Shown: positions 1 through 64,000 of the stretch, piece by piece
Layout of the letters: each line of letters starts with the position of its first letter
Position numbering within the stretch: the stretch's first letter is position 1
Source of the DNA: Elusimicrobiota bacterium
GTDB lineage: Bacteria; Elusimicrobiota; Elusimicrobia; 2-01-FULL-59-12
Length of the DNA stretch: 64,000 nt
Assembly (NCBI GenBank): GCA_041660185.1
Contig: JBAZWU010000004.1
Coordinates: 96,878 to 160,877, forward strand
Direction: 5' to 3'
Made by a program: the position numbers and the translations under genes
The notes under the pieces: model-generated
Databases searched by the model: none
Told to the model about the DNA's origin: nothing
What the model saw: only the letters and a program-made list of their open reading frames with translations

Positions 1-17
1 AGCCGGTAACGGTCGAG

Positions 18-215
18 ATGGTTATCGGTAACCTGACGGCCAACACCGCTAATGTAAAGCGCTTGCTCAAAGAAGCGATTACCAAACTGAGTCGTCCGCG
101 CGGCTGCGGGTGTGCCCAGGCGCTGCGATATGCGATCCTGACCGACCGGAAGCTGATCCCGGCGAAGATCAAGAGGGATTTGAGGCCGTTGATTGGGAAA
201 TACATTGAATCGTAG
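18..215 (+). CDS. hypothetical protein, C-terminal fragment; the 5' end may lie outside the window
   Basis: Open frame running from the window edge, with no recognisable motif. Confidence 0.25.
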   Translation: MVIGNLTANTANVKRLLKEAITKLSRPRGCGCAQALRYAILTDRKLIPAKIKRDLRPLIGKYIES

Positions 216-319
216 GGATGGCGGGCGCACAGCGGTGCGCCCTTACATTCCAGATGGTTCGCAAATACGATTAGCGATTCAAATACAATGGGATCGTAGG
301 GGCGCACCGCTGTGCGCCC
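212..319. repeat. REP family 1 doublet: two inverted copies of the hairpin GGGCGCAC-(CGCT/AGCG)-GTGCGCCC, each with a GTAGGG / CTTAC flank
   Basis: The 8-bp GC stem and 4-nt loop are visible directly. The same unit recurs at 15218, 37995, 45177 and 61096. Confidence 0.8.
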
Positions 320-341
320 GAACATCACATACAGTCCGGCC

Positions 342-1028
342 ATGATTAAAGCCATCATCTTCGATTTCGACAACACCCTCATGGACTTCATGAAAATGAA
401 GCGTGCGGCCGTCGAAGCAGCGGTGGATGCCATGATCGACGCCGGGCTCCCCTATGCGAAGACGGAGATGATCGACAAAATCTACAAGGTGTACTGGAAA
501 GAGGGGATCGAAGACCAGTTTATTTTCGACAAAGTTCTCACGGATGAGTTCGGCCGTATTGATTACAAAATTCTCGCTTCTGGGATCATCGGCTACCGCC
601 GGGCCAAGGACGCAGCCCTCACGCTTTATCCTCATGTCCACCTCACGCTCACGGGACTGGCCCGCATGGGTTTGAAAATGGCGGTCGTGTCGGACGCCCC
701 GCGTTTGCCGGTGTGGCTGCGTATCTGCGGTCTGGGGTTGCAGCATTACTTCGACGCGGTCGTGACGTTCGACGATGCCGGAGTCAAGAAGCCGGATGTT
801 CGTCCTTTTCGAATGGCGCTGGAGCGCCTCGGTTTGCAACCGAATGAAGCGCTGATGATCGGAGATTGGGCGGAGCGTGACGTGGTCGGCGCCAAAGCTG
901 CTGGCATGAAAGTCATCTTTGCCCGCTACGGGGACACGACCGGGACCCAGAACTCCGGCGCGGATTACGACATCGACGACATCGCCCGCCTCCTCGACAT
1001 CGCCCGCCAGGAAAACCGCAACTCTTAA
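342..1028 (+). CDS. HAD-superfamily hydrolase (phosphatase)
   Basis: N-terminal IIFDFDNTLMDF matches the HAD motif I (DxDxT). A C-terminal GDxxxD-like motif is present. The track start at 312 translates the REP, so Met at 342 is more likely. Confidence 0.8.
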   Translation: MIKAIIFDFDNTLMDFMKMKRAAVEAAVDAMIDAGLPYAKTEMIDKIYKVYWKEGIEDQFIFDKVLTDEFGRIDYKILASGIIGYRRAKDAALTLYPHVHLTLTGLARMGLKMAVVSDAPRLPVWLRICGLGLQHYFDAVVTFDDAGVKKPDVRPFRMALERLGLQPNEALMIGDWAERDVVGAKAAGMKVIFARYGDTTGTQNSGADYDIDDIARLLDIARQENRNS

Positions 1029-1095
1029 AGAAAATCGAGAATATTTGGGCGCCTTGTCCCTCTAAGATAATGAGAAACCTTGAAAAATTATCGAT

Positions 1096-1410
1096 ATGGG
1101 GTATAAAGTGCCATATAATAAGGCTGTCCTGCTCTTCAGGGAGAAATTTATTTATCCTGATGGAGCGCTTGTCGAAATGAAAGCCTGGGCGGTTCCAAAG
1201 AGTTCCGTCACGCCGGAGGGGTTCAAATATTCCCTCGTCTACATTGATCCGGCAGGAAAACGGATTCTAGGTTACGACAACAGCGAAATGAAGGGTCATC
1301 ATCGCCATGAAGGCAAAAGGGAAGCCGCCTTCATTTTTATCTCTGTGGATGATGTAGTCCGTCGGTTTCAGCAAGAGGTACTGGCATTGAGGAAACTTTA
1401 TGAAAGTTAA
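1096..1410 (+). CDS. TumE-like (DUF6516-like) toxin-antitoxin family protein
   Basis: About 100 aa with a GFKYSLVYIDxxGKRILGYDNxxxKGHHRHxGxxE core, as I recall it for TumE-type proteins. It overlaps the next gene by 11 nt. Confidence 0.5.
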   Translation: MGYKVPYNKAVLLFREKFIYPDGALVEMKAWAVPKSSVTPEGFKYSLVYIDPAGKRILGYDNSEMKGHHRHEGKREAAFIFISVDDVVRRFQQEVLALRKLYES

Positions 1411-1777
1411 ACGCGTCCTGATCAGCATCAAAAGTACGGAACAGGGTCTCAAGGAGTTCGCTCAAACATTGACCGCACTTCAAAAGGGTCGGATTCCGAA
1501 AAAGAGGCGCGGTGTTTATTTCGTCACGCTGGAGGCGATGCGGCGTGTTTTAACGCCAAAGCGGTTGGCATTGCTGCGGGTCATTCGAGAAAGCCATCCC
1601 AATTCAATTTATGAATTGGCCGGTCTGGTTAAGCGGGATATAAAAAACATTCAACACGACATTTCCTTGCTGGCCCGTGTCGGATTAGTCAGTTTGAATA
1701 AAAAGGCCGCTCCCCGGGAAACCGTTGTTCCCTCTGTCGGTTACGACAACCTCCAACTCCATATCCCTGTTATTTAG
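1400..1777 (+). CDS. small winged-HTH DNA-binding protein, the TumA/HVO_A0114-like partner
   Basis: 125 aa with a MarR-like HTH (LALLRVIRESHPNSIYELAGLVKRD). It is translationally coupled to the upstream gene. Confidence 0.45.
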   Translation: MKVKRVLISIKSTEQGLKEFAQTLTALQKGRIPKKRRGVYFVTLEAMRRVLTPKRLALLRVIRESHPNSIYELAGLVKRDIKNIQHDISLLARVGLVSLNKKAAPRETVVPSVGYDNLQLHIPVI

Positions 1778-3672
1778 TTTGCTGACCGGCCGGTGACGAA
1801 GCCGTCCGCCAATACTTCGGGCATTACGCCGCCATAATGGGACGCATCGGCCAGAACATACTCGTCTTTCACGGCATCCGCTGGGGCCCAGAACCAGCCT
1901 TGCGGATCCCAGATCTGCGCGAGGGAGTAGTGGTTGACGACTTGCTGAAAGGCCTGGGCGGCCTGGGGGTAGTCTTTTTTGATGTCCAGCACTTTGCCTT
2001 TGATAAAGCAGCAGGCAGCCACGTCGTTTAACGCCCAGAATTTGAAGATATTCCGGCGCTCCAGTTCCTTGCCGCTGTAGTCGATCACGCTGCCGAACTC
2101 GCGCATCTTGCGCTCCTGCAGTTGGACGGCAAATCCAGACCATTCATCAATCGTGGCCTGCGCCTGGGCCAGAGCCGCATCCAGATCGCCCCGGTTGAGG
2201 GCTCTCCAGGCCTGAAGGGTCATGTCTTCAGAAGTTCCGTAGAGAACAGTTGGCCGAGAGGGCCGTTGGGCAAGTTGCTCGTCGGCGGGTATGGGAATTT
2301 TTACTGCCACCACGTACGAAAGATCCGTGCCTGCGACTGGGTCGATCCCAAGCCCGGCAAAACAACGCCAAGCGGCCGCGATCAGCGATGAAGCAGGAGT
2401 TTGATCGCTGCTCAGCTGTGTCCGCCATCCGTCACGGAAGAATCGCCCGTTTGTAGCATAGGGATAGGCGGCTTGTCCGGGGATACGTGCCAGCGCGGCC
2501 TGGTCAAAGGATTCTGTCAGGCGGCGGATCTTGGCGCGCGCTTCGGAGGCCACGTCCCGGCGGCCCTCCCGGGCGGCCCAATCCGCGATCTGTCCCCAGG
2601 CCAGAATATACTGCCCGAGCCCTTCGTACCAGATCATCCGGTGCTTGTCTCGGGCCGAACGGCTGACCGATGCGGTTTCCTTGCGGCTTTTGTCCATCAT
2701 AAACGCGATATCCGCTTCCGCCTGATCCGTCGGATCCACTCCCAGGTGGTCGTCGATGGACACCTCGAATGATTTCTCGGCGGTTTTCATGAATTGGTAA
2801 GGGTCTATTCCCCGCGCGGCCAGGCGTTTAGGACCAATCGCCGAGAGAAACCACGTTGCCGTATCCAGGGCTTGTATCCGATCGGGTCCTCCCAGGGTGA
2901 TGCCTCGGATCAGCTTGTAGGTGTTTCGATTGAGTGCGGAGTTGAACAGCCAGCCCTCCACATGGTCACGCTCCTCGGTCAGCGCGACAAGCTCCTCTTT
3001 TTCGAGGCGCGGACAGCGCAGCAGCTCGGTCAGGAAGGCGTAGTAGCTGATGTTATTTTCCGTGGAAAGAACATTCGAGCCGGGAGCTCCGCTACCGGAA
3101 TCGCCAGAGGACATGGCGACCGCGCCGGCGCGATGCGGCACGCTCGTGCGGATCCAGTAGGCGATATCCAGCGCCAGGCGGGTAGCTTCCTCATCGTGGA
3201 GAGCATTCCCATAGCGGGCGGCAAAGAGTCCCACCCAGGCGTTCGGGCCTACGTGGACCGTCTTTTCAATGCCTTCGGTCCCGAAGTGGACGTTAAAGAA
3301 ATTGGCCAGCCCGTGGCGCCCGATATGCTCCTTCCGTTGAGGCGCCTCGTCCCAGGCGCGCCGGAAGAACTGCAAAATCTGTTTAGCGCGTTCGGTATCC
3401 CCCAGGTGTAAAGCCAGAAGGCCTACCGCCCCCTGGTCATAAGTAGAAGCCTGTTGAGCCATCTTCGCGTCAACGGAATCAGGGAAACTGGTAAACAGCC
3501 CTGTTTTTGGTTCCCAGTGGGTTTCCAGGATATGTCGGTAAATGTTGCTCAGATGGCCGACTGTAATAAGGGCGTCGCTCCTGCTCTTAGCGTATGCGCG
3601 AGTTAATACCACTAAAAATACGAAAGTAGCCAGTAAAATGGTGACGGCATGGGTCAAAGGACTCGTGCGCAT
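1774..3672 (-). CDS. hypothetical protein with an N-terminal signal/anchor, 632 aa
   Basis: Long ORF with a hydrophobic N-terminus. No motif I can assign with certainty. Confidence 0.7.
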   Translation of the reverse strand: MRTSPLTHAVTILLATFVFLVVLTRAYAKSRSDALITVGHLSNIYRHILETHWEPKTGLFTSFPDSVDAKMAQQASTYDQGAVGLLALHLGDTERAKQILQFFRRAWDEAPQRKEHIGRHGLANFFNVHFGTEGIEKTVHVGPNAWVGLFAARYGNALHDEEATRLALDIAYWIRTSVPHRAGAVAMSSGDSGSGAPGSNVLSTENNISYYAFLTELLRCPRLEKEELVALTEERDHVEGWLFNSALNRNTYKLIRGITLGGPDRIQALDTATWFLSAIGPKRLAARGIDPYQFMKTAEKSFEVSIDDHLGVDPTDQAEADIAFMMDKSRKETASVSRSARDKHRMIWYEGLGQYILAWGQIADWAAREGRRDVASEARAKIRRLTESFDQAALARIPGQAAYPYATNGRFFRDGWRTQLSSDQTPASSLIAAAWRCFAGLGIDPVAGTDLSYVVAVKIPIPADEQLAQRPSRPTVLYGTSEDMTLQAWRALNRGDLDAALAQAQATIDEWSGFAVQLQERKMREFGSVIDYSGKELERRNIFKFWALNDVAACCFIKGKVLDIKKDYPQAAQAFQQVVNHYSLAQIWDPQGWFWAPADAVKDEYVLADASHYGGVMPEVLADGFVTGRSAN

Positions 3673-3823
3673 ATTGATGACTCCTGGATATTAGTAATTG
3701 GTGTTCAGGAACTTCATGCGTATACACCGAAAGCAGCGTTGAGTCAATAGAAATGTTAATTCAAGTTAATATTTTTACAACTGTTAAATGACTATGGGAG
3801 GGTGTGCGACATCGCACATGTGC

Positions 3824-5014
3824 CTATTGGTGTGCTAAAAAGCAGCTTTTGGCTATCAAAACGCCTGCATAGGTTCCTATGACATTGCCGGCGATGGCCA
3901 GAAGGAGGCCAAGAGGGGCTAGTCGCGGTTGGTAAACGCCAGCAACAATTGGGGTTGAGGCGGTTCCTCCAATGTTGGCCTGGCTGGCGGTGACAAGGAA
4001 AAACATAGGGACATGGAAGAAATAACCATAGAGGGCTAAGAGCAGGGCGTGCATGAGAACCAACACATAGGCCATGACGATCAATAGAGGCGCCTGGAAA
4101 ATGTATTGGAGTCTTGCGTTGGAGCCCATGGCCGCCAGAAGCAGATAAAGACAAAAGTATCCCCATCGCGAAGCGCCATACTTTTCAAGCCGCGTGGCCG
4201 GGGTAAAAGACAAAAGAATTCCGATGGCGGTGACCAGCAGAAACGCCCACCCGGAGGCTGATAAGACGGAACTGCGATGAGGAAGGAGTTGGCCAAGTTT
4301 CAAGCAACCCGCGCCAACAACGATGCCAAGACCGATAAGCCAAAGGGCATGAAGGGGAGATGAATGGTGTTTTTCAGATGATGAGCCGACAATCGTTTCA
4401 ATCCGTTTGACGACATCATCCAGGGTGCTTCGATCCGCCTTGACCCATCGGTCCCATGGTTCCTGCCAGGCCGCAAGCGCCACGAGGATTCCCATCCAGG
4501 AGTAAGTGATAACGGTATCGACGATAACCATGGGAGCGAAAACCGCTTCTGGTGTCTGGAGCGCTTCTTTGACCGCAAGCATGTTGGCGCTTCCCCCGAT
4601 CCAGCTGGCGGAAAGAGCCCCTACCCCCTTCCATGTTTCAGGCGGGAGCCAGTGGACAAAAAGGCTGTAGGAAGCTACGGCACCGACAGTGATGCCGCCA
4701 GCGCCGACAGCCATGGACGATAAAGCGATCGGTCCCAATTTCAAGATGGCCGGGAGGTTGATATTCAACAGCAGCAAAACCAGACAAGCAGAAAGAACAT
4801 AAGTTGTTAGAAAATCATAAACCGGAGATTTCGTCGGAAGCAAGCCCGCGGTGGCCAGAAGCATCGGCAGAAAGTAACACCAGAAAGCGCTGGGCAGATA
4901 GTGGTAGAGCTTCTTAAAAGCCGGGACACGCTCGAGGAAGAGCACCCCGCTGACGAGCCCCAAAAGCGCAAAGAACAAAATAATTGTCGGCATGATCACT
5001 CCAGTGTGGCACAT
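3824..5014 (-). CDS. polytopic integral membrane protein (possibly DUF819/YjcL-like)
   Basis: About 12 hydrophobic segments over 396 aa. The family assignment is tentative. Confidence 0.7.
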   Translation of the reverse strand: MCHTGVIMPTIILFFALLGLVSGVLFLERVPAFKKLYHYLPSAFWCYFLPMLLATAGLLPTKSPVYDFLTTYVLSACLVLLLLNINLPAILKLGPIALSSMAVGAGGITVGAVASYSLFVHWLPPETWKGVGALSASWIGGSANMLAVKEALQTPEAVFAPMVIVDTVITYSWMGILVALAAWQEPWDRWVKADRSTLDDVVKRIETIVGSSSEKHHSSPLHALWLIGLGIVVGAGCLKLGQLLPHRSSVLSASGWAFLLVTAIGILLSFTPATRLEKYGASRWGYFCLYLLLAAMGSNARLQYIFQAPLLIVMAYVLVLMHALLLALYGYFFHVPMFFLVTASQANIGGTASTPIVAGVYQPRLAPLGLLLAIAGNVIGTYAGVLIAKSCFLAHQ

Positions 5015-5199
5015 GGGCGGTTCCGGCTTACCGACCCGTGGCGCGCGGTTTCTTTTTCGACGTCTCGGCTCAGACCAGCCCGCGAACTAGTGGAACGCTC
5101 CTGGAGGTCGCCTCTGGCGACCAAGCCAGCGCGGTCTGAGCCGTCTTCGCCGAGACATCGGAGAAACCGCAAGCCACTCTCGGAAAGCCGGAACCGCCC
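5015..5199. repeat. long-hairpin element, family LH, copy 1 (about 185 bp)
   Basis: The terminal inverted arms GGGCGGTTCCGGCTT / AAGCCGGAACCGCCC enclose a core that is about 85% identical to the copy at 14094-14288. Confidence 0.75.
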
Positions 5200-5219
5200 C
5201 TTCCCAGGGCCCTCTCACA

Positions 5220-6287
5220 TTACATTCCAATTCCTGGGCCGATGCCCCGGACCGAAAGATGGGGGCCGCGGATCGTAAAGCCTCCACGGAGCGGCCGTGA
5301 ATCCAGCAGGAAAACCGAGTCCAGATCCACCCAATCAAAGACGCCGGTGCCGCAGGCCAGATGAACGCTGGCCGCCAGGCCGAGTTTGGACTCCTCCATA
5401 CACCCGATGCTCAGTCGCTTTTTGAATCGTTTTGCTACGCGAATAATCTCCAGTGCTCCCAATATGCCGCTTTTTGCGATTTTGATGTTGACGCCGTCAG
5501 CAGCGCCGGTTTTAAAAACCCGTTCAGCGTCAGCCGCGGTTCGAACGGACTCATCAGCCAGGAGGGGGAGCCAGCATTGTTTTCTGAAGAGTCGCGCTGA
5601 ACGCAAGTCATGGCGGGGAAATGGTTGTTCAAAAAAGACCACGGGAATCTTCTCCTGGATGACTTGCTTGCCAAAGGCCAGCGCTTCCGAGAGCCGGAAC
5701 CCTTGATTCCCATCAGCGACAAGTTTGGTTCGGGGCGCCGCTTTTCGGACGGCTCGAACCCTTTCATGGTCTTTTTGAGCGTGACCGGAGAGCTTAACTT
5801 TGAGCCGCCGGAAACCGCGTCGCGTCGCGGCCTTGGCAGATCTGTAAAGGTCATCCGGCGATCCGACCGACAACGTGAAATCTGTTTCAATGATTGTTTT
5901 TTCTCCACCCAAAAAATGTGAGAGCGATTGACCGGTCCACCGCGTGTAAACATCCAGGAGCGCGCATTCCATTGCTGCCGTAGCAGTCGGATGCTTGGCG
6001 TGGTGTCGCCAACAGCGGGCAATAAGGGAACGATAGGTTTCAATCGGCTGCCCGCCTAAATCGTGCGCCATCGTTTGAAGGACGCGCTTCATGGTCTTTT
6101 GCGACTGGTCCGGCATGGCGATGGAAGAGGAAGCTTCCGCTTTCCCGCGCGTGCCATCGGATAAGCGGATAATTATCTGGACGTTATCGGTCCTGGTCTT
6201 ATGACCGGCCGCGGTGACAAAAGGGTTTTTCAGGGGGAAAGAGACAGGAATGATGTTGGTGGATTGAATAACTGGCAAAGACGTCAT
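5220..6287 (-). CDS. dipeptide epimerase (L-Ala-D/L-Glu epimerase-like), enolase superfamily
   Basis: Mandelate racemase/muconate lactonizing enzyme-type motifs are present (KVKLSG, ADGNQG, FEQP, the lysine region KIAKSG). Confidence 0.8.
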   Translation of the reverse strand: MTSLPVIQSTNIIPVSFPLKNPFVTAAGHKTRTDNVQIIIRLSDGTRGKAEASSSIAMPDQSQKTMKRVLQTMAHDLGGQPIETYRSLIARCWRHHAKHPTATAAMECALLDVYTRWTGQSLSHFLGGEKTIIETDFTLSVGSPDDLYRSAKAATRRGFRRLKVKLSGHAQKDHERVRAVRKAAPRTKLVADGNQGFRLSEALAFGKQVIQEKIPVVFFEQPFPRHDLRSARLFRKQCWLPLLADESVRTAADAERVFKTGAADGVNIKIAKSGILGALEIIRVAKRFKKRLSIGCMEESKLGLAASVHLACGTGVFDWVDLDSVFLLDSRPLRGGFTIRGPHLSVRGIGPGIGM

Positions 6288-7252
6288 TGCGGCAGATATC
6301 GGCCAAACGTGATAACGCGTTTTCCGACCACGTCGCCGGATTCGATTTCCTCTATCGGTTTACCGAATTTTTCCCGTCCGCGGATCCGGTGAACGACCTG
6401 ACTGGTTTGGGGGGCTTCGATCAGCCAGTCTTTTCCTTCGTAGAGAGAGACATGCGTAATTTTGTCCGGCTGATCCGCCCGGGCCGAAAAGATCAGATCC
6501 GCCGGCTGGAGCTGAGCGCGCCGGATTTTTTCAGCGCGCAGGTGTTGTTCCATGGAATCGCGCGGCACAATGACTCCGTTCAGCCGGTAGCTCAGATGCA
6601 CGAGGCCTGAACAATCCACTCCCGCTAGCCGCATCTGGCCGGTGGGGTCTGCGGGAGAGAGGCCTCCCCAGACATACGGATCTCCCACAAAAAGCAGCGC
6701 AGTCACCAGAATCTGTCGTCGCCACCGATGCGGCGGCCATTTTCCGGAAAGGGAATGCAACTGCTTAGAACGGACCCATCCGGTGCGGCCGTTGTAAAGG
6801 TCGATTTTCATCCAGCCGAGACGTTCCTGGAGCCGACAGACTTTTGCGCTCAGCGGCAGCCGTAGGAGGAGTGTGTCGCCGGGCCGGTCATAAACGGAAG
6901 CCCATTTTGCGCTCACAACATGGGTGGGTGGTTTCGAAACGGTTGCCGTGCTCAGCGACGTGGCCTGAACCCATCCCGGGTAGCCTTCCCAGCGGTTGTT
7001 GTGCGTAAACTCCGGCTGCTCCAACGCTTCGATGAACAGCCAGGTTCCGCTGGATTCCTTGACGACAACAGATTCGCCGAACAATACCTGGGTTTCCTGC
7101 CAATCGTCGGATTCTCCGGCTGTGGGCAAAAAAGGAGATCGTCGCACATCGGCGACCGGAGTTTGGACGACAGCGGTGTTGAAGGGTTGCGCCCGGATCG
7201 GGGAAATCCACAGAAGGCTACTCAACAGCATCGCAACCAGAAAGCGGTTCAT
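6284..7252 (-). CDS. NlpC/P60 (C40) cell-wall peptidase with an N-terminal signal peptide and SH3-like region
   Basis: C-terminal GDPYVWGG...GVDCSGLV...H motif with the catalytic Cys and His. It overlaps the epimerase gene by 4 nt. Confidence 0.8.
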   Translation of the reverse strand: MNRFLVAMLLSSLLWISPIRAQPFNTAVVQTPVADVRRSPFLPTAGESDDWQETQVLFGESVVVKESSGTWLFIEALEQPEFTHNNRWEGYPGWVQATSLSTATVSKPPTHVVSAKWASVYDRPGDTLLLRLPLSAKVCRLQERLGWMKIDLYNGRTGWVRSKQLHSLSGKWPPHRWRRQILVTALLFVGDPYVWGGLSPADPTGQMRLAGVDCSGLVHLSYRLNGVIVPRDSMEQHLRAEKIRRAQLQPADLIFSARADQPDKITHVSLYEGKDWLIEAPQTSQVVHRIRGREKFGKPIEEIESGDVVGKRVITFGRYLPQ

Positions 7253-7260
7253 TTTTCTCC

Positions 7261-7331
7261 GTCATCCCCCGCGGGTTCTGGCGGGGGATCTATGCATCAA
7301 TGATGGATCCGCCAGACGTCTGGCGGATGAC
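7261..7331. repeat. MITE-like element, family 4 (GTCATCCCC...GGGGATGAC terminal inverted repeats with two internal hairpins)
   Basis: The terminal inverted repeats and internal hairpins are visible. Its end lies within 10 nt of the NlpC/P60 start codon and contains the GGAG Shine-Dalgarno. Confidence 0.75.
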
Positions 7332-7460
7332 GACTGTACGACTCTCTTATAGCATGAGTCTTGAGCGCCTGTCACTTTCCTCCAGCCCGTTGACAAGCCC
7401 CAGAAAGTCTGCTATATATATAATCAGCAATACAAACAATATATACCACTGACTATTAGA

Positions 7461-7955
7461 ATGAAACCTCGACGATTGACGATCAACCCTTCCCAGCCGG
7501 TATCGGACCCGCTCCTTCCGCGGGGGCTGATGGCGCGCATCGGGTATTTGCTGAACCGGCCGGCGCTGCAGATCCGCCAGAGGGCGCAGGGGATCCTGTC
7601 GCCGATGGGGCTGATCCCTCCTCATGTGGCTGTTTTGTCGACTCTGCATACCGAAGGGCCTCTGACCCAGCGGGCCCTGGGGCAATGGTTGAAGATCGAT
7701 CCCACCACCATGGTGTGGTTGATCGACGCTCTCGAAAAGAAAGGAGTGGTTCGCCGGGACGCGCATCCCCAAGACCGCCGGGCCTATCTGATCAAGCTGA
7801 CGCCTTCGGGAGAGGCTCTTTTCCGCCAGGCCAACAAGCAGCTGGACCAGATGGACAAGGAATTTTTAGCGCCGTTATCGAAAAACGAGCAAGGCGATCT
7901 TCGGCGGTTGCTCATCAAGCTGTTTCGAAATTTGACCACACAGGGGTTTAAATGA
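7461..7955 (+). CDS. MarR-family transcriptional regulator
   Basis: wHTH region (LSTLHTEGPLTQRALGQWLKIDPTTMVWLIDALEKKGVVRRDAHPQDRR). Confidence 0.8.
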   Translation: MKPRRLTINPSQPVSDPLLPRGLMARIGYLLNRPALQIRQRAQGILSPMGLIPPHVAVLSTLHTEGPLTQRALGQWLKIDPTTMVWLIDALEKKGVVRRDAHPQDRRAYLIKLTPSGEALFRQANKQLDQMDKEFLAPLSKNEQGDLRRLLIKLFRNLTTQGFK

Positions 7956-7987
7956 AACGCCGAAAAGATGAAGGCCGCAACATCTCT

Positions 7988-8093
7988 ACCCTCACCCCGA
8001 CCCTCCCCCTCAACAGGGGGAGGGAGCCGATAGAGCGGAAGTCGTTCCTTCTCCCTGTTGAGGGAGAAGGTGGCCGGAGGCCGGATGAGGGGC
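7988..8093. repeat. MITE-like element, family 3 (ACCCTCACCCC... TIR), copy A with a degenerate right end
   Basis: The left arm matches the copies at 29471 and 32977, including the hairpins CCCTCCCC-loop-GGGGAGGG and CCCTCTCCC-TGTTGA-GGGAGAAGG. Confidence 0.65.
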
Positions 8094-8116
8094 GATACCC
8101 AGTCATTGTTTTTATT

Positions 8117-9430
8117 GTGGTATTGCTTTTGTCAGGCAACGCTGTCGCCGCTACGCCCCATTTTGCTTTGAGCCTGTCCAGCGCCGAAACCGCGGCGCTG
8201 GCGTACTCGCCCCGCCTGAAAGCCGCGGCGGAGCAGATCGCGGCCTCCCGTGATCGTGCGGACAGCCAGAGGGCGCTCCTGATCCCGCGATTAACACTGG
8301 ATGGTTCCTATAAATATGTGACGGAAGTGCCGGAGATGCGCGGCACGGCGTATGGGGCCCATCGAAACACCTCCATTGGGCCCACGCTCACCTGGACGCT
8401 CTGGGACCAGGGCGCCCTTTATAAGGGATGGCGAAGCCAGCTCTCCCTGGTGCAATCCCAGAAGGATGCGGAAGCTCTGGCGCGTAACCAGATACTACTG
8501 GGGTCGCGGCTTGCCTATTTTCAGGTGCAGCTGGCCCTGGAACAGGTGCGGCTCATCGGGGACTTTATGAACCTGGCGGAGTCCCAGTATCAGGACATCC
8601 GCAAGCGTTTGTCCGCGGGTTCGGCCAGCCGTGTGGACGCGTTGTCCGCCCATCAGGAGGTCCTCAGCCGCCGGAAGGATTTTCGCCAGGCGCAGGCGGA
8701 TCTGGCCTCTGCTTTGCATGAACTGCTGACACTCACCGGCAACACTACGTCCTATGACCTCTCCCGGGTCGTGGATGGGCGCGTGGCTTCTTCCTTGCCG
8801 GCTTATACCGGATCCCCGACCCTGCTTCTGGAGCTTGATCCCCTGTCACCTTGCCCGGTAGAGCTGGCCGCGGCGGCAAAGCGTGACTTTGATGCGGTGC
8901 ATCCGCAGCTCCGGATGTATTCGGATCAGGCCGAGGCGAACCGTTTAAGTGCCAAGAGCCTGTCCGCCGGGCGATGGCCGAAAATTCTGCTCTCCGGACG
9001 CTCCAGTTATGACTACCCCAACGGCCCGGTGCTGGAAACCGTCCAGCAGAACGCGGTGTCCTTGTCCGCCAGTGTTCCACTTTTCGAAGCCTCAAAAACC
9101 CAGCGGGAGACTGATGAGCAAAACCGGCGCGCGGCTGCGGCTGAGGCGACTCGCCAACAATCGTTTGATGAATTACGCCGGGATTGGTTTAAAGCCCGCG
9201 ATCAGTATGGGGCTCTGCGCGATCAGGAGGCTCTGGACCGGGAGTCTGTTTCTGAAACCGGGGAAATCAGCCGGCTCAAGTATCTCATGTATAAGGAGGG
9301 CGGCCTGACCTTCCTTGAAGTTGAAAACGCCAATCTGAAGGCGCTGCAGTCCAAGGTGACGGCGGCGCTGACGCAGGCCCAGATGCTCATCCGTTTGGCG
9401 ACGCTGGACAGCCTGTCCGCGCATCGGTGA
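8117..9430 (+). CDS. TolC-like outer-membrane efflux protein
   Basis: Outer-membrane factor-type repeat structure. The track ORF (from 7952) runs through the MITE, so a GTG/ATT start near 8105-8117 before the signal-like VLLLSGNAVAA is more plausible. Confidence 0.7.
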   Translation: MVLLLSGNAVAATPHFALSLSSAETAALAYSPRLKAAAEQIAASRDRADSQRALLIPRLTLDGSYKYVTEVPEMRGTAYGAHRNTSIGPTLTWTLWDQGALYKGWRSQLSLVQSQKDAEALARNQILLGSRLAYFQVQLALEQVRLIGDFMNLAESQYQDIRKRLSAGSASRVDALSAHQEVLSRRKDFRQAQADLASALHELLTLTGNTTSYDLSRVVDGRVASSLPAYTGSPTLLLELDPLSPCPVELAAAAKRDFDAVHPQLRMYSDQAEANRLSAKSLSAGRWPKILLSGRSSYDYPNGPVLETVQQNAVSLSASVPLFEASKTQRETDEQNRRAAAAEATRQQSFDELRRDWFKARDQYGALRDQEALDRESVSETGEISRLKYLMYKEGGLTFLEVENANLKALQSKVTAALTQAQMLIRLATLDSLSAHR

Positions 9431-9447
9431 TTTAAAGGAGTTTAATT

Positions 9448-10215
9448 ATGGCCATTGACGATGAAAACAAAACAAAAAAGAGTCCCTTGAAGAAAATTCT
9501 TCTCGTGGGAGTCCTTCTTGCCGCGGGTGTGGCGATCAAAATGATTTTCTTTCGCCATACCTTTCTCTACGCCGGGACGCTGGAGGCGACGAAGGTGGAT
9601 CTCTCCGCGCAATTGGCTTCGGCGATCGCCGCGGTGAAAGTTCAGGAGGGGGATACGGTGATGTCGGGACAAGAACTGGTGACCCTCACGTGTGACGATG
9701 TTAAGGTGGCGGCGGGTCTTGCCCGGGCCAATTACGATCGCAGCCTGCGCCTGTATAAATCCGGCACCGTTTCCCAGGAGGTCTGGGACCAGGTCCGCAG
9801 CCGGAAAGAGGATTCGGATGTCCGCATGAGCTGGTGTTCGGTCCAGTCTCCGATAAGCGGGACGGTGCTCAGCCGCTACCGCGAGCCTGGGGAGTGGGTC
9901 ACCCCCGGCACCAAACTTCTGACGCTCGCCAATATCCGAGAGATCTGGGCTTATATCTATGTCTCCCAGGCCGACGTGGCCCACCTTAAGCCCGGGATGA
10001 AGTTGAAGGGTACGCTTCCGGAGTTAAACAACCGCGAGTTTGAGGGGATGATTCTCAAGATCAATGATGAGGCGGAGTTTACCCCCAAGAATGTCCAGAC
10101 GCAGGCAGAGCGCACGCGTCTGGTCTTTGGTGTGAAAGTAAGTTTCCAGGAATCCAACACGGAAGAAATTTTAAAACCCGGCATGACCATCGAGGTGGCC
10201 CTTCCCAAGGGCTAG
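9448..10215 (+). CDS. HlyD-family membrane-fusion (periplasmic adaptor) protein
   Basis: N-terminal TM segment followed by a biotinyl-lipoyl-like segment and a beta-barrel domain. It sits between TolC and the ABC genes. Confidence 0.7.
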   Translation: MAIDDENKTKKSPLKKILLVGVLLAAGVAIKMIFFRHTFLYAGTLEATKVDLSAQLASAIAAVKVQEGDTVMSGQELVTLTCDDVKVAAGLARANYDRSLRLYKSGTVSQEVWDQVRSRKEDSDVRMSWCSVQSPISGTVLSRYREPGEWVTPGTKLLTLANIREIWAYIYVSQADVAHLKPGMKLKGTLPELNNREFEGMILKINDEAEFTPKNVQTQAERTRLVFGVKVSFQESNTEEILKPGMTIEVALPKG

Positions 10216-10221
10216 GATGTC

Positions 10222-10959
10222 GTGGATGATCCCTTTTCTATCACCGTCCAAAACGTCCAAAAAAACTTCGGACCTACCATTGCGCTGGCCAACGTCTCCC
10301 TGACGTTTGAGGCTGGGTTGATGCACGGGGTGATCGGCCCCGAAGGCGCGGGAAAAACAACCCTCATGCGTCTCCTTCTCGGGCTCATGAAACCCGGTTC
10401 CGGCCGCATCACGTACTCCCGCGGCGGCCGTCCGGTTGATTTTGAAGCCATCCGGGCGCAGGTCGCCTACATGCCCCAGCAGCAGAGCCTTTACTCCGAC
10501 CTTTCCATCGACGAGCACCTGGATTTTTTTCGAGCCCTCTACAGCATCCCGCCGGAAGCTTACCAGACCCGGCGTCAGGAGCTTCTGCATCTGACGCGCT
10601 TGACCGAGTTCATCCACCGGCCCGCCGGCCATTTGTCCGGCGGGATGTATAAAAAGCTCGGCCTGATGTGCGCGCTCCTGCGCTCGCCCCAGGCGATCCT
10701 GCTGGACGAGCCGACCAACGGCGTGGACCCGATCAGCCGGCGGGAGTTCTGGGACCTGCTGTATCGCCTCTCCGATCAGAAAATCCTGATTCTGGTAACC
10801 ACCGCCTACATGGATGAAGCGGAGCGCTGTTCGCGGGTGCATCTGATGGAACGGGGTCAGGTGGTAGCGGTCGGTGAGCCGCGGGAGCTTCTGGCCCGGG
10901 AAGGCGCTGCCGGCTTTGATGAATTGTTCATCCGGCGGGCGGCGGAGAAGAATCAATGA
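10222..10959 (+). CDS. ABC transporter ATP-binding protein
   Basis: Walker A GPEGAGKTT, signature LSGGM, Walker B ILLDEPT. Confidence 0.9.
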   Translation: MDDPFSITVQNVQKNFGPTIALANVSLTFEAGLMHGVIGPEGAGKTTLMRLLLGLMKPGSGRITYSRGGRPVDFEAIRAQVAYMPQQQSLYSDLSIDEHLDFFRALYSIPPEAYQTRRQELLHLTRLTEFIHRPAGHLSGGMYKKLGLMCALLRSPQAILLDEPTNGVDPISRREFWDLLYRLSDQKILILVTTAYMDEAERCSRVHLMERGQVVAVGEPRELLAREGAAGFDELFIRRAAEKNQ

Positions 10960-11876
10960 GCGACGTCACCGTAGACGTGCGTGAGCTAGTCGTCAAATTC
11001 GGGGATTTTACCGCGGTCAACCGGATTACCTTTGCCGTGAACCGCGGCGAGATTTTTGGTTTTCTGGGCGCCAACGGTGCCGGCAAGACCACGACGATCC
11101 GCGTGCTCTGCGGGCTTCTCCGGCCGACGTCTGGTGACGTTCGTGTGGCCGGCATCGGTTTCGATCATGGCGAACTCGCGATTAAATCCAAGGTCGGCTA
11201 CATGTCGCAGAAATTCACGCTCTATAACGATTTGACGGTCGGCGAGAACCTCGATTTTATCGCCAGCCTGCGGAAGCTGGACCGGGAGGTGTATTTAAAG
11301 CGGCGCCAGGAACTGTTCGATTTTATTTCCTTCGACCAATCGCCGGCGTCCATCGTTCAGGATCTTTCGGGCGGGATCAAACAGCAAGTCTCTCTGGCCG
11401 CTGCGCTGCTGCATGATCCGGAGATTGTGTTTCTGGATGAACCCACCGCCGGGGTGGCGCCCGCGGCGCGCGAGCGGTTCTGGCGGCTGATTCAGCGCCT
11501 GGCCGGTCTCGGCAAAACGGTCTTTGTGACGACTCACTACATGGATGAGGCGGAACAATGCGGACGAATCGCCCTGATGCGGGAGGGCAAGATCGTTGTC
11601 ACTGACAGCCCGGCCAACCTGAAAAAGACGTTATTCCCCAAAGCGGTCCTCGAGTTTGAACCGGCGGGGAATCTCAGCTTTTTGGAAATCGCCGCCCTGG
11701 AGCACCACGAAGCGTTTTCATTTTTTGAACCCTACGGCCGGCGGTTCCATGCGGCGATCGGAAGTGACGCCATCTGGGAAAAGGTCCGCCCGGAGTTTGA
11801 GAAAAAGTTTCATATCCGTCCCATCCCGCCTTCTCTGGAAGATGTATTTATCCGTGCGGTGGAGGGGGGATCATGA
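10956..11876 (+). CDS. ABC transporter ATP-binding protein (second ATPase)
   Basis: Walker A GANGAGKTT, signature LSGG, Walker B FLDEPT. There is an ATGA overlap with the upstream gene. Confidence 0.9.
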   Translation: MSDVTVDVRELVVKFGDFTAVNRITFAVNRGEIFGFLGANGAGKTTTIRVLCGLLRPTSGDVRVAGIGFDHGELAIKSKVGYMSQKFTLYNDLTVGENLDFIASLRKLDREVYLKRRQELFDFISFDQSPASIVQDLSGGIKQQVSLAAALLHDPEIVFLDEPTAGVAPAARERFWRLIQRLAGLGKTVFVTTHYMDEAEQCGRIALMREGKIVVTDSPANLKKTLFPKAVLEFEPAGNLSFLEIAALEHHEAFSFFEPYGRRFHAAIGSDAIWEKVRPEFEKKFHIRPIPPSLEDVFIRAVEGGS

Positions 11877-12994
11877 CTCCTTCCTTTGTGTGGGCGCGGG
11901 CCTGGGCGGTGGCGCGCAAGGAAGTGTTCCACATCCGGAGGGATCCCTTTACTCTCACGCTCGCTTTGGGCCTGCCGGTCCTGATGGTCCTGGTTTATGG
12001 TTTTGCCATGGACTTCAACGTGAAGAACGTTCCCTTGTCTGTCAGCGACTCCGACCGCACCCAGGCTTCCCGCCGGTTAATAGACTTGTTCACCAGCTCC
12101 CATTACTTTCTCGTCAATCCCTCCGGCTCGATGGCTGAGGCGGTTCAGGATGTGACGGCGGAGCACGCCAAAGCCTGTCTGATCATCCCGCCCCGTTTTG
12201 AAAAGGATCTCCTGGCCGGCCGGGGGGCTGAGGCGCAGATCCTTCTGGATGGAGCGGATAACTCCACCGTTGGACCGGTGGCGGGATATCTTAATGGGAT
12301 CCAGACAATGGCTTCTCAGCGGATCGGCGGTTTTGACCCCCCGAAGCTCTATGAACTCCGGACGCGCTTCCTCTTTAATCCGGAGCTCAACAGCCGGTGG
12401 TTCGTGATTCCGGGTCTGACGGTCGTGGTGATGGCGATTCTGTCCATCATGCTGACCGCCCTCACCGTGGCGCGCGAGTGGGAAAACGGTTCCATGGAGC
12501 TGCTGCTCTCAACGCCGATCCAGCCGCTGGAGATTATCGTCGGCAAGCTCGCTCCGTACGCGGTTCTGGGAATCACGGCCCAGGTGTTTGTGTACGTGAT
12601 CGCGCGGACGGTTTTCCAGGTGCCGTTTGTCGGGAACCTGGCTGTTTTCGCGCTGGGGTGTGTGCTGTGTCTGGGCACCTATCTGGCCCAGGGGATTTTA
12701 ATCTCCGTGATCGCGCGCAAGCCGCAGGTGGCAATGCAGTTTTCCATGCTCTCGGGGATGCTGCCGACCAACCTGCTCTCCGGATTCGTCTTCCCGATCG
12801 CCAGCATGCCGCTGGTCTTCCGTTATCTGACGATGATTTTTCCGGCGCGGTGGTTCATGACGATTTCCCGGGATACGTACCTCAAGGGATCCAGCCTGCT
12901 GGAACTGAGCGGGGCCTTCTTGATGTTGACACTTTTCTGCGGGGGGATGATCCTGGCGGCCACGCGCCGTTTTAAGAGAGACCTGGAACCATGA
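11873..12994 (+). CDS. ABC-2 type transporter permease
   Basis: Six-TM ABC-2 (YbhS/YbhR-like) layout. ATGA overlap. Confidence 0.8.
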   Translation: MTPSFVWARAWAVARKEVFHIRRDPFTLTLALGLPVLMVLVYGFAMDFNVKNVPLSVSDSDRTQASRRLIDLFTSSHYFLVNPSGSMAEAVQDVTAEHAKACLIIPPRFEKDLLAGRGAEAQILLDGADNSTVGPVAGYLNGIQTMASQRIGGFDPPKLYELRTRFLFNPELNSRWFVIPGLTVVVMAILSIMLTALTVAREWENGSMELLLSTPIQPLEIIVGKLAPYAVLGITAQVFVYVIARTVFQVPFVGNLAVFALGCVLCLGTYLAQGILISVIARKPQVAMQFSMLSGMLPTNLLSGFVFPIASMPLVFRYLTMIFPARWFMTISRDTYLKGSSLLELSGAFLMLTLFCGGMILAATRRFKRDLEP

Positions 12995-14094
12995 TCAACC
13001 GGACGCTCATCGGTTTTGTTAAAAAGGAGCTCACCCAGGCGCTGCGCGACCCGCGGATGAAATTCATTTTGTTTCTGGTTCCCACCGTCCAGTTGACGCT
13101 CTTCGGGGTGGCGATCTCCAGCGAAGTCAAAAACATCCGCCTGGCCGTGGTCTTTGATTCCAAAGACACGGTGATGCGCGACATTTATGAGCGAAGCCTC
13201 GCCAGCGGGTGGTTCATTCCGGCTCGGACATCGGGAGAGAATCCGTTTACGATGATTCAGGATGGGAAGGCGGATGCGGTGCTCTTGCCGCCGCCGGGCG
13301 GTTTCACGCGGGCCCTCGGGCGCGGAGATGCCAAACTGCAGCTCCTGGTGGAATCGACCAACGTCACCCAGGCGCAAGCGGTTGAAAATTATATGCAGGC
13401 CATTGTCCGGCAGACGGTGCGGGATGATCTTCGGCTCACGCTGCCGGAGCCTCCGATCCGCTTTGATGTTCGCGTCCTGTTCAACCCGTCGTTGCAGTCG
13501 GTCATCTTCATGGTGCCGGGCGTGATGTGCATGGTCATGCTGATGACCACGATGATTCTTACCAACGTGGCGATCGTACGCGAAAAAGAGATGGGCACGT
13601 TTGAAATGCTCATTTCCGCGCCGGTGTCCCGGGCCGAAGTCATCTACGGGAAAACGATTCCCTATGTCGTGATCGGCATGGCCGGACTGCCGCTCCTGTT
13701 AGGCGTCGCGATATTGGTGTTTCATGTCCCGATGAGGGGGTCCTTTTGGGTTCTGAGTGGGGCGTCATTGGCCTTTGTCTGTACAACGGTAGCGATCGGA
13801 ACGCTGATTTCTACCTTTTGCCAGAACCAGCAGCAGGCAAGCATGGCCGGCTTTCTGGTCATGTTCCCATTCTTGATGTTCTCGGGACTCTTTTTCCCGA
13901 TCGAAAATATGCCGGGGTCCATCCGGTGGATGGCGTATCTGGATCCGCTGGCCCATTACCTGGGTCTTTTGCGTAACATTATGCTCAAAGGCGGAGACGT
14001 CCGGTATGTGGGGGTGCACGTGGCTTCCCTGGCCGCCATGGCGGTGGCGAGTATTGTCATCAGCTTCCGGCGGTTCCATACCACGCTGGGGTAG
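12991..14094 (+). CDS. ABC-2 type transporter permease (paralogue)
   Basis: Homologous to the preceding permease. ATGA overlap. Confidence 0.8.
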   Translation: MINRTLIGFVKKELTQALRDPRMKFILFLVPTVQLTLFGVAISSEVKNIRLAVVFDSKDTVMRDIYERSLASGWFIPARTSGENPFTMIQDGKADAVLLPPPGGFTRALGRGDAKLQLLVESTNVTQAQAVENYMQAIVRQTVRDDLRLTLPEPPIRFDVRVLFNPSLQSVIFMVPGVMCMVMLMTTMILTNVAIVREKEMGTFEMLISAPVSRAEVIYGKTIPYVVIGMAGLPLLLGVAILVFHVPMRGSFWVLSGASLAFVCTTVAIGTLISTFCQNQQQASMAGFLVMFPFLMFSGLFFPIENMPGSIRWMAYLDPLAHYLGLLRNIMLKGGDVRYVGVHVASLAAMAVASIVISFRRFHTTLG

Positions 14095-14288
14095 GGAGGG
14101 AGCCGCCCTGGATTTCCGACCCGTGGCGTGCGGTTTCTTTTTCGGCGATTCGGCTCAGACCGCCCGCGAACTCGTGGAATGCTCCTGGAGTTCGCCTTTG
14201 GCGACCGAGCCAGCGCGGGCGTAAAGCGTCTTCGCCGAATCGCTTGAAACCGCAAGGCCACTCTCGTAAACCCAGGGCGGCTCCCTCC
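14094..14288. repeat. long-hairpin element, family LH, copy 2
   Basis: The core aligns to 5015-5199. The terminal arms differ (GGGAGCCGCCCTGG / CCAGGGCGGCTCCC) but still pair. The internal stem also carries compensatory changes (GATTCGGC/GCCGAATC versus GTCTCGGC/GCCGAGAC). Confidence 0.75.
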
Positions 14289-14308
14289 TCTTGAAGATAT
14301 ATGCATCC

Positions 14309-14504
14309 GGAGACCCAGGGAGGGGTCTGCTGGAGGCGACCCTCTGAGGCGCGACGGACCGGACCCGAGGTTATTGACCGGCGATGGCTGGTTCACCGAA
14401 GGTGAACTAAAAAGGGTATTCCCCTAGTTTCGCCGGGCTTCGGGTCCGGGACGGCGATAAACGCCGAAGCCTAGTCGCCGGAAGAAGGCCCCTCCCTGGG
14501 TCTC
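14309..14504 (+). ncRNA. candidate structured RNA or unique long-hairpin element (about 196 nt, closed by a perfect 17-bp stem)
   Basis: GGAGACCCAGGGAGGGG at 14309 pairs perfectly with CCCCTCCCTGGGTCTCC at 14488. Internal nested stems (CCGGACCCGA/TCGGGTCCGG, GTTCACC/GGTGAAC) give an extended imperfect hairpin. No second copy is present in the window. 6S RNA is one hypothesis. Confidence 0.3.
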
Positions 14505-14570
14505 CGGAAACGCTCCTTGCCAATGGTGAAGGGCGAAGAACCGGAATAGATTTGCTATAAAGGAAGCGGC

Positions 14571-15209
14571 ATGATTATTACGATTCTCTCTGACGCGGAA
14601 AGCTGGAAAAACGCCTACATCCCGGAACTGATTCACGATTTAAAAGCGCGGAAGCATCGCGTGCGATGGGTTCATCGCGCGGCAGATGTTCCACTTGGCG
14701 AACTGGCCTTTATTCTTGGATTTTTCCAGATCGTTCCCTCAAAAGTCCTCTCCCGGAATAAGCACAATCTGGTTGTCCACGAAAGTCGGTTGCCCAAAGG
14801 CCGGGGATGGTCTCCTATGACTTGGCAAGTGCTCGAAGGGTCTAACCGGATTCACCTGACGCTTTTTGAAGCGGTGGAAAAAGTGGACGCCGGGACCGTC
14901 TATCTGCGTGGAGAGGTTCCGCTCAAAGGGCATGAGCTCCTGGTGGAAATCCGCGAAAAGACCATTCGGGAAATGCTGCGGCTCTGCCGGACGTTTGTGA
15001 AACAATACCCGGCCCTGATCGCTCGCGGGAAGCCTCAGACAGGCCGGCCAACTTTTTACGCGCGGCGAAAAGCCTCTGACAGCCGGCTGGACCCCCGGAA
15101 ATCCATTGAAAAGCAGTTCAATCTTCTCCGCATGGTCGATAACGAAAGTTACCCGGCCTTCTTCGAACTCAAAGGCCACACCTACCGCCTCAAAATCGAA
15201 AAGAAATAA
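14571..15209 (+). CDS. formyltransferase-family protein (N-terminal formyl-transferase domain only)
   Basis: HESRLPKGRGWSP matches the HxSLLPxxRG formyltransferase catalytic motif. At 212 aa it lacks the Fmt C-terminal domain. Confidence 0.7.
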   Translation: MIITILSDAESWKNAYIPELIHDLKARKHRVRWVHRAADVPLGELAFILGFFQIVPSKVLSRNKHNLVVHESRLPKGRGWSPMTWQVLEGSNRIHLTLFEAVEKVDAGTVYLRGEVPLKGHELLVEIREKTIREMLRLCRTFVKQYPALIARGKPQTGRPTFYARRKASDSRLDPRKSIEKQFNLLRMVDNESYPAFFELKGHTYRLKIEKK

Positions 15210-15217
15210 TTGGATTC

Positions 15218-15241
15218 GTAGGGGCGCACCGCTGTGCGCCC
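15218..15241. repeat. REP family 1, single unit
   Basis: GTAGGGGCGCACCGCTGTGCGCCC lies immediately after the formyltransferase stop. Confidence 0.8.
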
Positions 15242-15909
15242 GCAGCTCTTGGTTTGCCCCGCGGTCTCTGGCGGCCCCGACCTCCCGTTGCCGTTTTGCT
15301 TGACGGGGCTGCACCGACTGTTTGACTCAACAGGTGGACGGTGCGGGGGGATCCATCAAGTGGTGCTCGGTGCGCCGCCCCGCACATCGCGCTCCAACCG
15401 GCCTGACAGCTCCGTCTTGTCCGCTCGAGCAGCCTGCGGAACTCAGCGCCAGAAGTCTGGCGCTTCAGACAGTCCTCGGCTGACCCGCTCTCGCTCCCAA
15501 GCCGCAGGCCTCACGTCGCGCTTCTGCGCAGGGCGGCCCCCTCGCAATAAAGATGATCCCTTTTGGGAACCACCGGCCGTTCTGTTGCGGGGGTCCGATT
15601 TTGACTTAACTGGTAGGTCGCCCTTACCGTTGGAGAACATACCGATTGTGACACGTTCGTACACCCTCCGAATGCCGAAGTATCATCACCGCCGATACGC
15701 CGCCGCCCTAACGGGCCGATAAACGGTGGTGTCGAACACCACACCAGCGGTGTGCTATCACCTGGATCCGCCATGATCTACGGAAAGACGATTTTACGTG
15801 AAATCACGTCGTTGATGGGCTCGCGTCGGAAATGGTGTAATCTTGACAGTTGTGTGTTGACCGGGAGGCGCTGGCGCGCTCTCGCGTAACCGTAGGAGGA
15901 TCAATAGCC

Positions 15910-16251
15910 ATGGATATCTTCCTGAGCCATAGTAACCACGCCGACGACTTGCCTCTGATTAATATGCTGTCATTGGCTTTTAAGGTGCTCGGAATCAATC
16001 TCCACGTTGTCGAACGAGCTCCGCGCCCCGGCAAAGCTATCGGAGAGAAGATCGTTCAGACAATGGACGCCTGCGACGAGGTGCTTGTCCTGTATACGAA
16101 TCATGCTCAGGGACGCCAAGATGTTGAGGCTGAAATCGGTTTGGCCAAGGCCAGCAGCAGGCCGGCTCCTCCCGTTTTCATTACGGAATTCCCGGCGAAT
16201 AAGCCAGCTCTCGTTCAGGGCTGTGAGGAGGGGGTGAGGGGACGGGGGTGA
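15910..16251 (+). CDS. standalone TIR-like (DUF1863/TIR_2-like) domain protein, about 113 aa
   Basis: Starts MDIFLSHSNHADD, then LVLYTNHAQ, a pattern typical of TIR-like folds. GGAGGA lies 8 nt upstream of the ATG. The track ORF starts earlier at 15850. Confidence 0.45.
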   Translation: MDIFLSHSNHADDLPLINMLSLAFKVLGINLHVVERAPRPGKAIGEKIVQTMDACDEVLVLYTNHAQGRQDVEAEIGLAKASSRPAPPVFITEFPANKPALVQGCEEGVRGRG

Positions 16252-16268
16252 GGGGACGTAGTTGCAGC
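16230..16268. repeat. REP family 2-like half element with an internal tandem duplication (GGGGGTGAGGGGACG x2, then AGGGGACGTAGTTGC)
   Basis: Matches the left arm of the family 2 elements at 48109, 56246 and 61638. Confidence 0.55.
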
Positions 16269-16380
16269 TTTGCATCTTCGATCGCTGCCCACCTGGTCAT
16301 CTGCCCGGCAATCACTCCCGCGCCAACAACCTAATTGCCTAAGAACGTCCCTGGTGTTCCCGTCAGATGGCGCCCGGAGA

Positions 16381-16480
16381 GGGTGTCTCACGAGGTGTCT
16401 CAAAGAGTGTCCCACTTTGCCAGAAGTGTCTCAAATGAGACACCTCCAAGAACGCATCTAAAATAAGACCAATTTGAATG
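16381..16480. promoter_or_regulatory. operator-like array: a perfect palindrome GTGTCTCA-AAT-TGAGACAC (16426-16443) plus at least 4 further GTGTCTCA-like half-sites
   Basis: The motif copies are visible directly. A TATAAT-containing AT-rich stretch at 16553-16566 follows, then the HTH gene. Confidence 0.55.
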
Positions 16481-16613
16481 TGGGGGTGTATCAAGGTGTT
16501 TCAGAGGTGTCTCACCGGTTGGGGGCATGGGGCGTTGTCTCCTTGCTGAATTGTCTATTATAATATACAGTCTTCAGGTTCCCTTACTAGATGGATTATC
16601 TCAGGAGAATCAC

Positions 16614-16931
16614 ATGAAACCAATGATCAATCATCGAAAATTCCTTCTTGAAGATCTGAAAGATCCGGCTGAAGCAGCCGGATACCTGAATGCTGTCCTG
16701 GAAACCGGACACCGGGACGCCTTTCTTTCTGCTTTACGGGATGTCGCGGCGGCGCAGGGGGGGCTTTCCAAGCTGGCTCGCCAAACCAAACTTCATCGCC
16801 AAACAATCCATCGCATGCTCTCCAAAAATGGCAACCCTGAAATCGTCAGCTTGGAAAAAGTCCTCGAAGCCATGGGCCTGCGGTTCTTTGTTGGTGTTAA
16901 CCCGTCTGCGAAACTTCCCCGAGCTGCCTGA
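16614..16931 (+). CDS. HigA-like 'addiction module antidote' HTH DNA-binding protein, orphan (no killer gene upstream)
   Basis: MKPMINHRKFLLEDLKDPAEAAGYLNAVLETG...LSKLARQTKLHRQTIHRML matches the antidote-protein family pattern. The Met at 16614 is in a good context. Confidence 0.6.
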   Translation: MKPMINHRKFLLEDLKDPAEAAGYLNAVLETGHRDAFLSALRDVAAAQGGLSKLARQTKLHRQTIHRMLSKNGNPEIVSLEKVLEAMGLRFFVGVNPSAKLPRAA

Positions 16932-16932
16932 A

Positions 16933-17508
16933 TCAGGGTTTTGGGGCGGGGAATTGGTCGATGGCTTTGTTGAGGGCCCGATTGAGCTCGGGATAATTGC
17001 AAGCCACGTCGCGCAGGTCTTCGAAACGGGAACGGCCTTCTTCCATTGCCTTGGCGGTGCTTCCTTCCTTCCGGACATAACCGTTAATAAAAAGAATTCC
17101 TGCCTGAACGTAAATCGTGGCGGCCTGGTGGCGTTCGGCGCGAAGTTTCTTGCGGGCGCTCTTGGTGCGGCGCCGAATCGTCATCAAGTCATCATACGCC
17201 TCCAGCGCGGTGTCGGAGGAGGCTTCAAATTCGCCTTTGTCCGAGAGGGCCTGCGCCCGCGCCAGCTCTTCGCGGGCCAGATCATAAGCGGGTTTTTCAG
17301 GGAAGTTGGTGACGGGTGTTACGGGTTGCGTCGACCGGTACAGCGCCGCGTTGCGGGGGATAATGCCTTTTTCCTCACCTTCCTCATCGGGGGGTGCGGA
17401 TTCCTCCTCCTGTCCCTGAGGCGCCGGAACAGGCGCGTCTTCTTCCGCGGCCCGGACAACGGGAGCCACGGCCATCAGCCAGAGGAAAGTCAGGAGCCAG
17501 CGGTTCAT
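16933..17508 (-). CDS. hypothetical secreted protein with an acidic Pro/Glu-rich linker
   Basis: Signal peptide LLTFLWLMAVAPVVRA. No recognisable domain. Confidence 0.55.
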   Translation of the reverse strand: MNRWLLTFLWLMAVAPVVRAAEEDAPVPAPQGQEEESAPPDEEGEEKGIIPRNAALYRSTQPVTPVTNFPEKPAYDLAREELARAQALSDKGEFEASSDTALEAYDDLMTIRRRTKSARKKLRAERHQAATIYVQAGILFINGYVRKEGSTAKAMEEGRSRFEDLRDVACNYPELNRALNKAIDQFPAPKP

Positions 17509-17613
17509 GCGAATGCGAGTATTATATAATCGGTGCCAACCTTTAGCACGATCGGCTGAATGCCGATCGTTTTGCTAATGGCCATCGCAACCATAGAAAA
17601 TAGGAGAGCGAAG

Positions 17614-19401
17614 GTGAAACGAACGTCTTATTGCGGCGATTTGCGCAAATCCCATTTCGGGCAACCCCAGATTCTCTGCGGATGGATCCATAGCCGGCGC
17701 GATCATGGCGGAGTCATCTTCTGCGATCTTCGCGACCGCTCCGGTCTCGTGCAGATCGTCTTCCGTCCCGAGAAAAAAGATCTTTTTGCCAAGGCCCAGG
17801 ACCTGGGAAATGAATATGTGGTCCAGGTCAGCGGGAAAGTTCTGGAACGGCCGGCGGGTACGCGCAACGCCAATATTCCGACCGGTGATGTTGAAATCGA
17901 TGTGGAAAGCCTGGACGTCCTCAATACCTCCAAGCCATCGCCTTTTGAAATTTCCGAATATTCCGAAGCGGGGGAGGAAACCCGCCTGCGCTACCGGTTT
18001 TTAGATTTACGGCGCCCGCCGCTTCAGAAGAATATTCTGCGCCGGCACCAAATCGCCCAGGCGATCCGCAGCCATCTCGCCCAGGATGGTTTTATCGAGA
18101 TCGAAACGCCTTTTCTGACGAAATCAACGCCGGAAGGTGCGCGCGATTTTCTGGTGCCTTCCCGTTTGTCCCCTGGATCGTTCTATGCGCTTCCCCAGAG
18201 CCCCCAGCTTTTTAAACAGATCCTGATGGTGGCGGGCTATGACAAATACTTCCAGGTTGCCCGCTGCTTCCGCGATGAAGACTTGCGTGCGGATCGCCAG
18301 CCCGAATTTACCCAGGTTGATCTCGAGATGTCTTTCGTCGACGAAGAGGATGTCCAGCGGGCGGTGGAAGGTTTTGTGAAAGAGGCTTTTCAGGTCGCGT
18401 CGGGCCAGCCGTTCCCCGGTCCTGTTCCGCATCTTTCTTATGAGGAGGTCCTGAACCGCTTTGGTTCGGATGCGCCGGATATGCGTTACGGAATGGAGCT
18501 GGCGGATTTTTCCGAAACGGTTCGCGGCTGCGGCTTCCAGGTATTTGCCAAGACGGTCGGGCAGGGGGGAACGGTCCGGGGGATTACCGTACCGCGTGGG
18601 GCGGTCTTCTCCCGCAAAGAGACCGACGATCTCACCCAGTGGGCGAACACCCTCGGTGCCAAGGGGCTTGCCTGGATCAAATGGACGGCCAGCGGCCCCG
18701 AGTCGCCCATCGCTAAATTTTTCAAGCCCGCGGAACTGCAGGCCATCCGCGAAAAGGCCCAGGCCCAGGAAGGCGACATCACCTTTTTTGTGGCGGATGC
18801 GTCGGCGGTGGCGTACAAGATTCTCGGTCTTTTGCGTCGGCGGATGGCGGAAAGCCAGAAATTGATTCCCGGAGGGCAGTGGAAATTCCTCTGGGTGGAG
18901 AAATTCCCTTCGTTTGAATGGGATGAAGAGACGAAACGCTGGAACGCGGTGCACCATCCGTTCACTGCGCCTCGCCAGGAGGATTGGGGAAAAATCCGGA
19001 GCGTCTTGGAATCCAAAGCCTGGACTCCGGGGCAGAACCAACTGCAGGAAGTCCGTGCAAGAGCCTATGACCTGATTCTGAACGGCGTTGAGATCGGTGG
19101 AGGAAGCATCCGTATTCACTCCACTGCTGACCAGGACCTGATTTTCCGGTTGCTGCAGATCCCTCCGGAAACCGCGCAGCTTCAGTTTGGATTTTTGCTG
19201 GAGGCCCTGGCTTACGGCGCTCCTCCTCATGGCGGATTTGCGCTGGGACTTGACCGGTTTGTCGCGCTTCTGGCCGGAGAGCCTTCGATCCGGGATGTAA
19301 TCGCTTTCCCGAAGACCCAAAAAGGAGTCGATTTGATGTCCAATGCTCCTTCACCAGTTTCACCAATACAATTAAGAGAATTAGGGATCAAATTATCGTA
19401 G
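17614..19401 (+). CDS. aspS: aspartate--tRNA ligase
   Basis: Class II aaRS motifs (FRDEDLRADRQPEFTQVD, GGGSIR). The N-terminus aligns to E. coli AspRS from a GTG at 17614 with AGGAGAG 5 nt upstream. The track start at 17560 is probably too early. Confidence 0.9.
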   Translation: MKRTSYCGDLRKSHFGQPQILCGWIHSRRDHGGVIFCDLRDRSGLVQIVFRPEKKDLFAKAQDLGNEYVVQVSGKVLERPAGTRNANIPTGDVEIDVESLDVLNTSKPSPFEISEYSEAGEETRLRYRFLDLRRPPLQKNILRRHQIAQAIRSHLAQDGFIEIETPFLTKSTPEGARDFLVPSRLSPGSFYALPQSPQLFKQILMVAGYDKYFQVARCFRDEDLRADRQPEFTQVDLEMSFVDEEDVQRAVEGFVKEAFQVASGQPFPGPVPHLSYEEVLNRFGSDAPDMRYGMELADFSETVRGCGFQVFAKTVGQGGTVRGITVPRGAVFSRKETDDLTQWANTLGAKGLAWIKWTASGPESPIAKFFKPAELQAIREKAQAQEGDITFFVADASAVAYKILGLLRRRMAESQKLIPGGQWKFLWVEKFPSFEWDEETKRWNAVHHPFTAPRQEDWGKIRSVLESKAWTPGQNQLQEVRARAYDLILNGVEIGGGSIRIHSTADQDLIFRLLQIPPETAQLQFGFLLEALAYGAPPHGGFALGLDRFVALLAGEPSIRDVIAFPKTQKGVDLMSNAPSPVSPIQLRELGIKLS

Positions 19402-19486
19402 TGGCGGACGGCTGTCTGCCGGGATATCCACCCGTAGCGGGTCGACAGCCGTCGACCCCTACATCGTTGACCCTTTCGTCGAACAA

Positions 19487-19924
19487 ATGCTAAATTCCCT
19501 CGGGATGAAGCCACGGCTGACCGTCCTCTTCTTGGCCCTCTTTTTACTGAGCGCCTCCGTTGTCTGGTCCGAGAATCAACCCGGTTCTGAATTCCCTGCC
19601 TACGAGCCACCCCGTATAGAAGATTTTCCGGCCGCCCCCGCTCCGGCCACATCGGGTGAGTCCGCTCCTCCGTCTGAACCCTCAGCTCCCGAGCCAGCGG
19701 CTGAGGTCACGCCACCTCCGGCGATGCAGGAATACCGGGTGTGGATCTGGCAGGAAAACGGCGACAGTCTTTCCATGATCGCGAAGAAACTGTACGGCGA
19801 TCCGCAGAAGTGGCGTTTGATTTATCTGGCGAACAAAGACGTGATTAAAGATCCCAATAAAATTTATCCCAAGCAAAAACTCAAGATTCCGCCGGCCGAT
19901 TGGATTCCGGACAACGGGTTATAA
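19487..19924 (+). CDS. LysM-domain secreted protein
   Basis: Signal peptide, Pro/Ala-rich linker, C-terminal LysM (YRVWIWQENGDSLSMIAKKLYGD...YPKQKLKIP). Confidence 0.75.
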   Translation: MLNSLGMKPRLTVLFLALFLLSASVVWSENQPGSEFPAYEPPRIEDFPAAPAPATSGESAPPSEPSAPEPAAEVTPPPAMQEYRVWIWQENGDSLSMIAKKLYGDPQKWRLIYLANKDVIKDPNKIYPKQKLKIPPADWIPDNGL

Positions 19925-20845
19925 ATGGTCACCCGGAAAATTCATCTCATCGATTCACGGGAAGCGCTGTCGTTATTGGGCCAGCAGGACCAGAATCTAC
20001 GAGCGCTCGAGCAGACCTATGGAGTCCAGATTTTTGGCCGGGGGCATATCGTGTCGGTGCGCGGCGCGCCCGGGAAGGTGGAGAAAACGCTCGAAGCCAT
20101 TGAGAGCCTGCGGCAAAACCTCGGTCAGCCAGACGCATCGTCTTCTTTTCAGGGGCCTGCGGAACAGGCCGGCGAGGCCGCTTTCACGAACAGCTTCGGT
20201 CGGTCCATCCATTCGAAAACGGCCAACCAGCGGCGTTACGTGGAACTGATGACGGCTAACGATCTGGTCATCGCCATCGGCCCGGCCGGCACCGGCAAAA
20301 CGTATCTGGCCGTGGCGAGCGCTCTGGCGGCGCTGAAAGCCGGCCGGGTCACGAAGATCGTTTTGACCCGCCCGGTCGTGGAAGCAGGGGAAAAACTCGG
20401 ATTTCTGCCCGGCGATTTTTATGAAAAGGTCAATCCGTATCTTCGTCCGCTCTATGATGCCTTTTACGCCATGTTGGGCCCGGACCGTTTCCGGCTTTAT
20501 CGCGACGAAGAAACCATCGAGATCGTTCCGCTGGCTTATATGCGCGGGCGCACGCTGGAAAATGCGTTTGTCATTCTAGATGAAGCGCAAAACGCGACCG
20601 CTGAGCAAATGAAAATGTTTCTGACGCGCATGGGGCTGGGGTCCAAGGCGGTGGTCAACGGGGATATCACCCAGATTGACCTGGCCAATCGCCGGCAGTC
20701 GGGCCTGGTCAACTTGCCGATTATTTTAAAAGGCACACCGGGGATCGAGTTCATCCATTTTACCGAGGTGGACGTGGTCCGGCACCGCCTGGTGAAAGAA
20801 ATCTTGAAGGCGTATGACGATTGGGAAAAACGGGGAGAGTCCTAA
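19925..20845 (+). CDS. phoH: PhoH-like ATPase (YbeZ)
   Basis: Walker A GPAGTGKTYLAVA and the PhoH C-terminal region. Confidence 0.9.
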   Translation: MVTRKIHLIDSREALSLLGQQDQNLRALEQTYGVQIFGRGHIVSVRGAPGKVEKTLEAIESLRQNLGQPDASSSFQGPAEQAGEAAFTNSFGRSIHSKTANQRRYVELMTANDLVIAIGPAGTGKTYLAVASALAALKAGRVTKIVLTRPVVEAGEKLGFLPGDFYEKVNPYLRPLYDAFYAMLGPDRFRLYRDEETIEIVPLAYMRGRTLENAFVILDEAQNATAEQMKMFLTRMGLGSKAVVNGDITQIDLANRRQSGLVNLPIILKGTPGIEFIHFTEVDVVRHRLVKEILKAYDDWEKRGES

Positions 20846-22405
20846 ATGATCATCGGCTCCTGGTGGTTGGCGGGATTCCGCCGTTTGCTCCAGTCCTTGT
20901 TAAACTGGGTCGACTCCCTTCTTGAAAAAAGTCCCCGCAAAGAGCGATTGCCTTTCCTCTGGCGGGAAGTGCATGTGCCGACGCCGCTCGTCGCCGTGGG
21001 TGCGGCCGCCATCCTTTTCCTCGTGTTGTTACCCGAAACCGTCAGTACGCAGGGGTTTACCTTATCGCGCATCGCCGCGCTGATCGGCCTTCTGGCGCTC
21101 CTGGTCCTTTTCTTTGTCGTTTATTTCCGGTTCGACTTACCCCAATTTTTGAATGATGATGAAGCCGTTTTTTTAACGGGCCTCTGCGTTGTTCTGGGTG
21201 TTATTCTCATCGAAATCGTGCTGGCTTTTCCTCAGCAGATCTCGCCGTTTGCGGTTCCGCTGGGGGCCGTCGCGATCCTGGTGACCCTGCTGCTGCATAT
21301 CCGGCTGGCGCTGGTGATCAGCATGGTGCTTTCCCTCGTGGCAGGGGTGTTGAATCAATCCTCCTTTGATACGATTTTTGTTTCCTTTTTCTCCTCCTGC
21401 GCCGCCATGCTGGCGGCCTATCGGGTCCGGACGCGGGGCGATATCACGCGCGCCGGGTTCCATGTGGCGTGGGTGACCTTCCTGACGATGTATGGCCTCG
21501 ACCTGTTTCGGGGGGTTGGCCATAGCCTGGTGCTGAAGGACCTGCAATGGGGGCTTGTGAATGGATTCTTCTGCGCCGCCATCCCGCTCGGTTTGTTGCC
21601 TGTCCTGGAATCTTTCTTCTCGCGCATTACGCCCATTACGCTCCTGGAAGTCGGCGATTTCAACCGTCCGCTCCTGCGCCGGCTGATGCTGGAAGCGCCC
21701 GGAACCTATCACCATACCTTGCTGGTTGCGGCGCTGGCGGAACAGGCGGCCGAGGCCATCGGCGCCAATTCGCTTTTGTGCCGGGTGGGGATGTATTACC
21801 ACGATATCGGCAAGCTCCTGCATCCCGAATATTTCATTGAAAATCAGCTGATCCGCCGCAGCATCAGTGAAAAACCGGGCCATCACGACAAACTGAATCC
21901 GTCCATTTCAAGCCTCGTCATCATGGCCCATGTCAAAGACGGCATGGCCTTGGCGCGGTCCAATAAGGTGCCGGAGGAAGTGGTTCGCTTTATTCCGGAG
22001 CACCACGGGACGAGCCTCATCAAATATTTCTACATGCGCCAATTGGAGCAGGAAAACGAGGAAGAGTCGTTGTCCCCGGAATCCTTCCGTTATCCGGGGC
22101 CCCGGCCGCATTCCAAAGAGACGGTCATCGGCATGCTGGCGGATTCCGCGGAGGCGGCCAGTCGGACGGTGGAAGAACCGACCTACGAACGGTTGAAGGA
22201 CCTGGTCGAGAAAATCGTGCAGAGCAAATTTCAAGATGGCCAATTCGATGAAGCGCCGGTGACGCTGGAAGATTTGCGTAAAATCATTGTCAGTTTTGCC
22301 CACTCCCTGAGCGCGATGTACCATGTGCGCATCGAGTATCCGGAGATGCCCGAAAACGAACCTTCCTCGCCTTTCCGGGCCGAACCGCCTCTCAGTACGG
22401 AATGA
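20846..22405 (+). CDS. 7TM receptor with intracellular HD phosphohydrolase domain (YqfF-like)
   Basis: Seven hydrophobic helices then an HD motif (HHTLLVAALAE...YYHDIGK). Confidence 0.8.
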   Translation: MIIGSWWLAGFRRLLQSLLNWVDSLLEKSPRKERLPFLWREVHVPTPLVAVGAAAILFLVLLPETVSTQGFTLSRIAALIGLLALLVLFFVVYFRFDLPQFLNDDEAVFLTGLCVVLGVILIEIVLAFPQQISPFAVPLGAVAILVTLLLHIRLALVISMVLSLVAGVLNQSSFDTIFVSFFSSCAAMLAAYRVRTRGDITRAGFHVAWVTFLTMYGLDLFRGVGHSLVLKDLQWGLVNGFFCAAIPLGLLPVLESFFSRITPITLLEVGDFNRPLLRRLMLEAPGTYHHTLLVAALAEQAAEAIGANSLLCRVGMYYHDIGKLLHPEYFIENQLIRRSISEKPGHHDKLNPSISSLVIMAHVKDGMALARSNKVPEEVVRFIPEHHGTSLIKYFYMRQLEQENEEESLSPESFRYPGPRPHSKETVIGMLADSAEAASRTVEEPTYERLKDLVEKIVQSKFQDGQFDEAPVTLEDLRKIIVSFAHSLSAMYHVRIEYPEMPENEPSSPFRAEPPLSTE

Positions 22406-22884
22406 AAAAATCGTCATTGACCGTGGACGTCACGCTGATCCGATCGGCGCGTGTCCCCGCCGGAGCCTGTTCCATGAAAGACCTGGAAGGCCTGGCGGGT
22501 TTTGTGCTCTCGGCCGAACAAGCCGCGGGACGGGTGACGCTGGCCCTGGAGATGACCCGGCCCGTTCGCATCCATCAGTTGAACCGGCGTTTTCGCGGGG
22601 TGGACCGTCCGACGGACGTGATAGCCTTCCGCAGCGAAGTGGAACCCCTCTCCCGACCAGAGTGTCGGGAGAGGGGCTTTCAGGGCGACATCGCCATTAA
22701 CGTGTCGCAGGCCGCCCGCCAGGCTAAGGCCATGGGGCATTCCTTAAAACGGGAAATCCGTACCCTGTGGATTCATGGTATCCTGCATTTAATGGGATAC
22801 ACCGATTACGCCCCGGTGCCCCGGCGCCGGATGTTTCAGCGGCAGAATGACTTGTTGCGGCGGTGGGAGAAAAAGAACCAGTGA
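22402..22884 (+). CDS. ybeY: rRNA maturation endoribonuclease YbeY
   Basis: HGILHLMGYTD zinc-binding motif. It sits in the conserved phoH-ybeY-corC order. Confidence 0.85.
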   Translation: MKKSSLTVDVTLIRSARVPAGACSMKDLEGLAGFVLSAEQAAGRVTLALEMTRPVRIHQLNRRFRGVDRPTDVIAFRSEVEPLSRPECRERGFQGDIAINVSQAARQAKAMGHSLKREIRTLWIHGILHLMGYTDYAPVPRRRMFQRQNDLLRRWEKKNQ

Positions 22885-23906
22885 ACGAAATTCTTTGGGC
22901 AATCGTTTTCAGCGCTTTTTTCTTTGTCTTGTCGATGTTCTTTTCGGCCGCCGAGACCGGGCTCGTGTCGTTGTCCCGTCCTCGCCTGAAAAAATTAATT
23001 TCACAGAAACCTGAGCTGGCGGAAACCTTTACGTCCTGGTTGGCCTCCCCGCAGTATCTGTTAACGACACTCCTCATCGGAAGTACGCTCTGCGATGTGC
23101 TCACCACCATCCTCGCGACCCATGCCGTATTTGTGGCGTTCCCTCAATGGAGGCAGGGTTTGGTGGCTACGGGACTTTGGCTGATATTGACCCTGGTTCT
23201 TTTCATTTTCACGGATCTTTTCCCTAAAAGTCTGGCCCGTCATTACCCGCAACGCGTGACCGTGGCATCCTTGCGCTGGACGAGCGCTCTGGCGAAGCTG
23301 TTCACCCCCGGCATCCGGCTGGGGATGGCGTTCTTCGGCCGATTGTTTCCGGCCCTCCAGGGAGCGCCGGTGGGGCGCATGTCCGTCTATTCTTTGGAAG
23401 AGCTCCGGGACATGATTCGGGCGAGCGCCATGCATGGGACCATGGGGCAACGGTCGTCTCAAATGATGGAACGCGTGTTGGCGCTTAATCGGACACAGGT
23501 CGCCCAAATCATGACTCCCTTCGAGAAAATCGATATGGTGAATCTGGGGATGGATCCCGAGCGCATTCTCGACCAGATTGCGGAAGCGGGTCGGACGCGC
23601 GTGCCGGCTTACCGCGCCAATGCCAGGAAGATCGGAGGTTTTTTGCATATGAAAGATCTCCTGATGGCCTGGCGGGGGTTATTGCCCGTGAAATTGGATC
23701 TGCTCATGCGCCAACCCCTGTTTATTCCATCGACGACGCCGGCCGGAGACCTTTTGGAAGAGTTCCGCAAGGGGACCTCTCATCTGGCAGTTGTTGTCAA
23801 TGAAGGGGGCGAGTGTCTGGGGATTGTGACGCTGGAAGACGTGCTGGAAGAAGTGGTGGGGGAAATTCTGGACGAATACGATCTGGAGAACCCCCGAGGA
23901 ACCTGA
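22863..23906 (+). CDS. DUF21-CBS (CorC/HlyC-type) membrane protein
   Basis: N-terminal 4-TM DUF21 domain, a CBS pair, then a CorC_HlyC C-terminus. Confidence 0.8.
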   Translation: MGEKEPVNEILWAIVFSAFFFVLSMFFSAAETGLVSLSRPRLKKLISQKPELAETFTSWLASPQYLLTTLLIGSTLCDVLTTILATHAVFVAFPQWRQGLVATGLWLILTLVLFIFTDLFPKSLARHYPQRVTVASLRWTSALAKLFTPGIRLGMAFFGRLFPALQGAPVGRMSVYSLEELRDMIRASAMHGTMGQRSSQMMERVLALNRTQVAQIMTPFEKIDMVNLGMDPERILDQIAEAGRTRVPAYRANARKIGGFLHMKDLLMAWRGLLPVKLDLLMRQPLFIPSTTPAGDLLEEFRKGTSHLAVVVNEGGECLGIVTLEDVLEEVVGEILDEYDLENPRGT

Positions 23907-24922
23907 TGAGCCTTATTGGGCAATCGATTCTATTTTTAATGTGTCTCTTTGGGGCGGCCTTTTTTTCCGCGACAGAGACGGCGCTGACCAGCCTGTCTCT
24001 ATCCGCCTGGCAACGGCTCCAGCGGAATAAACCGCAGGTGGAGCCGACCTATGTGCTTTGGTCGGGGGATCCAAGCCTGGTGATGGCGACCATCCTTTTC
24101 GGGAACACGTTGTCATGCCTTGGCGCGAGCATTCTGGTCAGCTTGATGACCAAACAGCTGACGGATGCCGCGCATTTTTCAACGGGTATTTTTTTGCTGG
24201 CCAGTTCTTTCTTTGCCGGGACCACCATCCTGATTGCCGGCGAAATACTGCCGAAGCTCTATGCGCGGCATTATCAGGAGCGCGTGTTGGGCTGGGTGGC
24301 CCGGCCGCTGGCGCTGGTCACGCGCGCCCTGCGGCCCGGTCTGCGCGGGGTGGCGGCTTTGGCGGATTTGTTGCGCAAGGCCTTCTCCAGCCATCCGTCC
24401 GAACCCCAGATTACGGCAGAAGAGCTTCGCCTGATGCTGTCCGATCCCGGTTCGGAAGGACTTGTTCCGGCCACGCGCCGGATTCTTTCCAATATTATCG
24501 CTTTTGACCAGGTGAAAGTCCGCCAGGTCATGATCCCACGGGAGCATGTTGTGGCTGTACGAATGGAGCAGAACCAGGAGCGCGTGTTTGAGCATATTGT
24601 TTGCTCCGGTTTTTCCCGTGTGCCCGTCTATTTTGGCAGCATTGACAACATTTTGGGGATCGTCTATGCTAAGGACCTCTTGACCGAATGGCGAAATTCC
24701 GGGCTTCTCGTCCTGGAAGACCTTCTGAGGCCGGCTTACCGTATCGCATCCGACGCACCCTTATCGGTCCTGCTGCAGGCCTTCCGACAGGGTCATCACA
24801 TGGCCATTATCACGGATGCGCTGGGCCGGACCCAGGGGCTTGTGACCATTGAAGATGCGGTGGAGGCGATCGTGGGGGATATCGCGGACGAGTTCGACCA
24901 GCCGCCCAGCACGCTCTTATGA
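23906..24922 (+). CDS. DUF21-CBS membrane protein (tandem paralogue)
   Basis: Same architecture as the preceding gene. Met at 23906 (MSLIGQSILF) is preferred over the overlapping track start at 23813. Confidence 0.75.
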   Translation: MSLIGQSILFLMCLFGAAFFSATETALTSLSLSAWQRLQRNKPQVEPTYVLWSGDPSLVMATILFGNTLSCLGASILVSLMTKQLTDAAHFSTGIFLLASSFFAGTTILIAGEILPKLYARHYQERVLGWVARPLALVTRALRPGLRGVAALADLLRKAFSSHPSEPQITAEELRLMLSDPGSEGLVPATRRILSNIIAFDQVKVRQVMIPREHVVAVRMEQNQERVFEHIVCSGFSRVPVYFGSIDNILGIVYAKDLLTEWRNSGLLVLEDLLRPAYRIASDAPLSVLLQAFRQGHHMAIITDALGRTQGLVTIEDAVEAIVGDIADEFDQPPSTLL

Positions 24923-25578
24923 TCCAGAATCTCCGGGCAATTGTGCTCTGGTCGCGGCGCAGCCGGGACGCCGATAAAGTCATCGGTTTTTTCACGCGGG
25001 AAAAAGGGCGTCTCACCGTGCGGGCGACGAGCGCCGCGCGCTCCATCGCCAAATTCGCGGCCTTAACCGAACCGTTTGTCGAGAGCGACGTCGCGATTTA
25101 TTCAAACCCGGATCACGGATGGGGAAAACTGGTCGGCGGACGACTGATGCGAAGTTTCCCGGCGTTGCGGACGGACATGGGCCGCAGCACCGCGGCCGCG
25201 TGGGTCTGCGAAATCGTGTCCCGCCTGACGCCCGAGGAACAACCGAGTCCGGAAAAGTACAATCTGTTGGCGGAGACGCTGACCGCGCTGGAAACCGCTT
25301 CCCGTTTTTCCGTTGTCCGGTTGGCTTTTGCCGTCCGTTTTTTGAGTTATGCCGGGTTTGGTCTTGACCACCGGACCGCCTGGCAGGAGCTGCAGCAGCG
25401 GCATCCGGATTGGGCTCAGGCTCTGGCGGAGATCCCGCTGGCCTCTTTGGGAGAGTCGCAGTGGAATGCTCCCGCGGTGACGGCGCTGGAGCAGCTGGCC
25501 GGGATGATTGTTTCGGATCACTTGAACCGGCCGTTGTCGGTCAACCGCTTCCGGCAAATGACAGGAGTCCAGATTTAG
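24919..25578 (+). CDS. recO: DNA repair protein RecO
   Basis: N-terminal OB fold, AIVLWSRRSRDADKVIGFFTREKGRL. ATGA overlap with the upstream gene. Confidence 0.8.
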   Translation: MIQNLRAIVLWSRRSRDADKVIGFFTREKGRLTVRATSAARSIAKFAALTEPFVESDVAIYSNPDHGWGKLVGGRLMRSFPALRTDMGRSTAAAWVCEIVSRLTPEEQPSPEKYNLLAETLTALETASRFSVVRLAFAVRFLSYAGFGLDHRTAWQELQQRHPDWAQALAEIPLASLGESQWNAPAVTALEQLAGMIVSDHLNRPLSVNRFRQMTGVQI

Positions 25579-25586
25579 ACGGGATC

Positions 25587-25669
25587 GTCATTCCCGGCGG
25601 TCTCTGGCCGGGAATCCACCGTGCCGTATAACGATGATGGGTCCCCCGCCAGTGGCCGCGGGGGATGAC
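25587..25669. repeat. MITE-like element, family 4
   Basis: GTCATTCCC...GGGGATGAC terminal inverted repeats with two internal hairpins, lying between recO and glyQ. Confidence 0.75.
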
Positions 25670-25704
25670 GACGGAGTGGCAAACGGAGAACTTCTTTAAT
25701 TTCA

Positions 25705-26565
25705 ATGACCTTTCAAGAAATCATTCTGACGCTTCATAAATACTGGGCGAAACAAGGCTGTCTCCTCTGGCAACCCTACGACATCGAAAAAGGAGCCGGC
25801 ACCTTCAACCCGGCTACTTTTTTGGAGTGCCTCACGCCTCACCCGTGGAAAGTGGCTTATGTCGAACCCAGCCGCCGCCCAGCCGACGGACGGTACGGAG
25901 AAAACCCCAACCGGCTCCAGCATTACTACCAGTACCAGGTCGTTCTGAAACCCGCTCCGGCCAACATCCAATCGCTTTATCTGGCCTCCTTGCGCGCCAT
26001 CGGAATCGATCCCAAACAGCACGATATCCGTTTCGTTGAAGACGACTGGGAATCCCCGACCTTGGGCGCCTGGGGATTGGGATGGGAAGTGTGGCTGGAC
26101 GGCATGGAAATCACCCAGTTCACCTACTTCCAGGAGATCGGCGGGGTGAAACTGGACCCGATCTCGGTGGAGATTACGTACGGGCTCGAGCGGTTGGCCA
26201 TGTATTCCCAGAAGAAAAACAATGTCTACGATATTCTCTGGGCCCCCAAAGTCACGTATGGCCAGATGCACAAGGCCGATGAACAGCAGTTTTCAAAATA
26301 CAACTTTGAAGTGGCGAACGTGGACTTGTTGAAAGAATCCTTCGCGAATTATGAGGCGGAGGCGCGGCGATTATTGGACGCCGAACTGGTCCGGCCGGCG
26401 TATGAACAGGTCATGAAGTGTTCGCACGCGTTCAACCTGCTCGATGCCCGGGGGGCGATTTCCGTCTCCGAGCGTGTGACGTATATCGCGCGGGTGCGGG
26501 CCCTGGCCTGCCGGGTGGCCCAGGCCTATGTGAAACCGTTTGTGGAGGCGGCCAAACCCGCATGA
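25705..26565 (+). CDS. glyQ: glycine--tRNA ligase alpha subunit
   Basis: Highly conserved N-terminus ([19 protein letters not shown]...QPYD). Confidence 0.95.
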
Positions 26566-28652
26566 ACACGAAAGACGCGCTTCTAGAGATCGGTTGCGAA
26601 GAGCTTCCCGCTTCCTTTGTCCCGCTCGGGATCGAGCAGTTGCAGAAGATTGCCGATACATCCTTAAAGGACCACCAGCTTTCCTGCCAATCGATCCACG
26701 TCTATGGGACGCCCCGCCGCTTGGCGGTGGTTCTCAAAGGCCTGGCGGATCATTCGGAGGATCAAACAAAAGTCATTTCGGGTCCCCCTGCAGAAATGGC
26801 GAAAGATGCCTCCGGCGAGTGGACACCGGCGACTCTTGGATTTGCGCGCAAGCAGGGGGTTCATCCGGATTCTCTAACGATTTCAAACGGCAAACTGAGC
26901 GCGACCCTCCATATCCCCGGAGTGCCCACCCGCCAGCTCCTGGCGCAGCTTTTTCCGGAATGGATCCGGCGGCTGCAGTTTCCTAAGTCCATGGTCTGGG
27001 AACCGAGTGGTTTCCGTTTCCCTCGTCCCATCCGCTGGCTGACGGCGGTGTATGCGCACGTCCCCGTTTCTTTTTCCATCGCCGGCGTCCGTTCCGGCAA
27101 GTGGACGGTCGGGTTGGTCCTTTATTCGAGTAAAAAAATCGTCGTGGCCCAGCCGGGAGCGTACGTCAGCCTCTTGAAGAACCAGTGTGTTCTGGTGGAA
27201 CCTTTGGCGCGGGTGGAAGCGATCCGCAAACTGGCCGAGCAGGCGGCGCGAAGGCTCCACGGCCGCGCTCTCATTCGGGAAAGCCTTCTGGAGCAGGTGT
27301 CCAATCTCCTGGAGCACCCCAGCGCGATCCTCGGCAATTTTGATCCAGCGTACTTGGCTCTCCCGGCGGAAGTGCTCATCACCTGTCTGGAGCATCATCA
27401 AAAATTCTTTCCGGTGGCCGAGGCCGCCTCAGATACTCTGCTGCCGCACTTTGTCGGCATCCGTAACGGGATGTCCGTCAATATGGAGGTGGTGCGCGAA
27501 GGGTATGAGCGCGTCCTGGCCGCCCGCCTGGCGGATGCCCGGTTCTTTTTCGATCACGACCGGAAAATGCCTCTGGTTTCGAAAATGGAAGCGCTCCGAG
27601 GCGTCCTCTTCCAGAGCAAGCTGGGCAATCTGTTTGAAAAGAAAGAGCGCGTGAAACAGCTCTTGCAGGTGATCGGGAGTTTCCTGGGAGGAGCTCCCTG
27701 GTTGGCGCAAGCCGAACGCGCGGCGGATTTGTGCAAGGCGGATCTGGTGACCGATATGGTCCGCGAATTTCCGGAGCTGCAGGGCATCATGGCGCGGCTT
27801 TATGCGCAGGCCGATGGGGAAGATCCGGCGGTGGCGCAGGCCCTGGAGCAGCATTATTGGCCGATCACGCTCAGCGGGGTTTTGCCCACCACCGATGTGG
27901 CGACCGCCGTGGCGTTAGCCGATAAGCTGGATACGCTGGCCGGGGATTTCGCGGTCGGGCTGATCCCCAGCGGTTCAGCCGATCCGTATGGCTTGCGCCG
28001 GGCCGCCGGGGGAGTGCTGCGTCTCCTGGAAGAACGATCCTGGCCGCTTTCTCTCGAGAAACTGATCGAAAAGGCGTGTGATCTTCAACCGGAGAACGTC
28101 CGCGCCCAGGCCGTCGAAGCGGCTCCAAAGCTGGTTCAATTCATGAAGCAGCGCTGGTCCGCGTTGTTGGAGGAACGAGGATATAAGTTTGACGAGATCG
28201 ATGCGGTCCTGACCGCCGGGGTCGGCCAGGTCCGGGAGACCTTGGACCGGCTCAAGGCCCTGCATGAGCTTCGGTCTCAAAAAGAATTTGAGCCGTTGTC
28301 TGTCGCGTTCAAGCGGAGCATCAACATTGTCCGTCAGGCGGATAAGAGCCTGCCCATCCACGACGGAGCGGCGCCGCTGCAGGCGGATCTGCTCCGGGAA
28401 CCTTGCGAACAGGCCTTGTATCAGGCGATTGAATCAACGGAATCCCTGGTGGCCCATCATGTCGAGTCCCGCGCCTATCGGGAGGCGCTGGCGTCCCTCG
28501 TCTGCCTGCGCGACCCCCTCGATGGTTTTTTCAACGGCGTGATGGTGATGGCGGAAGACCCCGCGCTCCGCGCCAACCGGCTCGCGCTCCTGGGGCGGCT
28601 GGTCCGCTTGTTCTCGCGAATCGCTGATTTCTCCAAACTTCAAAATGCATGA
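26562..28652 (+). CDS. glyS: glycine--tRNA ligase beta subunit
   Basis: [19 protein letters not shown] start with an ATGA overlap onto glyQ. The track ORF at 26418 over-extends upstream. Confidence 0.9.
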
Positions 28653-29460
28653 CGTTTGGCTTATCTTTTCCAACATCGTTTTGCCGATGGGCGCCGGCCT
28701 TACCTTTTTTGCGTTAGCCCGCTACGCGTCGCATGTCGCTCCGATGCGGTTTCTGGTGACGGGAGATACCACGTACCGTGGCGCGGCCTGGGGGTTCTTC
28801 TTTTTCGGAGTTTATTTGATCAGCCGTCCCCTGCAGGTTCTGCTGGGTCCTCTTCCGATGCCTTCCGTGGTTACCTGTATCCGGGAATTCTGCATGATGG
28901 GGATTTTCGCTCCCGCCATCTTTGTGGCGATGATGAGCCTCTGCTTCGGGAGCGAGAATATCCCGCGCAAACTGATCGTCTGGATCTTTGGAGTGGGACT
29001 GGTGCTGGGGTTCTCCTATGTGGTCCTCGAGCCGCAGGCGATTCGCGGCTCCGAGATCATCTTCTGGATCGGCAATTATCCGGCCTACGACGGGACCTGG
29101 TTTCTGAACGGGGACCCGCGCAGCCAGGCCCTGATTTCGATTATTTATGTGATCCAGTTCATTGATCCGGTTCTTCTGCTGTTCCTGGCCGGGGTCATTG
29201 TTTTCCGGCACGCCCGGCATTACCCGCCCGCGAAAAAGGTGGTGTATGACAACATGCCGAAAAAACTCTACCTGCTTTCCGCCGCGGTTTTTGCCTTTCC
29301 CATGGGCATGTTTATCGCCGGTGTTTTGGGCCTTTTCTTTCACATCCGTTTCCAATGGTGGCTCTACTATCTGGGTGCCCTGATCTCCGGGTTAATCGAA
29401 TCGGTGAGCCTCAGCCTTCCTCTGCGGAAAGATGTTCAAGTCAGCGAACACGCCCGATAA
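28645..29460 (+). CDS. hypothetical integral membrane protein
   Basis: About 8 hydrophobic segments. No recognisable motif. Confidence 0.6.
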   Translation: MHDVWLIFSNIVLPMGAGLTFFALARYASHVAPMRFLVTGDTTYRGAAWGFFFFGVYLISRPLQVLLGPLPMPSVVTCIREFCMMGIFAPAIFVAMMSLCFGSENIPRKLIVWIFGVGLVLGFSYVVLEPQAIRGSEIIFWIGNYPAYDGTWFLNGDPRSQALISIIYVIQFIDPVLLLFLAGVIVFRHARHYPPAKKVVYDNMPKKLYLLSAAVFAFPMGMFIAGVLGLFFHIRFQWWLYYLGALISGLIESVSLSLPLRKDVQVSEHAR

Positions 29461-29470
29461 CATCAGACAA

Positions 29471-29585
29471 ACCCTCACCCCAACCCTCTCCCTCAGCAGG
29501 GAGAGGGGGGATGATATTTTCTGACGCTCCCTCCCCCTGTTGAGGGGGAGAGCCGGCCTGCCGACCGGCAGGCAGGGGTGAGGGT
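29471..29585. repeat. MITE-like element, family 3, complete copy
   Basis: ACCCTCACCCC... / ...GGGGTGAGGGT terminal inverted repeats with internal hairpins. Confidence 0.75.
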
Positions 29586-29657
29586 CGATGTAACGATTCC
29601 TGATTTCCTTTCGAAAAATCCATTGCATTTGATAGGAACCCCTCTATACTTCCCAGT

Positions 29658-30011
29658 GTGTTGGTGTCTGTCCGCAATCAAACAAGGGGGACGGAACTCG
29701 CCGGCCGTGTCCGGATAGCTTCCTCTCTGTTGGACCGTGTCGTCGGGCTTTTACGGACGCCGCGGCTGGAGCCGGGAACAGGGATTTGGCTCAAACCCTG
29801 CCGGTCGGTGCATACATGGTTTATGCGTTATCCCATTGACGTTCTCTTCCTGGATTCGGACGGACGGGTTCTTCATCAGGGGACTCTGAAGCCCTGGCGG
29901 TTCTCCCGCTGGGTCAGCCGTTCGCAGAGCGTCCTGGAATTGTCCGCCGGGACGCTGGACCTGACGGGAACTCAAACGGGAGACCGGCTTGAGATGAAGG
30001 AGCGGACCTAA
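29658..30011 (+). CDS. DUF192-family protein
   Basis: IWLKPCRSVHTWFMRYPIDVLFLDSDGRV matches the DUF192 pattern. Confidence 0.6.
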   Translation: MLVSVRNQTRGTELAGRVRIASSLLDRVVGLLRTPRLEPGTGIWLKPCRSVHTWFMRYPIDVLFLDSDGRVLHQGTLKPWRFSRWVSRSQSVLELSAGTLDLTGTQTGDRLEMKERT

Positions 30012-30014
30012 ATT

Positions 30015-31778
30015 ATGGCCTCCTCCGGGAACAAAGGAACCGCCAATCCTCGAGGGATTATTGATCTTCTCGTCAACCGCAAGCTGGCCACGGAGGCCCA
30101 GCTCCAGCCGGCGACAGAGGAATCCCGCAAATCCGAAAAGCCGATCCAACAGATTATCGTCGACAGCAAGATCCTTGAGAAAAACGTCATTTTAAAAGCG
30201 CTCTCGGAAGAATGGCGCATCAAAGCCGTCAACCTGAGCGACATGGAAGTGGACATGGATGTGGTCAAAGCCATCCCCGAGGCCACCGCTCGCCGGCATC
30301 ATGCCGTTCCGTTTGCCAAAGAAGACAACGTTCTTTTTCTGGCCATGATGGATCCCCGCGATTTCTTTGCGATTGAGGACATCCAGCTGCGAACCGGTTT
30401 TGAGGTCCAGCCCTATCTGGCGCTTCCCGCGGACGTCGATGCGCTGTTGGACAAGGCGTATGGATCCACGACCGTTGCCAACGAGGTCAGCGTTGAAGAC
30501 ATTATCAAAGGCGTCGCGGCTTCGAATACGGGCGGAGGGGATGATGAGTTGCTGGTCGGCCAACCCGAAGAATTGTCGGATGTGGCGGATGTTTCCGCCG
30601 ACGCCCCGGAAGTCGAAAAACTGGTGAATGCCATTATTCTCGGAGCGCTTCAGCAAAAAGCCTCCGATATTCATATCGAGCCTTTCGAAAAACGGCTGCT
30701 TCTGCGCTACCGGGTCGACGGCAATCTGCGGGAGGCGCCCTTTGCCCTGCCCTATACCTACCGGAACGCGCTTCTGGCCAAGATCAAGATCATGACCAAT
30801 CAGATGGACATCACCGAACACCGCAAGCCGCAGGATGGACGCATCCAGGTGACGGCCAAAGGCAAGCCCATTGAATTTCGCGTCAATGTGGTCCCGACCG
30901 TGTTCGGCGAATCGTGCGTCATGCGGGTGCTCGATCGCGCGTCGATCCAGGTGGAAATGGGGAAAATGGGGTTCCTTCCGGATACGCTTAAAACGTTTCA
31001 GGATATTTTGCAGCGGCCCTACGGGCTGGTGCTCGTCTGCGGTCCAACGGGTTCGGGAAAATCCACCACGCTCTACGCGGCGCTGAATTCCATTAATACG
31101 TCAGATGTCAAAATCCTGACGGCGGAAAATCCGGTAGAGTACAACCTGAACGGCATCGTGCAGGTCAACATTAATCAGGAAATCGGATTTGATTTTGCGA
31201 CGGCCCTGCGGTCCTTCCTGCGGCAGGACCCCGATATCATCATGGTTGGTGAAATCCGCGATAAAGAAACGGCCCAGATCGCCATGGAAGCCGCCATGAC
31301 CGGCCATCTGGTGTTTTCGACCATCCATACGAACGATGCGCCCAGCGCGGTGGCCCGTCTGCATGAGATGGGGGTCCCCAACTTTCTGGTCGCCTCGACG
31401 ATTGAAGCCGTGCTGGCTCAGCGCCTGGTCCGGCGCATCTGCAAAGACTGCAAAGAGCCGATTCCCATGACCGCCGAACATAAAAAGCTATTCGACGAAT
31501 ATCACATCGATATTTCCAAGGCGCAGTTGTTCAAAGGCAAGGGTTGCGGAACGTGCAATTTAATGGGATACAAAGGCCGGTTGGGGATCCACGAACTCCT
31601 GGTGATGAACAACGATATCCGCACCCTGTGCTTGAAAGAGGCCGCTTCCGGTCCGATCCGCGAACTGGCCATCAAGGCCGGGATGCGCGGGTTGTTTGAG
31701 GATGGACTCCGAAAAGTGGTGATGGGGCTCACGACGGTTGAGGAAGTGCTCGCCGTGTCCATGGGGGCCGGGAGCTGA
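30015..31778 (+). CDS. GspE/PilB-family secretion ATPase (type IV pilus / type II secretion)
   Basis: Two N-terminal GSPII_E_N-like regions, Walker A GPTGSGKSTT, Asp and His boxes, a tetracysteine motif (CKDC...CGTC). Confidence 0.9.
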   Translation: MASSGNKGTANPRGIIDLLVNRKLATEAQLQPATEESRKSEKPIQQIIVDSKILEKNVILKALSEEWRIKAVNLSDMEVDMDVVKAIPEATARRHHAVPFAKEDNVLFLAMMDPRDFFAIEDIQLRTGFEVQPYLALPADVDALLDKAYGSTTVANEVSVEDIIKGVAASNTGGGDDELLVGQPEELSDVADVSADAPEVEKLVNAIILGALQQKASDIHIEPFEKRLLLRYRVDGNLREAPFALPYTYRNALLAKIKIMTNQMDITEHRKPQDGRIQVTAKGKPIEFRVNVVPTVFGESCVMRVLDRASIQVEMGKMGFLPDTLKTFQDILQRPYGLVLVCGPTGSGKSTTLYAALNSINTSDVKILTAENPVEYNLNGIVQVNINQEIGFDFATALRSFLRQDPDIIMVGEIRDKETAQIAMEAAMTGHLVFSTIHTNDAPSAVARLHEMGVPNFLVASTIEAVLAQRLVRRICKDCKEPIPMTAEHKKLFDEYHIDISKAQLFKGKGCGTCNLMGYKGRLGIHELLVMNNDIRTLCLKEAASGPIRELAIKAGMRGLFEDGLRKVVMGLTTVEEVLAVSMGAGS

Positions 31779-31779
31779 T

Positions 31780-32961
31780 ATGACGGATCACCTTTCCATC
31801 GTTTGTTCCCATTGCAAAAAGCCGCTGGCGGAGGAGGCCAATTTCTGCCACCTCTGCGGGGCGCCCACCGGCACCGCCAGCTGGCAGACCACGGACGGTC
31901 AAACCAACTTTGTTCAAGGGCTCCTGAATCTCGCCCGGGGCCTGACCTCGACGCTGGATGTCGATGCGCTCCTGAAACGGATCGGTCAATCCGCTGAACA
32001 CATGTTTTTGTGCGAAGCGTCTGCCCTCATGCTGCTGGATGAAGACAAGGGCCATCTTTACTTCAAAGTGGCGACCGGAGAAAAGGGCGGCGTGGTGACC
32101 CGTTTCCGCGTGAAAGTCGGGGAGGGAATCGCCGGATGGGTCGCCGAAAAACGGGAACCCGTCATGATTAACGACGTGAAATCCGATACGCGGTTCTCCG
32201 GGCAGTTCGACCAGGCATCCGGTTTTATCACCCGGTCGGTGCTCTGCGTTCCCATGCTCGCGGCCGGAGAGCTTGTCGGGGTTCTGGAAATCCTGAACAA
32301 GAAAGATCCCGCCGGTTTCTCCGAAGCGGACCGCAGCCTTTTGGAGAGTCTGGCCGGACTGGCGGCCCTGGCGATCGCCAACGCCAGGCTTCTAGGAGGG
32401 TTTCGTAATTTCTACAGCAACATGATCGAAATTCTGATCAGCGCCATTGAGGCGCGGGACGCCCGGATGGCGGGCCATTGCTGGCGGGTGGCCCAGCGGG
32501 CCAGCTCCCTCGGGCGGCGTCTGGGGCTGGAGGGGCAGGTCCTGAAAGATCTTTATTATTCGGCCCTGCTGCATGACATCGGGTTCTTAAAGGTTGCCGG
32601 CAGCTGGAATATGGCGCGCATCCTGGTCATGGAAAGCCCGCATATGGAGCAGACGCATCCCCTGATCGGCGCTGAAATGATTCGAGGGATCGATATCCTG
32701 AAAGGCGCCGCCGCCTTGATCCCTTTTCATCATGAATGTTATGACGGATCCGGTTCCCCGCGGGGGCTCCGGAACGACGATATCCCTTTAGGCGGTCACA
32801 TCCTGTCGGTCATTGAACACTGCGAAGAGATGCGCATGAACGGTTATTCCGTCGAGCAGGTCTTGGCGGCGCTGGAAGAGAAATCCGGGAAAGAATTCCA
32901 TCCGGAGGTGGCGCAAGCTTACCGGGACGTCCTGAGCGCCGAAGAAGCCAAGCCGATATAA
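31780..32961 (+). CDS. zinc-ribbon–GAF–HD-GYP signalling protein (likely c-di-GMP phosphodiesterase)
   Basis: N-terminal CSHCKK...CHLCG, a GAF domain, then the HD-GYP-like stretch HDIGF...HHECYDGSGSPRGL. Confidence 0.7.
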   Translation: MTDHLSIVCSHCKKPLAEEANFCHLCGAPTGTASWQTTDGQTNFVQGLLNLARGLTSTLDVDALLKRIGQSAEHMFLCEASALMLLDEDKGHLYFKVATGEKGGVVTRFRVKVGEGIAGWVAEKREPVMINDVKSDTRFSGQFDQASGFITRSVLCVPMLAAGELVGVLEILNKKDPAGFSEADRSLLESLAGLAALAIANARLLGGFRNFYSNMIEILISAIEARDARMAGHCWRVAQRASSLGRRLGLEGQVLKDLYYSALLHDIGFLKVAGSWNMARILVMESPHMEQTHPLIGAEMIRGIDILKGAAALIPFHHECYDGSGSPRGLRNDDIPLGGHILSVIEHCEEMRMNGYSVEQVLAALEEKSGKEFHPEVAQAYRDVLSAEEAKPI

Positions 32962-32976
32962 TTTTACCCTCACCCC

Positions 32977-33066
32977 AGCCCTCCCCCTCCGCAGGGGGAG
33001 GGAGCATCAGATTCTTTACAGCCATCATCCCCTCTCCCTGTTGAGGGAGAGGGTCAGGGTGAGGGT
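32977..33066. repeat. MITE-like element, family 3
   Basis: ACCCTCACCCCAGCCC / GGGTCAGGGTGAGGGT terminal inverted repeats. Confidence 0.75.
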
Positions 33067-33101
33067 GATAAGCTCCCCAGATCCCCCTCCGTCAAAGCCT
33101 T

Positions 33102-33110
33102 TGGTATAAT
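33102..33110 (+). promoter_or_regulatory. extended -10 promoter element TGGTATAAT upstream of mdh
   Basis: TGnTATAAT is present. It places the family 4 hairpin at 33122-33153 inside the mdh 5' UTR. Confidence 0.4.
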
Positions 33111-33121
33111 TCCTTAATGTC

Positions 33122-33153
33122 GTCATCCCCCGCCAGAACCCGCGGGGGATGAC
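33122..33153. repeat. family 4 element, short single-hairpin form (GTCATCCCCCGCC...GCGGGGGATGAC)
   Basis: The same termini as the longer copies enclose one hairpin. Confidence 0.65.
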
Positions 33154-33178
33154 GAGAGGCAGTCGAAAGGAAGTCATC

Positions 33179-34105
33179 ATGCGTAAAAAAGTGGCTGTTG
33201 TGGGGGCCGGGAATGTCGGATCAACCGTCGCGGCCTGGTTGGCGGAGAAAGCGTTTTTTGATGTTGTTCTGCTGGATGTGGTTGAGGGAATGCCGCGCGG
33301 AAAGGCGTTGGATCTTCTCGAGATGGGCCCGGTCATCGGTTCCGATACGAAGATCATCGGGACCAATGACTATGGCCCGGCCGCGGGCTCCGATCTTTTT
33401 ATCGTCACCGCCGGCATCGCCCGCAAAGCGGGCATGAGCCGGGACACTTTGCTCAAGACGAACACAGACATTATCAAGACCGTGGCGGAACAGATAAAAA
33501 AGGTTTCCCCTGAAGCGTTCGTCATCGTGGTTTCCAATCCCCTGGACGTGATGTGCTACGTGATGAAGCAGGTGACCGGTTTTCCCCGCCAGCGGGTCAT
33601 CGGCATGGCTGGGGTGCTGGATTCGGCGCGCCTGTCCGCTTTTATCGCTCAGGAGCTTCACGTGTCGGTAAAAAACGTTTATGCCTGCGTCCTGGGCGGG
33701 CATGGCGATGCGATGGTGCCGCTGCCCCGCTATACCACGGTTTCCGGCATCCCGATTTCCGAACTACTCCCGAAGGAAAAGATCGATGCCCTTTTGAAGC
33801 GTACGCGGGAAGGTGGAGCGGAAATCATCTCTTTGCTCAAGACCAGCAGCGCGTTCTATGCTCCCAGCGCGTCCGCGGTTCAGATGGCGGAAGCCATTCT
33901 CTTCGACCGGCAGCATATTCTGCCTTCCTCGGTCTGGCTCCAGGGCGAGTATGGCCTTCAGGATGTCTATGTGGGGGTCCCCGCGAAACTGGGCGGTAAA
34001 GGCCTTGAGGAAATCATGCAACTCCATTTGACTCCTGAGGAACAGGCCGCCCTTTCCAAATCAGCCGAAACGGTGCGGACTCTCCAGAAAGCGACCGGTG
34101 TTTGA
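33179..34105 (+). CDS. mdh: malate dehydrogenase (LDH-like family)
   Basis: KVAVVGAGNVGST Rossmann motif and an LDH/MDH fold. AAGGAAG lies before the ATG at 33179. Confidence 0.8.
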   Translation: MRKKVAVVGAGNVGSTVAAWLAEKAFFDVVLLDVVEGMPRGKALDLLEMGPVIGSDTKIIGTNDYGPAAGSDLFIVTAGIARKAGMSRDTLLKTNTDIIKTVAEQIKKVSPEAFVIVVSNPLDVMCYVMKQVTGFPRQRVIGMAGVLDSARLSAFIAQELHVSVKNVYACVLGGHGDAMVPLPRYTTVSGIPISELLPKEKIDALLKRTREGGAEIISLLKTSSAFYAPSASAVQMAEAILFDRQHILPSSVWLQGEYGLQDVYVGVPAKLGGKGLEEIMQLHLTPEEQAALSKSAETVRTLQKATGV

Positions 34106-34106
34106 C

Positions 34107-34922
34107 ATGGCGATGACCTCCAAAGAACGGCGGCTCCACCATCAGTCCGCGGGCCTGTTGCTGGCCATCGATGTCGGCAATACCCATATTACCATCGGCC
34201 TGTTCCGGGATTCCGACCGGCTGCGAACATGGCGTCTTCATACCAATCGGCATGCCACGGCGGATGAACTGGGGCTGCTCTTCCTGGGTTTGCTGAAAAA
34301 CACCGTCCGGCAGGACGATCAGGTGAAGGGGGTGGCCCTGGCCAGCGTTGTCCCGGCACTGGACGTTCCGCTGGAACAGGCGTCACGAACCTATCTGCAC
34401 CAGGTCCCGGTCGTTGTGGGCGGCGGGGCTGATCTGGGGATCAAAAATCTTTACAAAAAACCTGAGGAAGTCGGCGCTGACCGGCTGGTCAATGCGGTAG
34501 CGGTGCACGCGTTGTTTAAAAAGGCCGCTATTGTCGTGGATTTCGGGACCGCCACCACGTTGGATTGCGTTAGCGCGCGCGGGGAATATCTCGGCGGGGC
34601 CATCTGCCCGGGGATGGAACTCGCCGGAGAATGGCTGGCCAGTCACACGGCTAAACTCCCTCGAGTAGCCTTCTCCGAGGCCCCTTCAAACGCGTTGGGG
34701 CGGACCACAAAAGAAAGCTTGCAAAGCGGACTTTTTTTCGGTTACATAGGTCTGGTTGAAGGCCTGCTGCAACGCCTAATTAAGGAAATGAACGGGCAAC
34801 CTGTTGTGGTGGCGACGGGGGGACTTTCTCCCGTGATAGGCCCTCATCTGAAAAAGGTCTCCCGAATTCTCCCGAATTTGACGCTGGAAGGTCTTCGATT
34901 GATCTGGGAACGGAATCGGTAA
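34107..34922 (+). CDS. coaX: type III pantothenate kinase
   Basis: LLLAIDVGNTHITIGLF and the DFGTATT ASKHA motifs. Confidence 0.85.
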   Translation: MAMTSKERRLHHQSAGLLLAIDVGNTHITIGLFRDSDRLRTWRLHTNRHATADELGLLFLGLLKNTVRQDDQVKGVALASVVPALDVPLEQASRTYLHQVPVVVGGGADLGIKNLYKKPEEVGADRLVNAVAVHALFKKAAIVVDFGTATTLDCVSARGEYLGGAICPGMELAGEWLASHTAKLPRVAFSEAPSNALGRTTKESLQSGLFFGYIGLVEGLLQRLIKEMNGQPVVVATGGLSPVIGPHLKKVSRILPNLTLEGLRLIWERNR

Positions 34923-34964
34923 TAGCTGATCGGTCCGTATTTATCTACCAAGGAGAACACCCAC

Positions 34965-36011
34965 ATGAAACTGATCCGTGTATTCGTTGTTTTGTGTTGT
35001 TTCGGTCTTTTTGTTCCTGTTGCGCAAGCGGCCGTGCCGATTACCGATGTCAATACAGCCCTCGGTCAGGTGACGGCGGATTCCGTTCTGGTCAGCCAGT
35101 GGTTCTCGGATCAATTCCGCTATGTGATTCCGTTTAATGCCACGACCGGCATGGTTGTTCCCAAGCAGCTCAAAATTTGGGGAATTGAGCTGGGGATAGA
35201 AGGCGCGGTCTCCGGCACCAAGGTGGATATGGAGGGTTTGCGGAACCTGCCGACGAACCTTGTGGACACTCAACAAGTTGATAATTTCGATCGCTTTCCT
35301 TTCCCGGCGATTATCGCGCATGCCAAAGTCGGGCTTCCGTTTGGTTTAGACGCGGGGATTCGCCTGGGAGGGATTCCTAAAACGACCATCGGCGAAAACA
35401 AGAGTGCGACGGCTACGGAAGAAGCTGAAAACACCAAAGTCACATTGAAGAATCGCATCTTTGGAATCGATGTCCGGAAAAAAATCGTGGAAGAGGGAGT
35501 GGGAAAACCCGGTGTGACCGTGGGGCTCAATTTCACGCGAGTCAGTGGGTCCATTGACGCCACGAAGGACTTCAAAACCAGCGACAATGCAACCGTGACG
35601 ATCGCGGAAGGTTACACCGCTGATTATACGTCCACCCTTGACGCGACGGGGGGCATCCGTTCGGAGTGGGACATGAACAGCTTTGGCGTTCAGGCGATCG
35701 TGAACAAGCAGATCCTGTTCATGAATCCTTACCTCGGGGCCAGCGCCAATCTCAACTCAGGTTCTGTGTCAACGGCCATTGATACCGCCGGTACGCTGAC
35801 TCTGACGAATCCACTTATTCCGGCGGATACCGTCACTCAGGCGGTCAGTACGCGGGGAGTCGGAAGCGCCAGCGCCAATAAATGGGATGTTCGCGGTCTG
35901 GCCGGGATTGAGTTCAGCATCCTGCCTTTCACGAAGCTGGGCTTGCAGGGCGAGTTTGCCGGGACGAAAAATCTTGGCGCTTCCCTCGGGCTCCGCGTGC
36001 AGTTCCGCTAA
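34965..36011 (+). CDS. hypothetical exported protein, probably an outer-membrane beta-barrel
   Basis: Signal peptide, alternating amphipathic strands, terminal LRVQFR. Confidence 0.55.
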   Translation: MKLIRVFVVLCCFGLFVPVAQAAVPITDVNTALGQVTADSVLVSQWFSDQFRYVIPFNATTGMVVPKQLKIWGIELGIEGAVSGTKVDMEGLRNLPTNLVDTQQVDNFDRFPFPAIIAHAKVGLPFGLDAGIRLGGIPKTTIGENKSATATEEAENTKVTLKNRIFGIDVRKKIVEEGVGKPGVTVGLNFTRVSGSIDATKDFKTSDNATVTIAEGYTADYTSTLDATGGIRSEWDMNSFGVQAIVNKQILFMNPYLGASANLNSGSVSTAIDTAGTLTLTNPLIPADTVTQAVSTRGVGSASANKWDVRGLAGIEFSILPFTKLGLQGEFAGTKNLGASLGLRVQFR

Positions 36012-36021
36012 GATCACTGAC

Positions 36022-36160
36022 GTCATCCCCGAGTGACCCTGTCCCGTCACTTGTCGACGTTCTTGGTGGTCGGGACGGCCCCGACAATGTGACCTCACTA
36101 GAGGACGGGGCTGTCGGGGATCCATCCTTCGATTCCCCGCCAGAGACCGCGGGGAATGAC
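36022..36160. repeat. MITE-like element, family 4, long variant
   Basis: Starts 10 nt after the upstream stop codon. GTCATCCCC / GGGGAATGAC termini. Confidence 0.75.
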
Positions 36161-36284
36161 GATGTTTTTGTTAGGCCCCGGTTGCCAGACACTTGGCGAC
36201 CGGGGCTTTTACACCTTTTTACACTCAATCCTTTCCGTTGACATTTTCGCGATTCGGGGGTAAATAAAATCCGTTGCGAGGATT

Positions 36285-37982
36285 ATGAGACAAAGGCAAA
36301 AGCTCAATAATAGGAAGCTCCCACGCAGACCGCTTGCTCTTTATGGGGTAAGGGGTCTGCTCTCGTTTTATCTGGCCGGTTGTTTGTCGCTGGCGGCCTG
36401 GGCGGCCCCGACGGGGCGTGTGGATGTGCTTCGAGGCCAGGCGGACAAGCGGCTTCCGGGAGTCGTCCAGTGGGAGGCCGTTCAACCCGGAGATAAACTG
36501 GAAGAAGGCACCACCGTCCGCACCGGGGATCAGTCCGAACTCCAGATTCTCACCGGCAGAGGCCATCGTTTTGTCGTTAAGTCCGCAACGCTTTTCGAGC
36601 TTACCAGCCTCCAGGACGACCAGACCAAAGGACGCCTGGAAACAGGCCGGGTTTTGTCCAAAGTCAAACGCCTCCGCGAGAAGGAACAATTTTCTATTCA
36701 AACCCCTGCCGCGGTCTGTGCCGTCCGCGGGACCGAATTTGAGACAGCGGCTGGAGAGCGGGGAACATGGGTATTCGTCTACCGCGGGGTGGTCGGTGTC
36801 ATGGCCTCCGGTGCCGGGGGCGAAACGGCTCTTCGGGCGGGACAAATGACAGCCGTTCACGACGGCACGATCGAATTGCCGCGGCCCATTCCTCAGCAGG
36901 GTCTCTCCGGCAGGGATTCCGCTCTGGCTCGTGACGCCCGGCATGAAGTGGCGCTCGACATGACGCGGAACCAGGTGATTGCCGCGGCCGCCGAGGAACG
37001 GCGCCTGGCCGAGTATCAGGAAGGCAAAAGCATGACCGATGTGGAAGGGAAACGAGTTCGTCTGGAAGAGTACATTGTCCGCTCAGCCCCCAATCAATTT
37101 AAGCTGGTTGTCTTGAACGAACGGGCTCAGTCTCAGCTGGATTACTTCTATTACAAGGGAACCTTTAATAAGGATTTGCCGACGGATCTTTCTGTGGCGC
37201 TGAAAGACCTTTCCGGAAAAATCGGGGCCTCCGCTCCGGAGTATTACCTGACCGCTTATGAAATGGCCCAATCCAACACTCAGGACTCGGTCCATGACAC
37301 CGCGACGGGAGGGCACCTCGTCAAAGTCACCCAGGATGGAGAAGGCAACTATATTCTCAGCGACCCCTCGGACCCCGACAATACTCGCACGATAGAGGCG
37401 GCTGAGCTTCAAACGGATGTGAACAATGAAATTTCTTACAAGATTTATAACCCGCTGACGGACAGCTTCTCTGTTGTTTCGGAAGCTCAGAAGGACGCGT
37501 CAAACCAATTTGGTGTCTATCTCCCGGAGAACGAAACCTACAGAGACCTGGTGCCGGCGGATACGATTTGGAAAACCCGTTTTAATACCTATGAGCATGC
37601 GCTGAATAATGTCGTGAAGATGTCTTATGCCAAGTCTTCCGGGATCACGAATGTGCTCGCCTCCGCTCAAGACGCCAGCTGGACCTATGCCGGCGGGTTT
37701 TATTTCCCCGTGGTCACGACCGTTGCCGGCCAGATCGACTCCATCGTGACCAACTACTACGGCGACGGAACATTTGAGTCTTACCGGACGGTACTCATCG
37801 ACGATAACGGCGCCGTCGCTCCGACCAGCGCGTTCTCCGGCGTATCGACGGGATCCGCCTACCGGGGAGAGCTGCTGAAGTGGAACTATGAACAGCAGGT
37901 TACGGCCAGCGAATTTGAGGGGAGAAAGATTGATCTCGTGGTGGAGCCGAAAATATTCATCAAGAGCGGATTGATTCAATGA
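36285..37982 (+). CDS. FecR-domain secreted protein
   Basis: Signal peptide and a FecR-like region (QWEAVQPGDKLEEGTTVRTGDQSELQI...). Confidence 0.55.
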   Translation: MRQRQKLNNRKLPRRPLALYGVRGLLSFYLAGCLSLAAWAAPTGRVDVLRGQADKRLPGVVQWEAVQPGDKLEEGTTVRTGDQSELQILTGRGHRFVVKSATLFELTSLQDDQTKGRLETGRVLSKVKRLREKEQFSIQTPAAVCAVRGTEFETAAGERGTWVFVYRGVVGVMASGAGGETALRAGQMTAVHDGTIELPRPIPQQGLSGRDSALARDARHEVALDMTRNQVIAAAAEERRLAEYQEGKSMTDVEGKRVRLEEYIVRSAPNQFKLVVLNERAQSQLDYFYYKGTFNKDLPTDLSVALKDLSGKIGASAPEYYLTAYEMAQSNTQDSVHDTATGGHLVKVTQDGEGNYILSDPSDPDNTRTIEAAELQTDVNNEISYKIYNPLTDSFSVVSEAQKDASNQFGVYLPENETYRDLVPADTIWKTRFNTYEHALNNVVKMSYAKSSGITNVLASAQDASWTYAGGFYFPVVTTVAGQIDSIVTNYYGDGTFESYRTVLIDDNGAVAPTSAFSGVSTGSAYRGELLKWNYEQQVTASEFEGRKIDLVVEPKIFIKSGLIQ

Positions 37983-37994
37983 TCAACAGGATTT

Positions 37995-38073
37995 GTAGGG
38001 GCGGACCGCTGTCCGCCCGAATATTGGATTTCATGAGGGTCCTGAGGGCGGGCGCACATCGGTGCGCCCCGAC
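37995..38073. repeat. REP family 1 doublet with a compensated variant stem (GGGCGGAC...GTCCGCCC)
   Basis: Intercistronic, between the FecR-like gene and the beta-barrel gene. Confidence 0.8.
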
Positions 38074-38080
38074 ATTTCTC

Positions 38081-39259
38081 ATGATCATTTCATGTGCCTT
38101 CCCCGTTATGGCGGTTGAGGTGAAACCCGTCGTCAACGCCCAACTTCTGGGCGGCCAGTATTTCTACAACGGTTCAGACAATGCGTTTGGTGCGGTGGCA
38201 TCGCTTTCAGCGGCTCCTTATATGCAGTTTAACGATCGGTGGAGCCTGGTCCCGCTTTACAGCGGTTCCTATAAAGGGACCAAGCAAGTCACCGACCTGG
38301 TGGGCGGGGGAACCCTGTTCCAGGAATCACAGGACCATACCGGCTCGCTCAAAGCCATCCGGTCATTTGCCAATGGCCTCAAGCTCAAGGCGGTGGGCGC
38401 CTATGGCGCGGAATTCCTGCGAGAGACCGTCGACGAAAAGTGGGGGAAGGGTCTTTATGATAACCGCCGCCTTTCGGGTGGAGCAGAGAGCGAGTGGTCC
38501 TGGGATAAAGAACGGTATGTCCGGTTGGCCTATGACTATTACACGATTCGATTTCCAAACTACGCCAGCCTGGAATCCCAGGGATCGTCGATGGGATTAG
38601 GCCGGGAGCTCAATGCCCCCGACGTGCTGGACAATAAGAACCATGCGCTGACTCTTGGAGGCCAGGCCGGCCTTCCCGGCAATGGATTTGCGGAGGCGGC
38701 GTTCAGCCAGACCTGGCGCCGTTTCGGTTCCCAGCACCTCGTGGACCTCTCGGGCGATCTGATTTCCGAGCTTCGCGGCGATCAGATCCAGACCGCTTCT
38801 CTCCAGGGAACCTGGCCCGTTTTACTGGATTCCAATTTGAAACTCTTTACGAGCGTTGGCTACAGCCGGAGCCGTGTTTATTCGAATCAGAACCACTACG
38901 ATGCGCAAAAGGTGGTATTTAACCCCAATTACTATGCCTATATCCAGCAGTCGATCTCAAACCAATGGACCTTGGCGGTCGGCGAGGATCCTTGGACGAT
39001 CGGCTTGAACTGGACGGTGTCCCGTCAAAAATATGCGGACCGGTTGACCCAGGATGCGTTGGGAAATTATGAAACGGGTCGCACGCGTGTCGATGGGGCC
39101 AGTATCGGTTTGCAGTTTGCCTATCCGATTGCGGCGGGGTTCCGGCTAAACGCCTTGACTCAACTGGGGTGGAGCGACTCCAACAATCACAACAACCAGG
39201 TCTATCAGTACCACTACAACACCCAGACCTATTTGATGGGATTCAGCTATGCCTATTAA
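38081..39259 (+). CDS. outer-membrane beta-barrel protein
   Basis: Signal peptide MIISCAFPVMA, C-terminal GFSYAY aromatic terminus. The track start at 37979 translates the REP. Confidence 0.6.
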   Translation: MIISCAFPVMAVEVKPVVNAQLLGGQYFYNGSDNAFGAVASLSAAPYMQFNDRWSLVPLYSGSYKGTKQVTDLVGGGTLFQESQDHTGSLKAIRSFANGLKLKAVGAYGAEFLRETVDEKWGKGLYDNRRLSGGAESEWSWDKERYVRLAYDYYTIRFPNYASLESQGSSMGLGRELNAPDVLDNKNHALTLGGQAGLPGNGFAEAAFSQTWRRFGSQHLVDLSGDLISELRGDQIQTASLQGTWPVLLDSNLKLFTSVGYSRSRVYSNQNHYDAQKVVFNPNYYAYIQQSISNQWTLAVGEDPWTIGLNWTVSRQKYADRLTQDALGNYETGRTRVDGASIGLQFAYPIAAGFRLNALTQLGWSDSNNHNNQVYQYHYNTQTYLMGFSYAY

Positions 39260-42200
39260 GTTGAAAAAAGGATTAGTTACCTTCTTTTTCGCGCTGACGG
39301 CGCTCTCGTCCGCTTATGCGAGTTCCGGTGTCGGAACCGCCACGGTGGTTCCGGCCAATGCAACGGGCGGGAGTGTGCTCACCGCCACCGTCACCTATAC
39401 GGTCCCGGCGGGAGGTATAGCTGTCGGTGGCAAGGTGGAAGTCGTCCTGCCATTGGGTTGGTACCCGTATCCGCAGACCACGGATTCGCTGATGGATGGC
39501 TACACCACGATCGCCACAACGGCTTCGGCCTCCTTAACACTGACTGTTTTGACGTCGTCGCCGGTGGCGGTGGCGAGAGTTGTGAGCGGTTCGGTCCCCC
39601 CGGCCACCCAGCTGGCCTTTCTCTTTAACCGCATCCATCCCACTTGTCCGATGCCGGGTCAAACACAGACCGCCTGGACCGTAAAGAGCGCCATGGCGTC
39701 CACGGATACGCTTTCCGAAATAGCCAGCCAGCCGATTCACAATTTTGTTGGCGGTTCCGCTCAATGGATCAGTTACTCCCAGTGGGATCAGGTCATGGTC
39801 GCGGCCAATCAGCCTTCTTCGGCTCTCGTCCTTCAGGCCTGGGACAATTGCGGAAAGCCGGCGGCGTTGGACTCGGAGTTGACCGTCAACCTGTCCGGGT
39901 TGGCCCGGGATATGAATACGTATATGGATGCCACCGATACGGGAGCACAGTTCGCCGCCACGTCCGGTTTTGCCGCCGCTATCACCTCGGCCACCATCCC
40001 GGCGCTCAGTAATTCGGCAACCTTTTATTACAGGACGTCAACGGTTGGCAGTAATCTCTGGATTCGCGGCGATTATTTGAATCCGCAGGGAGGATGGCCT
40101 CAGCAGCTCTGGCGGTCCGTCACCTCGCTGGCGGCGGCGCCTTCCCTGGGCAGTCCCTCGGTGGATTCCGGGGCGGCGGTTCCCGGGCAGAAGACCCTCA
40201 CATTGAGCCCTGACGGCAGCGGCACCAACAACGGGGTGTATATCCGGTTCTCCCCGTCCGATTCCCAGTTGATGTGGCGTGTCCAGATCTCCAGTAACGG
40301 ATTTCAGACCAATGTTTTCGAGCGATCGGGCAACGGAGATCCAAACAGCACCCTCTATTGGGATGGCCGGGACTATATGTATTCCAATCGCATCGTCCCG
40401 AACGGAACCTATACCGTTCGAATTGAAATCCCCGGGTTGATCATCGACACATCATTGTCGATCACGGTGCAGACCTCCCAAATTTCGGGAACCGTTACCG
40501 TCGGCGGAACGCCGGTCTCGGGGGCGAACGTGTATGCCCAGGGCGCCAACACCCCCGGATACAGCTTCACCACGACAGACGGCAACGGGAATTATGTGCT
40601 TCCCGGGCTGCGGGCCGGCTATCAATACAACCTGTATGCCAATTACATGACAGCGGCTCAGGCCCTGGTGGCCGGACAGCTGAATAATATAGCGGCTCCG
40701 GCGACAGGGCAGAATTTTGCTCTTTCAACGCCGGCGATTTTCCGGATCAATGCCGTGGCGTCCAGTTCCCGCTCGGTTTCCAGTTACGGGTATCTGAATA
40801 TCCACCCGGCCGATTACACCCGGAACTACTCCGGCAATGTGCGGCTTTTGGCCGGCACCATGACGTCGGACAACGGCGATTCCTTCAGCCCCTCCAGTTG
40901 GACCCTGGTGGCGGTCGAACCGGGAACGTACGTCATCCGTCTTAATATCGACGGGTTTGGAGCGGACGAGGTCACGCAGACGGTTTCCACCGGACAGACC
41001 GCTGACGTCATCCTCCCGTTGACGACCAAGGCTTCCCTGTATGGCAGGGTCCAGTTCCCGGCGGCGCTGACGGAATCCGCCTGGGTTTCCGTGGACGGCA
41101 CGAAACAGGGAAATAGTTATTCCACGGTCTGGGGCGGCGCCTATCTGGAGGCCGGGCAGTCCAGCGGCATATTCTCAATTTTCGGGGTGGATACCGGCGT
41201 CTATGCTTTCCGCGCCCGCACATCCGGATATGCCTCGGCCGTATTGAACAATGTGACCGTTCCTTCTACGGGTATCGGAAATCCCGCCACCGGGGGCCTG
41301 GATTTCCCTGAATTTTCTCAGGGAGGCCATATCACCGGGACCCTGGCCATTAATGGAGACACCTCGGAGTGGAGTTCGTTGAATGTGTGGCTCAGCGCGT
41401 ATTCTCAAGCCCTGGGTCAAAATGAATTTACGCAAGTTTCGCTCACCACCACAACGACGACGACCTCAGCGACCTACTTCATCCGGGGGCTTGCCGATGG
41501 AGCGTACGTCGTTTATCCGCCCTATTTGCAGGGATTTCAGCCGCCGTCCTGGGGACCGCAGTCGGTCACCGTGTCCGGAGGGGTCGGTAATTTAAATTTG
41601 ACGCTCACGCGCAACAGTGCGGCGCTGGCGGGGTCTGTGACGCTTCCAGCCGGGCAGACCGATTACTCGAATGTCCATCTGTCCCTGAACGGGCCTCAAT
41701 CGCAAGAGGTGGATTTGACCTCGGGACCGTCGTATACGGTCAGTCACTTGTCGCCGGGTTTCTATTCGCTCACCGCCACTTATAGAACCACGGGCGCACA
41801 GATTCGCACGAACTTCCCGGTGGCCAATGGCCAAACCGTCACGCAAAACCTGAATTTGAGCGCCGCGACGCGCCGCATTTCCGGAACCATTTCCATCCAA
41901 AGCGCCTTTTCCGTCCGCGGATCCAGCGGGAGCCTGGTCTCCATTAATACGATTGCCGATCTTCTCTCCAATGCCACGAACCAGACGCTCTATATCGGGG
42001 GCTATAGCGGGACCTCCGTGGTTTCGACATCGACGGCGCGCGTGGAAGCTTTCCCGAAAACCTTTTACTCGTATAACGAGAATAACCGGACCGGTTTCAG
42101 TAATTATTTCTCCGTCGGCGGATATAACTATGGGGTGATCGACTCCAGCGGGAATTACTCGATCCCGGGCCTTTCCGCCGGATTGTGGGAAGTGAATGTG

Positions 42201-45143
42201 TATCCCTATATCGACGGGGGACTGACGGCCAATGTAGCCACGCTCAAGCGGGTGCTGACGGTTTCTAACAGCGATGTGAGCGGCATTGATTTTCCGCTCA
42301 GCAGCGGCTATTCCGTTGCCGGGACCATCAGCCTTCCTTCCGGTGTGACGGATGCCCGTCCCTTCAAGGTGCAGGTCTTAAGCACCCGGGGCGACTTGAT
42401 CCAATCGACGCAGATCAATGTGGGCGTGGCAGGAACCCCGGCTTCTTCGGCGGCTTATGAAATAACCAGCCTGCCGTCCGGGAACTACACCCTGCTCGTT
42501 CAGGACTATGACACCTATGACATGAATCTCATGCAGAACGTCGTCAAGTATGTGTCCAGGCCGGTCCCGTTCACCATTGCCTCGGCAAACAAGGCGGGGG
42601 TGGATGTTACCCTGGGAAGGGCCGCCAGCCTGATCGGCCGGATTGGAATTGAAGGCAGCAATACCGACGGCACGCCGAATATTACAGTGATCACGTCCAG
42701 CAATACCAATCTTCTTCCCAGCAACTTCAGCATTTATACCCGTACCGATCCCTGGGTTCCCGGAGGCGAGGGAAATGCACTCTATGGGAATAACGGGAAG
42801 ATCGCTTTTGACTCGAACAATCAATTCCGCGTCAACGGACTGGTCCCCGGAACGTACAACGTTTACTTTAAGCAGGATTCCTACAGCCTGTCTGTTCAAG
42901 GAGCGGGCAGTATGAATCTGGCGGCTTACACGAAAGGATCGGTGGTGGTGGCCGAAGGCCAGACCGTGGATCTGGGCACGATTTCCTTGAAGCAGGGCCT
43001 TTCCTTATCGGGTACGGTGACCGATCAGAGCGGTACCGCGCTGGGCAATATTACGGTGCGGGCGGAGCCGTCCACGGATCAGCACGGAGATAACAACACC
43101 GAGACGTATACCGATGCGGCCGGACGCTTCACGCTGACCGGGTTGGATCCGAGCAAGCGCATTTACAACATTATCGCGGCGCCGCGCCCCTATCCCAGCG
43201 AACAAAAAACACCATTTTCATATGGAGCCGTTGTGAAAAAAGCGGTGGATGTCACCCTGATTCCGTCTCCGGCATTGGCTTTTGTTCTTCCTCCCGCCAC
43301 GGCGTCGTTCGCGGGCCGGGTTCGCACCGTCGATGATGGGGCCTTCTCCTACCCCGACGGGGATAAGGAAATGGGGTTCCCGGTGGCCGCGGTCTACCTG
43401 CATTTGCAGGGGGCGGCCGAGGACGATAACCCGATGGGCTGGAGCAACGCGACCGGTTTAGACGGGAACTTTTCGATTCCCAACATCGTTGCCGGCACCT
43501 ACGACATCACCGTGATGTCCCTCGGCTACCGGCCGCTCAAGTTGACCGGCGTGATCCTGTCCCGTGGGGTGGCCAGGGATCTGGGAACGCTCACGCTGCA
43601 GAAAGGACCGCAGCTGACGGTCACGCTGGCCAAACCGGATGGCACCAGCGTCAATACCAATGATATACGCATGGCCGTGGCGGTCACTCCGGATATGTCG
43701 AGCCTCATTTTTAGCCAGATCGACAGCGACGCCAACACCGGGGATATCCGGTTCATCAAATTTGGCGGTTTCGAATTGAGCCCCAAGACCTACAACATTC
43801 TCTTCTTTGATAACCAGGACAACATGAGCTCGCCGGTCGATGGACGCGGTATTGTCTTTTCCGCGAACACGGATGTGCTCTCCAAAGCGATAACCCTCCA
43901 GCCTTCGGCTCCGTTCGCGTATGCCCATGTGAAAAAGTCAGGGAATGCTTTCAGCATCACCTATTACCTCAGCCGTCCGCTTCGAAGTCGCGGAGACGAC
44001 CAGGACGCGACGCAGTGGATGAATCTGCTGTCCGGAGCCGGAACGCTTTCCGGACATTCTCTCAGCGGAGACCGCCGGGAATTTACCGTTCTCTATACGC
44101 CGGCGCCCAGAGAGCAAAACGCCCGGATCCGCTTCCGCGCCAACAGTGTGGACATCGATCCCAGCACCGGCGTGGAGTACCTGTTGAGCAAAACCATCAC
44201 GTTGCTCCTGGGCCACAAATCCATGGTGGAAAGCAACATTAATTCGGCTTTAGGCGGCAGCCTTTCACTGGTCACGGACGACGACCCCTCCACTATCGCT
44301 ATCCCGTCGAACGCCCTTCGGACCAGTACCGGAGCGGCCGTGGATTCCGGAACCTCCTACGCCTTTTCCTTTACCGCCACAGATGATGAAACATCCCTCA
44401 GCAGCAGCGGGCGCGCCGGGATGCGTAGCGCCGCTCTCGGAAGCTTAATGGCTCGGGGTTCAGGCGCCTTTGTTTCAGAGGCCTATGCGGCGATGGGCGC
44501 GGCCCGTGCGAGCGCGGCAATCAATCCGCTGAGCTCTTTCTATTCCGTCCTGCTGCCGGCGGGGTTGTCCCACACATTGAATCAAACCGCCTATTTAACG
44601 CTCAGCTACGATTCGTCGGCGGACCCGAATCTAATCAATATCTATTACTTTGACGGGACCCGGTATCTGCTGGAATCCAATCAGCGTTCGGTCGATCTGG
44701 TGAACCGTACGATTACCGTCGGGGTAAGCCACTTCTCGACGTTTGTCGTCCTGGAAAACAGCGCGCCGATCGTTGTGGTGGACGGGGACAGCGCTTCCGG
44801 CGGAGAAATCGAAGTGTTTAACTTCCCGAATCCTTTTGATTTGCAGACCAAAATCAAAACGCTGACCCACGGCGGAACAACTACCTCGCTGAGCACGGAC
44901 GGAACCATCATCCGGTACAAGTTCCCGGCTTCCAAGGCGGGTTCCGCGTCGATAGATATTTATGACGTGGCAGGGCAGAAGGTCCGCTCGATCAGTTTGG
45001 GCGCGCCCACCGCGGATGTTTACCACTATGTGGCTTGGGACGGCCGGAACGATGCCGGCAATAAAGTGGCCAGCGGCGTCTACATCGGGATATTGAAAGT
45101 CGGCGGGGAGAAGAAATTCTGGAAGATGGCGGTCATTAAATGA
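39249..45143 (+). CDS. giant (1964 aa) cell-surface protein with repeated carboxypeptidase-regulatory-like/Ig-like domains and a T9SS-type C-terminal sorting domain
   Basis: Signal peptide, many GT(V/I)TD..G...(A/V)-type beta-sandwich repeats. The C-terminus NFPNPFD...IDIYDVAGQKV...SGVYIGILKVGG matches Por_Secre_tail/FlgD-Ig. Confidence 0.8.
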   Translation: MPIKLKKGLVTFFFALTALSSAYASSGVGTATVVPANATGGSVLTATVTYTVPAGGIAVGGKVEVVLPLGWYPYPQTTDSLMDGYTTIATTASASLTLTVLTSSPVAVARVVSGSVPPATQLAFLFNRIHPTCPMPGQTQTAWTVKSAMASTDTLSEIASQPIHNFVGGSAQWISYSQWDQVMVAANQPSSALVLQAWDNCGKPAALDSELTVNLSGLARDMNTYMDATDTGAQFAATSGFAAAITSATIPALSNSATFYYRTSTVGSNLWIRGDYLNPQGGWPQQLWRSVTSLAAAPSLGSPSVDSGAAVPGQKTLTLSPDGSGTNNGVYIRFSPSDSQLMWRVQISSNGFQTNVFERSGNGDPNSTLYWDGRDYMYSNRIVPNGTYTVRIEIPGLIIDTSLSITVQTSQISGTVTVGGTPVSGANVYAQGANTPGYSFTTTDGNGNYVLPGLRAGYQYNLYANYMTAAQALVAGQLNNIAAPATGQNFALSTPAIFRINAVASSSRSVSSYGYLNIHPADYTRNYSGNVRLLAGTMTSDNGDSFSPSSWTLVAVEPGTYVIRLNIDGFGADEVTQTVSTGQTADVILPLTTKASLYGRVQFPAALTESAWVSVDGTKQGNSYSTVWGGAYLEAGQSSGIFSIFGVDTGVYAFRARTSGYASAVLNNVTVPSTGIGNPATGGLDFPEFSQGGHITGTLAINGDTSEWSSLNVWLSAYSQALGQNEFTQVSLTTTTTTTSATYFIRGLADGAYVVYPPYLQGFQPPSWGPQSVTVSGGVGNLNLTLTRNSAALAGSVTLPAGQTDYSNVHLSLNGPQSQEVDLTSGPSYTVSHLSPGFYSLTATYRTTGAQIRTNFPVANGQTVTQNLNLSAATRRISGTISIQSAFSVRGSSGSLVSINTIADLLSNATNQTLYIGGYSGTSVVSTSTARVEAFPKTFYSYNENNRTGFSNYFSVGGYNYGVIDSSGNYSIPGLSAGLWEVNVYPYIDGGLTANVATLKRVLTVSNSDVSGIDFPLSSGYSVAGTISLPSGVTDARPFKVQVLSTRGDLIQSTQINVGVAGTPASSAAYEITSLPSGNYTLLVQDYDTYDMNLMQNVVKYVSRPVPFTIASANKAGVDVTLGRAASLIGRIGIEGSNTDGTPNITVITSSNTNLLPSNFSIYTRTDPWVPGGEGNALYGNNGKIAFDSNNQFRVNGLVPGTYNVYFKQDSYSLSVQGAGSMNLAAYTKGSVVVAEGQTVDLGTISLKQGLSLSGTVTDQSGTALGNITVRAEPSTDQHGDNNTETYTDAAGRFTLTGLDPSKRIYNIIAAPRPYPSEQKTPFSYGAVVKKAVDVTLIPSPALAFVLPPATASFAGRVRTVDDGAFSYPDGDKEMGFPVAAVYLHLQGAAEDDNPMGWSNATGLDGNFSIPNIVAGTYDITVMSLGYRPLKLTGVILSRGVARDLGTLTLQKGPQLTVTLAKPDGTSVNTNDIRMAVAVTPDMSSLIFSQIDSDANTGDIRFIKFGGFELSPKTYNILFFDNQDNMSSPVDGRGIVFSANTDVLSKAITLQPSAPFAYAHVKKSGNAFSITYYLSRPLRSRGDDQDATQWMNLLSGAGTLSGHSLSGDRREFTVLYTPAPREQNARIRFRANSVDIDPSTGVEYLLSKTITLLLGHKSMVESNINSALGGSLSLVTDDDPSTIAIPSNALRTSTGAAVDSGTSYAFSFTATDDETSLSSSGRAGMRSAALGSLMARGSGAFVSEAYAAMGAARASAAINPLSSFYSVLLPAGLSHTLNQTAYLTLSYDSSADPNLINIYYFDGTRYLLESNQRSVDLVNRTITVGVSHFSTFVVLENSAPIVVVDGDSASGGEIEVFNFPNPFDLQTKIKTLTHGGTTTSLSTDGTIIRYKFPASKAGSASIDIYDVAGQKVRSISLGAPTADVYHYVAWDGRNDAGNKVASGVYIGILKVGGEKKFWKMAVIK

Positions 45144-45176
45144 TCAGGGGAATGGTATCGGCCATCCATCGGATTT

Positions 45177-45240
45177 GTAGGGGCGCACCGCCTGTGCGCC
45201 CGCCATTGGATTGTCCGGGCGGACAGCGGTCCGCCCCTAC
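45177..45240. repeat. REP family 1 doublet
   Basis: Lies between the giant-protein stop and the PorV-like start. Confidence 0.8.
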
Positions 45241-45247
45241 AGTTCTC

Positions 45248-46222
45248 ATGTTCCTCATGTTATTCGTCGGATCTGCGGCCCTCGCCAACGACAACACCGG
45301 CACCTCCGGCGCTGTTTTCCTGAAGATCGGTCCGGGCGCCAGACCGGTAGCGATGGGCGAAGCCTACACAGGTGTGGCCGATGACATTCATTCCATCTAT
45401 TGGAACCCGGCCGGACTCGGGTTCTTAAAGCGTCCCGAGTTGACCGGCATGCACATGCAGTATTTCCAGGCGATCAAATACGAATTTGCGGCTTTCGCTT
45501 ACCCGACGGAGTCCCAAGGGACCTGGGGATTTGCCGTGACCAATCTGCATACGGACGACCTCGAGGCCCGAACAGAGGATACGGATGCGTCTCTGGGGCA
45601 GTTCAGCGCCAATGACAGCGCGTATTGGCTCAGCTACGCGTATCCGGTGTCTTCCAGGCTTTCGGTGGGCGCCAATCTGAAATATATCCGGCAGACGCTC
45701 AACGATGTTCAGGCCAATGCCTACGCGACAGACGGCGGTCTTCTGTATGACACGGCCTGGCATGACCTGCGCCTGGGCGCTTCGATGCAGAACCTCGGCA
45801 GCCGCGTGAAGTTCGTATCGGAGTCGGATCCGCTTCCCTTGACCTTCCGTCTCGGCGCCAGCGCTCCCGTTCCCCTCGTGAGCCGGAACCTGCGTCTGGC
45901 CTCGGATTTGATCATGCCGCGCGACCATGCCATGGGAGTGGCTGTCGGCGGGGAGTACACCGGCCGGTTAATGGACGGTCTGAGTTATCAGGTTCGTTCC
46001 GGTTACCGGACGGACAGCGACGTGGAGGGCTTGAGCGGTGTGGCGGCCGGCGGCGGATTGACCTTTGGACGCGTCAGCTTTGATTTCGCCTGGGTTCCCT
46101 TTGGAGAGCTGGGCAACACCTACCGCTACGCCATTCATATCAAGTTCGGCGCAGGAGACGTGGAAGCGCAACCCAACCTGCAGATGCAGAAAGCCCGGGC
46201 GGACGACCCGCTCATGCTATAA
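45248..46222 (+). CDS. PorV-like (UPF0164-like) outer-membrane beta-barrel
   Basis: N-terminal GTSGAVFLKIGPGARPVAMGEAYTGVADDIHSIYWNPAGL signature. The track start at 45140 translates the REP. Confidence 0.55.
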   Translation: MFLMLFVGSAALANDNTGTSGAVFLKIGPGARPVAMGEAYTGVADDIHSIYWNPAGLGFLKRPELTGMHMQYFQAIKYEFAAFAYPTESQGTWGFAVTNLHTDDLEARTEDTDASLGQFSANDSAYWLSYAYPVSSRLSVGANLKYIRQTLNDVQANAYATDGGLLYDTAWHDLRLGASMQNLGSRVKFVSESDPLPLTFRLGASAPVPLVSRNLRLASDLIMPRDHAMGVAVGGEYTGRLMDGLSYQVRSGYRTDSDVEGLSGVAAGGGLTFGRVSFDFAWVPFGELGNTYRYAIHIKFGAGDVEAQPNLQMQKARADDPLML

Positions 46223-46269
46223 TCTCTTCACTGCGACGTCATTCTCACCAATGGTGTCCGTAAACTCTT

Positions 46270-48102
46270 ATGACTAAACCGCGCCGGGCAGATGTTCGAA
46301 ATATCGCCATTATTGCGCACGTCGACCACGGGAAGACGACGTTGGTCGACGCCTTGCTCCAGCAGACCGGTGAATTCAAGGTCAAGCAGGATGCGGCCCA
46401 GGAAATGGTTCTGGACTCAAATGAGCTGGAACGCGAGCGCGGCATTACCATTTTGGCCAAATGCACTTCGGTCCCCTATAACGGAATCACCATCAACATC
46501 GTAGATACCCCCGGCCACGCGGATTTCGGCAGCGAGGTGGAGCGCATCCTGAAGATGGTGGACGGCGTGCTTCTGCTCGTGGACGCCAAAGACGGCCCCA
46601 TGCCGCAGACCCGGTTTGTTTTGAAGAAGTCGCTTGATCTGGGGCTTTGCCCGATTGTGGTCATCAATAAGATCGATGTGCCCGAGGCCGCTCCGGCGGA
46701 AGCGCTGAACCACACGTTCGACCTGTTCGTCAACCTTGGCGCGACCGATCCGCAGTTGGATTTTCCGATTATCTACGCGTCCGGCCGTCAGGGCTGGGCA
46801 ACGCTGGATTTGAAGACGCCTTCCAAAGACATGAAACCCCTGTTTGAAACCATCGTCAAACATGTCCCTCCGCCGCTGGCATTCGCGAATCAACCGCTTC
46901 AGATGCTGATCACCATGCTGGACTACAGCGATTTTGTCGGCCGCATCGGCATCGGACGCATCACCAGCGGATCCCTGACCAAGGGCCAGTCTGTAGTGCT
47001 CGTGCGTCCGGAAGGGAATGTTTCTTTCCGTGTGACCCAGCTGCAGAGTTTCTTTGGCCTGTCGCGACGGGATGTGGAAACCGCCCAGGCCGGGGACATC
47101 GTGGCGGTGGCCGGATGCGCGGACGTGACGGTGGGGCATACCTTTGCGTCGACGGAGAACCCGGTGGCGTTGCCGCCGCTGCAGATCGACGAACCAACCC
47201 TTTCCATGGATGTCCTGGTAAACGACAGCCCCTTTGCAGGGCAGGATGGGGTGTTTTTGACCACCCGCCAGCTTCGGGAACGTCTTCAGCGGGAGCAGGA
47301 AACGAACGTGGGCCTGCTCATTGAGGAAGTTGGAACCACCGGAGTATTTAAGGTGTCCGGGCGGGGGGAATTGCACCTCTCCATCCTCGTGGAGACCATG
47401 CGCCGTGAAGGATTTGAGCTGGCGGTGTCGCGGCCCGTGGTCATTTACAAAGAAGAAGACGGAAAGGTCCTGGAGCCGGCTGAATACCTGATCGTGGATG
47501 TCCATACCGATTATCAAGGCGCGGTACTGGAATCCCTTGGGCAGCGCGGTGCTGAGATGAAGAACATGGTGGTGGAGGGGACAGACCGGCTCCGGTTGGA
47601 GTATGTCATCACCGCCCGGGCGCTGATTGGATTTAAGAATGAACTTTTGACCCGCACGCGCGGCACCGGTATTATGCATCACAGTTTTTTCGGCTATATT
47701 CCTAAACAAGCGGAGATCTCCATCCGCCAGAATGGCGTCATGATCGCCAAGGAAGCGGGAGACACCACCGCGTATGCGCTTGAGAATCTTCAAGAGCGGG
47801 GCAAGCTGTTTATCGGCCCAACGGTGCCGGTTTACGAAGGCATGATCATCGGCGAGTATTCCCGCGACGTGGATGTGGTCGTCAACCCCTGCAAGAAAAA
47901 GCCGATGAGCAACATGCGGGCCTCCGGCTCGGACGATATGATCATGCTGACCCCGCACCGGACCCTGAGCCTGGAACAAGCCATCGAGTTTATCGGCCCG
48001 GACGAGCTGGTAGAAGTCACTCCCAGGAACCTCCGCCTGCGCAAAAAGCTCCGCGGATCCTCCAACCGCCGCAAAGCCGGCAGCACCGAAGCAGGAGCGT
48101 AA
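46270..48102 (+). CDS. typA: translational GTPase TypA/BipA
   Basis: G1 AHVDHGKTT, DTPGHADF, NKID, EF-G-like domains. Confidence 0.95.
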   Translation: MTKPRRADVRNIAIIAHVDHGKTTLVDALLQQTGEFKVKQDAAQEMVLDSNELERERGITILAKCTSVPYNGITINIVDTPGHADFGSEVERILKMVDGVLLLVDAKDGPMPQTRFVLKKSLDLGLCPIVVINKIDVPEAAPAEALNHTFDLFVNLGATDPQLDFPIIYASGRQGWATLDLKTPSKDMKPLFETIVKHVPPPLAFANQPLQMLITMLDYSDFVGRIGIGRITSGSLTKGQSVVLVRPEGNVSFRVTQLQSFFGLSRRDVETAQAGDIVAVAGCADVTVGHTFASTENPVALPPLQIDEPTLSMDVLVNDSPFAGQDGVFLTTRQLRERLQREQETNVGLLIEEVGTTGVFKVSGRGELHLSILVETMRREGFELAVSRPVVIYKEEDGKVLEPAEYLIVDVHTDYQGAVLESLGQRGAEMKNMVVEGTDRLRLEYVITARALIGFKNELLTRTRGTGIMHHSFFGYIPKQAEISIRQNGVMIAKEAGDTTAYALENLQERGKLFIGPTVPVYEGMIIGEYSRDVDVVVNPCKKKPMSNMRASGSDDMIMLTPHRTLSLEQAIEFIGPDELVEVTPRNLRLRKKLRGSSNRRKAGSTEAGA

Positions 48103-48108
48103 GGGCGC

Positions 48109-48139
48109 TAGGGGCTAGGGGACGTAGTTGCCTTGTTGC
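48109..48139. repeat. REP family 2 arm (TAGGGGCTAGGGGACGTAGTTGCC), left flank of the transposase
   Basis: Inverted relative to the arm at 49182-49207. Confidence 0.75.
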
Positions 48140-48178
48140 TTTCCCAGCGAATAAATCCACCCTAAAGCTATCTAAGAA

Positions 48179-49189
48179 GTGATGCCTCGCCAGCCCCGAA
48201 TCGAATCCCCTGGCCTTCTCTGCCACGTCATCGTTCGCGGCATTGAACGCCGCTGCATATTTCCTGCGGCTAACGATTATGGTGATTTCGTTGCGCGTAT
48301 GGCTCGTCTCTTTGGTCAAACCCGGACACCTTGCTTCGCCTGGGCACTCATGCCTAACCATATACATTTGCTTCTCATGATGGGGCTAACCAAGATCTCC
48401 AAGGTCATGCAACGCCTTCTGACCGGGTATGCGGTCAATTTCAATATTCGCTATCAGCGCACCGGGCATCTCTTCCAAAACCGCTATAAATCCATTCTCT
48501 GCAAGGAGGAAACATATTTCTTGAGACTTGTCCGCTACATTCATTTGAACCCCGTTCGGGCCGGACTTGTTAGGACTCCTCAAGACTTAGCTTCTTACCC
48601 TTGGACCGGACACGCCGCTGTTCTGGAAACCCAAAGGAATTCTTGGCAGGATGTGAATGGGGTTTTGGGGCGATTTGGTTCAAACAGAGCCACTGCCATA
48701 GCTGGCTATGAACGGTTCGTCTTGGAAGGGTGGGAGGAACCTCACCGGGATGAACTGGAAGGCGGTGGACTCCTTCGGAGCCTGGGTGGTGTGGGGGGTG
48801 CCTTAGCAGCGGCTCGGGATAACAACCGACAGATGTCAGACGTTCGCGTTTTAGGTGACGGTGACTTTGTCGAAGAAGTACTTCGGCAAGCCGATATCAG
48901 GGATCAAGCGAATAACGGATTCAAGGCCGTTTCGTTGGAGATGCTAATGCAAAAGATCGCAAAAGAGTTCAAAATCGATGCGCGGACGATTCAACTAAAG
49001 CGTCGGGAACGGAAAATTTCCAAGGCAAAGTCCATACTTATATTTGCAGCCGTGGAATGGCTTGGAAAACCATTGAAAGAAATAGCTGCTTTGACAAAAA
49101 TGTCAGCAGGTTGTGCCAGCCGGGCCATGCGCCGCGGTCAGGTGCTGGCGGAACAACTCAGCTTGGCAGCTGGATTCAAAAGGCAATAA
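48179..49189 (+). CDS. REP-associated tyrosine transposase (RAYT; IS200/IS605-like Y1 HUH) fused to a DnaA-C-like HTH domain
   Basis: HUH motif MPNHIHLL, a catalytic-Tyr region (QNRYKS) and the family N-terminus (LCHVIVRG...). The C-terminal KSILIFAAVEWLGKPLKEIAALTKMS resembles DnaA domain IV. The stop codon lies inside the right REP. Confidence 0.8.
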   Translation: MMPRQPRIESPGLLCHVIVRGIERRCIFPAANDYGDFVARMARLFGQTRTPCFAWALMPNHIHLLLMMGLTKISKVMQRLLTGYAVNFNIRYQRTGHLFQNRYKSILCKEETYFLRLVRYIHLNPVRAGLVRTPQDLASYPWTGHAAVLETQRNSWQDVNGVLGRFGSNRATAIAGYERFVLEGWEEPHRDELEGGGLLRSLGGVGGALAAARDNNRQMSDVRVLGDGDFVEEVLRQADIRDQANNGFKAVSLEMLMQKIAKEFKIDARTIQLKRRERKISKAKSILIFAAVEWLGKPLKEIAALTKMSAGCASRAMRRGQVLAEQLSLAAGFKRQ

Positions 49190-49207
49190 GGCAACTACGT
49201 CCCCTAC
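49182..49207. repeat. REP family 2 arm (GGCAATAAGGCAACTACGTCCCCTAC), right flank of the transposase
   Basis: Reverse complement of the left-arm consensus. Confidence 0.75.
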
Positions 49208-49345
49208 GCCCTTCGTTCAAGTTGAGCCCTTCTCCCCAGAAGAAACGCATCTTAAATTCAGCACGATTCAATCATTTTTGTTCAAAATGGCGCCGAGGCG
49301 GTTTTTCCTTGAAAACTTCTCTTTGCGGGGGTAAGGGAGAACACA

Positions 49346-49750
49346 ATGGGGCAAAAGCTGACCATCCTGCTTTTCCTGGCCGTTGTCCTGGGCGCTTTCA
49401 GCGCCCCTTCCTTTTCCGCCTCCTCCTGCGGCGATCAGGGTTTGGGCTGCAGCCAGGAAGAGAAGTGTTGCGAGCATACCGTGGCCAGCTTCACTAATGA
49501 CGGCGCCAGCATGCCTCCCTACATGGACGGGAAATGCGTCCCCAAAGGGCAAAGCTGCAGCGAGTTCTGGTGCGGCAACCAGCACTGCGAAAGCGGGTTT
49601 TTCGGTGTCCCAACCGTTTGCTGCGTCAATAACACCCCTGGTCTCGTGGTCGCCTATCAATGTGCCCACTCGGAACTGAGCTGCCCAGGCAACACCCAGC
49701 AACTGACCATCCGCCCTCCCACCATCACCTCCGGTCTTCGTAACAACTAA
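49346..49750 (+). CDS. small secreted cysteine-rich protein (12 Cys in about 110 mature residues)
   Basis: Signal peptide LTILLFLAVVLGAFSAPSFSA. CC and CxxxC spacing (KCC, WCGNQHC, VCC). Confidence 0.55.
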   Translation: MGQKLTILLFLAVVLGAFSAPSFSASSCGDQGLGCSQEEKCCEHTVASFTNDGASMPPYMDGKCVPKGQSCSEFWCGNQHCESGFFGVPTVCCVNNTPGLVVAYQCAHSELSCPGNTQQLTIRPPTITSGLRNN

Positions 49751-49822
49751 TAAGGATCACCCCCATCTGCCTTTTGTATTCTTTGAGTCCAGGAAACTGT
49801 ATGGGCTCCGAAAAGACTGAAC

Positions 49823-50659
49823 ATGATTAAAATATTGATCTTGTGCGTGTTGGTGGGAGTACTGGGGTGGGGGCTTCTGTCGATGGAACGCCGGAGCCTG
49901 TATTTTCCGGATCGCCGGCTCGTCGCCACGCCGGCCGTCTATCGGCTGGCCTACGAAGATCTTCATCTGACGGCCTCTGACGGCGTCAGAATACACGGTT
50001 GGTTCATCCCGGCATCCAAGGCGCCATCCTCCCGAATCAACGCTCCTCTGGCCATCCTGCTTTGTCACGGTAATGCCGGTAATGTCAGCCATCGACTGGA
50101 TAAACTTTCGAGACTTCACCTCCTTGGTGTCAATGTCCTTCTCTTTGATTATCGGGGGTATGGACTGAGCGAAGGAAAACCTTCGGAAAAGGGAACCTAC
50201 CTGGATGCCGAGGCGGCTTACCGTTATTTGACGGATGTCCGGAAGATACCGCCGGATCAAATCGTGCTTTATGGGGAGTCTTTGGGTTGTGCGGTAGCCA
50301 CGGAAATGGCGATGCGGCATCCTTCAGCGAGTGGGCTCATTCTGGAGAGTCCTTTTACATCAACCGTGGCCATGGCCAACATCGTCCTGCCCTGGTTCCC
50401 GGCCAGCTGGATCATCCGCAACCGGTATGACAGTCTTTCTAAAATCCCACGTCTGAACATGCCTCTGCTCATCCTGCACAGTCCTCACGATGAGATCGTC
50501 CCCTTCCATATGGGCCAGGCGCTTTATGCCGCGGCCCCCTAACCCAAAACATTCGTCGAATTGACCGGCGGCCACAACGAAGGCTACCTGGAAGCCGGCG
50601 AAAAATATCCCGAAGCCATATATAATTTCTGCCGTGACAGGCGGAATAGAGTACAGTGA
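49823..50659 (+). pseudogene. alpha/beta hydrolase interrupted by an in-frame TAA (50540-50542) upstream of the catalytic His
   Basis: Nucleophile elbow GESLGCAV and an Asp region are present. The frame continues after the TAA as PKTFVELTGGHNEGY..., which includes the GGHN catalytic histidine. Confidence 0.5.
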
Positions 50660-50669
50660 TAGGACGCTG

Positions 50670-52289
50670 ATGAAAAAACGCGAGAAAAAATCCTTCTGGG
50701 CCCTGCTAGTGGTGCAGTTCTTCGGGGCGTTTAACGACAACCTGCTGAAGGTGCTGGTCCAGTTGTCGATCGTGGCCTGGGTGTTTGACGCCGGCATGCG
50801 GGAGCAGCTGGTGATCCTTGTGACCGTGGTTTTTGTGGCGCCCTTTCTTATTTTTTCCATGCTGGCAGGGCGCGTTTCCGACCGCTATGGGAAGCCCGCG
50901 GTGATCCGGGGGGTTCAGGTCTGGCAATTGGTTGTTGTTTTTGTGGCGGTCGCGAGCGTGCTGGCCAAAAGCATTCCTATCATGATGGCGTCCATTTTTC
51001 TTCTTTCCATGCAGGCCACCTTCTTCAGCCCGGCCAAGTACGGGGTGATGCCTGAGCTGATGGGCGAGGGGGAACTCTCGGATGGAAACGGCCTCCTGAA
51101 CTCCGGCACTTTTCTGGCCATTCTGATCGGCACGGTGGCGGGTACCTTCCTGGTCGGATACCGGTTTGTGGCCTGCGGGTTTTTAATTCTGGGGGCTCTG
51201 GGAGGCCTGATTGGAAGCTTCTTTATGGAAAAGCTTCCGGCGGCCAAGCCGGACGAATCCTGGGCGTGGAACCCTCTCGCCGATCTGATCGCCAATTGGA
51301 AAATCATCCGTCAGGACCGGACACTGGCGCGCAGCATTATGGCCATCAATTACTTCTGGTTTATGGGATCCATCCTGGTCACCATCTATGCTCTCTATGC
51401 CAAGGACATGATGCGTGCCAATGAGGAAGTGGCGGGTTTCCTGCTGATCTCGGTGACCATCGGGATCGCGCTGGGCAGCTTCCTGGCGGGGCGGTGGTCT
51501 CGCGGGAAAGTGGAACTGGGTCTTGTTCCTCTTGGGGCGCTGGGGATGAGCTTTTTTGGATTGGATCTGTACCGGGCCTGGCATTCGCTGCCGCATGCGC
51601 TGGTCGATTTCTTCATGCTCGGGTTCTGCGGCGGCCTCTACGAAATCCCTTTGAACGCGCTGATCCAGTGGAGGAGTCCGGCGGGCGAGCGCGGGCGGGT
51701 GTTGGCTACGCAAAACTTCCTTTCCTTCGTGGCGATCCTGATCGGGGCGATCTTTCTCTGGGTCCTTGGCACGCCGCTGGGCTTAAATCCGGCGCAAATC
51801 TTCCTCGCGTTGGGCATTACTTCGCTTATGGGGACCGCGATTGTTTATAGCGTCCAGCCGGCGGCCGGGGTACGGTTTTTGCTCTACGTTTTAACGAGTT
51901 ATTTTTACCGGATGGATATCGTCAATGGGGATCGTGTTCCGGCCCGGGGGCCGGCGCTTCTGGTCGCCAAACACCACCCGCCGGATGATTGTTTTTTGAT
52001 CGGCATTTCCGTCCCCCGCCTGGTGCGTTTTCTCGCCAGCGATTCCGATTACCAGGCACATCCTTGGCGCTGCCTGTTGCGGGCGATGAAAGCGGTTCCT
52101 TCTCAAGCGGAGGCGAGGAAAGCGCTTCAGGAGGGAGAAGTCGTTTGTGTCTTTGTTGAAAATGGGGATTGTTCTGGCCAGTGGAAAGGGATTATTTCAG
52201 GTTTAGATGTGCCCGTGATTCCCGTGATGTTGAATGAGAAAAGCAGCTCCAAACACGTTGCCGTTGTATTTGGCGACCCGCCGAAGTAA
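50670..52289 (+). CDS. MFS transporter (LplT-like) fused to a C-terminal PlsC-type acyltransferase-like domain
   Basis: About 12 TM segments followed by a KHHPPDD (H-x4-D) acyltransferase motif. Confidence 0.65.
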   Translation: MKKREKKSFWALLVVQFFGAFNDNLLKVLVQLSIVAWVFDAGMREQLVILVTVVFVAPFLIFSMLAGRVSDRYGKPAVIRGVQVWQLVVVFVAVASVLAKSIPIMMASIFLLSMQATFFSPAKYGVMPELMGEGELSDGNGLLNSGTFLAILIGTVAGTFLVGYRFVACGFLILGALGGLIGSFFMEKLPAAKPDESWAWNPLADLIANWKIIRQDRTLARSIMAINYFWFMGSILVTIYALYAKDMMRANEEVAGFLLISVTIGIALGSFLAGRWSRGKVELGLVPLGALGMSFFGLDLYRAWHSLPHALVDFFMLGFCGGLYEIPLNALIQWRSPAGERGRVLATQNFLSFVAILIGAIFLWVLGTPLGLNPAQIFLALGITSLMGTAIVYSVQPAAGVRFLLYVLTSYFYRMDIVNGDRVPARGPALLVAKHHPPDDCFLIGISVPRLVRFLASDSDYQAHPWRCLLRAMKAVPSQAEARKALQEGEVVCVFVENGDCSGQWKGIISGLDVPVIPVMLNEKSSSKHVAVVFGDPPK

Positions 52290-52300
52290 TTTTGGGCGTC

Positions 52301-52326
52301 AAAAAACCCCGAAATCTCTTTCGGGG
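52301..52326 (-). terminator. rho-independent terminator of the cold-shock gene
   Basis: On the minus strand a CCCCGAAAGAGATTTCGGGG hairpin is followed by a TTTTTT run. It also lies just after the MFS gene. Confidence 0.6.
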
Positions 52327-52407
52327 TTCTCCACCACAAACCGCTGGTAGACCCGCCTTCGCTAAAAGCTATGGCGAGAATGATGCGTTTAGAATGTCAA
52401 TGGAAGG

Positions 52408-52617
52408 TTAGGAAACCTTCTTAACGTTGGCGGCTTTCGGACCCTTTTCGGAGGGTACGATGTCGAATTCGACCGCGTCATTCTCCGCTAGGCTTTTAAA
52501 GCCCTCGGCTGCAATTGCGGAGAAATGCACGAACACATCCGCAGTTCCATCTTCCGGAGTGATAAAGCCGAATCCCTTAGCGTCATTGAACCACTTCACT
52601 TTGCCTCTTGTACTCAC
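52408..52617 (-). CDS. cold-shock protein (CspA family)
   Basis: [20 protein letters not shown]...[11 protein letters not shown] motifs. A GTG start with GAGGT 7 nt upstream. The track ORF (to 52830) over-extends into the long 5' leader. Confidence 0.85.
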
Positions 52618-52772
52618 GTTAGTTAATACCTCAACTGTTTCAAATTCCCCGATACATTGGGGGGCCATCTCGTGAACATCTTGAGACGGACCGTCATAAA
52701 GCATACTACATTCCATTTGAAATACAAGCCCTTTTTTAGGCTTTTTCGTGATAGGGAAGGCAAAAATATACC

Positions 52773-55700
52773 TTGCAGAAAATTTCCCGCCTTTTACAAT
52801 TAAGGGCAATGAGTATTTTTGATCCGGCAAACTATACCTTTTCTTGGTACACCATCCCCCACCTGATCAGTGGAGCGTTGTTCATCGTTCTCGGGATCAT
52901 CACACTCGTCAGGGAACGCTTTTCTCTGGTGGCCCTTTCTTTCTTTATCTTAACCTTTGGCGTTGGCACTTGGCAGTTGGGGGATGCCGTGCTTTATTCA
53001 GTCAACAATCCCCATACAGCGCTTCTCGTGTGCCGCGTGGCGCTTTCCGGGACAGTCTTCACCCCCATTGGCGTGTATTTCACAGCGCTGACGATCGCTC
53101 AACAACAACACCGTTACCGGCTGTCGATCTGGATCCACAGCCTTCTGTGTCCCGTCTGGGTATGGCTCTTCACCAATACGGATTTCCTGATAAACAACAC
53201 CTACCATTACTCCTGGGGATACTATTCAAAGTTCTCTAAGTTCATCGTGGTTTTTATCATCTATATGGCGGTCCTGTTCTTCAGGATGTTCCGCATGCTC
53301 TGGGAAGGCCGCCAGCAGGCCGTTCAAGAAAAACAAAAGAAACGCCTGACCGCACTCTTCGTCGCTTTTAGTATCGGTTACATCGGCGTTCTCGACTTTA
53401 TTGCGGGCTTCGGCATCCCGCTTTACACCTTTGGCTGGTTCCCCACCCTGTTGCTCGTCATCCTTTGCACACGGACCATCCGTCTCTACCGGTTGGTCGA
53501 TATCACACCGTCCTTTGCTGTTCACCAGATTATTCGCACCATGGCGGAGTCTCTTCTGATTGTGGACCGTGAAGGGATTATCCGTGTGGCCAACCCCTCT
53601 GCCAGTGCCCTTTTTGGACTGCCGCAGGAACCGCTTGTCGGGGCTCCCTTTCAAAAGATCAGTCAGCAACTGTTATCTTTTCAGGAATTGGAGTCTCTGA
53701 TTCACCGGGGACCGTTACGAGACCGCGAAATTGTGATTCCTTCACCGGATGGCCAGAAGCGCTATCTGAGCGTCTCGGTTTCCATCGTTCAGGATGAGGC
53801 CCACCAGCCCGCGGCTTTCGTCATTCTGGCGAAGGATATCACGGAGCTTGAACGGGCAAAAAAATCCGCCGAAGAAGCCAACCGCGCCAAAAGCACCTTC
53901 CTGGCCACCATGAGCCATGAGATCCGCACGCCCATGAACGCCATTATCGGCATGGCCGGGCTGTTGCTGGACGCTCCGCTGCGTCCGGAGGAGCATGAAT
54001 ATGCCTCGATCGTGCGCAACTCCAGCCATGCGCTGCTGGACATCATCAATGACATTCTCGATTTCTCCAAGATTGAAGCCGGCAAACTGACTTTTGAAAC
54101 GCTGGATTTTGATCTGCATCAGCCGGTTGAAAATGTCGGGGAACTGCTGGCGGCCCGAGCCCAGGAAAAAGATGTTGAACTGGCCACCTTTATTCATCCC
54201 AATGTGCCGACCGCGCTTCGGGGAGATCCCGGCCGGCTGCGCCAGATTCTGATCAATCTGGTGGGCAATGCCATTAAGTTTACGGAGAAAGGCGAGGTGG
54301 TTTTGCGGGTCCGGAAAGAGCAGGAGACCGATCAAGCCGTCACGCTGCGTTTTCTGGTCAGCGACACCGGCATCGGCATCTCGCCGGAAACCCAAAAACG
54401 CCTCTTCCAGTCTTTCACGCAGGCGGACGGCTCCACGACCCGCAAATACGGAGGCACCGGCTTAGGCCTGGCCATCAGCAAGCGACTGACCGAGATGATG
54501 GGCGGACAGATCGGCGTGAACAGCTTCCCCGGGCAAGGGTCGACGTTCTGGTTTACGGCTGTTTTTCAAAAGCAGGCCCAGCCCGCGGCCTCCCCGGCGT
54601 CCTCGCCGGACGTTTTGAAAGATGTCCGGATCCTGCTGGTGGACGATAACTCGACCAACCGCAGGATTTTGCAGGAGCAGTTGGCTCCCTGCGGCGTGAA
54701 AACAGGAGAAGCGGTCAACGGAAAAGAAGCCCTGCGGCTCCTGCAGGAGGCGGGGGCCGCCAGGACTCCTTTTGCCATCGCGATCCTGGACATGCATATG
54801 CCTGAAATGGACGGCCTGGCCCTGGCCCGGGCGATCAAATCGAACCCCGCGCTGGTAGGTGTTCATTTAGTGATGATGTCATCCGTGGGCCATCGCCTGC
54901 CGGAAGCGGCCGGAATCGAGCGCTGGCTGACAAAGCCCGTTAAAAAGGCCGACCTGCTGAACACGCTGGCCGCTGTCTTGACGGGTGAGTCTGGGCCGGA
55001 AAAGGCCTCCCTCGCCCCTCGTTCTTTATCGAGTAAGAGCCGGACCCCCAAGCGCGCCCGCATCCTCCTGGTGGAGGACAACACGTCCAACCAGAAGGTC
55101 GCCCTTCAACTTCTGGGCAAGCTGGGATACAAAGCCGATACCGTCGCCGATGGGAAGGAGGCTTTGGAAGCCCTCGACCGGATCCGTTATGACCTTGTCC
55201 TCATGGACTGCCAGATGCCCGTGATGGACGGGTATCAAGCCACCGCTGAAATTCGCGCCCGCGAAGCCAGCCAGATGCCCGCCAACACTGCCGGCGGGTG
55301 GTCGCCGGAAGTCTGGAGACTGTCTGGCGGGAAACATATCCCCGTAATCGCTTTGACCGCGAACGTTCTGACGGGGGACCGGGAAAAGTGTCTGCATGCG
55401 GGGATGGATGATTACCTGCCCAAGCCCATTGATTTCACTCAGCTGGAGGAGGCATTGGAACGCTGGATTCCTGTCAAGATTTTGCTGGCCGAAGACAACC
55501 TGGCGAATCAGAAGATCACCCTGCACCTGTTGGAAAAAATTGGTTTTCAAGCGGAAACGGTGGCCAATGGGCACGAAGCACTCTCGGCCCTGGCCCGCAC
55601 GTCATATGACCTGGTGCTGATGGACTGTCAGATGCCGGAGATGGACGGCTTCGAAACCACCCGGCAGATCCGGCAAAAAGAAGACACCGCGGATCACCTC

Positions 55701-56249
55701 CCGATCATCGCCCTGACCGCCAGCGATCTGGAAAGCGACAAACAAGCCTGCCTGGCCGCGGGGATGGATGACGGCCTGTCTAAACCCATCAATGAAGCCG
55801 ACCTCCGGCGAGCGTTTGCGCGATGGCTGCCGATGAAGCACCTGGCCGCCGAAACACCTGTGTCTTCGTCTTCTCCTTCGACCCGCAACGATCCGCTGGA
55901 TCTCAAGCGCCTCTACAACTTTACCCGAGGCGACACCGAGATCGTCAAGAAGGTGTTAGGACTTTATCTTCAGGAAACCACCAAACGATTGGGACGGCTG
56001 GAGACAGCCATTCGTGAGGGGGATGCAAAGCAAGTGAGGATGGAAGCCCATGGTTGTTTGGGATCGAGCCTGAACTATGGCGCCACCGGTTTGACCAGTC
56101 CTTTCCGGGAGCTGGAACAAATGGGGGAAAAGGGCCAGTTGGATCGAGCCGCCGAAGTATATGCCGACATTCAAAATGAATTTGAAAAGGTCAAAGTATT
56201 CCTGAAAAGTTATTTCGAGTCCAACGCCTCCGGCCCGCAAAAAGCATAG
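52773..56249 (+). CDS. hybrid sensor histidine kinase: 7TM sensor, PAS, HisKA/HATPase, three receiver domains, C-terminal Hpt
   Basis: H-box [10 protein letters not shown], then N, G1 and G2 boxes. Three D-containing REC domains ([27 protein letters not shown]). An Hpt-like region (EAHGCLGSS). Confidence 0.85.
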
Positions 56250-56339
56250 GGGACGTAGAAAGCATAGGGGACGTAGTTGCCTTATTGCCTTTTGTCGCCA
56301 ATAAGGTAAATAAGGCAATAAGGCAACTACGTCCCCTAT
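56246..56339. repeat. REP family 2, complete inverted pair (ATAGGGGACGTAG...CTACGTCCCCTAT) with a left-arm duplication
   Basis: Lies between the kinase stop and the stop of the minus-strand ATPase gene. Confidence 0.8.
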
Positions 56340-56343
56340 GACC

Positions 56344-57495
56344 TTAATTCAGAAGCTTGTTACTCCAGAGCTGTTCCATGAACACCTGCCAGGGCAGGAC
56401 CTCCACGGAACCGATGCGGCGAGGGGCGGGATCCCTGGAAACGACAATCTGGCGCTGAACAGAGTATTCTTCGGCGAAAGCTTTCAAGCCTCGCCAGTGA
56501 CGCTCATCCGCCAATTCCGTTGATTTAACTTCTACGGCGATTTGGGCGTCTCCAAGAATAAAATCGACTTCATACCCGGACGTGGTCCGCCAATACGACA
56601 GCGGATAACGCAAACCGGAATAGTGCGCATGCGCCCGGAGTTCCATCGCCATCCAATGTTCAAAAGCTTTGCCGAAGGCTTCGCTCCTTGGCTCGATGGT
56701 CCCACGACGCAACAGCGTATTGGCCAGTCCGACGTCGAAAAAGTAGAACTTGGAAGCCTGAACGGTACGGCGTTTGGGTCGTTTGAGATAGGCGGGTAAT
56801 TCCCAGCCGATCAGCGTGTCGTTCAAAATGTCGAAGTAGCTTCTGACCGTCGGAGCTGACACGCCGCAGTCGCGCGCCACATTGCTGTACTGGAGCGCCT
56901 CTCCACAGCTGAAGGCCGCGGCGTCCAGAAATCGCGAGAAGGCCGGCAGATTGCGCGTCAACGCCTCGGCCATGACTTCTTCTTTTAGATAGTCGCCGAC
57001 ATAAGCGTGCCAGCGCAAGCCCGCATCGTCCGCCAGATAATGCCGCGGCAGGAGCCCCTGATTCAGGGCCCGTTCAAGATTAAAATCAGGGATCTCCGGA
57101 TAAACCAGCGGGAACAGTTCGTAGCGGATCGCTCGCCCGCCCAACAGATTGGCGGCGCCGTGTTTCAGCTTTCGTGCGCTTGAACCGCAGAGGATGAACC
57201 GGATCCGCTCGTTGACAATAAGCCATTGCACTTCATCGAGAAGAGTTGGGAGCTTCTGTACTTCATCAATGATAACGATCCGCTCCCGACGCCGTGGATC
57301 AGCGAGTATATTCTCGCGAAGACTGGCGGGACGTCGGCTGAAATGCTCGAATTGATCAGACAATAGGAGGTCAACATAATTGGCATCCGGCAGAAGTCCG
57401 CGCAACAGAGTGCTTTTTCCTGTTTGGCGAGGGCCCCACAAGAAGCACGAATCGTTCGATATTTCAGGCAGATTTTGTATTCTTTTAAAATTCAT
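56344..57495 (-). CDS. AAA+ ATPase with a DUF4143-type C-terminal domain
   Basis: Walker A GPRQTGKST, Walker B VIIDEVQ, a restriction-endonuclease-like C-terminal region. Confidence 0.75.
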   Translation of the reverse strand: MNFKRIQNLPEISNDSCFLWGPRQTGKSTLLRGLLPDANYVDLLLSDQFEHFSRRPASLRENILADPRRRERIVIIDEVQKLPTLLDEVQWLIVNERIRFILCGSSARKLKHGAANLLGGRAIRYELFPLVYPEIPDFNLERALNQGLLPRHYLADDAGLRWHAYVGDYLKEEVMAEALTRNLPAFSRFLDAAAFSCGEALQYSNVARDCGVSAPTVRSYFDILNDTLIGWELPAYLKRPKRRTVQASKFYFFDVGLANTLLRRGTIEPRSEAFGKAFEHWMAMELRAHAHYSGLRYPLSYWRTTSGYEVDFILGDAQIAVEVKSTELADERHWRGLKAFAEEYSVQRQIVVSRDPAPRRIGSVEVLPWQVFMEQLWSNKLLN

Positions 57496-57584
57496 GAATA
57501 TGCAATATTCTGCTTTCGATATTCATGAATGTCAATAGCAAAATTTTAATTCGAATGCCGATGGAAAACGTACAATAATTATCT

Positions 57585-59645
57585 ATGCCGCGGGAGCCGA
57601 TGTTTGATGCCCATTTTGAGAAGTTCCTTGACTTAATTGATCAGGAACGGAAAGCCGAACAGGCTGAAAACGAGCGCAAGCTGGATTTGCTGCCGGTTCA
57701 GGCGCGTGAGGCGCTGGGCAAGGCCATCACCCGCCTGGTGGTGGTCCGCGAAGACTTCGGCGTCGGAGGGCATCCCTTATGGGTCCTCTCCCGCCCTTCC
57801 GCCGGAGAAGAATACTCCCCGTTCCAGGCGCTGAACCAAGGCGACCTGGTCAATCTCACCTTTGCAGAGAATCCCGAAAACCGGATCAAAGGCACGCTCT
57901 ACGATGTGGATCAATTCGAAGTCACCGTGGCGCTGAACGGCCCGATGCTGGATGAAGCGCCCAAGGGAAAATGTCAGCTCGATATCCTGGGAAGTGAAGC
58001 GACGTACAAGCGGATGAAGAAGGCGCTGAACACGGTGATGAGCGCCGACAAACCGTCTGTGGAACATCTCCGTGATGTTTTAATGGGAAAAGAGAAACCT
58101 TCCTATCAGGGATACGAAAGTATTTTCCCGTCATCCCCGAGTGTCTCTGTCGGGGATCCATCATGCCGTCTGACAGCCTGTCTGGATTCCCCGCCAGTGA
58201 CCGCGGGGAATGACGCAAGAGAAACGACCACAAGAGACGATGGAGGTGCTCCTCGCAATGACATCTCTTTCTTTAACCTCCGCCTGAATCCTTACCAGCG
58301 GGAAGCCGTTGAAAAAGCGCTGGCCGCGCAGGATGTCGCGGTGGTGCATGGCCCCCCCGGCACGGGAAAGACGACCGTCCTCGTGGAGATCGTCCAGCAG
58401 GCGGTGGCCCGCGGCGCGCGTGTGCTGGCTTCGGCCCCGAGCAATATCGCGGTGGATAACCTGCTGGAGAAGCTGCTGGACACCGGCTTACGGGTGGTCC
58501 GGATGGGACATCCGGCGCGCATTCTGGATTCTCTGCGGCATGCCACGCTCTCGGCTCTGGTGACCGAACATGATGATCAGCGCCACATTCAGGAATTGGA
58601 CCAGCAGCGCGAGCGCCTGATCCGCCAGCTCCACCGCGGCCGCGGCATGGAATGGGCGGAGCGAAAGCAGATCCAGCGCGAGATCCAGGCGCTCTGGCAG
58701 GAGGCGCGAGACATCGAGTTCGGCATCGGCAAACAGATCCTGGCGCAGGCGGATGTCGTCCTGGCCACGCACGGCGGCATCGCCAAGCCGATCCTCAAAA
58801 AACCGTTCGATCTCCTGATCATGGATGAAGCGTCCCAGGCCACCGAACCCCTCTCGTGGATTCCCATTCTCCAGGCGAAGAAAGTCATCATCGCCGGCGA
58901 TCCGCTGCAGCTGCCTCCGACGATCTATTCCGAAGAGACCAAAAAACAGGGCCTGGGCGTGACCCTTATGGAGCGCCTCCAGAAAATCCTTCCGCCGGAG
59001 GGGCAGACGCTCTTGCGCATCCAGTACCGGATGCATGAAACCATCATGGGTTTTTCCTCCCGGCAGTTCTATGACGGGAAGCTGGAGGCCGACGACTCGG
59101 TGCGGCGGCACACCGCCTCCGAGATGCCGGATGTGACGACCAACGCGCTGACGCAGAACCCCCTGATGTTCGTGGACACCGCGGGCGCCGGCTACGAAGA
59201 GTCCTGGAATGAACTGCTCGAGAGCCGTGAAAACGAGGGCGAAGCGAAACTCGCGCTCTATTTGTATCAGCAGCTGCGCGAAAGCGGGATCGTAGCCCGG
59301 GCCATGGCGCTGCTCACGCCGTATGTGGCGCAGGCGCGTTTGTTGCGGAACCTCGTCGGCCCTGACCGTTCGATCGAGATCGGCAGCATCGACGGCTTCC
59401 AGGGGCGCGAAAAGGAAGTAGTGATCCTGTCGCTGGTCCGGAGCAACCACCGCGGGGAAGTCGGTTTTCTCGGCGACACGCGGCGCATGAACGTGGGCAT
59501 GACGCGCGCCCGGCGCCTGCTGATCGTCCTAGGGGACTCCACGACCCTGGCCCGGCACCCGTTTTATAACCAGTTCATCGAATACGCCGATGCCCACGAG
59601 GCCCATCATTCCGCCTGGGAATGGATAAACGAAGCGCGGTTTTGA
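57585..59645 (+). CDS. superfamily 1 (Upf1/DNA2/IGHMBP2-like) helicase carrying an in-frame family 4 MITE insertion
   Basis: Motifs LNPYQREAV, GPPGTGKT, DEASQ, GDPLQLPP, QYRMHETI, GFQGREK. Residues SPSVSVGDPSCRLTACLDSPPVTAGND are the translation of the repeat. Confidence 0.8.
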   Translation: MPREPMFDAHFEKFLDLIDQERKAEQAENERKLDLLPVQAREALGKAITRLVVVREDFGVGGHPLWVLSRPSAGEEYSPFQALNQGDLVNLTFAENPENRIKGTLYDVDQFEVTVALNGPMLDEAPKGKCQLDILGSEATYKRMKKALNTVMSADKPSVEHLRDVLMGKEKPSYQGYESIFPSSPSVSVGDPSCRLTACLDSPPVTAGNDARETTTRDDGGAPRNDISFFNLRLNPYQREAVEKALAAQDVAVVHGPPGTGKTTVLVEIVQQAVARGARVLASAPSNIAVDNLLEKLLDTGLRVVRMGHPARILDSLRHATLSALVTEHDDQRHIQELDQQRERLIRQLHRGRGMEWAERKQIQREIQALWQEARDIEFGIGKQILAQADVVLATHGGIAKPILKKPFDLLIMDEASQATEPLSWIPILQAKKVIIAGDPLQLPPTIYSEETKKQGLGVTLMERLQKILPPEGQTLLRIQYRMHETIMGFSSRQFYDGKLEADDSVRRHTASEMPDVTTNALTQNPLMFVDTAGAGYEESWNELLESRENEGEAKLALYLYQQLRESGIVARAMALLTPYVAQARLLRNLVGPDRSIEIGSIDGFQGREKEVVILSLVRSNHRGEVGFLGDTRRMNVGMTRARRLLIVLGDSTTLARHPFYNQFIEYADAHEAHHSAWEWINEARF
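58130..58214. repeat. MITE-like element, family 4, located inside the helicase ORF
   Basis: GTCATCCCC...GGGGAATGAC with the same internal hairpins as the intergenic copies. Only the gene frame is free of stop codons. Confidence 0.8.
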
Positions 59646-59758
59646 TAGGATAGCAACGCTCAAATGCCCTTCGACTTCGCTCAGGGCTATGGTGAGTGGA
59701 GCCCTTCGACAGGCTCAGGGTGCTGAGCGAAAGTCGAAGCACAAAGCGGAATCGAACC

Positions 59759-61099
59759 ATGCCGAAAACATTCATCCTCGACACGAACGTCCTCATCCAC
59801 GATCCGGAAGCTCTATTTACATTTGAAGGCAGTACCGTTGTTATCCCGCTCACGGTTGTTGAAGAGCTGGACGGTTTAAAGCGGGGACACGATACCCGCA
59901 GCCGGAACGCCCGCTCAGTGTCCCGTTACTTGAACGATCTCCGCCAGCACGGCAAGCTGTCCGAAGGAGTTCCGCTCGAACATGGAGGGCGTCTGCGGGT
60001 CGAAGTGGCCGCGCACGCCGCTCTTCCTCCGCTTTTTGCTGATCACTCAAAGGACAACTCCATTTTGGGAACCGCGCTGGCCCTGTCGCAAAAGGGCGAA
60101 AGCGTTGTTTTCATCACCAAGGACATCAACCTGCGCATCAAGGCCGAAGCCATCGGCCTGACCGCCGAAGATTACGAAAAAGAAAAAGTCTCTCCGGACC
60201 AGCTCTACTCCGGGTGGCGGGACCTGCTGGTCCCCTCGTCTCAGATCGATCAATTTTTCAAAACCAAACGCCTGGACCCGCCTCCCTTGAAGCCGGTGCC
60301 GGGATCACCGGACGGCACCGTGGTGAAGTGGATGCCCAATGAAATGGCGATTTTGCACAGCCAGGAGGGGGATTCGCAAAGCGCTTTGGTCCGATACGAC
60401 GCCAAGACCCAGAAAATGCTTCCACTGCTTCATGCCAATGCCAAGCCGTGGGGGCTCAAGCCCCAGAACACCGAGCAGAAGTTCGCGCTGGAGCTTCTCC
60501 TGGATCCCAAGGTGGAGCTGGTATCCCTCGTGGGGGTCCCCGGAGCCGGCAAAACGCTTCTAGCCCTGGCCGCGGCTCTGGAGCAGATCCTGACGGAAAA
60601 AACCTACCGCCGGCTGCTCGTGGCGCGGCCGGTGATCGCGGTCGGGCAGGATATCGGTTTTCTCCCCGGCACGAAAGAAGATAAGCTGGAAAGCTGGATG
60701 GGGGCCATCTACGACAACCTGAATTTCCTCATGGACAATCCCGACAACCCGGGGACGGCTGACGAGGAAGAAGGATCGTTGTTTGAATCCGGCAAGATTG
60801 TGGTGGAAGCGGTAACGTTTATGCGGGGCCGCAGCCTGCCGAACCAGTTCATCATCATCGACGATGCCCAGAACCTGACGCCCCACGAAATGAAGACGGT
60901 CATCTCCCGCGTCGGCCAGGGATCCAAGATCGTGGTGACCGGAGATCCCTATCAGATCGACAATCCCTACCTGGATTCGGCGTCCACGGGGCTGGCGAAC
61001 CTGGTTGAAAAATTCAAAGGCCAGCTCGTTTACGGCCACATGACCTTCTCGAAGATTGAGCGCAGCACGCTGGCGGCGCTGGCCTCCGATTTGTTGTAG
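59759..61099 (+). CDS. PIN-domain–PhoH-like ATPase (YlaK/PhoH2-type)
   Basis: N-terminal PIN (ILDTNVLIHD...), Walker A GVPGAGKTLLA, a PhoH C-terminal region. The stop codon TAG is the GTAG of the downstream REP. Confidence 0.8.
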   Translation: MPKTFILDTNVLIHDPEALFTFEGSTVVIPLTVVEELDGLKRGHDTRSRNARSVSRYLNDLRQHGKLSEGVPLEHGGRLRVEVAAHAALPPLFADHSKDNSILGTALALSQKGESVVFITKDINLRIKAEAIGLTAEDYEKEKVSPDQLYSGWRDLLVPSSQIDQFFKTKRLDPPPLKPVPGSPDGTVVKWMPNEMAILHSQEGDSQSALVRYDAKTQKMLPLLHANAKPWGLKPQNTEQKFALELLLDPKVELVSLVGVPGAGKTLLALAAALEQILTEKTYRRLLVARPVIAVGQDIGFLPGTKEDKLESWMGAIYDNLNFLMDNPDNPGTADEEEGSLFESGKIVVEAVTFMRGRSLPNQFIIIDDAQNLTPHEMKTVISRVGQGSKIVVTGDPYQIDNPYLDSASTGLANLVEKFKGQLVYGHMTFSKIERSTLAALASDLL

Positions 61100-61211
61100 G
61101 GGCGCACCGCTGTGCGCCCGCCCATCCAATTCAGTGTGAATACCCTAACATCATTCTGCTCCGATGTTTTCATCTAACGTCTTGATCGGGCGCACAGCGG
61201 TGCGCCCCTAC
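61096..61211. repeat. REP family 1 doublet (68-bp spacer)
   Basis: GTAGGGGCGCACCGCTGTGCGCCC ... GGGCGCACAGCGGTGCGCCCCTAC. Confidence 0.85.
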
Positions 61212-62663
61212 ATTCTCACGTTGATCGTCCTGGGAATCGGCACCTTCCTCCGCTTCCATGCCCTGGACCGTCAAAGCCTCTGGGACGATGAGATGTCCAC
61301 GCTCCAGACGATCTCAACCCCTCGGAGTGAGTTGATTCATCGTTTCCAGACCTACGAAATCCACCCGCCGCTGTATTTCTTTCAGATGAAGCTCTGGCAA
61401 AAAGCCGGGGCACGCTCGCTGGTCAATTTCCGCGCCAACTCGGCTTGCTGGGGCACGCTGTCCCTGCTTTTGATCTTCCTTCTGGGGCGCCGTTACGGCG
61501 GGCCCTGGGCCGGTTTGTGGGCGAGCGCCTATGCGGCTTTTTCACCCTATCACTTGTCCTACAGCCAGGAAATCCGTCCGTATGCGTTGGCCATCGTGAT
61601 CGCGTTGGCTGCGCTGTTAGTCTTGGAACAAGTGGTTATAGGGGACGTAGTTGCCTTTTTGCCTTATTGGCGAAAAAAAACAATAAGGCAAAAAGGCAAC
61701 TACGTCCCCTATGTTCCCTATGTTTCTTTATGGGTGATCCTTACGATCCTCTGGACCGCCCAGTTTTTCACGCATTACTGGGGCGCCTTTGTAGTATCCG
61801 CGCAAGCCCTCTATGCCTGGACGCGGCTGCTGGAGCGCCCGGCACGGATGCGGCTCCTCCGATCCGTGCTGATCGCGGGGGGATTGTTCTGCCTCTGGCT
61901 ACCGATTCTGTTGGCCCAGATGGAGGTTGTTCCAGCGCTGTCTTTCTGGGTGCCTCGCTTTTCATTCGCCAGTCTTTTGCAAACGTTCGGGGCGTTCAGC
62001 GGAATCTACTTTAATATGGCCTCCAGCACGTTTTACCTGCCCACGGTTACCGGCATTTTTGCTCTGCTGGCGCTGGCGCACGGCTTGGCGCTCGTGCACG
62101 GGCTTCGCCGCGGTCCCTCCGCGTTACGGTACTGGCTGTGTGTCGGACTGGCGATTCCCTGCCTGATCAGTCTCTGGAAACCAGCCATTTTTCTCTGGTA
62201 CCGCTACACGTTCCATCTGTACCCGGCTTTTTGCCTCCTGTTGGTTCTGGGGGCCTTGCGATGGCGGCCGCGCGCTCTGGGGATTCTGCTGCTCGCCACC
62301 TGCCTGGGGACGCAACTCTGGGGAAGCGCGATCTATTTTACCCGGTGGCAGAAGGCCAACCCGAAAGCGGTTGTTTCCTATATCCACTGGCTCCGGCAGC
62401 CGGAATCGATCGTGGTCCGGCCTTTTTACTTTGCCAGGCTTTTTCAGTTTTATGACCAGGGGACCCTTCCGGTCATCGACCAGCACCTGCTGGACAGCGT
62501 GGAGAAGCGCGCGGCGCTGAAGGGGAAGAAGATCATCCTGGTCGCTTTTAATGTCCCGTATGACCCGGTGACGGACGCCCTGCTCAGTGAATTTAAGGTG
62601 GTCTCCGCGCAAAATTTCCCGGGCCTGGCGCGTCTGGGGATCACCGTCTATCAGCTGGAATAG
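61164..62663 (+). CDS. GT39/GT83-like (ArnT/PMT-type) membrane glycosyltransferase-family protein carrying an in-frame REP family 2 insertion
   Basis: Multi-TM protein with an N-terminal DDE-type loop (RQSLWDDEMSTLQ). The track start at 61164 translates the REP1, so the true start is probably near 61216. The repeat element sits at 61638-61712. Confidence 0.6.
   Translation: MFSSNVLIGRTAVRPYILTLIVLGIGTFLRFHALDRQSLWDDEMSTLQTISTPRSELIHRFQTYEIHPPLYFFQMKLWQKAGARSLVNFRANSACWGTLSLLLIFLLGRRYGGPWAGLWASAYAAFSPYHLSYSQEIRPYALAIVIALAALLVLEQVVIGDVVAFLPYWRKKTIRQKGNYVPYVPYVSLWVILTILWTAQFFTHYWGAFVVSAQALYAWTRLLERPARMRLLRSVLIAGGLFCLWLPILLAQMEVVPALSFWVPRFSFASLLQTFGAFSGIYFNMASSTFYLPTVTGIFALLALAHGLALVHGLRRGPSALRYWLCVGLAIPCLISLWKPAIFLWYRYTFHLYPAFCLLLVLGALRWRPRALGILLLATCLGTQLWGSAIYFTRWQKANPKAVVSYIHWLRQPESIVVRPFYFARLFQFYDQGTLPVIDQHLLDSVEKRAALKGKKIILVAFNVPYDPVTDALLSEFKVVSAQNFPGLARLGITVYQLE
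61638..61712. repeat. REP family 2 complete inverted pair inside the GT39-like ORF (75 bp)
   Basis: ATAGGGGACGTAGTTGCCTTTTTGCC...GGCAACTACGTCCCCTAT. It is translated as VIGDVVAFLPYWRKKTIRQKGNYVPYV. Confidence 0.8.
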
Positions 62664-62708
62664 CGGGCCTGATCGACGCCGGAAGCGGGTATAATTAGTT
62701 TACAGCCC

Positions 62709-62804
62709 GTCATCCCCGGTCGTCACCCCCGAATGTCTCTGTCGGGGGTCTAAGCAGCCGTTACGTCAGGAGTAGATTCCCCGCCAACGACCGCGGGGAA
62801 TGAC
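62709..62804. repeat. MITE-like element, family 4
   Basis: Its right terminus GGGGAATGACAGAGG supplies the Shine-Dalgarno 5 nt before the ATG of the next gene. Confidence 0.75.
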
Positions 62805-62813
62805 AGAGGAAAA

Positions 62814-63929
62814 ATGGATATTAAACGCATCGATGAGGTGGAGTTCCTTCAGCTGAAAGAGGAGTGGAACACCCTCTTAGGCCGGAGTTCTGCCGATAAT
62901 GTATTTCTCCGCTGGGAGTGGATGTACACCTGGTGGGAGATTTTCAAAAAACAGCGGACGCTGTTTATCCTGACGGTCCGGCACGAAGGCCGTCTCGTTG
63001 GGGTTGCCCCTTTTTATATAGAACCCGCGATTTTCCCGATGCCCCGTCGTCTCCGCTTCTGCTCAGAGGAACTGTCTCCCGATTACATGGACATTATCGC
63101 GGAGAGGGGGCAGGAAGCGGGAGTCCTGTCAGGGATCGTAAAATTCATCCGGCAGTGCGGCCGCGAGTGGGATGTCATCGCGTTGGACAATCTGCTCGAG
63201 GGGTCTCTTCTCCTGAGCGATCTTTCTCTCTTCAGCGATTATGCGGTCGTCAAAGAGGCCACCCATGTCTGCCCCTATGTGAAAATCACCGGTTCTTTCG
63301 ATGAATATTATAAGGCCCGGCCGGAACTCGTCAGCTTCAAGCTTGTCAAGAAACTGAATAAACTGCGCGATCAAATGAATGTCGTTCACCGCATTATCCG
63401 CGACGAAGACGTTCTTTCCAAAGGAATTGACGATTTATTTGATCTGCATGAAAAAAGGGCCGGAGACAAGCACATGCATTCCAGTTTTCTCTCGGCCGAC
63501 ATCAAACGGTTCCACCAGGACGTCAGCCGTCTCTTTCTGAAAGAGGGACTGCTGAATTTCCATTTTCTCTACAGCGGAGACACCCCCGTCACCGCCCGCT
63601 ATGGGTTCATTTACAAGAACAAAGCCTATTGCTATCAGAACGGTTTTGATCCAGAGTGGAAAAAGTGGAGCGTTGGCGCTGTCCTGACACTCCTCGTCAT
63701 TGAACAGGCTTTTAAAGACAGGCTGGATGAATTCGATTTTTTAAAAGGGGCCGAAAGCTACAAGAGTCTCTGGTCCAACGGAGTACGCGAGGAAATGCTG
63801 CTGATTATTTTTAACGGGAGCCTGCGCGGTTCTTTATGCCGGAAGATGGCTGATCTGAAATCCGCTTTAAGAAGCGCGAAACACGTCGTACTGCATCCCT
63901 CAATGCGGGGACCCCACCCTCCGGCGTAA
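62814..63929 (+). CDS. GNAT-fold acetyltransferase-like protein (FemAB/CelD/BioF2-like, Acetyltransf_6-type)
   Basis: N-terminal WNTLLGRSSADNVFLRWEWMYTWWEIF is typical of this family. Confidence 0.55.
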   Translation: MDIKRIDEVEFLQLKEEWNTLLGRSSADNVFLRWEWMYTWWEIFKKQRTLFILTVRHEGRLVGVAPFYIEPAIFPMPRRLRFCSEELSPDYMDIIAERGQEAGVLSGIVKFIRQCGREWDVIALDNLLEGSLLLSDLSLFSDYAVVKEATHVCPYVKITGSFDEYYKARPELVSFKLVKKLNKLRDQMNVVHRIIRDEDVLSKGIDDLFDLHEKRAGDKHMHSSFLSADIKRFHQDVSRLFLKEGLLNFHFLYSGDTPVTARYGFIYKNKAYCYQNGFDPEWKKWSVGAVLTLLVIEQAFKDRLDEFDFLKGAESYKSLWSNGVREEMLLIIFNGSLRGSLCRKMADLKSALRSAKHVVLHPSMRGPHPPA

Positions 63930-64000
63930 CGCTTTCCGGCAGATCGCTGAGGTTTGGTTCATGAGCTTGTGCCAGGTAAATTCCGCAACGTCCGTGGCCA

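Follow-up and report, generated by a model that had tools for sequence, protein, structure and literature searches.

The closest described systems are palindromic repeats that lie between genes. ERIC elements and the Correia elements (CREE) of Neisseria are imperfect palindromes of 100-160 bp, situated in transcribed spacers in either orientation, present or absent at orthologous sites and forming long hairpins as RNA; Correia elements are bound or cleaved by RNase III, and they influence the genes next to them (PMC2649163). REPINs are non-autonomous, hairpin-forming intergenic repeats built of two conserved, inverted REPs and a variable spacer; they are mobilised by RAYT transposases, and compensatory, two-sided changes are common in these mobile hairpins (PMC3116915). 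Template switching during replication can yield two-sided changes in a DNA palindrome without selection (PMC8794818). Here we describe three long hairpins, copies A, B and C, in a 64-kb stretch of DNA (the window) from an uncultured Elusimicrobiota genome crowded with REP-type palindromes. We give roughly an even chance to the reading that they constitute a lineage-restricted, non-autonomous palindromic intergenic repeat.

A preliminary description of this DNA had reported copies A and B as hairpins at gene ends with a shared core of about 85% identity, and both were found where it placed them, except that the hairpin proper of copy B starts at 14095 and not at 14094, the latter base being the final G of the upstream gene's TAG stop (Table 1). 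By convention of this analysis, the + strand of copy A is the sense orientation of the family. The two cores agree at 85% mean column identity in a MAFFT alignment and at 84.5% over 168 nt by blastn. Their ends (CCGA, GTGGC and GCGGTTTC) are almost invariant, and their junctions with the closing stems are sharp (TT/CCGA...TCG/AA, with a slash at each junction). The end motif CCGACCCGTGGCGYGCGGTTTCTTTTTCG is found at exactly two places in the 64 kb, where 100 shuffles give an expectation of 0. The inverted ends measure about 22 nt, and about 17/22 nt of CCGACCCGTGGCGCGCGGTTTC match the 3' end once that is reverse-complemented. Each copy folds as RNA into one long hairpin, at -117.6 kcal/mol for A and -123.2 kcal/mol for B, with an imperfect duplex of about 90 bp, and 0 of 200 shuffles folded as well. 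Copy A is identical in an independent Logan assembly, and a JGI metagenome contig from the same organism (L023) carries the identical 194 nt of copy B.

Table 1. Hairpin elements, their parts and the adjoining genes, in coordinates of the window.
Feature	Position	Strand	Remarks
DUF819 gene, downstream of A	3824..4993	-	
Copy A, whole hairpin, 185 nt	5015..5199	+	fold z = -9.9
Copy A closing stem, left arm GGGCGGTTCCGGCTT	5015..5029		perfect pairing with 5185-5199
Copy A core common to B, 153 nt	5031..5183	+	
Copy A tip module	5074..5139	+	covariance models R1, R2: 89-96 bits
Copy A closing stem, right arm AAGCCGGAACCGCCC	5185..5199		
Dipeptide (L-Ala-D/L-Glu) epimerase gene, upstream of A in minus-strand operon	5220..6287	-	Pfam MR_MLE
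ABC-2 permease gene, last of efflux operon	12991..14094	+	
Copy B, whole hairpin, 194 nt	14095..14288	+	fold z = -10.6
Copy B closing stem, left arm GGAGGGAGCCGCCCTGG	14095..14111		perfect pairing with 14272-14288
Copy B core common to A, 152 nt	14116..14267	+	
Copy B tip module	14158..14223	+	covariance models: 87-94 bits
Copy B closing stem, right arm CCAGGGCGGCTCCCTCC	14272..14288		
Copy C, long hairpin, 203 nt	14306..14508	-	inverted repeat I13; fold z = -8.7
Copy C closing stem arm TCCGGAGACCCAGGGAGGGG	14306..14325		perfect 20-bp pairing with 14489-14508
Copy C tip module	14374..14442	-	model R2: 31 bits, E = 1.6e-5
Copy C closing stem, other arm	14489..14508		
Formyltransferase-like gene, downstream of C	14571..15209	+	

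Both copies lie between genes, and A is oriented oppositely to B relative to local transcription. Copy B abuts the stop codon of the plus-strand ABC-2 permease gene that ends an efflux operon (7461-14094), whose closest homologues come from Nitrospiria. Copy A sits 20 nt past the stop of the epimerase gene and 21 nt ahead of the DUF819 start, with both genes on the minus strand; this start, preceded by GGAG at about 5000-5003, agrees with the N-termini of the relatives' proteins. The two genes are 226 nt apart in the window, a spacing that contains copy A. We compared this site in three related, distant Elusimicrobiota lineages (64-68% protein identity): the gap between the same genes is 2 nt in L049 and about 8 nt in L068, and in L070/L071 the genes overlap; no hairpin lies between them in these relatives. 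Because the flanking genes abut or overlap in all three lineages, the comparison shows copy A to be a lineage-specific insertion within an operon, and site A thus displays presence and absence at orthologous positions. In L068, a Y1 transposase gene occupies the equivalent variable spot.

A further family member, beyond the two first reported, was found at copy C, which is inverted relative to B, 17 nt away and far more diverged (nhmmer E = 5e-4 to 1e-2). It resembles A and B only in a three-way-junction tip of about 66 nt and in a stretch of the 5' arm. With A and B as its sole input, model R2 recovers this tip at 31 bits, the next match standing at 14.6 bits. In copy A the tip consists of P1 (CCGCG/CGCGG), AACTAG, H1 (GGA..TCC), H2 (GGTCGCC TCT GGCGACC) and AGCCAG; in copy C, P1 is CGGCG/CGCCG, AACTAG and AGCCA are kept, and H2 reads GTTCACC TTC GGTGAAC, which differs from H2 of A by two-sided changes at two base pairs. 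The nearly invariant inverted ends, which in A and B are part of the hairpin, are absent from C. The conserved unit is shown to be the tip of about 66 nt, joined in the A/B subfamily by the inverted ends of about 22 nt. The family totals three copies in the window, in both orientations and between genes only.

The preliminary description read the paired differences between A and B as the signature of a selected secondary structure, a claim that held in part. The internal motifs it quoted (GTCTCGGC/GCCGAGAC in one copy, GATTCGGC/GCCGAATC in the other) are correct. Between A and B there are three pair-preserving two-sided changes (P(>=3) = 0.005 in 200,000 simulations of random substitution), all clustered in one 12-bp helix, S4 of the A core (CGACGTCTCGGC/GCCGAGACATCG), and two of them adjacent. 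Against this, six of the base pairs of A cannot form in B, most of them within a single helix, and tip covariation over the three sequences is not above that of shuffles, 98/500 of which reach it. The closing stems of A and B were rightly described as differing in sequence and still pairing; those of A, B and C (15, 17 and 20 bp) are perfect Watson-Crick helices devoid of G-U pairs, each unique in the window and outside every repeat family there. The closing stems of A and B cannot be counted as covariation, as had been proposed, because their homology is not demonstrable; the pattern looks like one of templated or insertional origin, which fits better than stepwise compensatory evolution. For genome scans the lesson is that sequences which differ yet pair at the base of a palindromic repeat do not amount to covariation, and that an RNA gene should not be inferred from paired changes in DNA palindromes until template switching has been controlled for.

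Searches for relatives outside this organism returned no further copy from the genome, metagenome, viral, plasmid and phage collections. The 5' end motif, scanned as an exact pattern, had 0 matches in 185,579 species genomes, and a metagenome scan with GGCGNGCGGTTTCTTTTTCG gave 46 loci, one from the same organism and 45 that matched the pattern only, being ordinary coding sequence or terminator-like stems. The tip pattern had two matches in the viral collection, both by chance, and blastn found no relatives in plasmid and phage collections. Six-frame translations of A, B and C, compared with 5.8 billion proteins for spurious ORFs over further copies, matched none. The covariance models R1 and R2 found nothing in Elusimicrobiota relatives or in Nitrospiria loci with a homologous efflux operon, and the element is absent from 654 kb of fetched loci, relatives included. 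Rfam 15, recommended as a check at the outset, had no match at gathering score over the whole window; at E <= 10, the elements gave chance matches of 13-17 bits only, on both strands. The tRNA/tmRNA scan found none. Among the 27 window ORFs scanned (up to about 34 kb) there was no transposase or parent element, and no RAYT. At least four further families of palindromic repeats occur in the window, GTAG-headed REPs arranged as inverted pairs among them, and assemblies of this organism are interrupted within REPs and within C.

The preliminary description had left the choice between a structured RNA and a mobile hairpin. Since at least one copy entered its intergenic site by insertion, a small selfish palindromic repeat is likelier than a new RNA gene: the mobile option gains from the closed site A in three lineages, and the RNA option lacks a matching family on either strand in Rfam. 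Some findings do count against a repeat: the copies known number three and lie together in 10 kb of the 64-kb window. The tip is the best conserved part even in C, which is otherwise diverged beyond alignment, and it keeps its helices via two-sided changes, among them the two compensatory pairs in H2; this is a pattern more typical of functional RNA than of a decaying repeat. Moreover, strand A-/B-/C+ folds better as RNA by 5-17 kcal/mol (-124.3, -128.6 and -135.9 against -117.6, -123.2 and -118.8 kcal/mol), with 12 G-U pairs against 5 on the other strand and an alignment consensus of -23.4 against -16.5 kcal/mol. An invariant GGCU/AGUU helix containing two G-U pairs can form on that strand, whose better predicted fold hints at a constraint at the RNA level. 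For A and C this strand is also the one transcribed with the flanking genes, each element lying just upstream of a gene start. These observations, and the excess of two-sided changes between A and B, would suit a family of structured non-coding RNAs, stand-alone genes or cis-acting, read from this strand and with the three-way-junction tip on a long stem as the functional part. We nevertheless think such a family rather unlikely, since B is antisense to its neighbours and A is missing from the same site in three related lineages. It is unusual for an RNA gene to have three paralogues in 10 kb, with two that abut in a head-to-head arrangement, and RNA-level selection alone does not produce perfect, G-U-free closing stems; the broken pairs in B and the tip covariation at the level of shuffles weigh on the same side. 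A promoter scan of two regions predicted no site within or beside the elements; its sole match (4744-4717, minus strand) is unrelated, falling inside the DUF819 coding region, and terminator-like matches were only weak 5-bp mini-hairpins within the arms.

The perfect, copy-specific outer stems, together with three two-sided changes in a single helix, as if from one or two templated events, would also be expected if the fold were under no selection at all and the palindromes were created and 'repaired' by replication template switching, with the paired changes as mutational by-products. The mechanism is documented (PMC8794818), but it leaves unexplained both the conservation of a 66-nt branched, non-palindromic tip between A/B and C and the presence of a 150-nt core at two unrelated sites. 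Template switching could thus contribute only alongside a copying or insertion process, and as the whole explanation we hold it to be improbable. Less probable again, in our estimate, is that the core homes specifically into hairpins already present at gene ends (terminators or REPs), entering at their loop, the closing stems being host sequence. Wholly different closing stems and sharp core junctions would accord with such homing, and IS1397 and members of IS110/IS1111 target palindromes. However, relatives lack any hairpin between the two genes at site A, no T-runs follow the outer stems, and these stems are not shared with the repeat families of the window. A minority proposition, to which we assign a low probability, concerns the tip itself: the module of about 66 nt (P1, AACUAG, H1, H2, AGCCAK) would be a new structured nucleic-acid module placed at the apex of long, perfect hairpins that differ from copy to copy, either of an RNA gene family (A-/B-/C+) or serving as the recognition module of a new palindrome-inserting or palindrome-generating mobile element that makes no direct target duplications. 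If so, the conserved, branched tip would merit experiments as a new module of RNA or single-stranded DNA.

Under the palindromic-repeat reading, we infer that the element would spread as single-stranded DNA, or be copied, with help from an enzyme whose gene lies elsewhere and which recognises the folded tip or the ends; candidate enzymes are Y1/HUH transposases, of the RAYT or IS200 type, and other recombinases. The copy-specific perfect closing stems would arise at or after insertion, in one of two ways: a palindrome receives the element at its centre, or one flank is copied in inverted form by template switching. The inner stems may be kept paired by the same process. Direct target-site duplications are lacking at B and C, the flanks of A, B and C being inverted complements, and at A the sole direct repeat is ATGTG (5 nt), with an offset of 16 nt. 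In a transcribed spacer, the imperfect duplex would probably act as a passive RNA hairpin, a substrate for RNase III or a barrier to exonucleases that may uncouple or stabilise neighbouring cistrons, as for ERIC and Correia elements. Should the palindromic-repeat reading be right, it adds a repeat family to the Elusimicrobiota, a phylum whose repeat content is essentially undescribed, and provides a clean case of an operon junction opened by a 200-nt hairpin.

Several other identities were considered and rejected. Readings as 6S RNA, attC, retron, bridge-RNA/omega-RNA or terminator were ruled out by architecture, context or the absence of a model match. Integron attC sites are distinguished by RYYYAAC / GTTRRRY cores, which the ends of the elements lack, by a length of 57-141 nt against 185-203 nt here, and by a cassette context; the neighbours here are housekeeping genes in conserved synteny. 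An intrinsic terminator would not fit the missing T-run after the closing stems, the only weak candidate being a 5-bp mini-hairpin with TTTCTTTTT in the 5' arm of A and B. Curated structured RNAs, including 6S RNA, ribozymes and HEARO, gave no covariance-model match at gathering score. A composite transposon bounded by A and B was dismissed because the genes beside A are in conserved synteny with relatives.

Compared with the known systems, A, B and C share perfect stems, made there in one step, and multi-base paired changes with template-switch hairpins (PMC8794818), which are, however, the outcome of a mutational process and not an element, and do not account for a dispersed conserved core and tip. 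With classical MITEs, the elements have in common that they are small and non-coding, with insertion polymorphism at site A; the inverted ends of A and B, simply part of the hairpin and missing from C, may be a further likeness. A-C lack a direct target-site duplication and a known parent insertion sequence. The likeness to REPINs lies in the hairpin-forming, non-autonomous, intergenic character and the two-sided changes, and extends to the setting, the window having classic GTAG-headed REP doublets and a relative having a Y1 transposase gene; the architecture is the reverse, with variable arms around a conserved central tip, and the GTAG head of the true REPs of the window is absent. Like ERIC and Correia elements, A-C are long imperfect palindromes found in transcribed spacers in either orientation, but they are longer (185-203 nt), are best conserved in a branched tip and not at the ends, carry their own perfect closing stem in each copy, have no TA target duplication in the flanks as read and no identified IHF-site core, and, as judged from the Rfam, plasmid and phage searches, show no sequence similarity to them. 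The best reading is that this is a new family, which behaves like ERIC, Correia or REPIN elements and belongs to none of them.

The window holds two related long hairpins, copies A and B, as the preliminary description had reported. The copies align with 85% mean column identity (blastn, 84.5% across 168 nt), and a 29-nt end motif found twice in the window was absent from 100 shuffled sequences. Each copy folds as one long hairpin with a stability far above that of shuffles, as the table lists. Logan contigs of SRR18595301 carry an identical A as well as identical copies of B and of a third element, C, and a JGI metagenome contig carrying B is 99.9% identical to the window; because the same sequences occur in these independent contigs, the elements are real and not an assembly artefact. 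The 5′ arms of A and B contain CCGTGGCGYGCGG followed by TTTCTTTTTC, with a weak terminator-like hairpin score; such a mini-hairpin would compete with the long-range pairing.

Coordinates of the elements and neighboring features, with fold energies by strand (A-/B-/C+, minus strand of the window for A and B and plus strand for C; z, against shuffles)
Feature	Window position	Composition or motif	A-/B-/C+ strand (kcal/mol)	Complement (kcal/mol)
Copy A	5015-5199		-124.3	-117.6 (z = -9.9)
A closing stem	5015-5029 with 5185-5199	15 bp, perfect Watson-Crick		
A 5′ arm, terminator-like	5036-5058			
ATGTG direct repeat (minus strand)	5010-5014, 5216-5220	5 nt		
Copy B	14095-14288		-128.6	-123.2 (z = -10.6)
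B closing stem	14095-14111 with 14272-14288	17 bp, perfect Watson-Crick		
B 5′ arm, terminator-like	14121-14143			
Copy C	14306-14508		-135.9	-118.8
C closing stem		20 bp, perfect		
Efflux operon	7461-14094	MarR / outer-membrane factor / HlyD / 2x ABC ATPase / 2x ABC-2 permease		
Small ORF, TIR-like	15850-16251			
GTAG-headed REP family	219-335, 15205-15257, 37982-38085, 45164-45250, 61095-61215	GTAGGGGCGCACCGCTGTGCGCCC		
Second palindromic family	7260-7289, 25584-25679, 33120-33163, 36131-36170, 58129-58224, 62721-62814	CGTCATCCCCCGCGG..CCGCGGGGGATGACG		
Third family	7974-8071, 29457-29590, 32952-33066	ACCCTCACCCC/GGGGTGAGGGT around CCCTCCCCCTC..GGGGGAGGG and CCCTCTCCCTGTTGAGGGAGAGGG		
Fourth family	16251-16278, 48110-48155, 49177-49219, 56245-56351, 61634-61724	TAGGGGACGTAGTTGCCTTWTTGCC		
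Perfect hairpins, fourth family	56263-56340, 61638-61712	29-32 bp		

The source is an uncultured Elusimicrobiota metagenome-assembled genome whose closest database relatives share only 64-70% protein identity, and the gene order around the elements is kept in those relatives across ~25 kb with two differences. One is at copy A: in locus L049 only 2 nt lie between the epimerase and DUF819 genes, in L068 ~8 nt, and in L070/L071 the two overlap; in the window 226 nt separate them, of which 185 nt are A. Since the two genes abut or overlap in these related loci, the comparison of gene order indicates that A is an insertion into the operon junction. An ATGTG direct repeat, which may reflect a target duplication or have arisen by chance, brackets A plus 16 extra bases, its upstream copy overlapping the epimerase stop codon as TAATG; no similar repeat was found at B or C.

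The other difference is a MarR-efflux operon flanked by the NlpC/P60 operon on one side and the formyltransferase gene on the other, with B and C at its right edge. The operon is missing at that position in related Elusimicrobiota, and for its last gene the closest homologs (80% identity) come from Nitrospiria, making horizontal acquisition likely. No element follows the homologous efflux gene in the Nitrospiria loci. In relatives, the interval that separates the formyltransferase gene from the NlpC/P60 operon is a variable hotspot, with a Y1 (IS200/RAYT-type) transposase gene in L068 (8385-8930) and a TacA1/GNAT toxin-antitoxin pair in locus L072 (4016-4824). Between the formyltransferase and AspRS genes, a small ORF gave a borderline TIR-domain match (27.8 bits versus a cut-off of 28), and L068 has other, unannotated ORFs there.

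Copy C extends the family from the pair first described to three members. It is a long hairpin (z = -8.7) beginning 17 bases downstream of B, and its center, on the minus strand, matches the A/B center in nhmmer (E = 5e-4 to 1e-2). A covariance model of the shared tip, R2, was trained on A and B only, so as to avoid circularity; when the whole window was scanned with filters off, C scored 31 bits (E = 1.6e-5) and the runner-up 14.6 bits, and the model scans found no further members in the 64-kb window. The common part is a ~66-nt branched tip in the order AGCC, P1 (CGCG), AACTAG, H1 (GGA..TCC), H2 (7 bp, 3-nt loop), AGCCAK, P1′. Between A and C, two pairs of H2 are altered on both sides (G-C to U-A and G-C to A-U), and one H2 pair is mismatched in B. 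Apart from the tip and part of the 5′ arm, C cannot be aligned with either A or B, and it carries an additional side hairpin.

The closing and internal stems had been proposed to differ by compensatory changes. We mapped a hand-built structure of the A core (53 pairs) onto the A/B alignment: 41 pairs are the same, three are altered on both sides with pairing kept, one is altered on one side to G-U, one is a mismatch in A closed in B, one coincides with a gap in the aligned B sequence, and six are broken. All three two-sided changes lie in one 12-bp helix, CGACGTCTCGGC/GCCGAGACATCG; half of the broken pairs are in helix GGCTCAGACC/GGTCTGAGCC, the remainder being single pairs in H2 and in core helices S1 and S4. 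At least three two-sided, pair-preserving changes arose in 0.5% of 200,000 trials with 20 randomly placed substitutions. The excess between A and B is real, although the count hinges on the alignment of a 2-nt indel in the helix, and since two of these changes sit side by side, few events may lie behind them. In the tip, pairing holds in 88.9% of cells across the three sequences, with two covarying pairs; 98 of 500 shuffles reached as much, so this signal is not significant. The closing stems do pair perfectly, but their arms in A and B match at best at 8 of 13 ungapped positions, and without established homology they cannot be counted as covariation.

An exact-pattern search of 185,579 species genomes found no element, and none was present in the fetched loci, 654 kb in all; no relative turned up in viral contigs, plasmids or phages, no spurious ORFs over element copies occurred among 5.8 billion proteins, and the sole true match in JGI metagenomes is the same organism. 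As far as these searches reach, the family occurs in this lineage only. Independent short-read assemblies of this organism end inside C (end of JGI contig L023, window 14359) and Logan contigs end inside REP hairpins (window 7275 and 15418), which suggests that the genome has further copies of C and of the REP sequences. The GTAG-headed REPs are mostly inverted doublets with 40-70 nt between and are REPIN-like, implying that the genome encodes a RAYT-type transposase. A second palindromic family lies 3′ of many genes in both orientations, a third is nested (an outer inverted repeat around two hairpins, forming another composite long hairpin), and a fourth is A+T-richer.

Copy A would be transcribed within its operon and B and C within a 3′/5′ untranslated region, where a ~90-bp imperfect duplex would be expected to serve as an RNase III substrate or exonuclease barrier, effects shown for Correia elements (PMC2649163). 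At A, a 226-nt structured spacer would replace epimerase-DUF819 translational coupling; DUF819 retains a GGAG ribosome-binding site of its own, 11 nt past the hairpin.

Either a structured RNA family or a mobile hairpin had been envisaged. That the elements are structured RNA we consider unlikely, though we retain the reading because two features are at odds with a repeat that is simply decaying: conservation is highest in the branched tip, even in C, and the A/B ends are nearly invariant while one inner helix is ~30% diverged. The fold also prefers the A-/B-/C+ strand in all three copies, with 12 G-U pairs versus five on the complement and an alignment consensus of -23.4 versus -16.5 kcal/mol; an invariant GGCU/AGUU helix, two of whose pairs are G-U, forms on that strand only. 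This predicted bias hints at RNA-level constraint; the strand is the one transcribed with the neighboring genes for A and C, not for B.

The mobile hairpin is the more likely, judged on few copies. A non-autonomous palindromic repeat comparable to ERIC, Correia or REPIN elements is consistent with these features taken together: insertion at a site closed in relatives, both orientations, intergenic-only location, lineage restriction, no promoter predicted for the elements in the scanned regions, no known RNA family, and a genome packed with other palindromic repeats. Each of the three copies has its own perfect closing stem free of G-U pairs, which favors an origin by templating or insertion over gradual compensatory change; template switching can generate paired changes and, in a single step, perfect stems (PMC8794818). 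Paired changes are likewise a documented trait of REPIN-type mobile hairpins (PMC3116915).

Follow-up and report, generated by a model that had tools for sequence, protein, structure and literature searches.

Six Family 4 copies in the window

The window analysed here is 64 kb of a 165-kb contig from an Elusimicrobiota MAG, and it contains six copies (c1 to c6) of a GC-rich hairpin repeat, Family 4. All six were found at the coordinates given by the first-pass annotation, against 0 expected by chance. A 26-nt right-unit pattern, CCCCGCCANNNNCCGCGGGGRATGAC, had an exact match in 6/6 copies (dinucleotide shuffles expect 0.00), and a generic unit pattern matched 7 times in the window (0 expected). 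The copies and the features adjoining them are as follows.

7250..7260, minus strand: GGAGAAAAATG, made up of the SD (7257-7260) and start codon (7250-7252) of the NlpC/P60 gene; adjoins the R end of c1
7261..7334 (narrower limits 7261-7331), minus strand: c1, two units; the R unit (7261-7294) is the low end, and the L unit, GTC-GTCATCCGCCAGACGTCTGGCGGATCC, the high end
7335..7351, minus strand: left flank of c1, GTACAGTC, overlapping the element's left end (~7332-7339) and common to locus L151
7346-7351, minus strand: -10-like TATAAG, 7 nt upstream of TACAG; no promoter called by the scan
25587..25669, plus strand: c2, two units, in an operon (intercistronic) spacer
33122..33153, plus strand: c3, single unit with a 12-bp stem
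36022..36160, plus strand: c4, two units, with a nested insertion within the L-unit loop
57600..59645, plus strand: ORF hosting c5, an IGHMBP2/Upf1-like SF1 helicase; one protein in NCBI, MFA5975525.1
58130..58214, plus strand: c5, two units, translated in-frame as ...SSPSVSVGDPSCRLTACLDSPPVTAGND... within the helicase
62690..62708, plus strand: TATAAT (62690-62695), then TACAGCCC (62701-62708), directly 5' of c6; no promoter called
62709..62804, plus strand: c6, a truncated unit followed by an L unit and an R unit
62805..62816, plus strand: AGAGGAAAAATG, SD and start codon of the GNAT gene; adjoins the R end of c6

c1 occupies the divergent spacer between the NlpC/P60 (minus) and MarR (plus) genes, and its RNA is predicted to fold into a closed three-way structure with an unpaired SD. 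c2 fits between recO, whose stop is 8 nt upstream, and glyQ, whose start is 35 nt downstream; its predicted fold is one long hairpin in which L pairs with R (z = -3.6). The stop preceding c3 lies 160 nt upstream and the mdh ATG (33179) 25 nt downstream, and TGGTATAAT at 33102-33110 is 11 nt before the element. c3 is correctly described as lying between this box and the mdh start, where the scan calls no promoter; its hairpin is very stable (z = -5.6), and the SD beside it is unpaired. c4 starts 10 nt past the DUF6588 gene stop, and the next predicted start is 223 nt further on. A terminator-like hairpin with a T-run is visible by eye after c4 (~36174-36210) and was not called by the terminator scan, which called none in the window. 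c6 lies 45 nt past the stop of a PMT_2-like gene, with the GNAT start 9 nt beyond its end, and its fold is unexceptional (z = -0.7). Its right-end context before the GNAT gene (start 62814) reads ...GGGGAATGAC/AGAGGAAAAATGG, and that of c1 upstream of NlpC/P60 (minus strand, start 7252) reads ...GGGGGATGAC/GGAGAAAAATGAAC, both as quoted previously; both gene identities were borne out by Pfam. The -35/-10 scan called no promoter at c1, c3, c4 or c6, and Rfam gave no match at gathering score in the whole window. The same window contains a separate GTAG-headed REP-like family carrying GTAGGGGCGCACC....

Unit structure and covariation

The Family 4 unit is a GC-rich hairpin of the form CGTCAT-YCCC..loop..GGGR-ATCCAT, in which (C)GTCAT is followed by a 7-9-bp GC-rich stem with a 4-9-nt loop and then by ATCCAT. 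In most elements, 62-139 nt long, a forward and an inverted unit are separated by 0-40 nt; others, such as c3, consist of one unit. Forty-five MAG copies, together with an alignment of L units, gave the consensus and the conserved positions; in that alignment G1, T2 and C3 (the GTC 5' of the stem) are invariant and C29, 3' of the stem, is conserved in at least 90%. The partner of R in GGGGRATGAC formed C-G in 89 cases, T-A in 85 and T.G in 1, with 0 non-pairs, and the L-unit helix showed double changes at 7/8 pairs, scoring above all shuffles and slides. Compensatory changes thus keep the stem intact. Conservation extends to a G at +1 and a C at -1, 1 nt outside each terminus; the family consensus therefore contains no Shine-Dalgarno. 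Among the census copies described below, target-site duplications of 2-8 nt were at or below chance. Across genome contigs, 40/41 loci matching the pattern belonged to Elusimicrobiota MAGs.

Position relative to genes

The first-pass annotation had proposed that Family 4 elements sit in 5' UTRs, a proposal that, by its own terms, a lack of bias toward start codons would refute. For the window copies, a leader position is plausible for c1, c3 and c6, whereas c2 is intercistronic, c4 follows a stop and c5 is in-frame coding sequence. We surveyed 184 copies on related MAG and metagenome contigs. No bias toward start codons was found: 21% of the copies lie in-frame in ORFs, and intergenic copies were nearer the upstream stop than the downstream start in 60 vs 23 cases (p=6e-5). 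With the most upstream possible start, the split was 56 vs 26 (p=0.0012); the medians were 11 nt to the upstream stop and 24 nt to the downstream start. The 5'-UTR placement consequently does not hold for the family.

Orientations of the intergenic copies were balanced (41 vs 42). Copies occupied 17% of co-directional, 20% of divergent and 10% of convergent spacers, with no enrichment in divergent spacers in the census. Roughly 17% of intergenic copies have their end no more than 20 nt from a start, clustering at 8-14 nt, and an SD-like motif is present in the spacer of only 8/23 copies whose end is that close to a start. -10-like boxes near copies were not enriched (6% and 11% vs 4.8% background); a T-run directly follows the R end in 13% of intergenic copies. 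Empty spacers in this genome have a median of 12 nt, so that elements tolerated only at harmless sites would often end against an SD or start codon. Copies follow stops, precede starts and also insert in-frame in genes, so tight gene spacing accounts for most of the closeness of element ends to ribosome-binding sites.

In-frame copies inside genes

In-frame copies (38/184) were found in the SF1 helicase gene of the window (c5) and elsewhere in genes for MutS, DnaX, PriA and GlyQ. In the alignment, c5 is inserted in the linker before motif Q, and the closest homologs are without it. Pfam domains lie on both sides of the insertions: MutS_III spans one, and SQS_PSY is split by another. Filled and empty orthologous sites could also be paired, L072 being filled where the window is empty. 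At L088, the insertion is in the GlyQ tail: what looks like a leader copy, 11 nt ahead of the glyS start, in fact encodes the C terminus of GlyQ.

Such insertions recall the Rickettsia palindromic elements (RPE), reportedly described by Ogata et al. in 2000. RPE are reviewed in PMC10969869. Family 4 behaves in an RPE-like manner: palindromic insertions are in-frame and homologs lack them. In both cases, coding genes including essential ones are entered, the products are short hydrophilic peptides at linkers or loops, and intergenic copies exist. Family 4 differs in its unrelated sequence, its phylum and the SRM signature on its units. Rickettsia is listed among the SRM-rich genomes (PMC11893778), so the two phenomena may be connected.

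Similarity to Ssn-associated repeats

Neisseria NTS/dRS3 and SRM repeats are associated with SsnA GIY-YIG ssDNA nucleases (Nat Commun 2025;16:2388, PMC11893778). SsnA binds such hairpins, of sequence CGTCATTCCCGCGMAVGCGGGAATCYRG in NTS, only as single-stranded DNA and cuts a few nt upstream, with no action on RNA or dsDNA; the NTS-ssnA-NTS arrangement resembles an insertion sequence (PMC11893778). Family 4 shares with NTS the CGTCAT 5' flank, the YCCC...GGGR stem, the ATC 3' flank and a high copy number per genome, and the positions it conserves are those that PMC11893778 reports as determining binding and cleavage by SsnA. Its units are, like SRMs, 20-50-nt hairpins with an oriented 5' (C)GTCAT and a C just 3' of the palindrome.

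The SRM arrangement, with repeats on both sides of a ~95-aa single-domain GIY-YIG gene, was found at L081, an unclassified metagenome contig distinct from the window's genome. There, one Family 4 unit lies 50 nt upstream of a 97-aa single-domain GIY-YIG gene (PF01541), and an inverted unit lies downstream. The taxonomic specificity of the pattern suggests an Elusimicrobiota origin for this contig. The protein, which gave no specific NCBIfam model and no PDB relative but matched Pfam GIY-YIG, is a putative cd10448/Ssn member as judged from its size, that match and its gene context. Its homologs are ~96-aa 'GIY-YIG nuclease family proteins' across phyla; Elusimicrobia MAGs encode homologs 73-77% identical to it, flanked by near-canonical NTS units, CGTCATTCCCGCGAAGGCGG(G/A)AATCCAG. 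A search for ssn genes in the window and in the MAG fragments carrying the 45 copies found none.

The published SRM string, HGTCWYN(0-2)YYVSBRHN(0-5)WNVSBRGN(0-2)RNCYNB, gave 0 window matches; by hand reading, its limits are too tight for stems of 8-9 bp and loops of 8-9 nt. A short-loop unit in L034 fits the string. Compared with NTS, Family 4 has longer stems and loops, most copies combine two different units, L and R, in a fixed composite, and 21% of copies lie in-frame in genes, vs 2% of NTS in N. meningitidis. Elusimicrobiota are absent from the main text of PMC11893778.

A possible leader-associated subfamily

The part of the earlier proposal in which the element end forms or abuts the SD fares differently from one level to the other: it fails for the family, given the conservation limit and the few SD-like motifs near starts, and it stands for the context shared by c1 and c6. 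L151, on another contig, has the same GTACAGTC-[element]-GGAGAAAAATGAA arrangement before an unrelated gene, and the 11-mer GGAGAAAAATG directly follows this copy as it does c1. In 913 kb there are only 4 occurrences of GGAGAAAAATG, and c1 and L151 are the only two of 794 predicted starts that have it; the c6 flanks are similar to those of c1 and L151. Because L151 repeats the context and GGAGAAAAATG is rare, the context shared by c1 and c6 is not coincidence. A small subfamily may thus carry SD plus ATG. We tentatively raise, as a rather unlikely reading, that c1, L151 and probably c6 represent a portable leader cassette consisting of a TACAG initiator region just downstream of a -10-like box, a hairpin pair and GGAGAAAAATG, which may have been placed before unrelated genes (NlpC/P60, CCA-adding-enzyme-like and GNAT) in different genomes. 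If so, an Ssn-type repeat would donate the ribosome-binding site and start codon of its host genes. The SD-ATG flank shared by c1 and L151 lies outside what the Ssn-type repeat model explains.

Alternative explanations

Could Family 4 be a set of selected RNA-level devices, in which hairpins in leaders or between cistrons make mRNA more stable or tune its translation and the SD is supplied or positioned by the element end? Consistent with this, each of c1, c3 and c6 has a -10-like hexamer upstream and a start codon downstream, start-proximal intergenic copies cluster at 8-14 nt, the c1 and c3 SDs are unpaired beside very stable hairpins, and c1, L151 and c6 have SD-ATG flanks in common. We nevertheless regard it as unlikely, in view of the coding insertions, the proximity to stops by both measures, the balanced orientation, the background-level -10-like boxes and absent promoter calls, the end of conservation at the termini, the glyS-proximal copy that proved to be glyQ coding sequence and the lack of an Rfam match. 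The proximity to stops (median 11 nt; c4 at 10 nt) would suit devices of the 3' end instead, namely intrinsic terminators, 3' mRNA stabilisers or stop-proximal ribosome stalling as for E. coli REPs, and the T-runs after 13% of R ends point the same way. Most copies, however, occupy operon spacers, where termination is harmful, both orientations are used, 21% are coding and no terminator was called in the window; retention mainly for such a role is quite doubtful, and a 3'-end function could be a secondary effect compatible with the Ssn-type explanation.

Two further readings concern mobility. Family 4 resembles REP/BIME/REPIN elements mobilised by RAYT (an IS200/IS605-like Y1 transposase) in its short imperfect palindromes, often inverted doublets without target-site duplications, and in its frequency just past stop codons and within operons; a further likeness is the association with a small enzyme gene flanked by the repeats, whose product is specific, putatively so for Family 4, for single-strand hairpins. 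E. coli REPs are mostly extragenic and stop-codon proximal (Liang et al. 2015, as cited in PMC12306157), as are most Family 4 copies, and the window also holds the GTAG-headed family. Family 4 units, by contrast, begin with (C)GTCAT in place of a GTAG-type head and have the CGTCAT...ATC signature of NTS/SRM; 38/184 copies are in-frame in ORFs, and the only enzyme gene found between Family 4 units encodes a GIY-YIG protein, not a Y1 transposase. A RAYT-mobilised origin is accordingly improbable. Classical MITEs from a DDE-transposase insertion sequence would account for the terminal inverted repeats (GTCATCCCC / GGGGATGAC), the small size and the many copies with nested insertions, but these termini are parts of hairpin units, single-unit copies exist, no duplication of 2 to 8 nt is present and no transposase was found among the ten window ORFs scanned with Pfam, which makes this a very remote candidate. 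Like the Correia elements of Neisseria and other MITEs that provide promoters or processing sites, Family 4 consists of small inverted-repeat elements predicted to be co-transcribed with their neighbours, and c1, c6 and L151 lie between a -10-like box and a start codon; it differs in having no TA or other target duplication, no family-wide 5' bias and no evidence of an element-borne promoter or RNase III site.

A model for Family 4

From these comparisons, Family 4 elements are probably Elusimicrobiota DNA hairpin repeats of the NTS/SRM type with RPE-like coding insertions, and not a 5'-UTR device. They would be gene-less miniature derivatives of an NTS-ssn-NTS-like unit. A cognate Ssn nuclease, or some other enzyme specific for hairpins, would spread or maintain them via ssDNA intermediates; we know of no demonstrated mobility mechanism for Ssn-type repeats. 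Elements would persist only at harmless sites: a few nt past stop codons; ahead of start codons with a gap of ~8 nt or more, which would preserve SD-start spacing; and in-frame in linkers or loops, as Ser/Pro/Gly/Ala-rich peptides. Effects on mRNA, such as a 5' or intercistronic hairpin or an occasional terminator, would be a side effect, with the c1/c6/L151 subfamily as a possible exception.

The question thereby shifts from mRNA regulation to DNA-level repeat biology. The recently described partnership of Ssn and hairpin repeats would extend to Elusimicrobiota, a largely uncultured phylum, in a variant that the published search motif misses, so the number of such repeats is probably underestimated in current censuses. 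Family 4 would also connect repeats of the Ssn type with an RPE-like colonisation, in-frame, of essential genes (MutS, DnaX, PriA, GlyQ and the SF1 helicase); this colonisation produces linkers rich in Ser/Pro/Gly and may make gene calling in MAGs harder. For the toolbox of ssDNA-cutting enzymes that PMC11893778 proposes, the nuclease of L081 and its unit would be a ready candidate pair, and the c1/L151 flanks provide a searchable test case for repeats donating translation start signals.

Results

Family 4 is a GC-rich hairpin repeat. The six copies that the first-pass annotation had placed in the window were all found at the following coordinates:

7261-7334, minus strand: copy c1
25587-25669, plus strand: copy c2
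33122-33153, plus strand: copy c3
36022-36160, plus strand: copy c4
58130-58214, plus strand: copy c5, within the helicase ORF 57600-59645
62709-62804, plus strand: copy c6

The 26-nt pattern of the right (R) hairpin unit, CCCCGCCANNNNCCGCGGGGRATGAC, matches exactly in 6/6 copies, with 0.00 expected from shuffles, and a generic Family 4 unit pattern gave 7 matches in the window against 0 expected. The family consensus reads CGTCATCCCCGAgtGcCtCTGTCGGGGATCCATC, a spacer of 0-40 nt, and GATGGATYCCCCGCCAGnGACCGCGGGGRATGACG. It is directly seen to comprise two inverted hairpin units, left (L) and R; single units occur in c3 and some other copies, and c4 and two copies from metagenome-assembled genomes (MAGs) carry additional palindromes nested inside a loop. 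These hairpins are kept by compensatory change. The base facing R in GGGGRATGAC, which lies outside the search pattern used to collect copies, forms a C-G pair in 89 copies, T-A in 85 and T.G in 1, with 0 non-pairs. In the L-unit stem, two-sided changes were directly observed in 7/8 pairs among sequences that had been required beforehand to form at least 7 of the 8 pairs; the covariation score and percentage paired were never reached by shuffles and collapsed with slid partners. No target-site duplication was found around Family 4 copies, and an Rfam scan of the whole window gave no match.

A pattern scan of one genome per species yielded 41 loci, 40/41 in Elusimicrobiota MAGs and the majority from one fragmented MAG. 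Copy positions were surveyed in 59 copies (window plus MAG loci) and then in 125 copies on 120 metagenome contigs, with genes called by a simple codon-usage method whose training set was the window. One surveyed contig, L016 (JBGPLV010000184.1), starts within a Family 4 unit and has a coverage of 32x versus about 9x for its MAG, which may reflect collapse of a repeat or a break in the assembly at the element; its candidacy as a mobile unit was rejected, the ORFs being read as a UvrD/AddA-like protein and a kinase.

Family 4 had been interpreted as a 5'-UTR device supplying the ribosome-binding site of the next gene. The local observations behind this proposal are accurate: the right-end contexts were quoted correctly both for the GNAT gene (62814) and for the NlpC/P60 gene (7252, minus strand), Pfam confirms the two genes, and by sequence position c3 does lie between TGGTATAAT and the mdh ATG (33179). 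For the family as a whole, the directly observed distribution of copies argues against it. Intergenic copies are nearer the upstream stop in 60 cases versus 23 nearer the downstream start (p=6e-5); with the most upstream possible start assumed, the split is 56 versus 26 (p=0.0012), and the median distance is 11 nt on the stop side and 24 nt on the start side. This stop-codon proximity parallels that of E. coli REPs, as described in a passage of PMC12306157 citing Liang et al. 2015. Co-directional spacers hold 41 sense and 42 antisense copies, and occupancy is 17% for co-directional, 20% for divergent and 10% for convergent spacers. Flank information content is at most 0.3 bit from the second base outwards, with only +1 G and -1 C conserved. 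An element end falls within 20 nt of a start in 23/133 intergenic copies, and the intervening spacer contains GGAG, GAGG or AGGA in only 8 of these 23. Since the median length of an empty spacer is 12 nt, an element that must preserve the SD-start spacing is expected to abut the SD often. The GGGGGA of the element was itself rejected as an SD on reading the sequence, lying 18-23 nt away from start codons. Hexamers resembling a -10 box read into the element in 6% and 11% of cases against a 4.8% background, with no -10-box enrichment over 131 intergenic copies, and consensus scans for -35/-10 promoters and terminators around c1, c3, c4 and c6 returned no calls. RNA folds of c1 and c3 left the SD unpaired, and that of c6 was no better than shuffles. 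Side effects at the RNA level may nevertheless occur, through a 5' hairpin at c3, intercistronic hairpins, or the T-run that follows 13% of R ends.

The 5'-UTR proposal possibly holds for a tiny subfamily. Copy c1 and the copy of contig locus L151 (window 7250-7340 versus L151 740-830) share a left part GTACAGTC, the central spacer, the R unit and a right part GGAGAAAAATGAA, with a flank identity of 14/16; their L hairpins differ and their downstream genes are unrelated. Like flanks around unlike L hairpins suggest that copies are mosaic or arose by recombination. There are 4 occurrences of GGAGAAAAATG in 913 kb, and among 794 predicted starts it is present at 2 only, those of c1 and L151. Copy c6 is flanked by TACAGCCC...AGAGGAAAAATG, and a -10-like hexamer stands 4-7 nt upstream of TACAG in all three (3/3). 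These n=3 copies, with GATGACGGAGAAAAATG and TACAGYC(C)GTCAT as candidate flank signatures of a portable leader, possibly form a small subfamily carrying SD plus ATG. In a homolog comparison for an empty site, the closest relative at the GNAT leader was only 63% identical and lacked synteny; no orthologous loci common to the window and a 45-copy MAG were found.

A substantial fraction of copies lies within genes. Scored as in-frame in a long ORF with a positive coding score on both sides, coding copies number 12/59 and 26/125 in the two samples, 21% overall. Copy c5 forms a ~45-residue insert, of which the element encodes 29 aa, in an IGHMBP2-like helicase (NCBI MFA5975525.1), where it lies in the linker. 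The insert is missing in the closest helicase homologs, and other homologs have different repeat-derived inserts at the same position. Pfam places the Family 4 insert of a MAG MutS within the MutS_III domain envelope, that of SQS_PSY so as to break the domain into two stretches, and those of PriA, DnaX and alpha-2-macroglobulin between recognised domains. A membrane-protein loop is filled by Family 4 in locus L072 and empty in the window; mdh and coaX abut in the window, and a 63-nt element lies between them in L096. In L088 (3740-3850, minus strand), the element takes the place of the C-terminal tail of glyQ, its final ~8 codons, in-frame, giving the tail SSPADSGRGPMGSPPVAAGNDAKKI*, and the ATGA stop/start overlap of glyQ-glyS is retained; an element that seems to precede a start by 11 nt is here coding sequence of glyQ.

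The SF1 helicase interdomain linker (window 57600-59645, linker around 58100-58260) is an insertion hotspot: proteins P0006, P0012, P0013, P0014, P0020 and P0038 carry differing repeat-derived peptides at one site, for example VIPAKAGIQ from an NTS-type unit and PSPFSGEGGRRPGEG from another repeat family, and in L106 a 63-nt Family 4 copy is independently present in the linker. Elsewhere, a single 1284-aa ORF (JBGPLV010000037.1, 6676-10527; L042+L036) contains two Family 4 copies, and MutS, DnaX and PriA of the same MAG (L002, L019, L029) contain one each.

The Family 4 unit shares the design of the Neisseria Transformation Sequence (NTS) CGTCATTCCCGCGMAVGCGGGAATCYRG and of the broader Ssn-related motifs (SRMs; PMC11893778). 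SsnA is a 94-aa single-domain GIY-YIG protein that binds the hairpin as ssDNA only, has no action on RNA or dsDNA, and makes its cut a few nt upstream; the key determinants are the three bases that precede the palindrome on its 5' side and the C that directly follows it, and ssnA is typically flanked by the repeats (PMC11893778). In Family 4 these positions are invariant or nearly so. The degenerate SRM string from the literature gave 0 matches in the window, and on hand reading the stems and loops of Family 4 exceed the length it allows; Family 4 is therefore assigned to this kind by its design and gene context. No GIY-YIG gene was found in the first 360 kb searched. Metagenome contig L081 encodes a 97-aa GIY-YIG ORF (Pfam PF01541, E=1e-14), the sole one in 1.0 Mb searched, and flanking repeats are directly observed, with CGTCATTCCCCGCGGTAGCTGGCGGGGAATCCAT 50 nt upstream and an inverted copy of the CGTCATTCCCCGCGGTAGCTGGCGGGGAATCCAT unit downstream. 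Homologs of this protein include Elusimicrobia MAG proteins that are 73-77% identical, with near-canonical NTS units flanking their genes. A PDB sequence search with the protein gave no match. Among the matches listed (P0216, P0228, P0271, P0298 and others), Gammaproteobacteria-type MAG proteins (Sideroxydans, Sulfuricaulis, Ferrigenium) are 70-77% identical, which suggests that the nuclease gene has recently moved horizontally between phyla. A putative ssn pseudogene in L033, a weak tblastn match, was rejected as the reverse strand of an unrelated gene.

Further repeats in the window are as follows:

219-335, 15205-15257, 37982-38085, 45164-45244, 61095-61215: GTAG-head REP-like family (GTAGGGGCGCACCGCTGTGCGCCCG)
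7974-8071, 29457-29556, 32952-33066: third family (ACCCTCACCCC..CCCTCCCCCTC..GGGGGAGGG..)
16251-16278, 48110-48155, 49177-49219, 56253-56351, 61634-61724: fourth family, long perfect palindromes (TAGGGGACGTAGTTGCCTT...AAGGCAACTACGTCCCCTA)
5025-5134 and 14110-14218: ~110-nt direct repeat, 88-91% identity
14095-14288 and 14306-14508: two large inverted-repeat structures, 14.1-14.5 kb intergenic region

The GTAG-head family is separate from Family 4, often forms inverted pairs at gene boundaries, and is by its sequence a classic candidate for a RAYT-type REP. One third-family copy lies immediately upstream of c3, and related peptides (PLPxGEG...) occur within ORFs of MAG loci. The fourth-family palindromes are positioned after genes.

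Discussion

Family 4 is best classed as an Elusimicrobiota variant of the Ssn-type hairpin repeats, one that shows RPE-like coding insertions; it is filed as a variant and not as a textbook member because its longer stems and loops leave the SRM string unmatched. We propose that a repeat-ssn-repeat unit gave rise to the elements as miniature derivatives without the gene, and that the elements would spread or be maintained through ssDNA intermediates. Selection would then filter copies to harmless sites, and within genes the translated frames would provide Ser/Pro/Gly/Ala-rich peptides suited to linkers.

Follow-up and report, generated by a model that had tools for sequence, protein, structure and literature searches.

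The gene described here and the two inverted repeats that enclose it most probably constitute a TIRtron, a reading to which a probability of about 0.72 is assigned. A probably single-copy gene of the TIRYT type, whose product is of the TnpA_REP subclass 2.1.2 type with a helix-turn-helix (HTH) resembling DnaA domain IV, is situated between cognate terminal inverted repeats (TIRs, here called arms) of 27–33 nt, and gene-less dimers of these arms would represent derivatives of the unit. It is an ordinary member of an already described type of element. The analysis covers the whole 64-kb stretch of DNA, referred to as the window, and the positions of all features are given in Table 1.

Table 1. 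Features of the gene, its arms and the dispersed arm copies, in positions of the window.
Feature	Position	Strand	Detail	Basis
Left terminal inverted repeat (arm)	48110..48142	+		inverted-repeat pair, locus comparison
Left arm core	48116-48142	+	TAGGGGACGTAGTTGCCTTgTTGCtTT	sequence
TIRYT-type gene (probable)	48182..49189	+	335 aa plus stop	ORF call, homologue starts
HUH/Y1 nuclease domain	48182..48706	+	aa 1 to ~175	Pfam, conservation, AlphaFold2, Foldseek
HUH motif	48356-48367	+	N59-H60-I-H62	invariant in homologues
Linker region	48707..48928	+	aa 176 to ~249	invariant columns, pLDDT
C-terminal DnaA-domain-IV-like helix-turn-helix	48929..49186	+	aa ~250-335	Pfam, profile, Foldseek
Right terminal inverted repeat (arm)	49180..49212	-		inverted-repeat pair, homologue ORF ends
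Solo partly degenerate arm	16228..16268	+	GAGGGGACGTAGTTGCAgc	arm census
Gene-less arm dimer	56263..56340	.	29-nt perfect arms, 20-nt loop
Gene-less arm dimer	61638..61712	.	32-nt perfect arms, 11-nt loop

The open reading frame offers two candidate starts, 48179 and 48182. Every homologue has MPR... as its N-terminus, and the real start is therefore the ATG at 48182, which shortens the protein to 335 residues from the 336 of an earlier note on this DNA, the open reading frame itself being confirmed. In the public record the protein is listed as GenBank MFA5975518.1, 'MAG: transposase [Elusimicrobiota bacterium]', and in IMG it carries the name 'REP element-mobilizing transposase RayT'. PADLOC returned no match for it.

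The N-terminal part of the protein is an HUH/Y1 nuclease domain. Pfam Y1_Tnp (PF01797), the profile proposed as a check in the earlier note, matches residues 13–121 with 36.5 bits, well over the cut-off of 23. The HUH motif NHIHLL (residues 59–64, nt 48356–48373) and the catalytic Tyr119 within RYIHLNP (nt 48536–48538) are intact; the motif and the region of the Tyr had been recognized beforehand. His60, His62 and Tyr119 are unchanged in each of 84 homologues, and catalysis is therefore regarded as being under selection. The AlphaFold2 model has a mean pLDDT of 86.6 overall, with block means of 88–98 for residues 11–190. Compared with the PDB by sequence alone, the protein had no match, whereas searches with the family profile and with the predicted fold did. 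The top fold match found by Foldseek is the E. coli TnpA_REP (4er8_A, E 2.5e-6; TM 0.72 normalised to the target over 163 columns), which agrees with the earlier assignment to a RAYT-related lineage of HUH/Y1 enzymes; 2xma and 2vjv are also among the fold matches of the predicted nuclease domain. The likeness to E. coli TnpA_REP (RAYT, YafM; 4ER8, PMC3479197) thus comprises the predicted fold of the catalytic domain and the HUH and Tyr chemistry. However, the E. coli enzyme has 165 residues, lacks an HTH and is only 21% identical in sequence to the present protein, and the matched solved transposase chains of the IS200/IS605 group likewise cover about 125–152 residues, compared with 335 here.

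The nuclease domain is followed by a linker of low predicted order (block-mean pLDDT 54–76 for residues 191–250), which nevertheless contains two invariant motifs, L192, G194-G195-G196-L197-x-R199-S200-x-G202 and D220-x-R222-x-L224-G225...F229-V230. By eye, the second of these resembles the ...GRPLG..F... stretch near the C-termini of published TIRYTs. The C-terminal region had been proposed to resemble DnaA domain IV, and three lines of comparison bear this out. Bac_DnaA_C (PF08299), suggested as a second check, matches residues 253–304 over 53 of 69 profile positions with E 2.9e-6, but its score of 27.6 bits stays under the gathering cut-off of 31.5; the profile matches 50 of the 84 homologues. 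The family profile finds DnaA 2z4r in the PDB (E 2.6e-6, residues 253–325), and Foldseek aligns the model with DnaA domain IV 1j1v_A at a TM of 0.69 normalised to the target and an rmsd of 2.2 Å over 77 columns. The last ~80 residues hence share both fold and detectable sequence similarity with DnaA domain IV (PF08299; 1J1V, 2Z4R), although here the tail sits on a nuclease and not on an AAA+ initiator. Since the fold resemblance is real, the tail probably acts as an HTH of the DnaA-IV type without being DnaA. A DnaA-box-like 9-mer (TTATNCACA) was looked for by eye in the arms and not found.

The two arms flanking the gene are 33 nt long, 88% complementary and 1037 nt apart. In the core of the left arm, an outer conserved box, (T)AGGGGACG, is followed after 3 nt by two direct TTGCYTT heptamers, and the arm ends about 40 nt upstream of the ATG; the arm motif is TAGGGGACGTAGTTGCCTT and the heptamer stretch within it TTGCCTTaTTGCCTT. 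A short tandem duplication, GCTAGGG/GCTAGGGG, marks the outer edge of the left arm (48105–48120). The right arm overlaps the final codons (..K R Q) and the TAA stop (49187–49189), just as the earlier note had placed the stop codon inside the right repeat. In several homologues the open reading frame continues through the right arm and ends in ...GN(Y/S/N)VP*, the translation of GGCAACTACGTCCCCTAx. Folded as single-stranded DNA, the individual arms are no more stable than shuffled sequences (z +0.41 and +0.76), and a hairpin forms only from two arms together. Accordingly, the gene is bracketed by inverted repeats as had been claimed, but these are not REPs in the strict sense, as no arm has a stem-loop of its own. 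In a simple sigma-70 scan, the stretch from the left arm to the ATG contained no promoter-like site and the gene itself two, and an Rfam search of the whole window gave no match at gathering score. By eye, a leader sequence, TGAATAAAT, appears to be conserved in the window and at the homologous loci L078, L079 and L097.

Comparison of ten loci (the window, L073, L078, L079, L080, L081, L090, L097, L099 and L100) revealed the same arm-gene-arm layout in homologues showing 44–60% protein identity, namely at L073, L078, L080, L081, L090, L097 and L100. Among the other variants, L079 has an upstream dimer only and L099 a left arm without a clear right arm, and at L081 whole dimers lie on both sides of the gene, at distances of 67 and 112 nt. 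Eight arm pairs flank a gene. In seven of them the left arm stops 30–45 nt short of the ATG, and in seven the right arm reaches or overlaps the end of the open reading frame; counted over the ten loci, each feature is present in eight. All arms share the outer box (G)GGGACG, while their inner part is lineage-specific and usually consists of two tandem 7–8-mers, and both arms of a given gene change together. At L073, where the protein is 59% identical and the gene context is different, the arms are 93–96% identical to those of the window, compared with 67–74% for the coding DNA. At L078 (protein 60% identical), GTAG is replaced by GCTG in both arms. Across the orthologous arms this position reads GCTG, GTAT, GTAC, GGAG, GGGG or GGTC, so the proposal that GTAG is a conserved REP tag had to be abandoned; the conserved box is GGGGACG. 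G-T wobble pairs in the arms were also considered as a means of distinguishing recognition of single-stranded hairpins from that of double-stranded TIRs. In the window arms, each of the two mismatches is a G-T pair when read on the top strand; L078, L090 and L097 lack such a pattern, and with no consistent bias on either strand the comparison was uninformative.

The arms are also dispersed without the gene. Allowing up to 2 mismatches, the window contains seven copies of the 15-mer GGGGACGTAGTTGCC, compared with 0.16 expected, and none of 100 shuffles reached seven. These seven arms lie at four places. Apart from the gene itself, copies are located at 16252 (1 mismatch), 56267(+)/56322(-) and 61641(+)/61695(-), with a partial extra copy at 56247, close to the positions 16230, 56246 and 61638 given for the dispersed repeat in the earlier note. 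The first dimer sits between the stops of two convergent open reading frames (56249 and 56344) and folds as single-stranded DNA with -35.3 kcal/mol (z -10.0). The adjacent partial copy of an outer arm (56247–56258) belongs to a tandem duplication of AAAGCATAGGGGACGTAG (two copies) and provides the TAG stop of the upstream open reading frame. The second dimer, 75 nt or 25 codons long, is in frame and stop-free within a GT39 glycosyltransferase gene (61164–62663), has a predicted folding energy of -38.4 kcal/mol (z -13.0) and is bordered on the right by a tandem GTCCCCTAT/GTTCCCTAT. It falls in a protein loop missing from the homologues P0124, P0125 and P0127; as this loop varies in length, the exact borders of the insertion are not readable from the homologues. 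The solo arm is preceded by a tandem duplication of GGGGGTGAGGGGAC (two copies), and no partner arm was found near it. Neither dimer has a T-run, and in the region scanned for terminator-like sites neither was picked up. Derivation of the dimer loops from the gene leader (GCGAAnAAA) was considered and dropped, since a match at 9 of 16 positions is too weak. The window also contains another repeat family, GTAGGGGCGCACCGCTGTGCGCCC, consisting of genuine GTAG-plus-hairpin REPs.

Outside the window the arm family was traced by word scans. In a genome collection that does not contain the source genome, a 17-mer from the arm gave 68 single matches in unrelated taxa, about the number of chance occurrences calculated (~70, from 596 Gb x 2 strands / 4^17). 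Among metagenome contigs, a 19-mer was found on seven, two of which are pieces of the window itself; of the remaining five, L072 and L073 represent one homologous locus, and L071, L075 and L077 carry single arms. L071, from the same metagenome, holds one further copy; the single arm of L077 lies in GC-rich coding DNA and could be coincidental. At L100 an extra arm lies 9.9 kb away from the gene. Many short contigs were seen to end inside arms.

The distribution of the unit bears on whether it is an autonomous insertion sequence (IS), in which case the arm-gene-arm unit would transpose as a whole, with the dimers as its MITEs and a gene that is not domesticated. The unit is found in unrelated gene contexts (window, L073, L078, L081, L090, L097 and L100), the topology of the dimers is exactly that of a unit from which the gene has been deleted, and L080 carries a tandem partial second copy. 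However, these differing contexts come from genomes whose proteins are 44–60% identical and hence demonstrate no recent movement, and three proteins found in exact form on 9, 8 and 11 contigs each occur in a single context wherever neighbour genes are visible. Plasmid carriage and duplicates within a replicon have been described as marks of true ISs (Bertels et al., PMC5581495). Here, the 64-kb window holds one whole copy of the gene, only 24 of 72,556 plasmids gave weak matches and none a close one, and 2.9 million viral contigs yielded one truncated match. The unit also differs from IS200/IS605 elements, which occur as multiple near-identical copies and have subterminal hairpins but no TIRs, in that the window contains no second whole copy and the ends are inverted repeats. 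Movement of the whole unit is thus considered unlikely.

Still less likely is a domesticated protein that binds or processes the arms without mobilising them, the arms at the gene being operator-like sites of autoregulation by the HTH and the hairpins old relics or host elements, e.g. transcript-end structures. The position of the arms relative to the ATG and the end of the open reading frame in most loci would suit such a role, as would the dimer placed exactly between convergent stop codons and the auto-inhibited, weakly active state of E. coli TnpA_REP (PMC3479197). It is at odds, however, with the invariance of the HUH motif and the Tyr in all 84 homologues, with the perfect dimer arms of 29 and 32 nt, which suggest recent copying or strong constraint, and with the in-frame copy in a coding gene, which is easier to understand as an insertion than as a host function; moreover, the dimers do not have the T-runs of terminator-like sites.

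As regards its class, the protein is much closer to the TIRYTs than to the RAYTs. Reference sequences of TIRYTs and RAYTs were rebuilt from Additional file 5 of Di Nocera 2013 (PMC3733652). In BLASTP most of the published TIRYTs are 32–37% identical to the protein (E 1e-24 to 3e-28, best 2.5e-28) over residues 1–144 or more, whereas RAYTs reach 21–27% (E 2e-4 to 3e-11) over residues 51–140 only. The HUH motif stands in the context ...LMxNHxH... in TIRYTs as well as in the present protein, while RAYTs have ...PD/EHxH... (alignment judged by eye). REP_Tyr_transpos is the top match in NCBIfam, yet its 63.7 bits remain below the RAYT equivalog cut-off of 80. Of the earlier 'REPtron/RAYT' label, the affiliation with a RAYT-related lineage can therefore be retained, but not membership of the classical class (Nunvar 2010; Ton-Hoang 2012; NCBIfam NF047646): the score is too low, the TIRYTs are nearer and the arms are not REPs. 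A classical REPtron, in which a RAYT/TnpA_REP would act on true REPs of GTAG plus palindrome as in E. coli, is largely refuted and very improbable, for although the model is most similar in fold to E. coli TnpA_REP in complex with a REP, database names and profiles point to RayT, the letters GTAG are present in the arm and true REPs of another family occur in the same window, the profile score and identities given above, the replacement of GTAG in orthologous arms that keep GGGGACG, the missing stem-loops and ~160 residues in excess of classical RAYTs all speak against it.

The locus corresponds to the TIRtrons of Di Nocera, De Gregorio and Rocco (2013, BMC Genomics 14:522, PMC3733652), as described in the parts of that work that were available, in several respects. 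The HUH/Y1 protein is RAYT-related but longer, long non-palindromic inverted repeats with a G-rich box enclose the gene, one TIR overlaps the 3' end of the open reading frame (their '3'ov'), and TIRs are moderately abundant also as singles and dimers. The motif GGGGWSAS is present in many, but not all, published TIRs; the arm core GGGGACGT agrees with it at 6 of 8 positions, differing at positions 7 and 8. TIRYTs in the published alignment have 216–238 residues and a basic GRP-rich tail, whereas the present protein is ~100 residues longer and ends in the DnaA-IV-like HTH. Moreover, the host is represented by a MAG of the Elusimicrobiota, a phylum not seen named in these parts of the paper, nor was a two-part arm of conserved box and lineage-specific tandem 7–8-mers found spelled out in them.

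The additional C-terminal domain has its counterpart in TnpA_REP subclass 2.1.2 (Quentin et al. 2018, BMC Genomics 19:475, PMC6006769), whose members have a Bac_DnaA_C-like C-terminal extension and which the authors equate with the TIRYTs. These proteins, like the present one, are among the longest Y1 proteins, and the TIR box is unlike a DnaA box in both cases. However, automatic and manual searches in that study revealed no REP-like sequences beside subclass 2.1 genes, whereas the arms of the present locus are scattered in the form of hairpin dimers.

Organization of the locus also recalls the REP systems. As in the E. coli REPtron (PMC3479197, PMC8266576), a chromosomal gene with single-copy behaviour is bracketed by its presumed target repeats, but the E. 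coli substrates are ~35-nt imperfect palindromes after GTAG (PMC8266576) and the arms are non-palindromic. REPIN-RAYT systems (Bertels and Rainey 2011, PMC3116915; Bertels et al. 2017, PMC5581495) share the inverted doublet that folds into a long hairpin, the apparently single-copy enzyme gene flanked by repeats and the common topology of doublets and gene unit. In a REPIN, however, each half is itself a REP palindrome, which the arm is not, and judged by its sequence the protein is unlikely to belong to the REPIN-associated RAYT groups 2 and 3.

Within the TIRtron reading, the enzyme is the obvious candidate for acting on its own arm family, in line with the earlier suggestion that it serves one of the dispersed repeat families. 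From what is probably a single gene copy, it likely acts in trans on the hairpin dimers and moves them as single-stranded DNA. The dimers would be non-autonomous derivatives of the arm-gene-arm unit, because they display the same topology with the gene missing, and when single-stranded, e.g. on the lagging-strand template, they would form long hairpins with perfect stems. On such hairpins the HUH domain may nick and rejoin DNA at the GGGGACG foot or directly beside it, in the way that TnpA_REP and the IS200/IS605 enzymes process their own hairpins. Family specificity could be provided by the HTH tail through binding of the tandem heptamers in the stem, a link that is drawn from about seven lineages and is confounded by their relatedness. 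Since the left arm lies only ~40 nt before the ATG, the same contact may also autoregulate the gene. We infer the cleavage, the strand used and the target of the HTH from these comparisons, and the inverted symmetry of the arms and their joint changes are as compatible with recognition of double-stranded TIRs as with that of single-stranded hairpins.

More tentatively, the arms might constitute an address of two modules, which could be re-addressed by exchange of HTH and heptamers throughout a very large enzyme family; this extension is considered possible but doubtful. The HUH domain would nick and rejoin at a universal GGGGACG box located at the hairpin foot, and the DnaA-IV-like HTH, which evolves fast, would read the lineage-specific tandem 7–8-mers of the stem. 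The borders of the tandem duplications at arm ends lie within or just after GGGGACGTAG, and the presence of such short duplications at many arm ends could reflect footprints of nicking and rejoining. Hairpins of 75 nt could in this manner be placed in frame inside genes.

The importance of the locus is modest, as its type has already been described and public annotation already names the protein a transposase or RayT. The family is large, with at least 7,900 clusters at 90% identity matching the full protein and 813 clusters at 50% identity matching the C-terminal half alone, yet it is known from computational work alone: a literature search on TIRYTs retrieved only studies of this kind and no biochemical test of any TIRYT. 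Here, the label of the locus is refined from REPtron to TIRtron, and the anatomy common to the ten loci would provide a good substrate design for a first biochemical test of a TIRYT. The DnaA-tailed subclass, for which Quentin et al. observed no nearby repeats, has cognate dispersed repeats in this lineage of the Elusimicrobiota.

A transposase-like ORF, the only long one in the region, indeed lies between the inverted arms on the + strand, with coordinates slightly corrected from those first assigned. Since all 84 aligned homologues (84/84) begin with MPR(Q/K)xR, the start was placed at the ATG at 48182, giving a product of 335 aa and not of 336 aa as claimed in the earlier note. The protein matches the Pfam model Y1_Tnp with 36.5 bits (cut-off 23; aa 13-121), as do all 84 homologues, in which the HUH motif (N59-H60-I-H62) and the catalytic Tyr119 of RYIHLNP are invariant. 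At the level of sequence, the catalytic residues are thereby shown to be intact and under selection. Bac_DnaA_C is matched by aa 253-304 (27.6 bits, E 2.9e-6, below the cut-off of 31.5) and by 50 of the 84 homologues, and the family profile matches Thermotoga DnaA (2z4r; E 2.6e-6, aa 253-325). An AlphaFold2 model of aa 1-335 built on the 84 homologues (mean pLDDT 86.6) displays a well-ordered N-terminal domain (11-190), a poorly ordered stretch (191-250) in which the motifs GGGLxRSxG and DxRxLG...FV are invariant, and a C-terminal domain of ordered helices. The top Foldseek match in the PDB is E. coli TnpA_REP on REP (4er8_A; E 2.5e-6, target-normalised TM 0.72, 163 columns), followed by the ISDra2, IS608 and IS200 transposases, and the tail aligns with DnaA domain IV on DNA (1j1v_A; target-normalised TM 0.69, rmsd 2.2 Å, 77 columns). 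The predicted fold is thus TnpA_REP-like with a DnaA-IV-like C-terminal HTH; the tail suggested in the earlier note stands on these matches, with its Pfam score short of the threshold.

The best NCBIfam match is the equivalog model for RAYT (REP-associated tyrosine transposase, TnpA_REP), at 63.7 bits below its cut-off of 80. Public records list the protein as 'MAG: transposase [Elusimicrobiota bacterium]' (MFA5975518.1) and, in IMG, as 'REP element-mobilizing transposase RayT', and place it on a contig of 165,634 bp. The family comprises at least 7,949 members at E ≤ 0.001, counted among 8,000 scored candidates, nearly all of about 335 aa; named members among the matches listed are called 'transposase' or 'RayT' and come from Elusimicrobiota, Deltaproteobacteria and Smithella. 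The C-terminal half by itself yields 813 cluster representatives at 50% identity.

Di Nocera et al. 2013 (PMC3733652) describe RAYT-like genes with long terminal inverted repeats (TIRs) in place of REPs, and coin the terms TIRYT (TIR-associated tyrosine transposase) for the genes and TIRtron for the units. The TIRs share the motif GGGGWSAS, overlap the gene ends and form moderately abundant families of singles and dimers. According to Quentin et al. 2018 (PMC6006769), TIRYTs are equated with TnpA_REP subclass 2.1, of which subgroup 2.1.2 has a C-terminal region resembling Bac_DnaA_C; the TIR box is considered unlike a DnaA box, and REP-like sequences were not found near subclass 2.1 genes. When the window protein was compared by BLASTP with a set rebuilt from Additional file 5 of Di Nocera et al., most TIRYTs showed 32-37% identity over aa 1-144 or longer (E down to 2.5e-28), and RAYTs 21-27%, restricted to aa 51-140 (E 2e-4 for E. 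coli b228). Based on these reports and on the BLASTP comparison, the unit is assigned as a DnaA-tail TIRtron and not as a classical REPtron, which corrects the REPtron label of the earlier note.

Positions of the TIRtron, of related repeats and of the homologous loci compared (window positions unless a locus is named; protein identities are to the window protein)
Feature	Position	Details
Transposase-like ORF (+)	48179/48182..49189	
Gene-flanking arm pair	48110-48142 / 49180-49212	inverted; 33 nt, 88% complementary, 1037 nt apart
Further arm 15-mer sites (window scan)	~16252; 56267/56322; 61641/61695	solo; pair; pair
Gene-less dimer	56263-56340	perfect hairpin, 29-nt arms, 20-nt loop; -35.3 kcal/mol, z -10.0 as single-stranded DNA
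Gene-less dimer	61638-61712	perfect hairpin, 32-nt arms, 11-nt loop; -38.4 kcal/mol, z -13.0 as single-stranded DNA
GT39 glycosyltransferase gene (+)	61164-62663	MFA5975527.1
1158-aa ORF (+)	52773-56249	TAG stop 56247-56249
Arm-end tandem duplications	16228-16255; 48105-48120; 56241-56276; 61704-61724	
Arm-end tandem duplications, other loci	L071 (rc) ~520-560; L099 9919-9950; L073 ~286-305	
Leader with TGAATAAA(T)	48140-48181	also in L078, L079, L097 leaders
Repeat family (T)GTAGGGGCGCACCGCTGTGCGCCC	219-335; 15205-15257; 37982-38085; 45151-45244; 61095-61215	GTAG, then short GC-rich palindrome
Third palindromic family CGTCATCCCCCGCGGnnnCTGGCGGGGGAT and variants	7254-7293; 25584-25679; 33124-33163; 36021-36170; 58123-58224; 62721-62814	both orientations
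Fourth repeat family ACCCTCACCCCnACCCTCCCCCTCnnCAGGGGGAGGG	7974-8071; 29457-29556; 32952-33066	second palindrome adjoining
~190-nt element	14094-14290; ~5020-5200	two intergenic copies, ~88% identical
Additional inverted repeat	14306-14508	beside ~190-nt element
Locus L073		protein 59% identical; neighbouring genes differ
Locus L078		60%; TAGGGGACGCTGTTGCCTT..., GTAG -> GCTG in both arms
Locus L079		58%; window-type arm dimer immediately upstream of gene; contig stops shortly past stop codon
Locus L080		46%; arm GGGACGGAGGCAACTAATCA
L080 gene and tandem partial copy	L080 9940-11929	JADJIN010000001.1; second right arm 11910-11929
Locus L081		44-45%; GAGGGGACGTATTTCGGTAATTCGGTT; full dimer either side of gene, 67 and 112 nt from ATG
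Locus L090		46%; arm GGGGACGTACTTCAAAATATCAAT
Locus L097		49%; arm GAGGGGACGGGGCTTAGTTTCTTAGTTT
Locus L099		46%; left arm with GGGGACG box
L099 HipA/HTH pairs	L099 1-1230; 11036-12638	
Locus L100		45%; arm GGGACGGTCTTTAGATAATAAGATAT

Each arm consists of an outer G-rich box, three bases and two direct heptamers (TAGGGGACG-TAG-TTGCCTT-n-TTGCCTT). The arm 15-mer given in the earlier note occurs seven times in the window at up to two mismatches (0.16 expected; no shuffle reached seven), in agreement with the dispersal first described, and the last codons and TAA stop of the ORF lie inside the right arm, as also read before. Since the gene-flanking arms folded singly are no better than shuffles (z +0.41 and +0.76), a single arm is not a palindrome and structure needs two arms. 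The topology of the gene-less dimers is that of the arm-gene-arm unit minus the gene.

One dimer, 75 nt long, sits in frame and stop-free within the GT39 gene and encodes 25 aa (IGDVVAFLPYWRKKTIRQKGNYVPY) in a loop after ...LALE, which is missing in the homologues P0124, P0125 and P0127. This is explained best by insertion, with a loop length that varies among homologues and hides the exact borders. Two further GT39 homologues (P0123 and P0128) carry different inserts at the loop (VGAGHRPRPQ...GRHGGLPLQ), resembling translated repeats of another family, and this loop is possibly a hot spot tolerant of repeat insertion. In the 1158-aa ORF the TAG stop comes from a partial extra arm copy, so that the arm repeat defines the end of its host ORF. 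Many arm ends bear short tandem duplications of a few flanking bases and the outer arm end (e.g. AAAGCATAGGGGACGTAG x2 and GGGGGTGAGGGGAC x2), with inner borders within or directly past GGGGACGTAG; such duplications may have been left by nicking and rejoining, or else by slipped repair.

Inverted repeats flanking the gene were sought in the surrounding DNA of nine homologues. In the window and in seven of these nine loci, 30-45 nt separate the left arm from the ATG; the two others are L081, where complete dimers flank the gene, and L079, where a dimer lies upstream. The right arm overlaps the ORF end in the window and in six loci (L073, L078, L080, L090, L097 and L100); in L081 the flanking dimer starts 8 nt past the stop codon, the L079 contig is too short there to reveal any right arm, and the search at L099 gave no clear right arm. 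Several homologues end in ...GN(Y/S/N)VP before the stop, which is arm sequence translated. Between L073 and the window the arms are 93-96% identical, the coding DNA only 67-74%. Arm conservation lies far above that of the enclosed gene and both arms of a gene vary in concert, which shows that these are functional sites linked to the protein. Conserved among the loci is the box (G)GGGACG, and the inner part is lineage-specific, mostly two tandem 7-8-mers. GTAG, which the earlier note places in the 5' ends of the REP motif, is not kept and is replaced in other loci.

At L080, from an Elusimicrobia MAG, a partial second copy lies in tandem downstream of the TIRYT gene: leader and first codons recur, ahead of a 123-aa ORF and a second right arm. 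At L099, a HipA/HTH toxin-antitoxin pair adjoins the TIRYT homologue and a second pair lies about 10 kb away, accompanied by a 104-aa Y1_Tnp fragment and an IS110 transposase; the region looks like a zone of local duplication or rearrangement. Several homologues share TGAATAAA(T) 25-35 nt upstream of the ATG and CTAAGrr immediately before it, which may represent an extended -10 element and a ribosome-binding site; a simple sigma-70 scan made no call at this leader.

Other repeats accompany the TIRtron in the window. Copies of the second, classical-looking REP family, (T)GTAGGGGCGCACCGCTGTGCGCCC, often form REPIN-like inverted pairs 39-66 nt apart and share the TAGGGG start of the TIRtron arm; a cognate Y1 gene for this family was not found in the window. 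The ~190-nt element folds as a single long hairpin (RNA fold -125.5 kcal/mol, z -8.6) and matches no Rfam family, the only hit being asX3 (E 0.57), far under the gathering score.

TnpA_REP and IS200/IS605 enzymes bind folded single-stranded hairpins and cut adjacent to them (PMC3479197, PMC8266576). Cognate arms in the TIRtrons combine a conserved box with variable tandem repeats, and the gene-less dimers fold as long single-stranded hairpins. By analogy to these enzymes, we infer that the TIRYT would act in trans on dimers as single-stranded hairpins and would cut the base of the stem at GGGGACG or close by, with the HTH binding the tandem heptamers of the stem and so setting the repeat family recognised. 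The enzyme may also regulate its own gene by binding to the left arm, whose end lies about 40 nt upstream of the ATG. Alternatively, the arms may be recognised as ordinary double-stranded TIRs; the data fail to separate the two modes.

Exact copies of three homologous proteins occur on 9, 8 and 11 contigs from different samples, in one and the same context at every contig showing neighbouring genes, and a search of the window for a second gene copy found none. Among plasmids 24 of 72,556 matched, all at ≤38% identity and only one spanning most of the query, and among 2.9 million viral contigs a single fragment. With one context, a single copy in the window and few plasmid and viral matches, the gene behaves as a single-copy, vertically kept RAYT-like gene, as described by Bertels et al. 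(PMC5581495), and not as an insertion sequence. The arms, unlike the gene, are repeated: L100 has an additional arm 9.9 kb away from the gene, L071, a contig from the metagenome that yielded the window, holds one further copy, and many short contigs break off within an arm, as is usual for assemblies that reach a repeat. An autonomous IS with MITEs is possible, but opposed by the copy-number evidence. Invariant catalytic residues and perfect dimers make an immobile, purely regulatory relic unlikely. The classical REPtron is largely refuted by the sub-threshold RAYT score, unfolded lone arms, unconserved GTAG and greater similarity of the protein to TIRYTs than to RAYTs.

The feature described in the earlier note is real and was mostly read correctly, with its family label and the GTAG idea in need of correction. 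This kind of element is already known, and public records already call the protein a transposase. The literature search on TIRYTs, in the texts available, returned computational work and no experimental study of the enzymes. The main use of the DnaA-tail TIRtron described here would be the design of clean substrates for a first biochemical test of a TIRYT.
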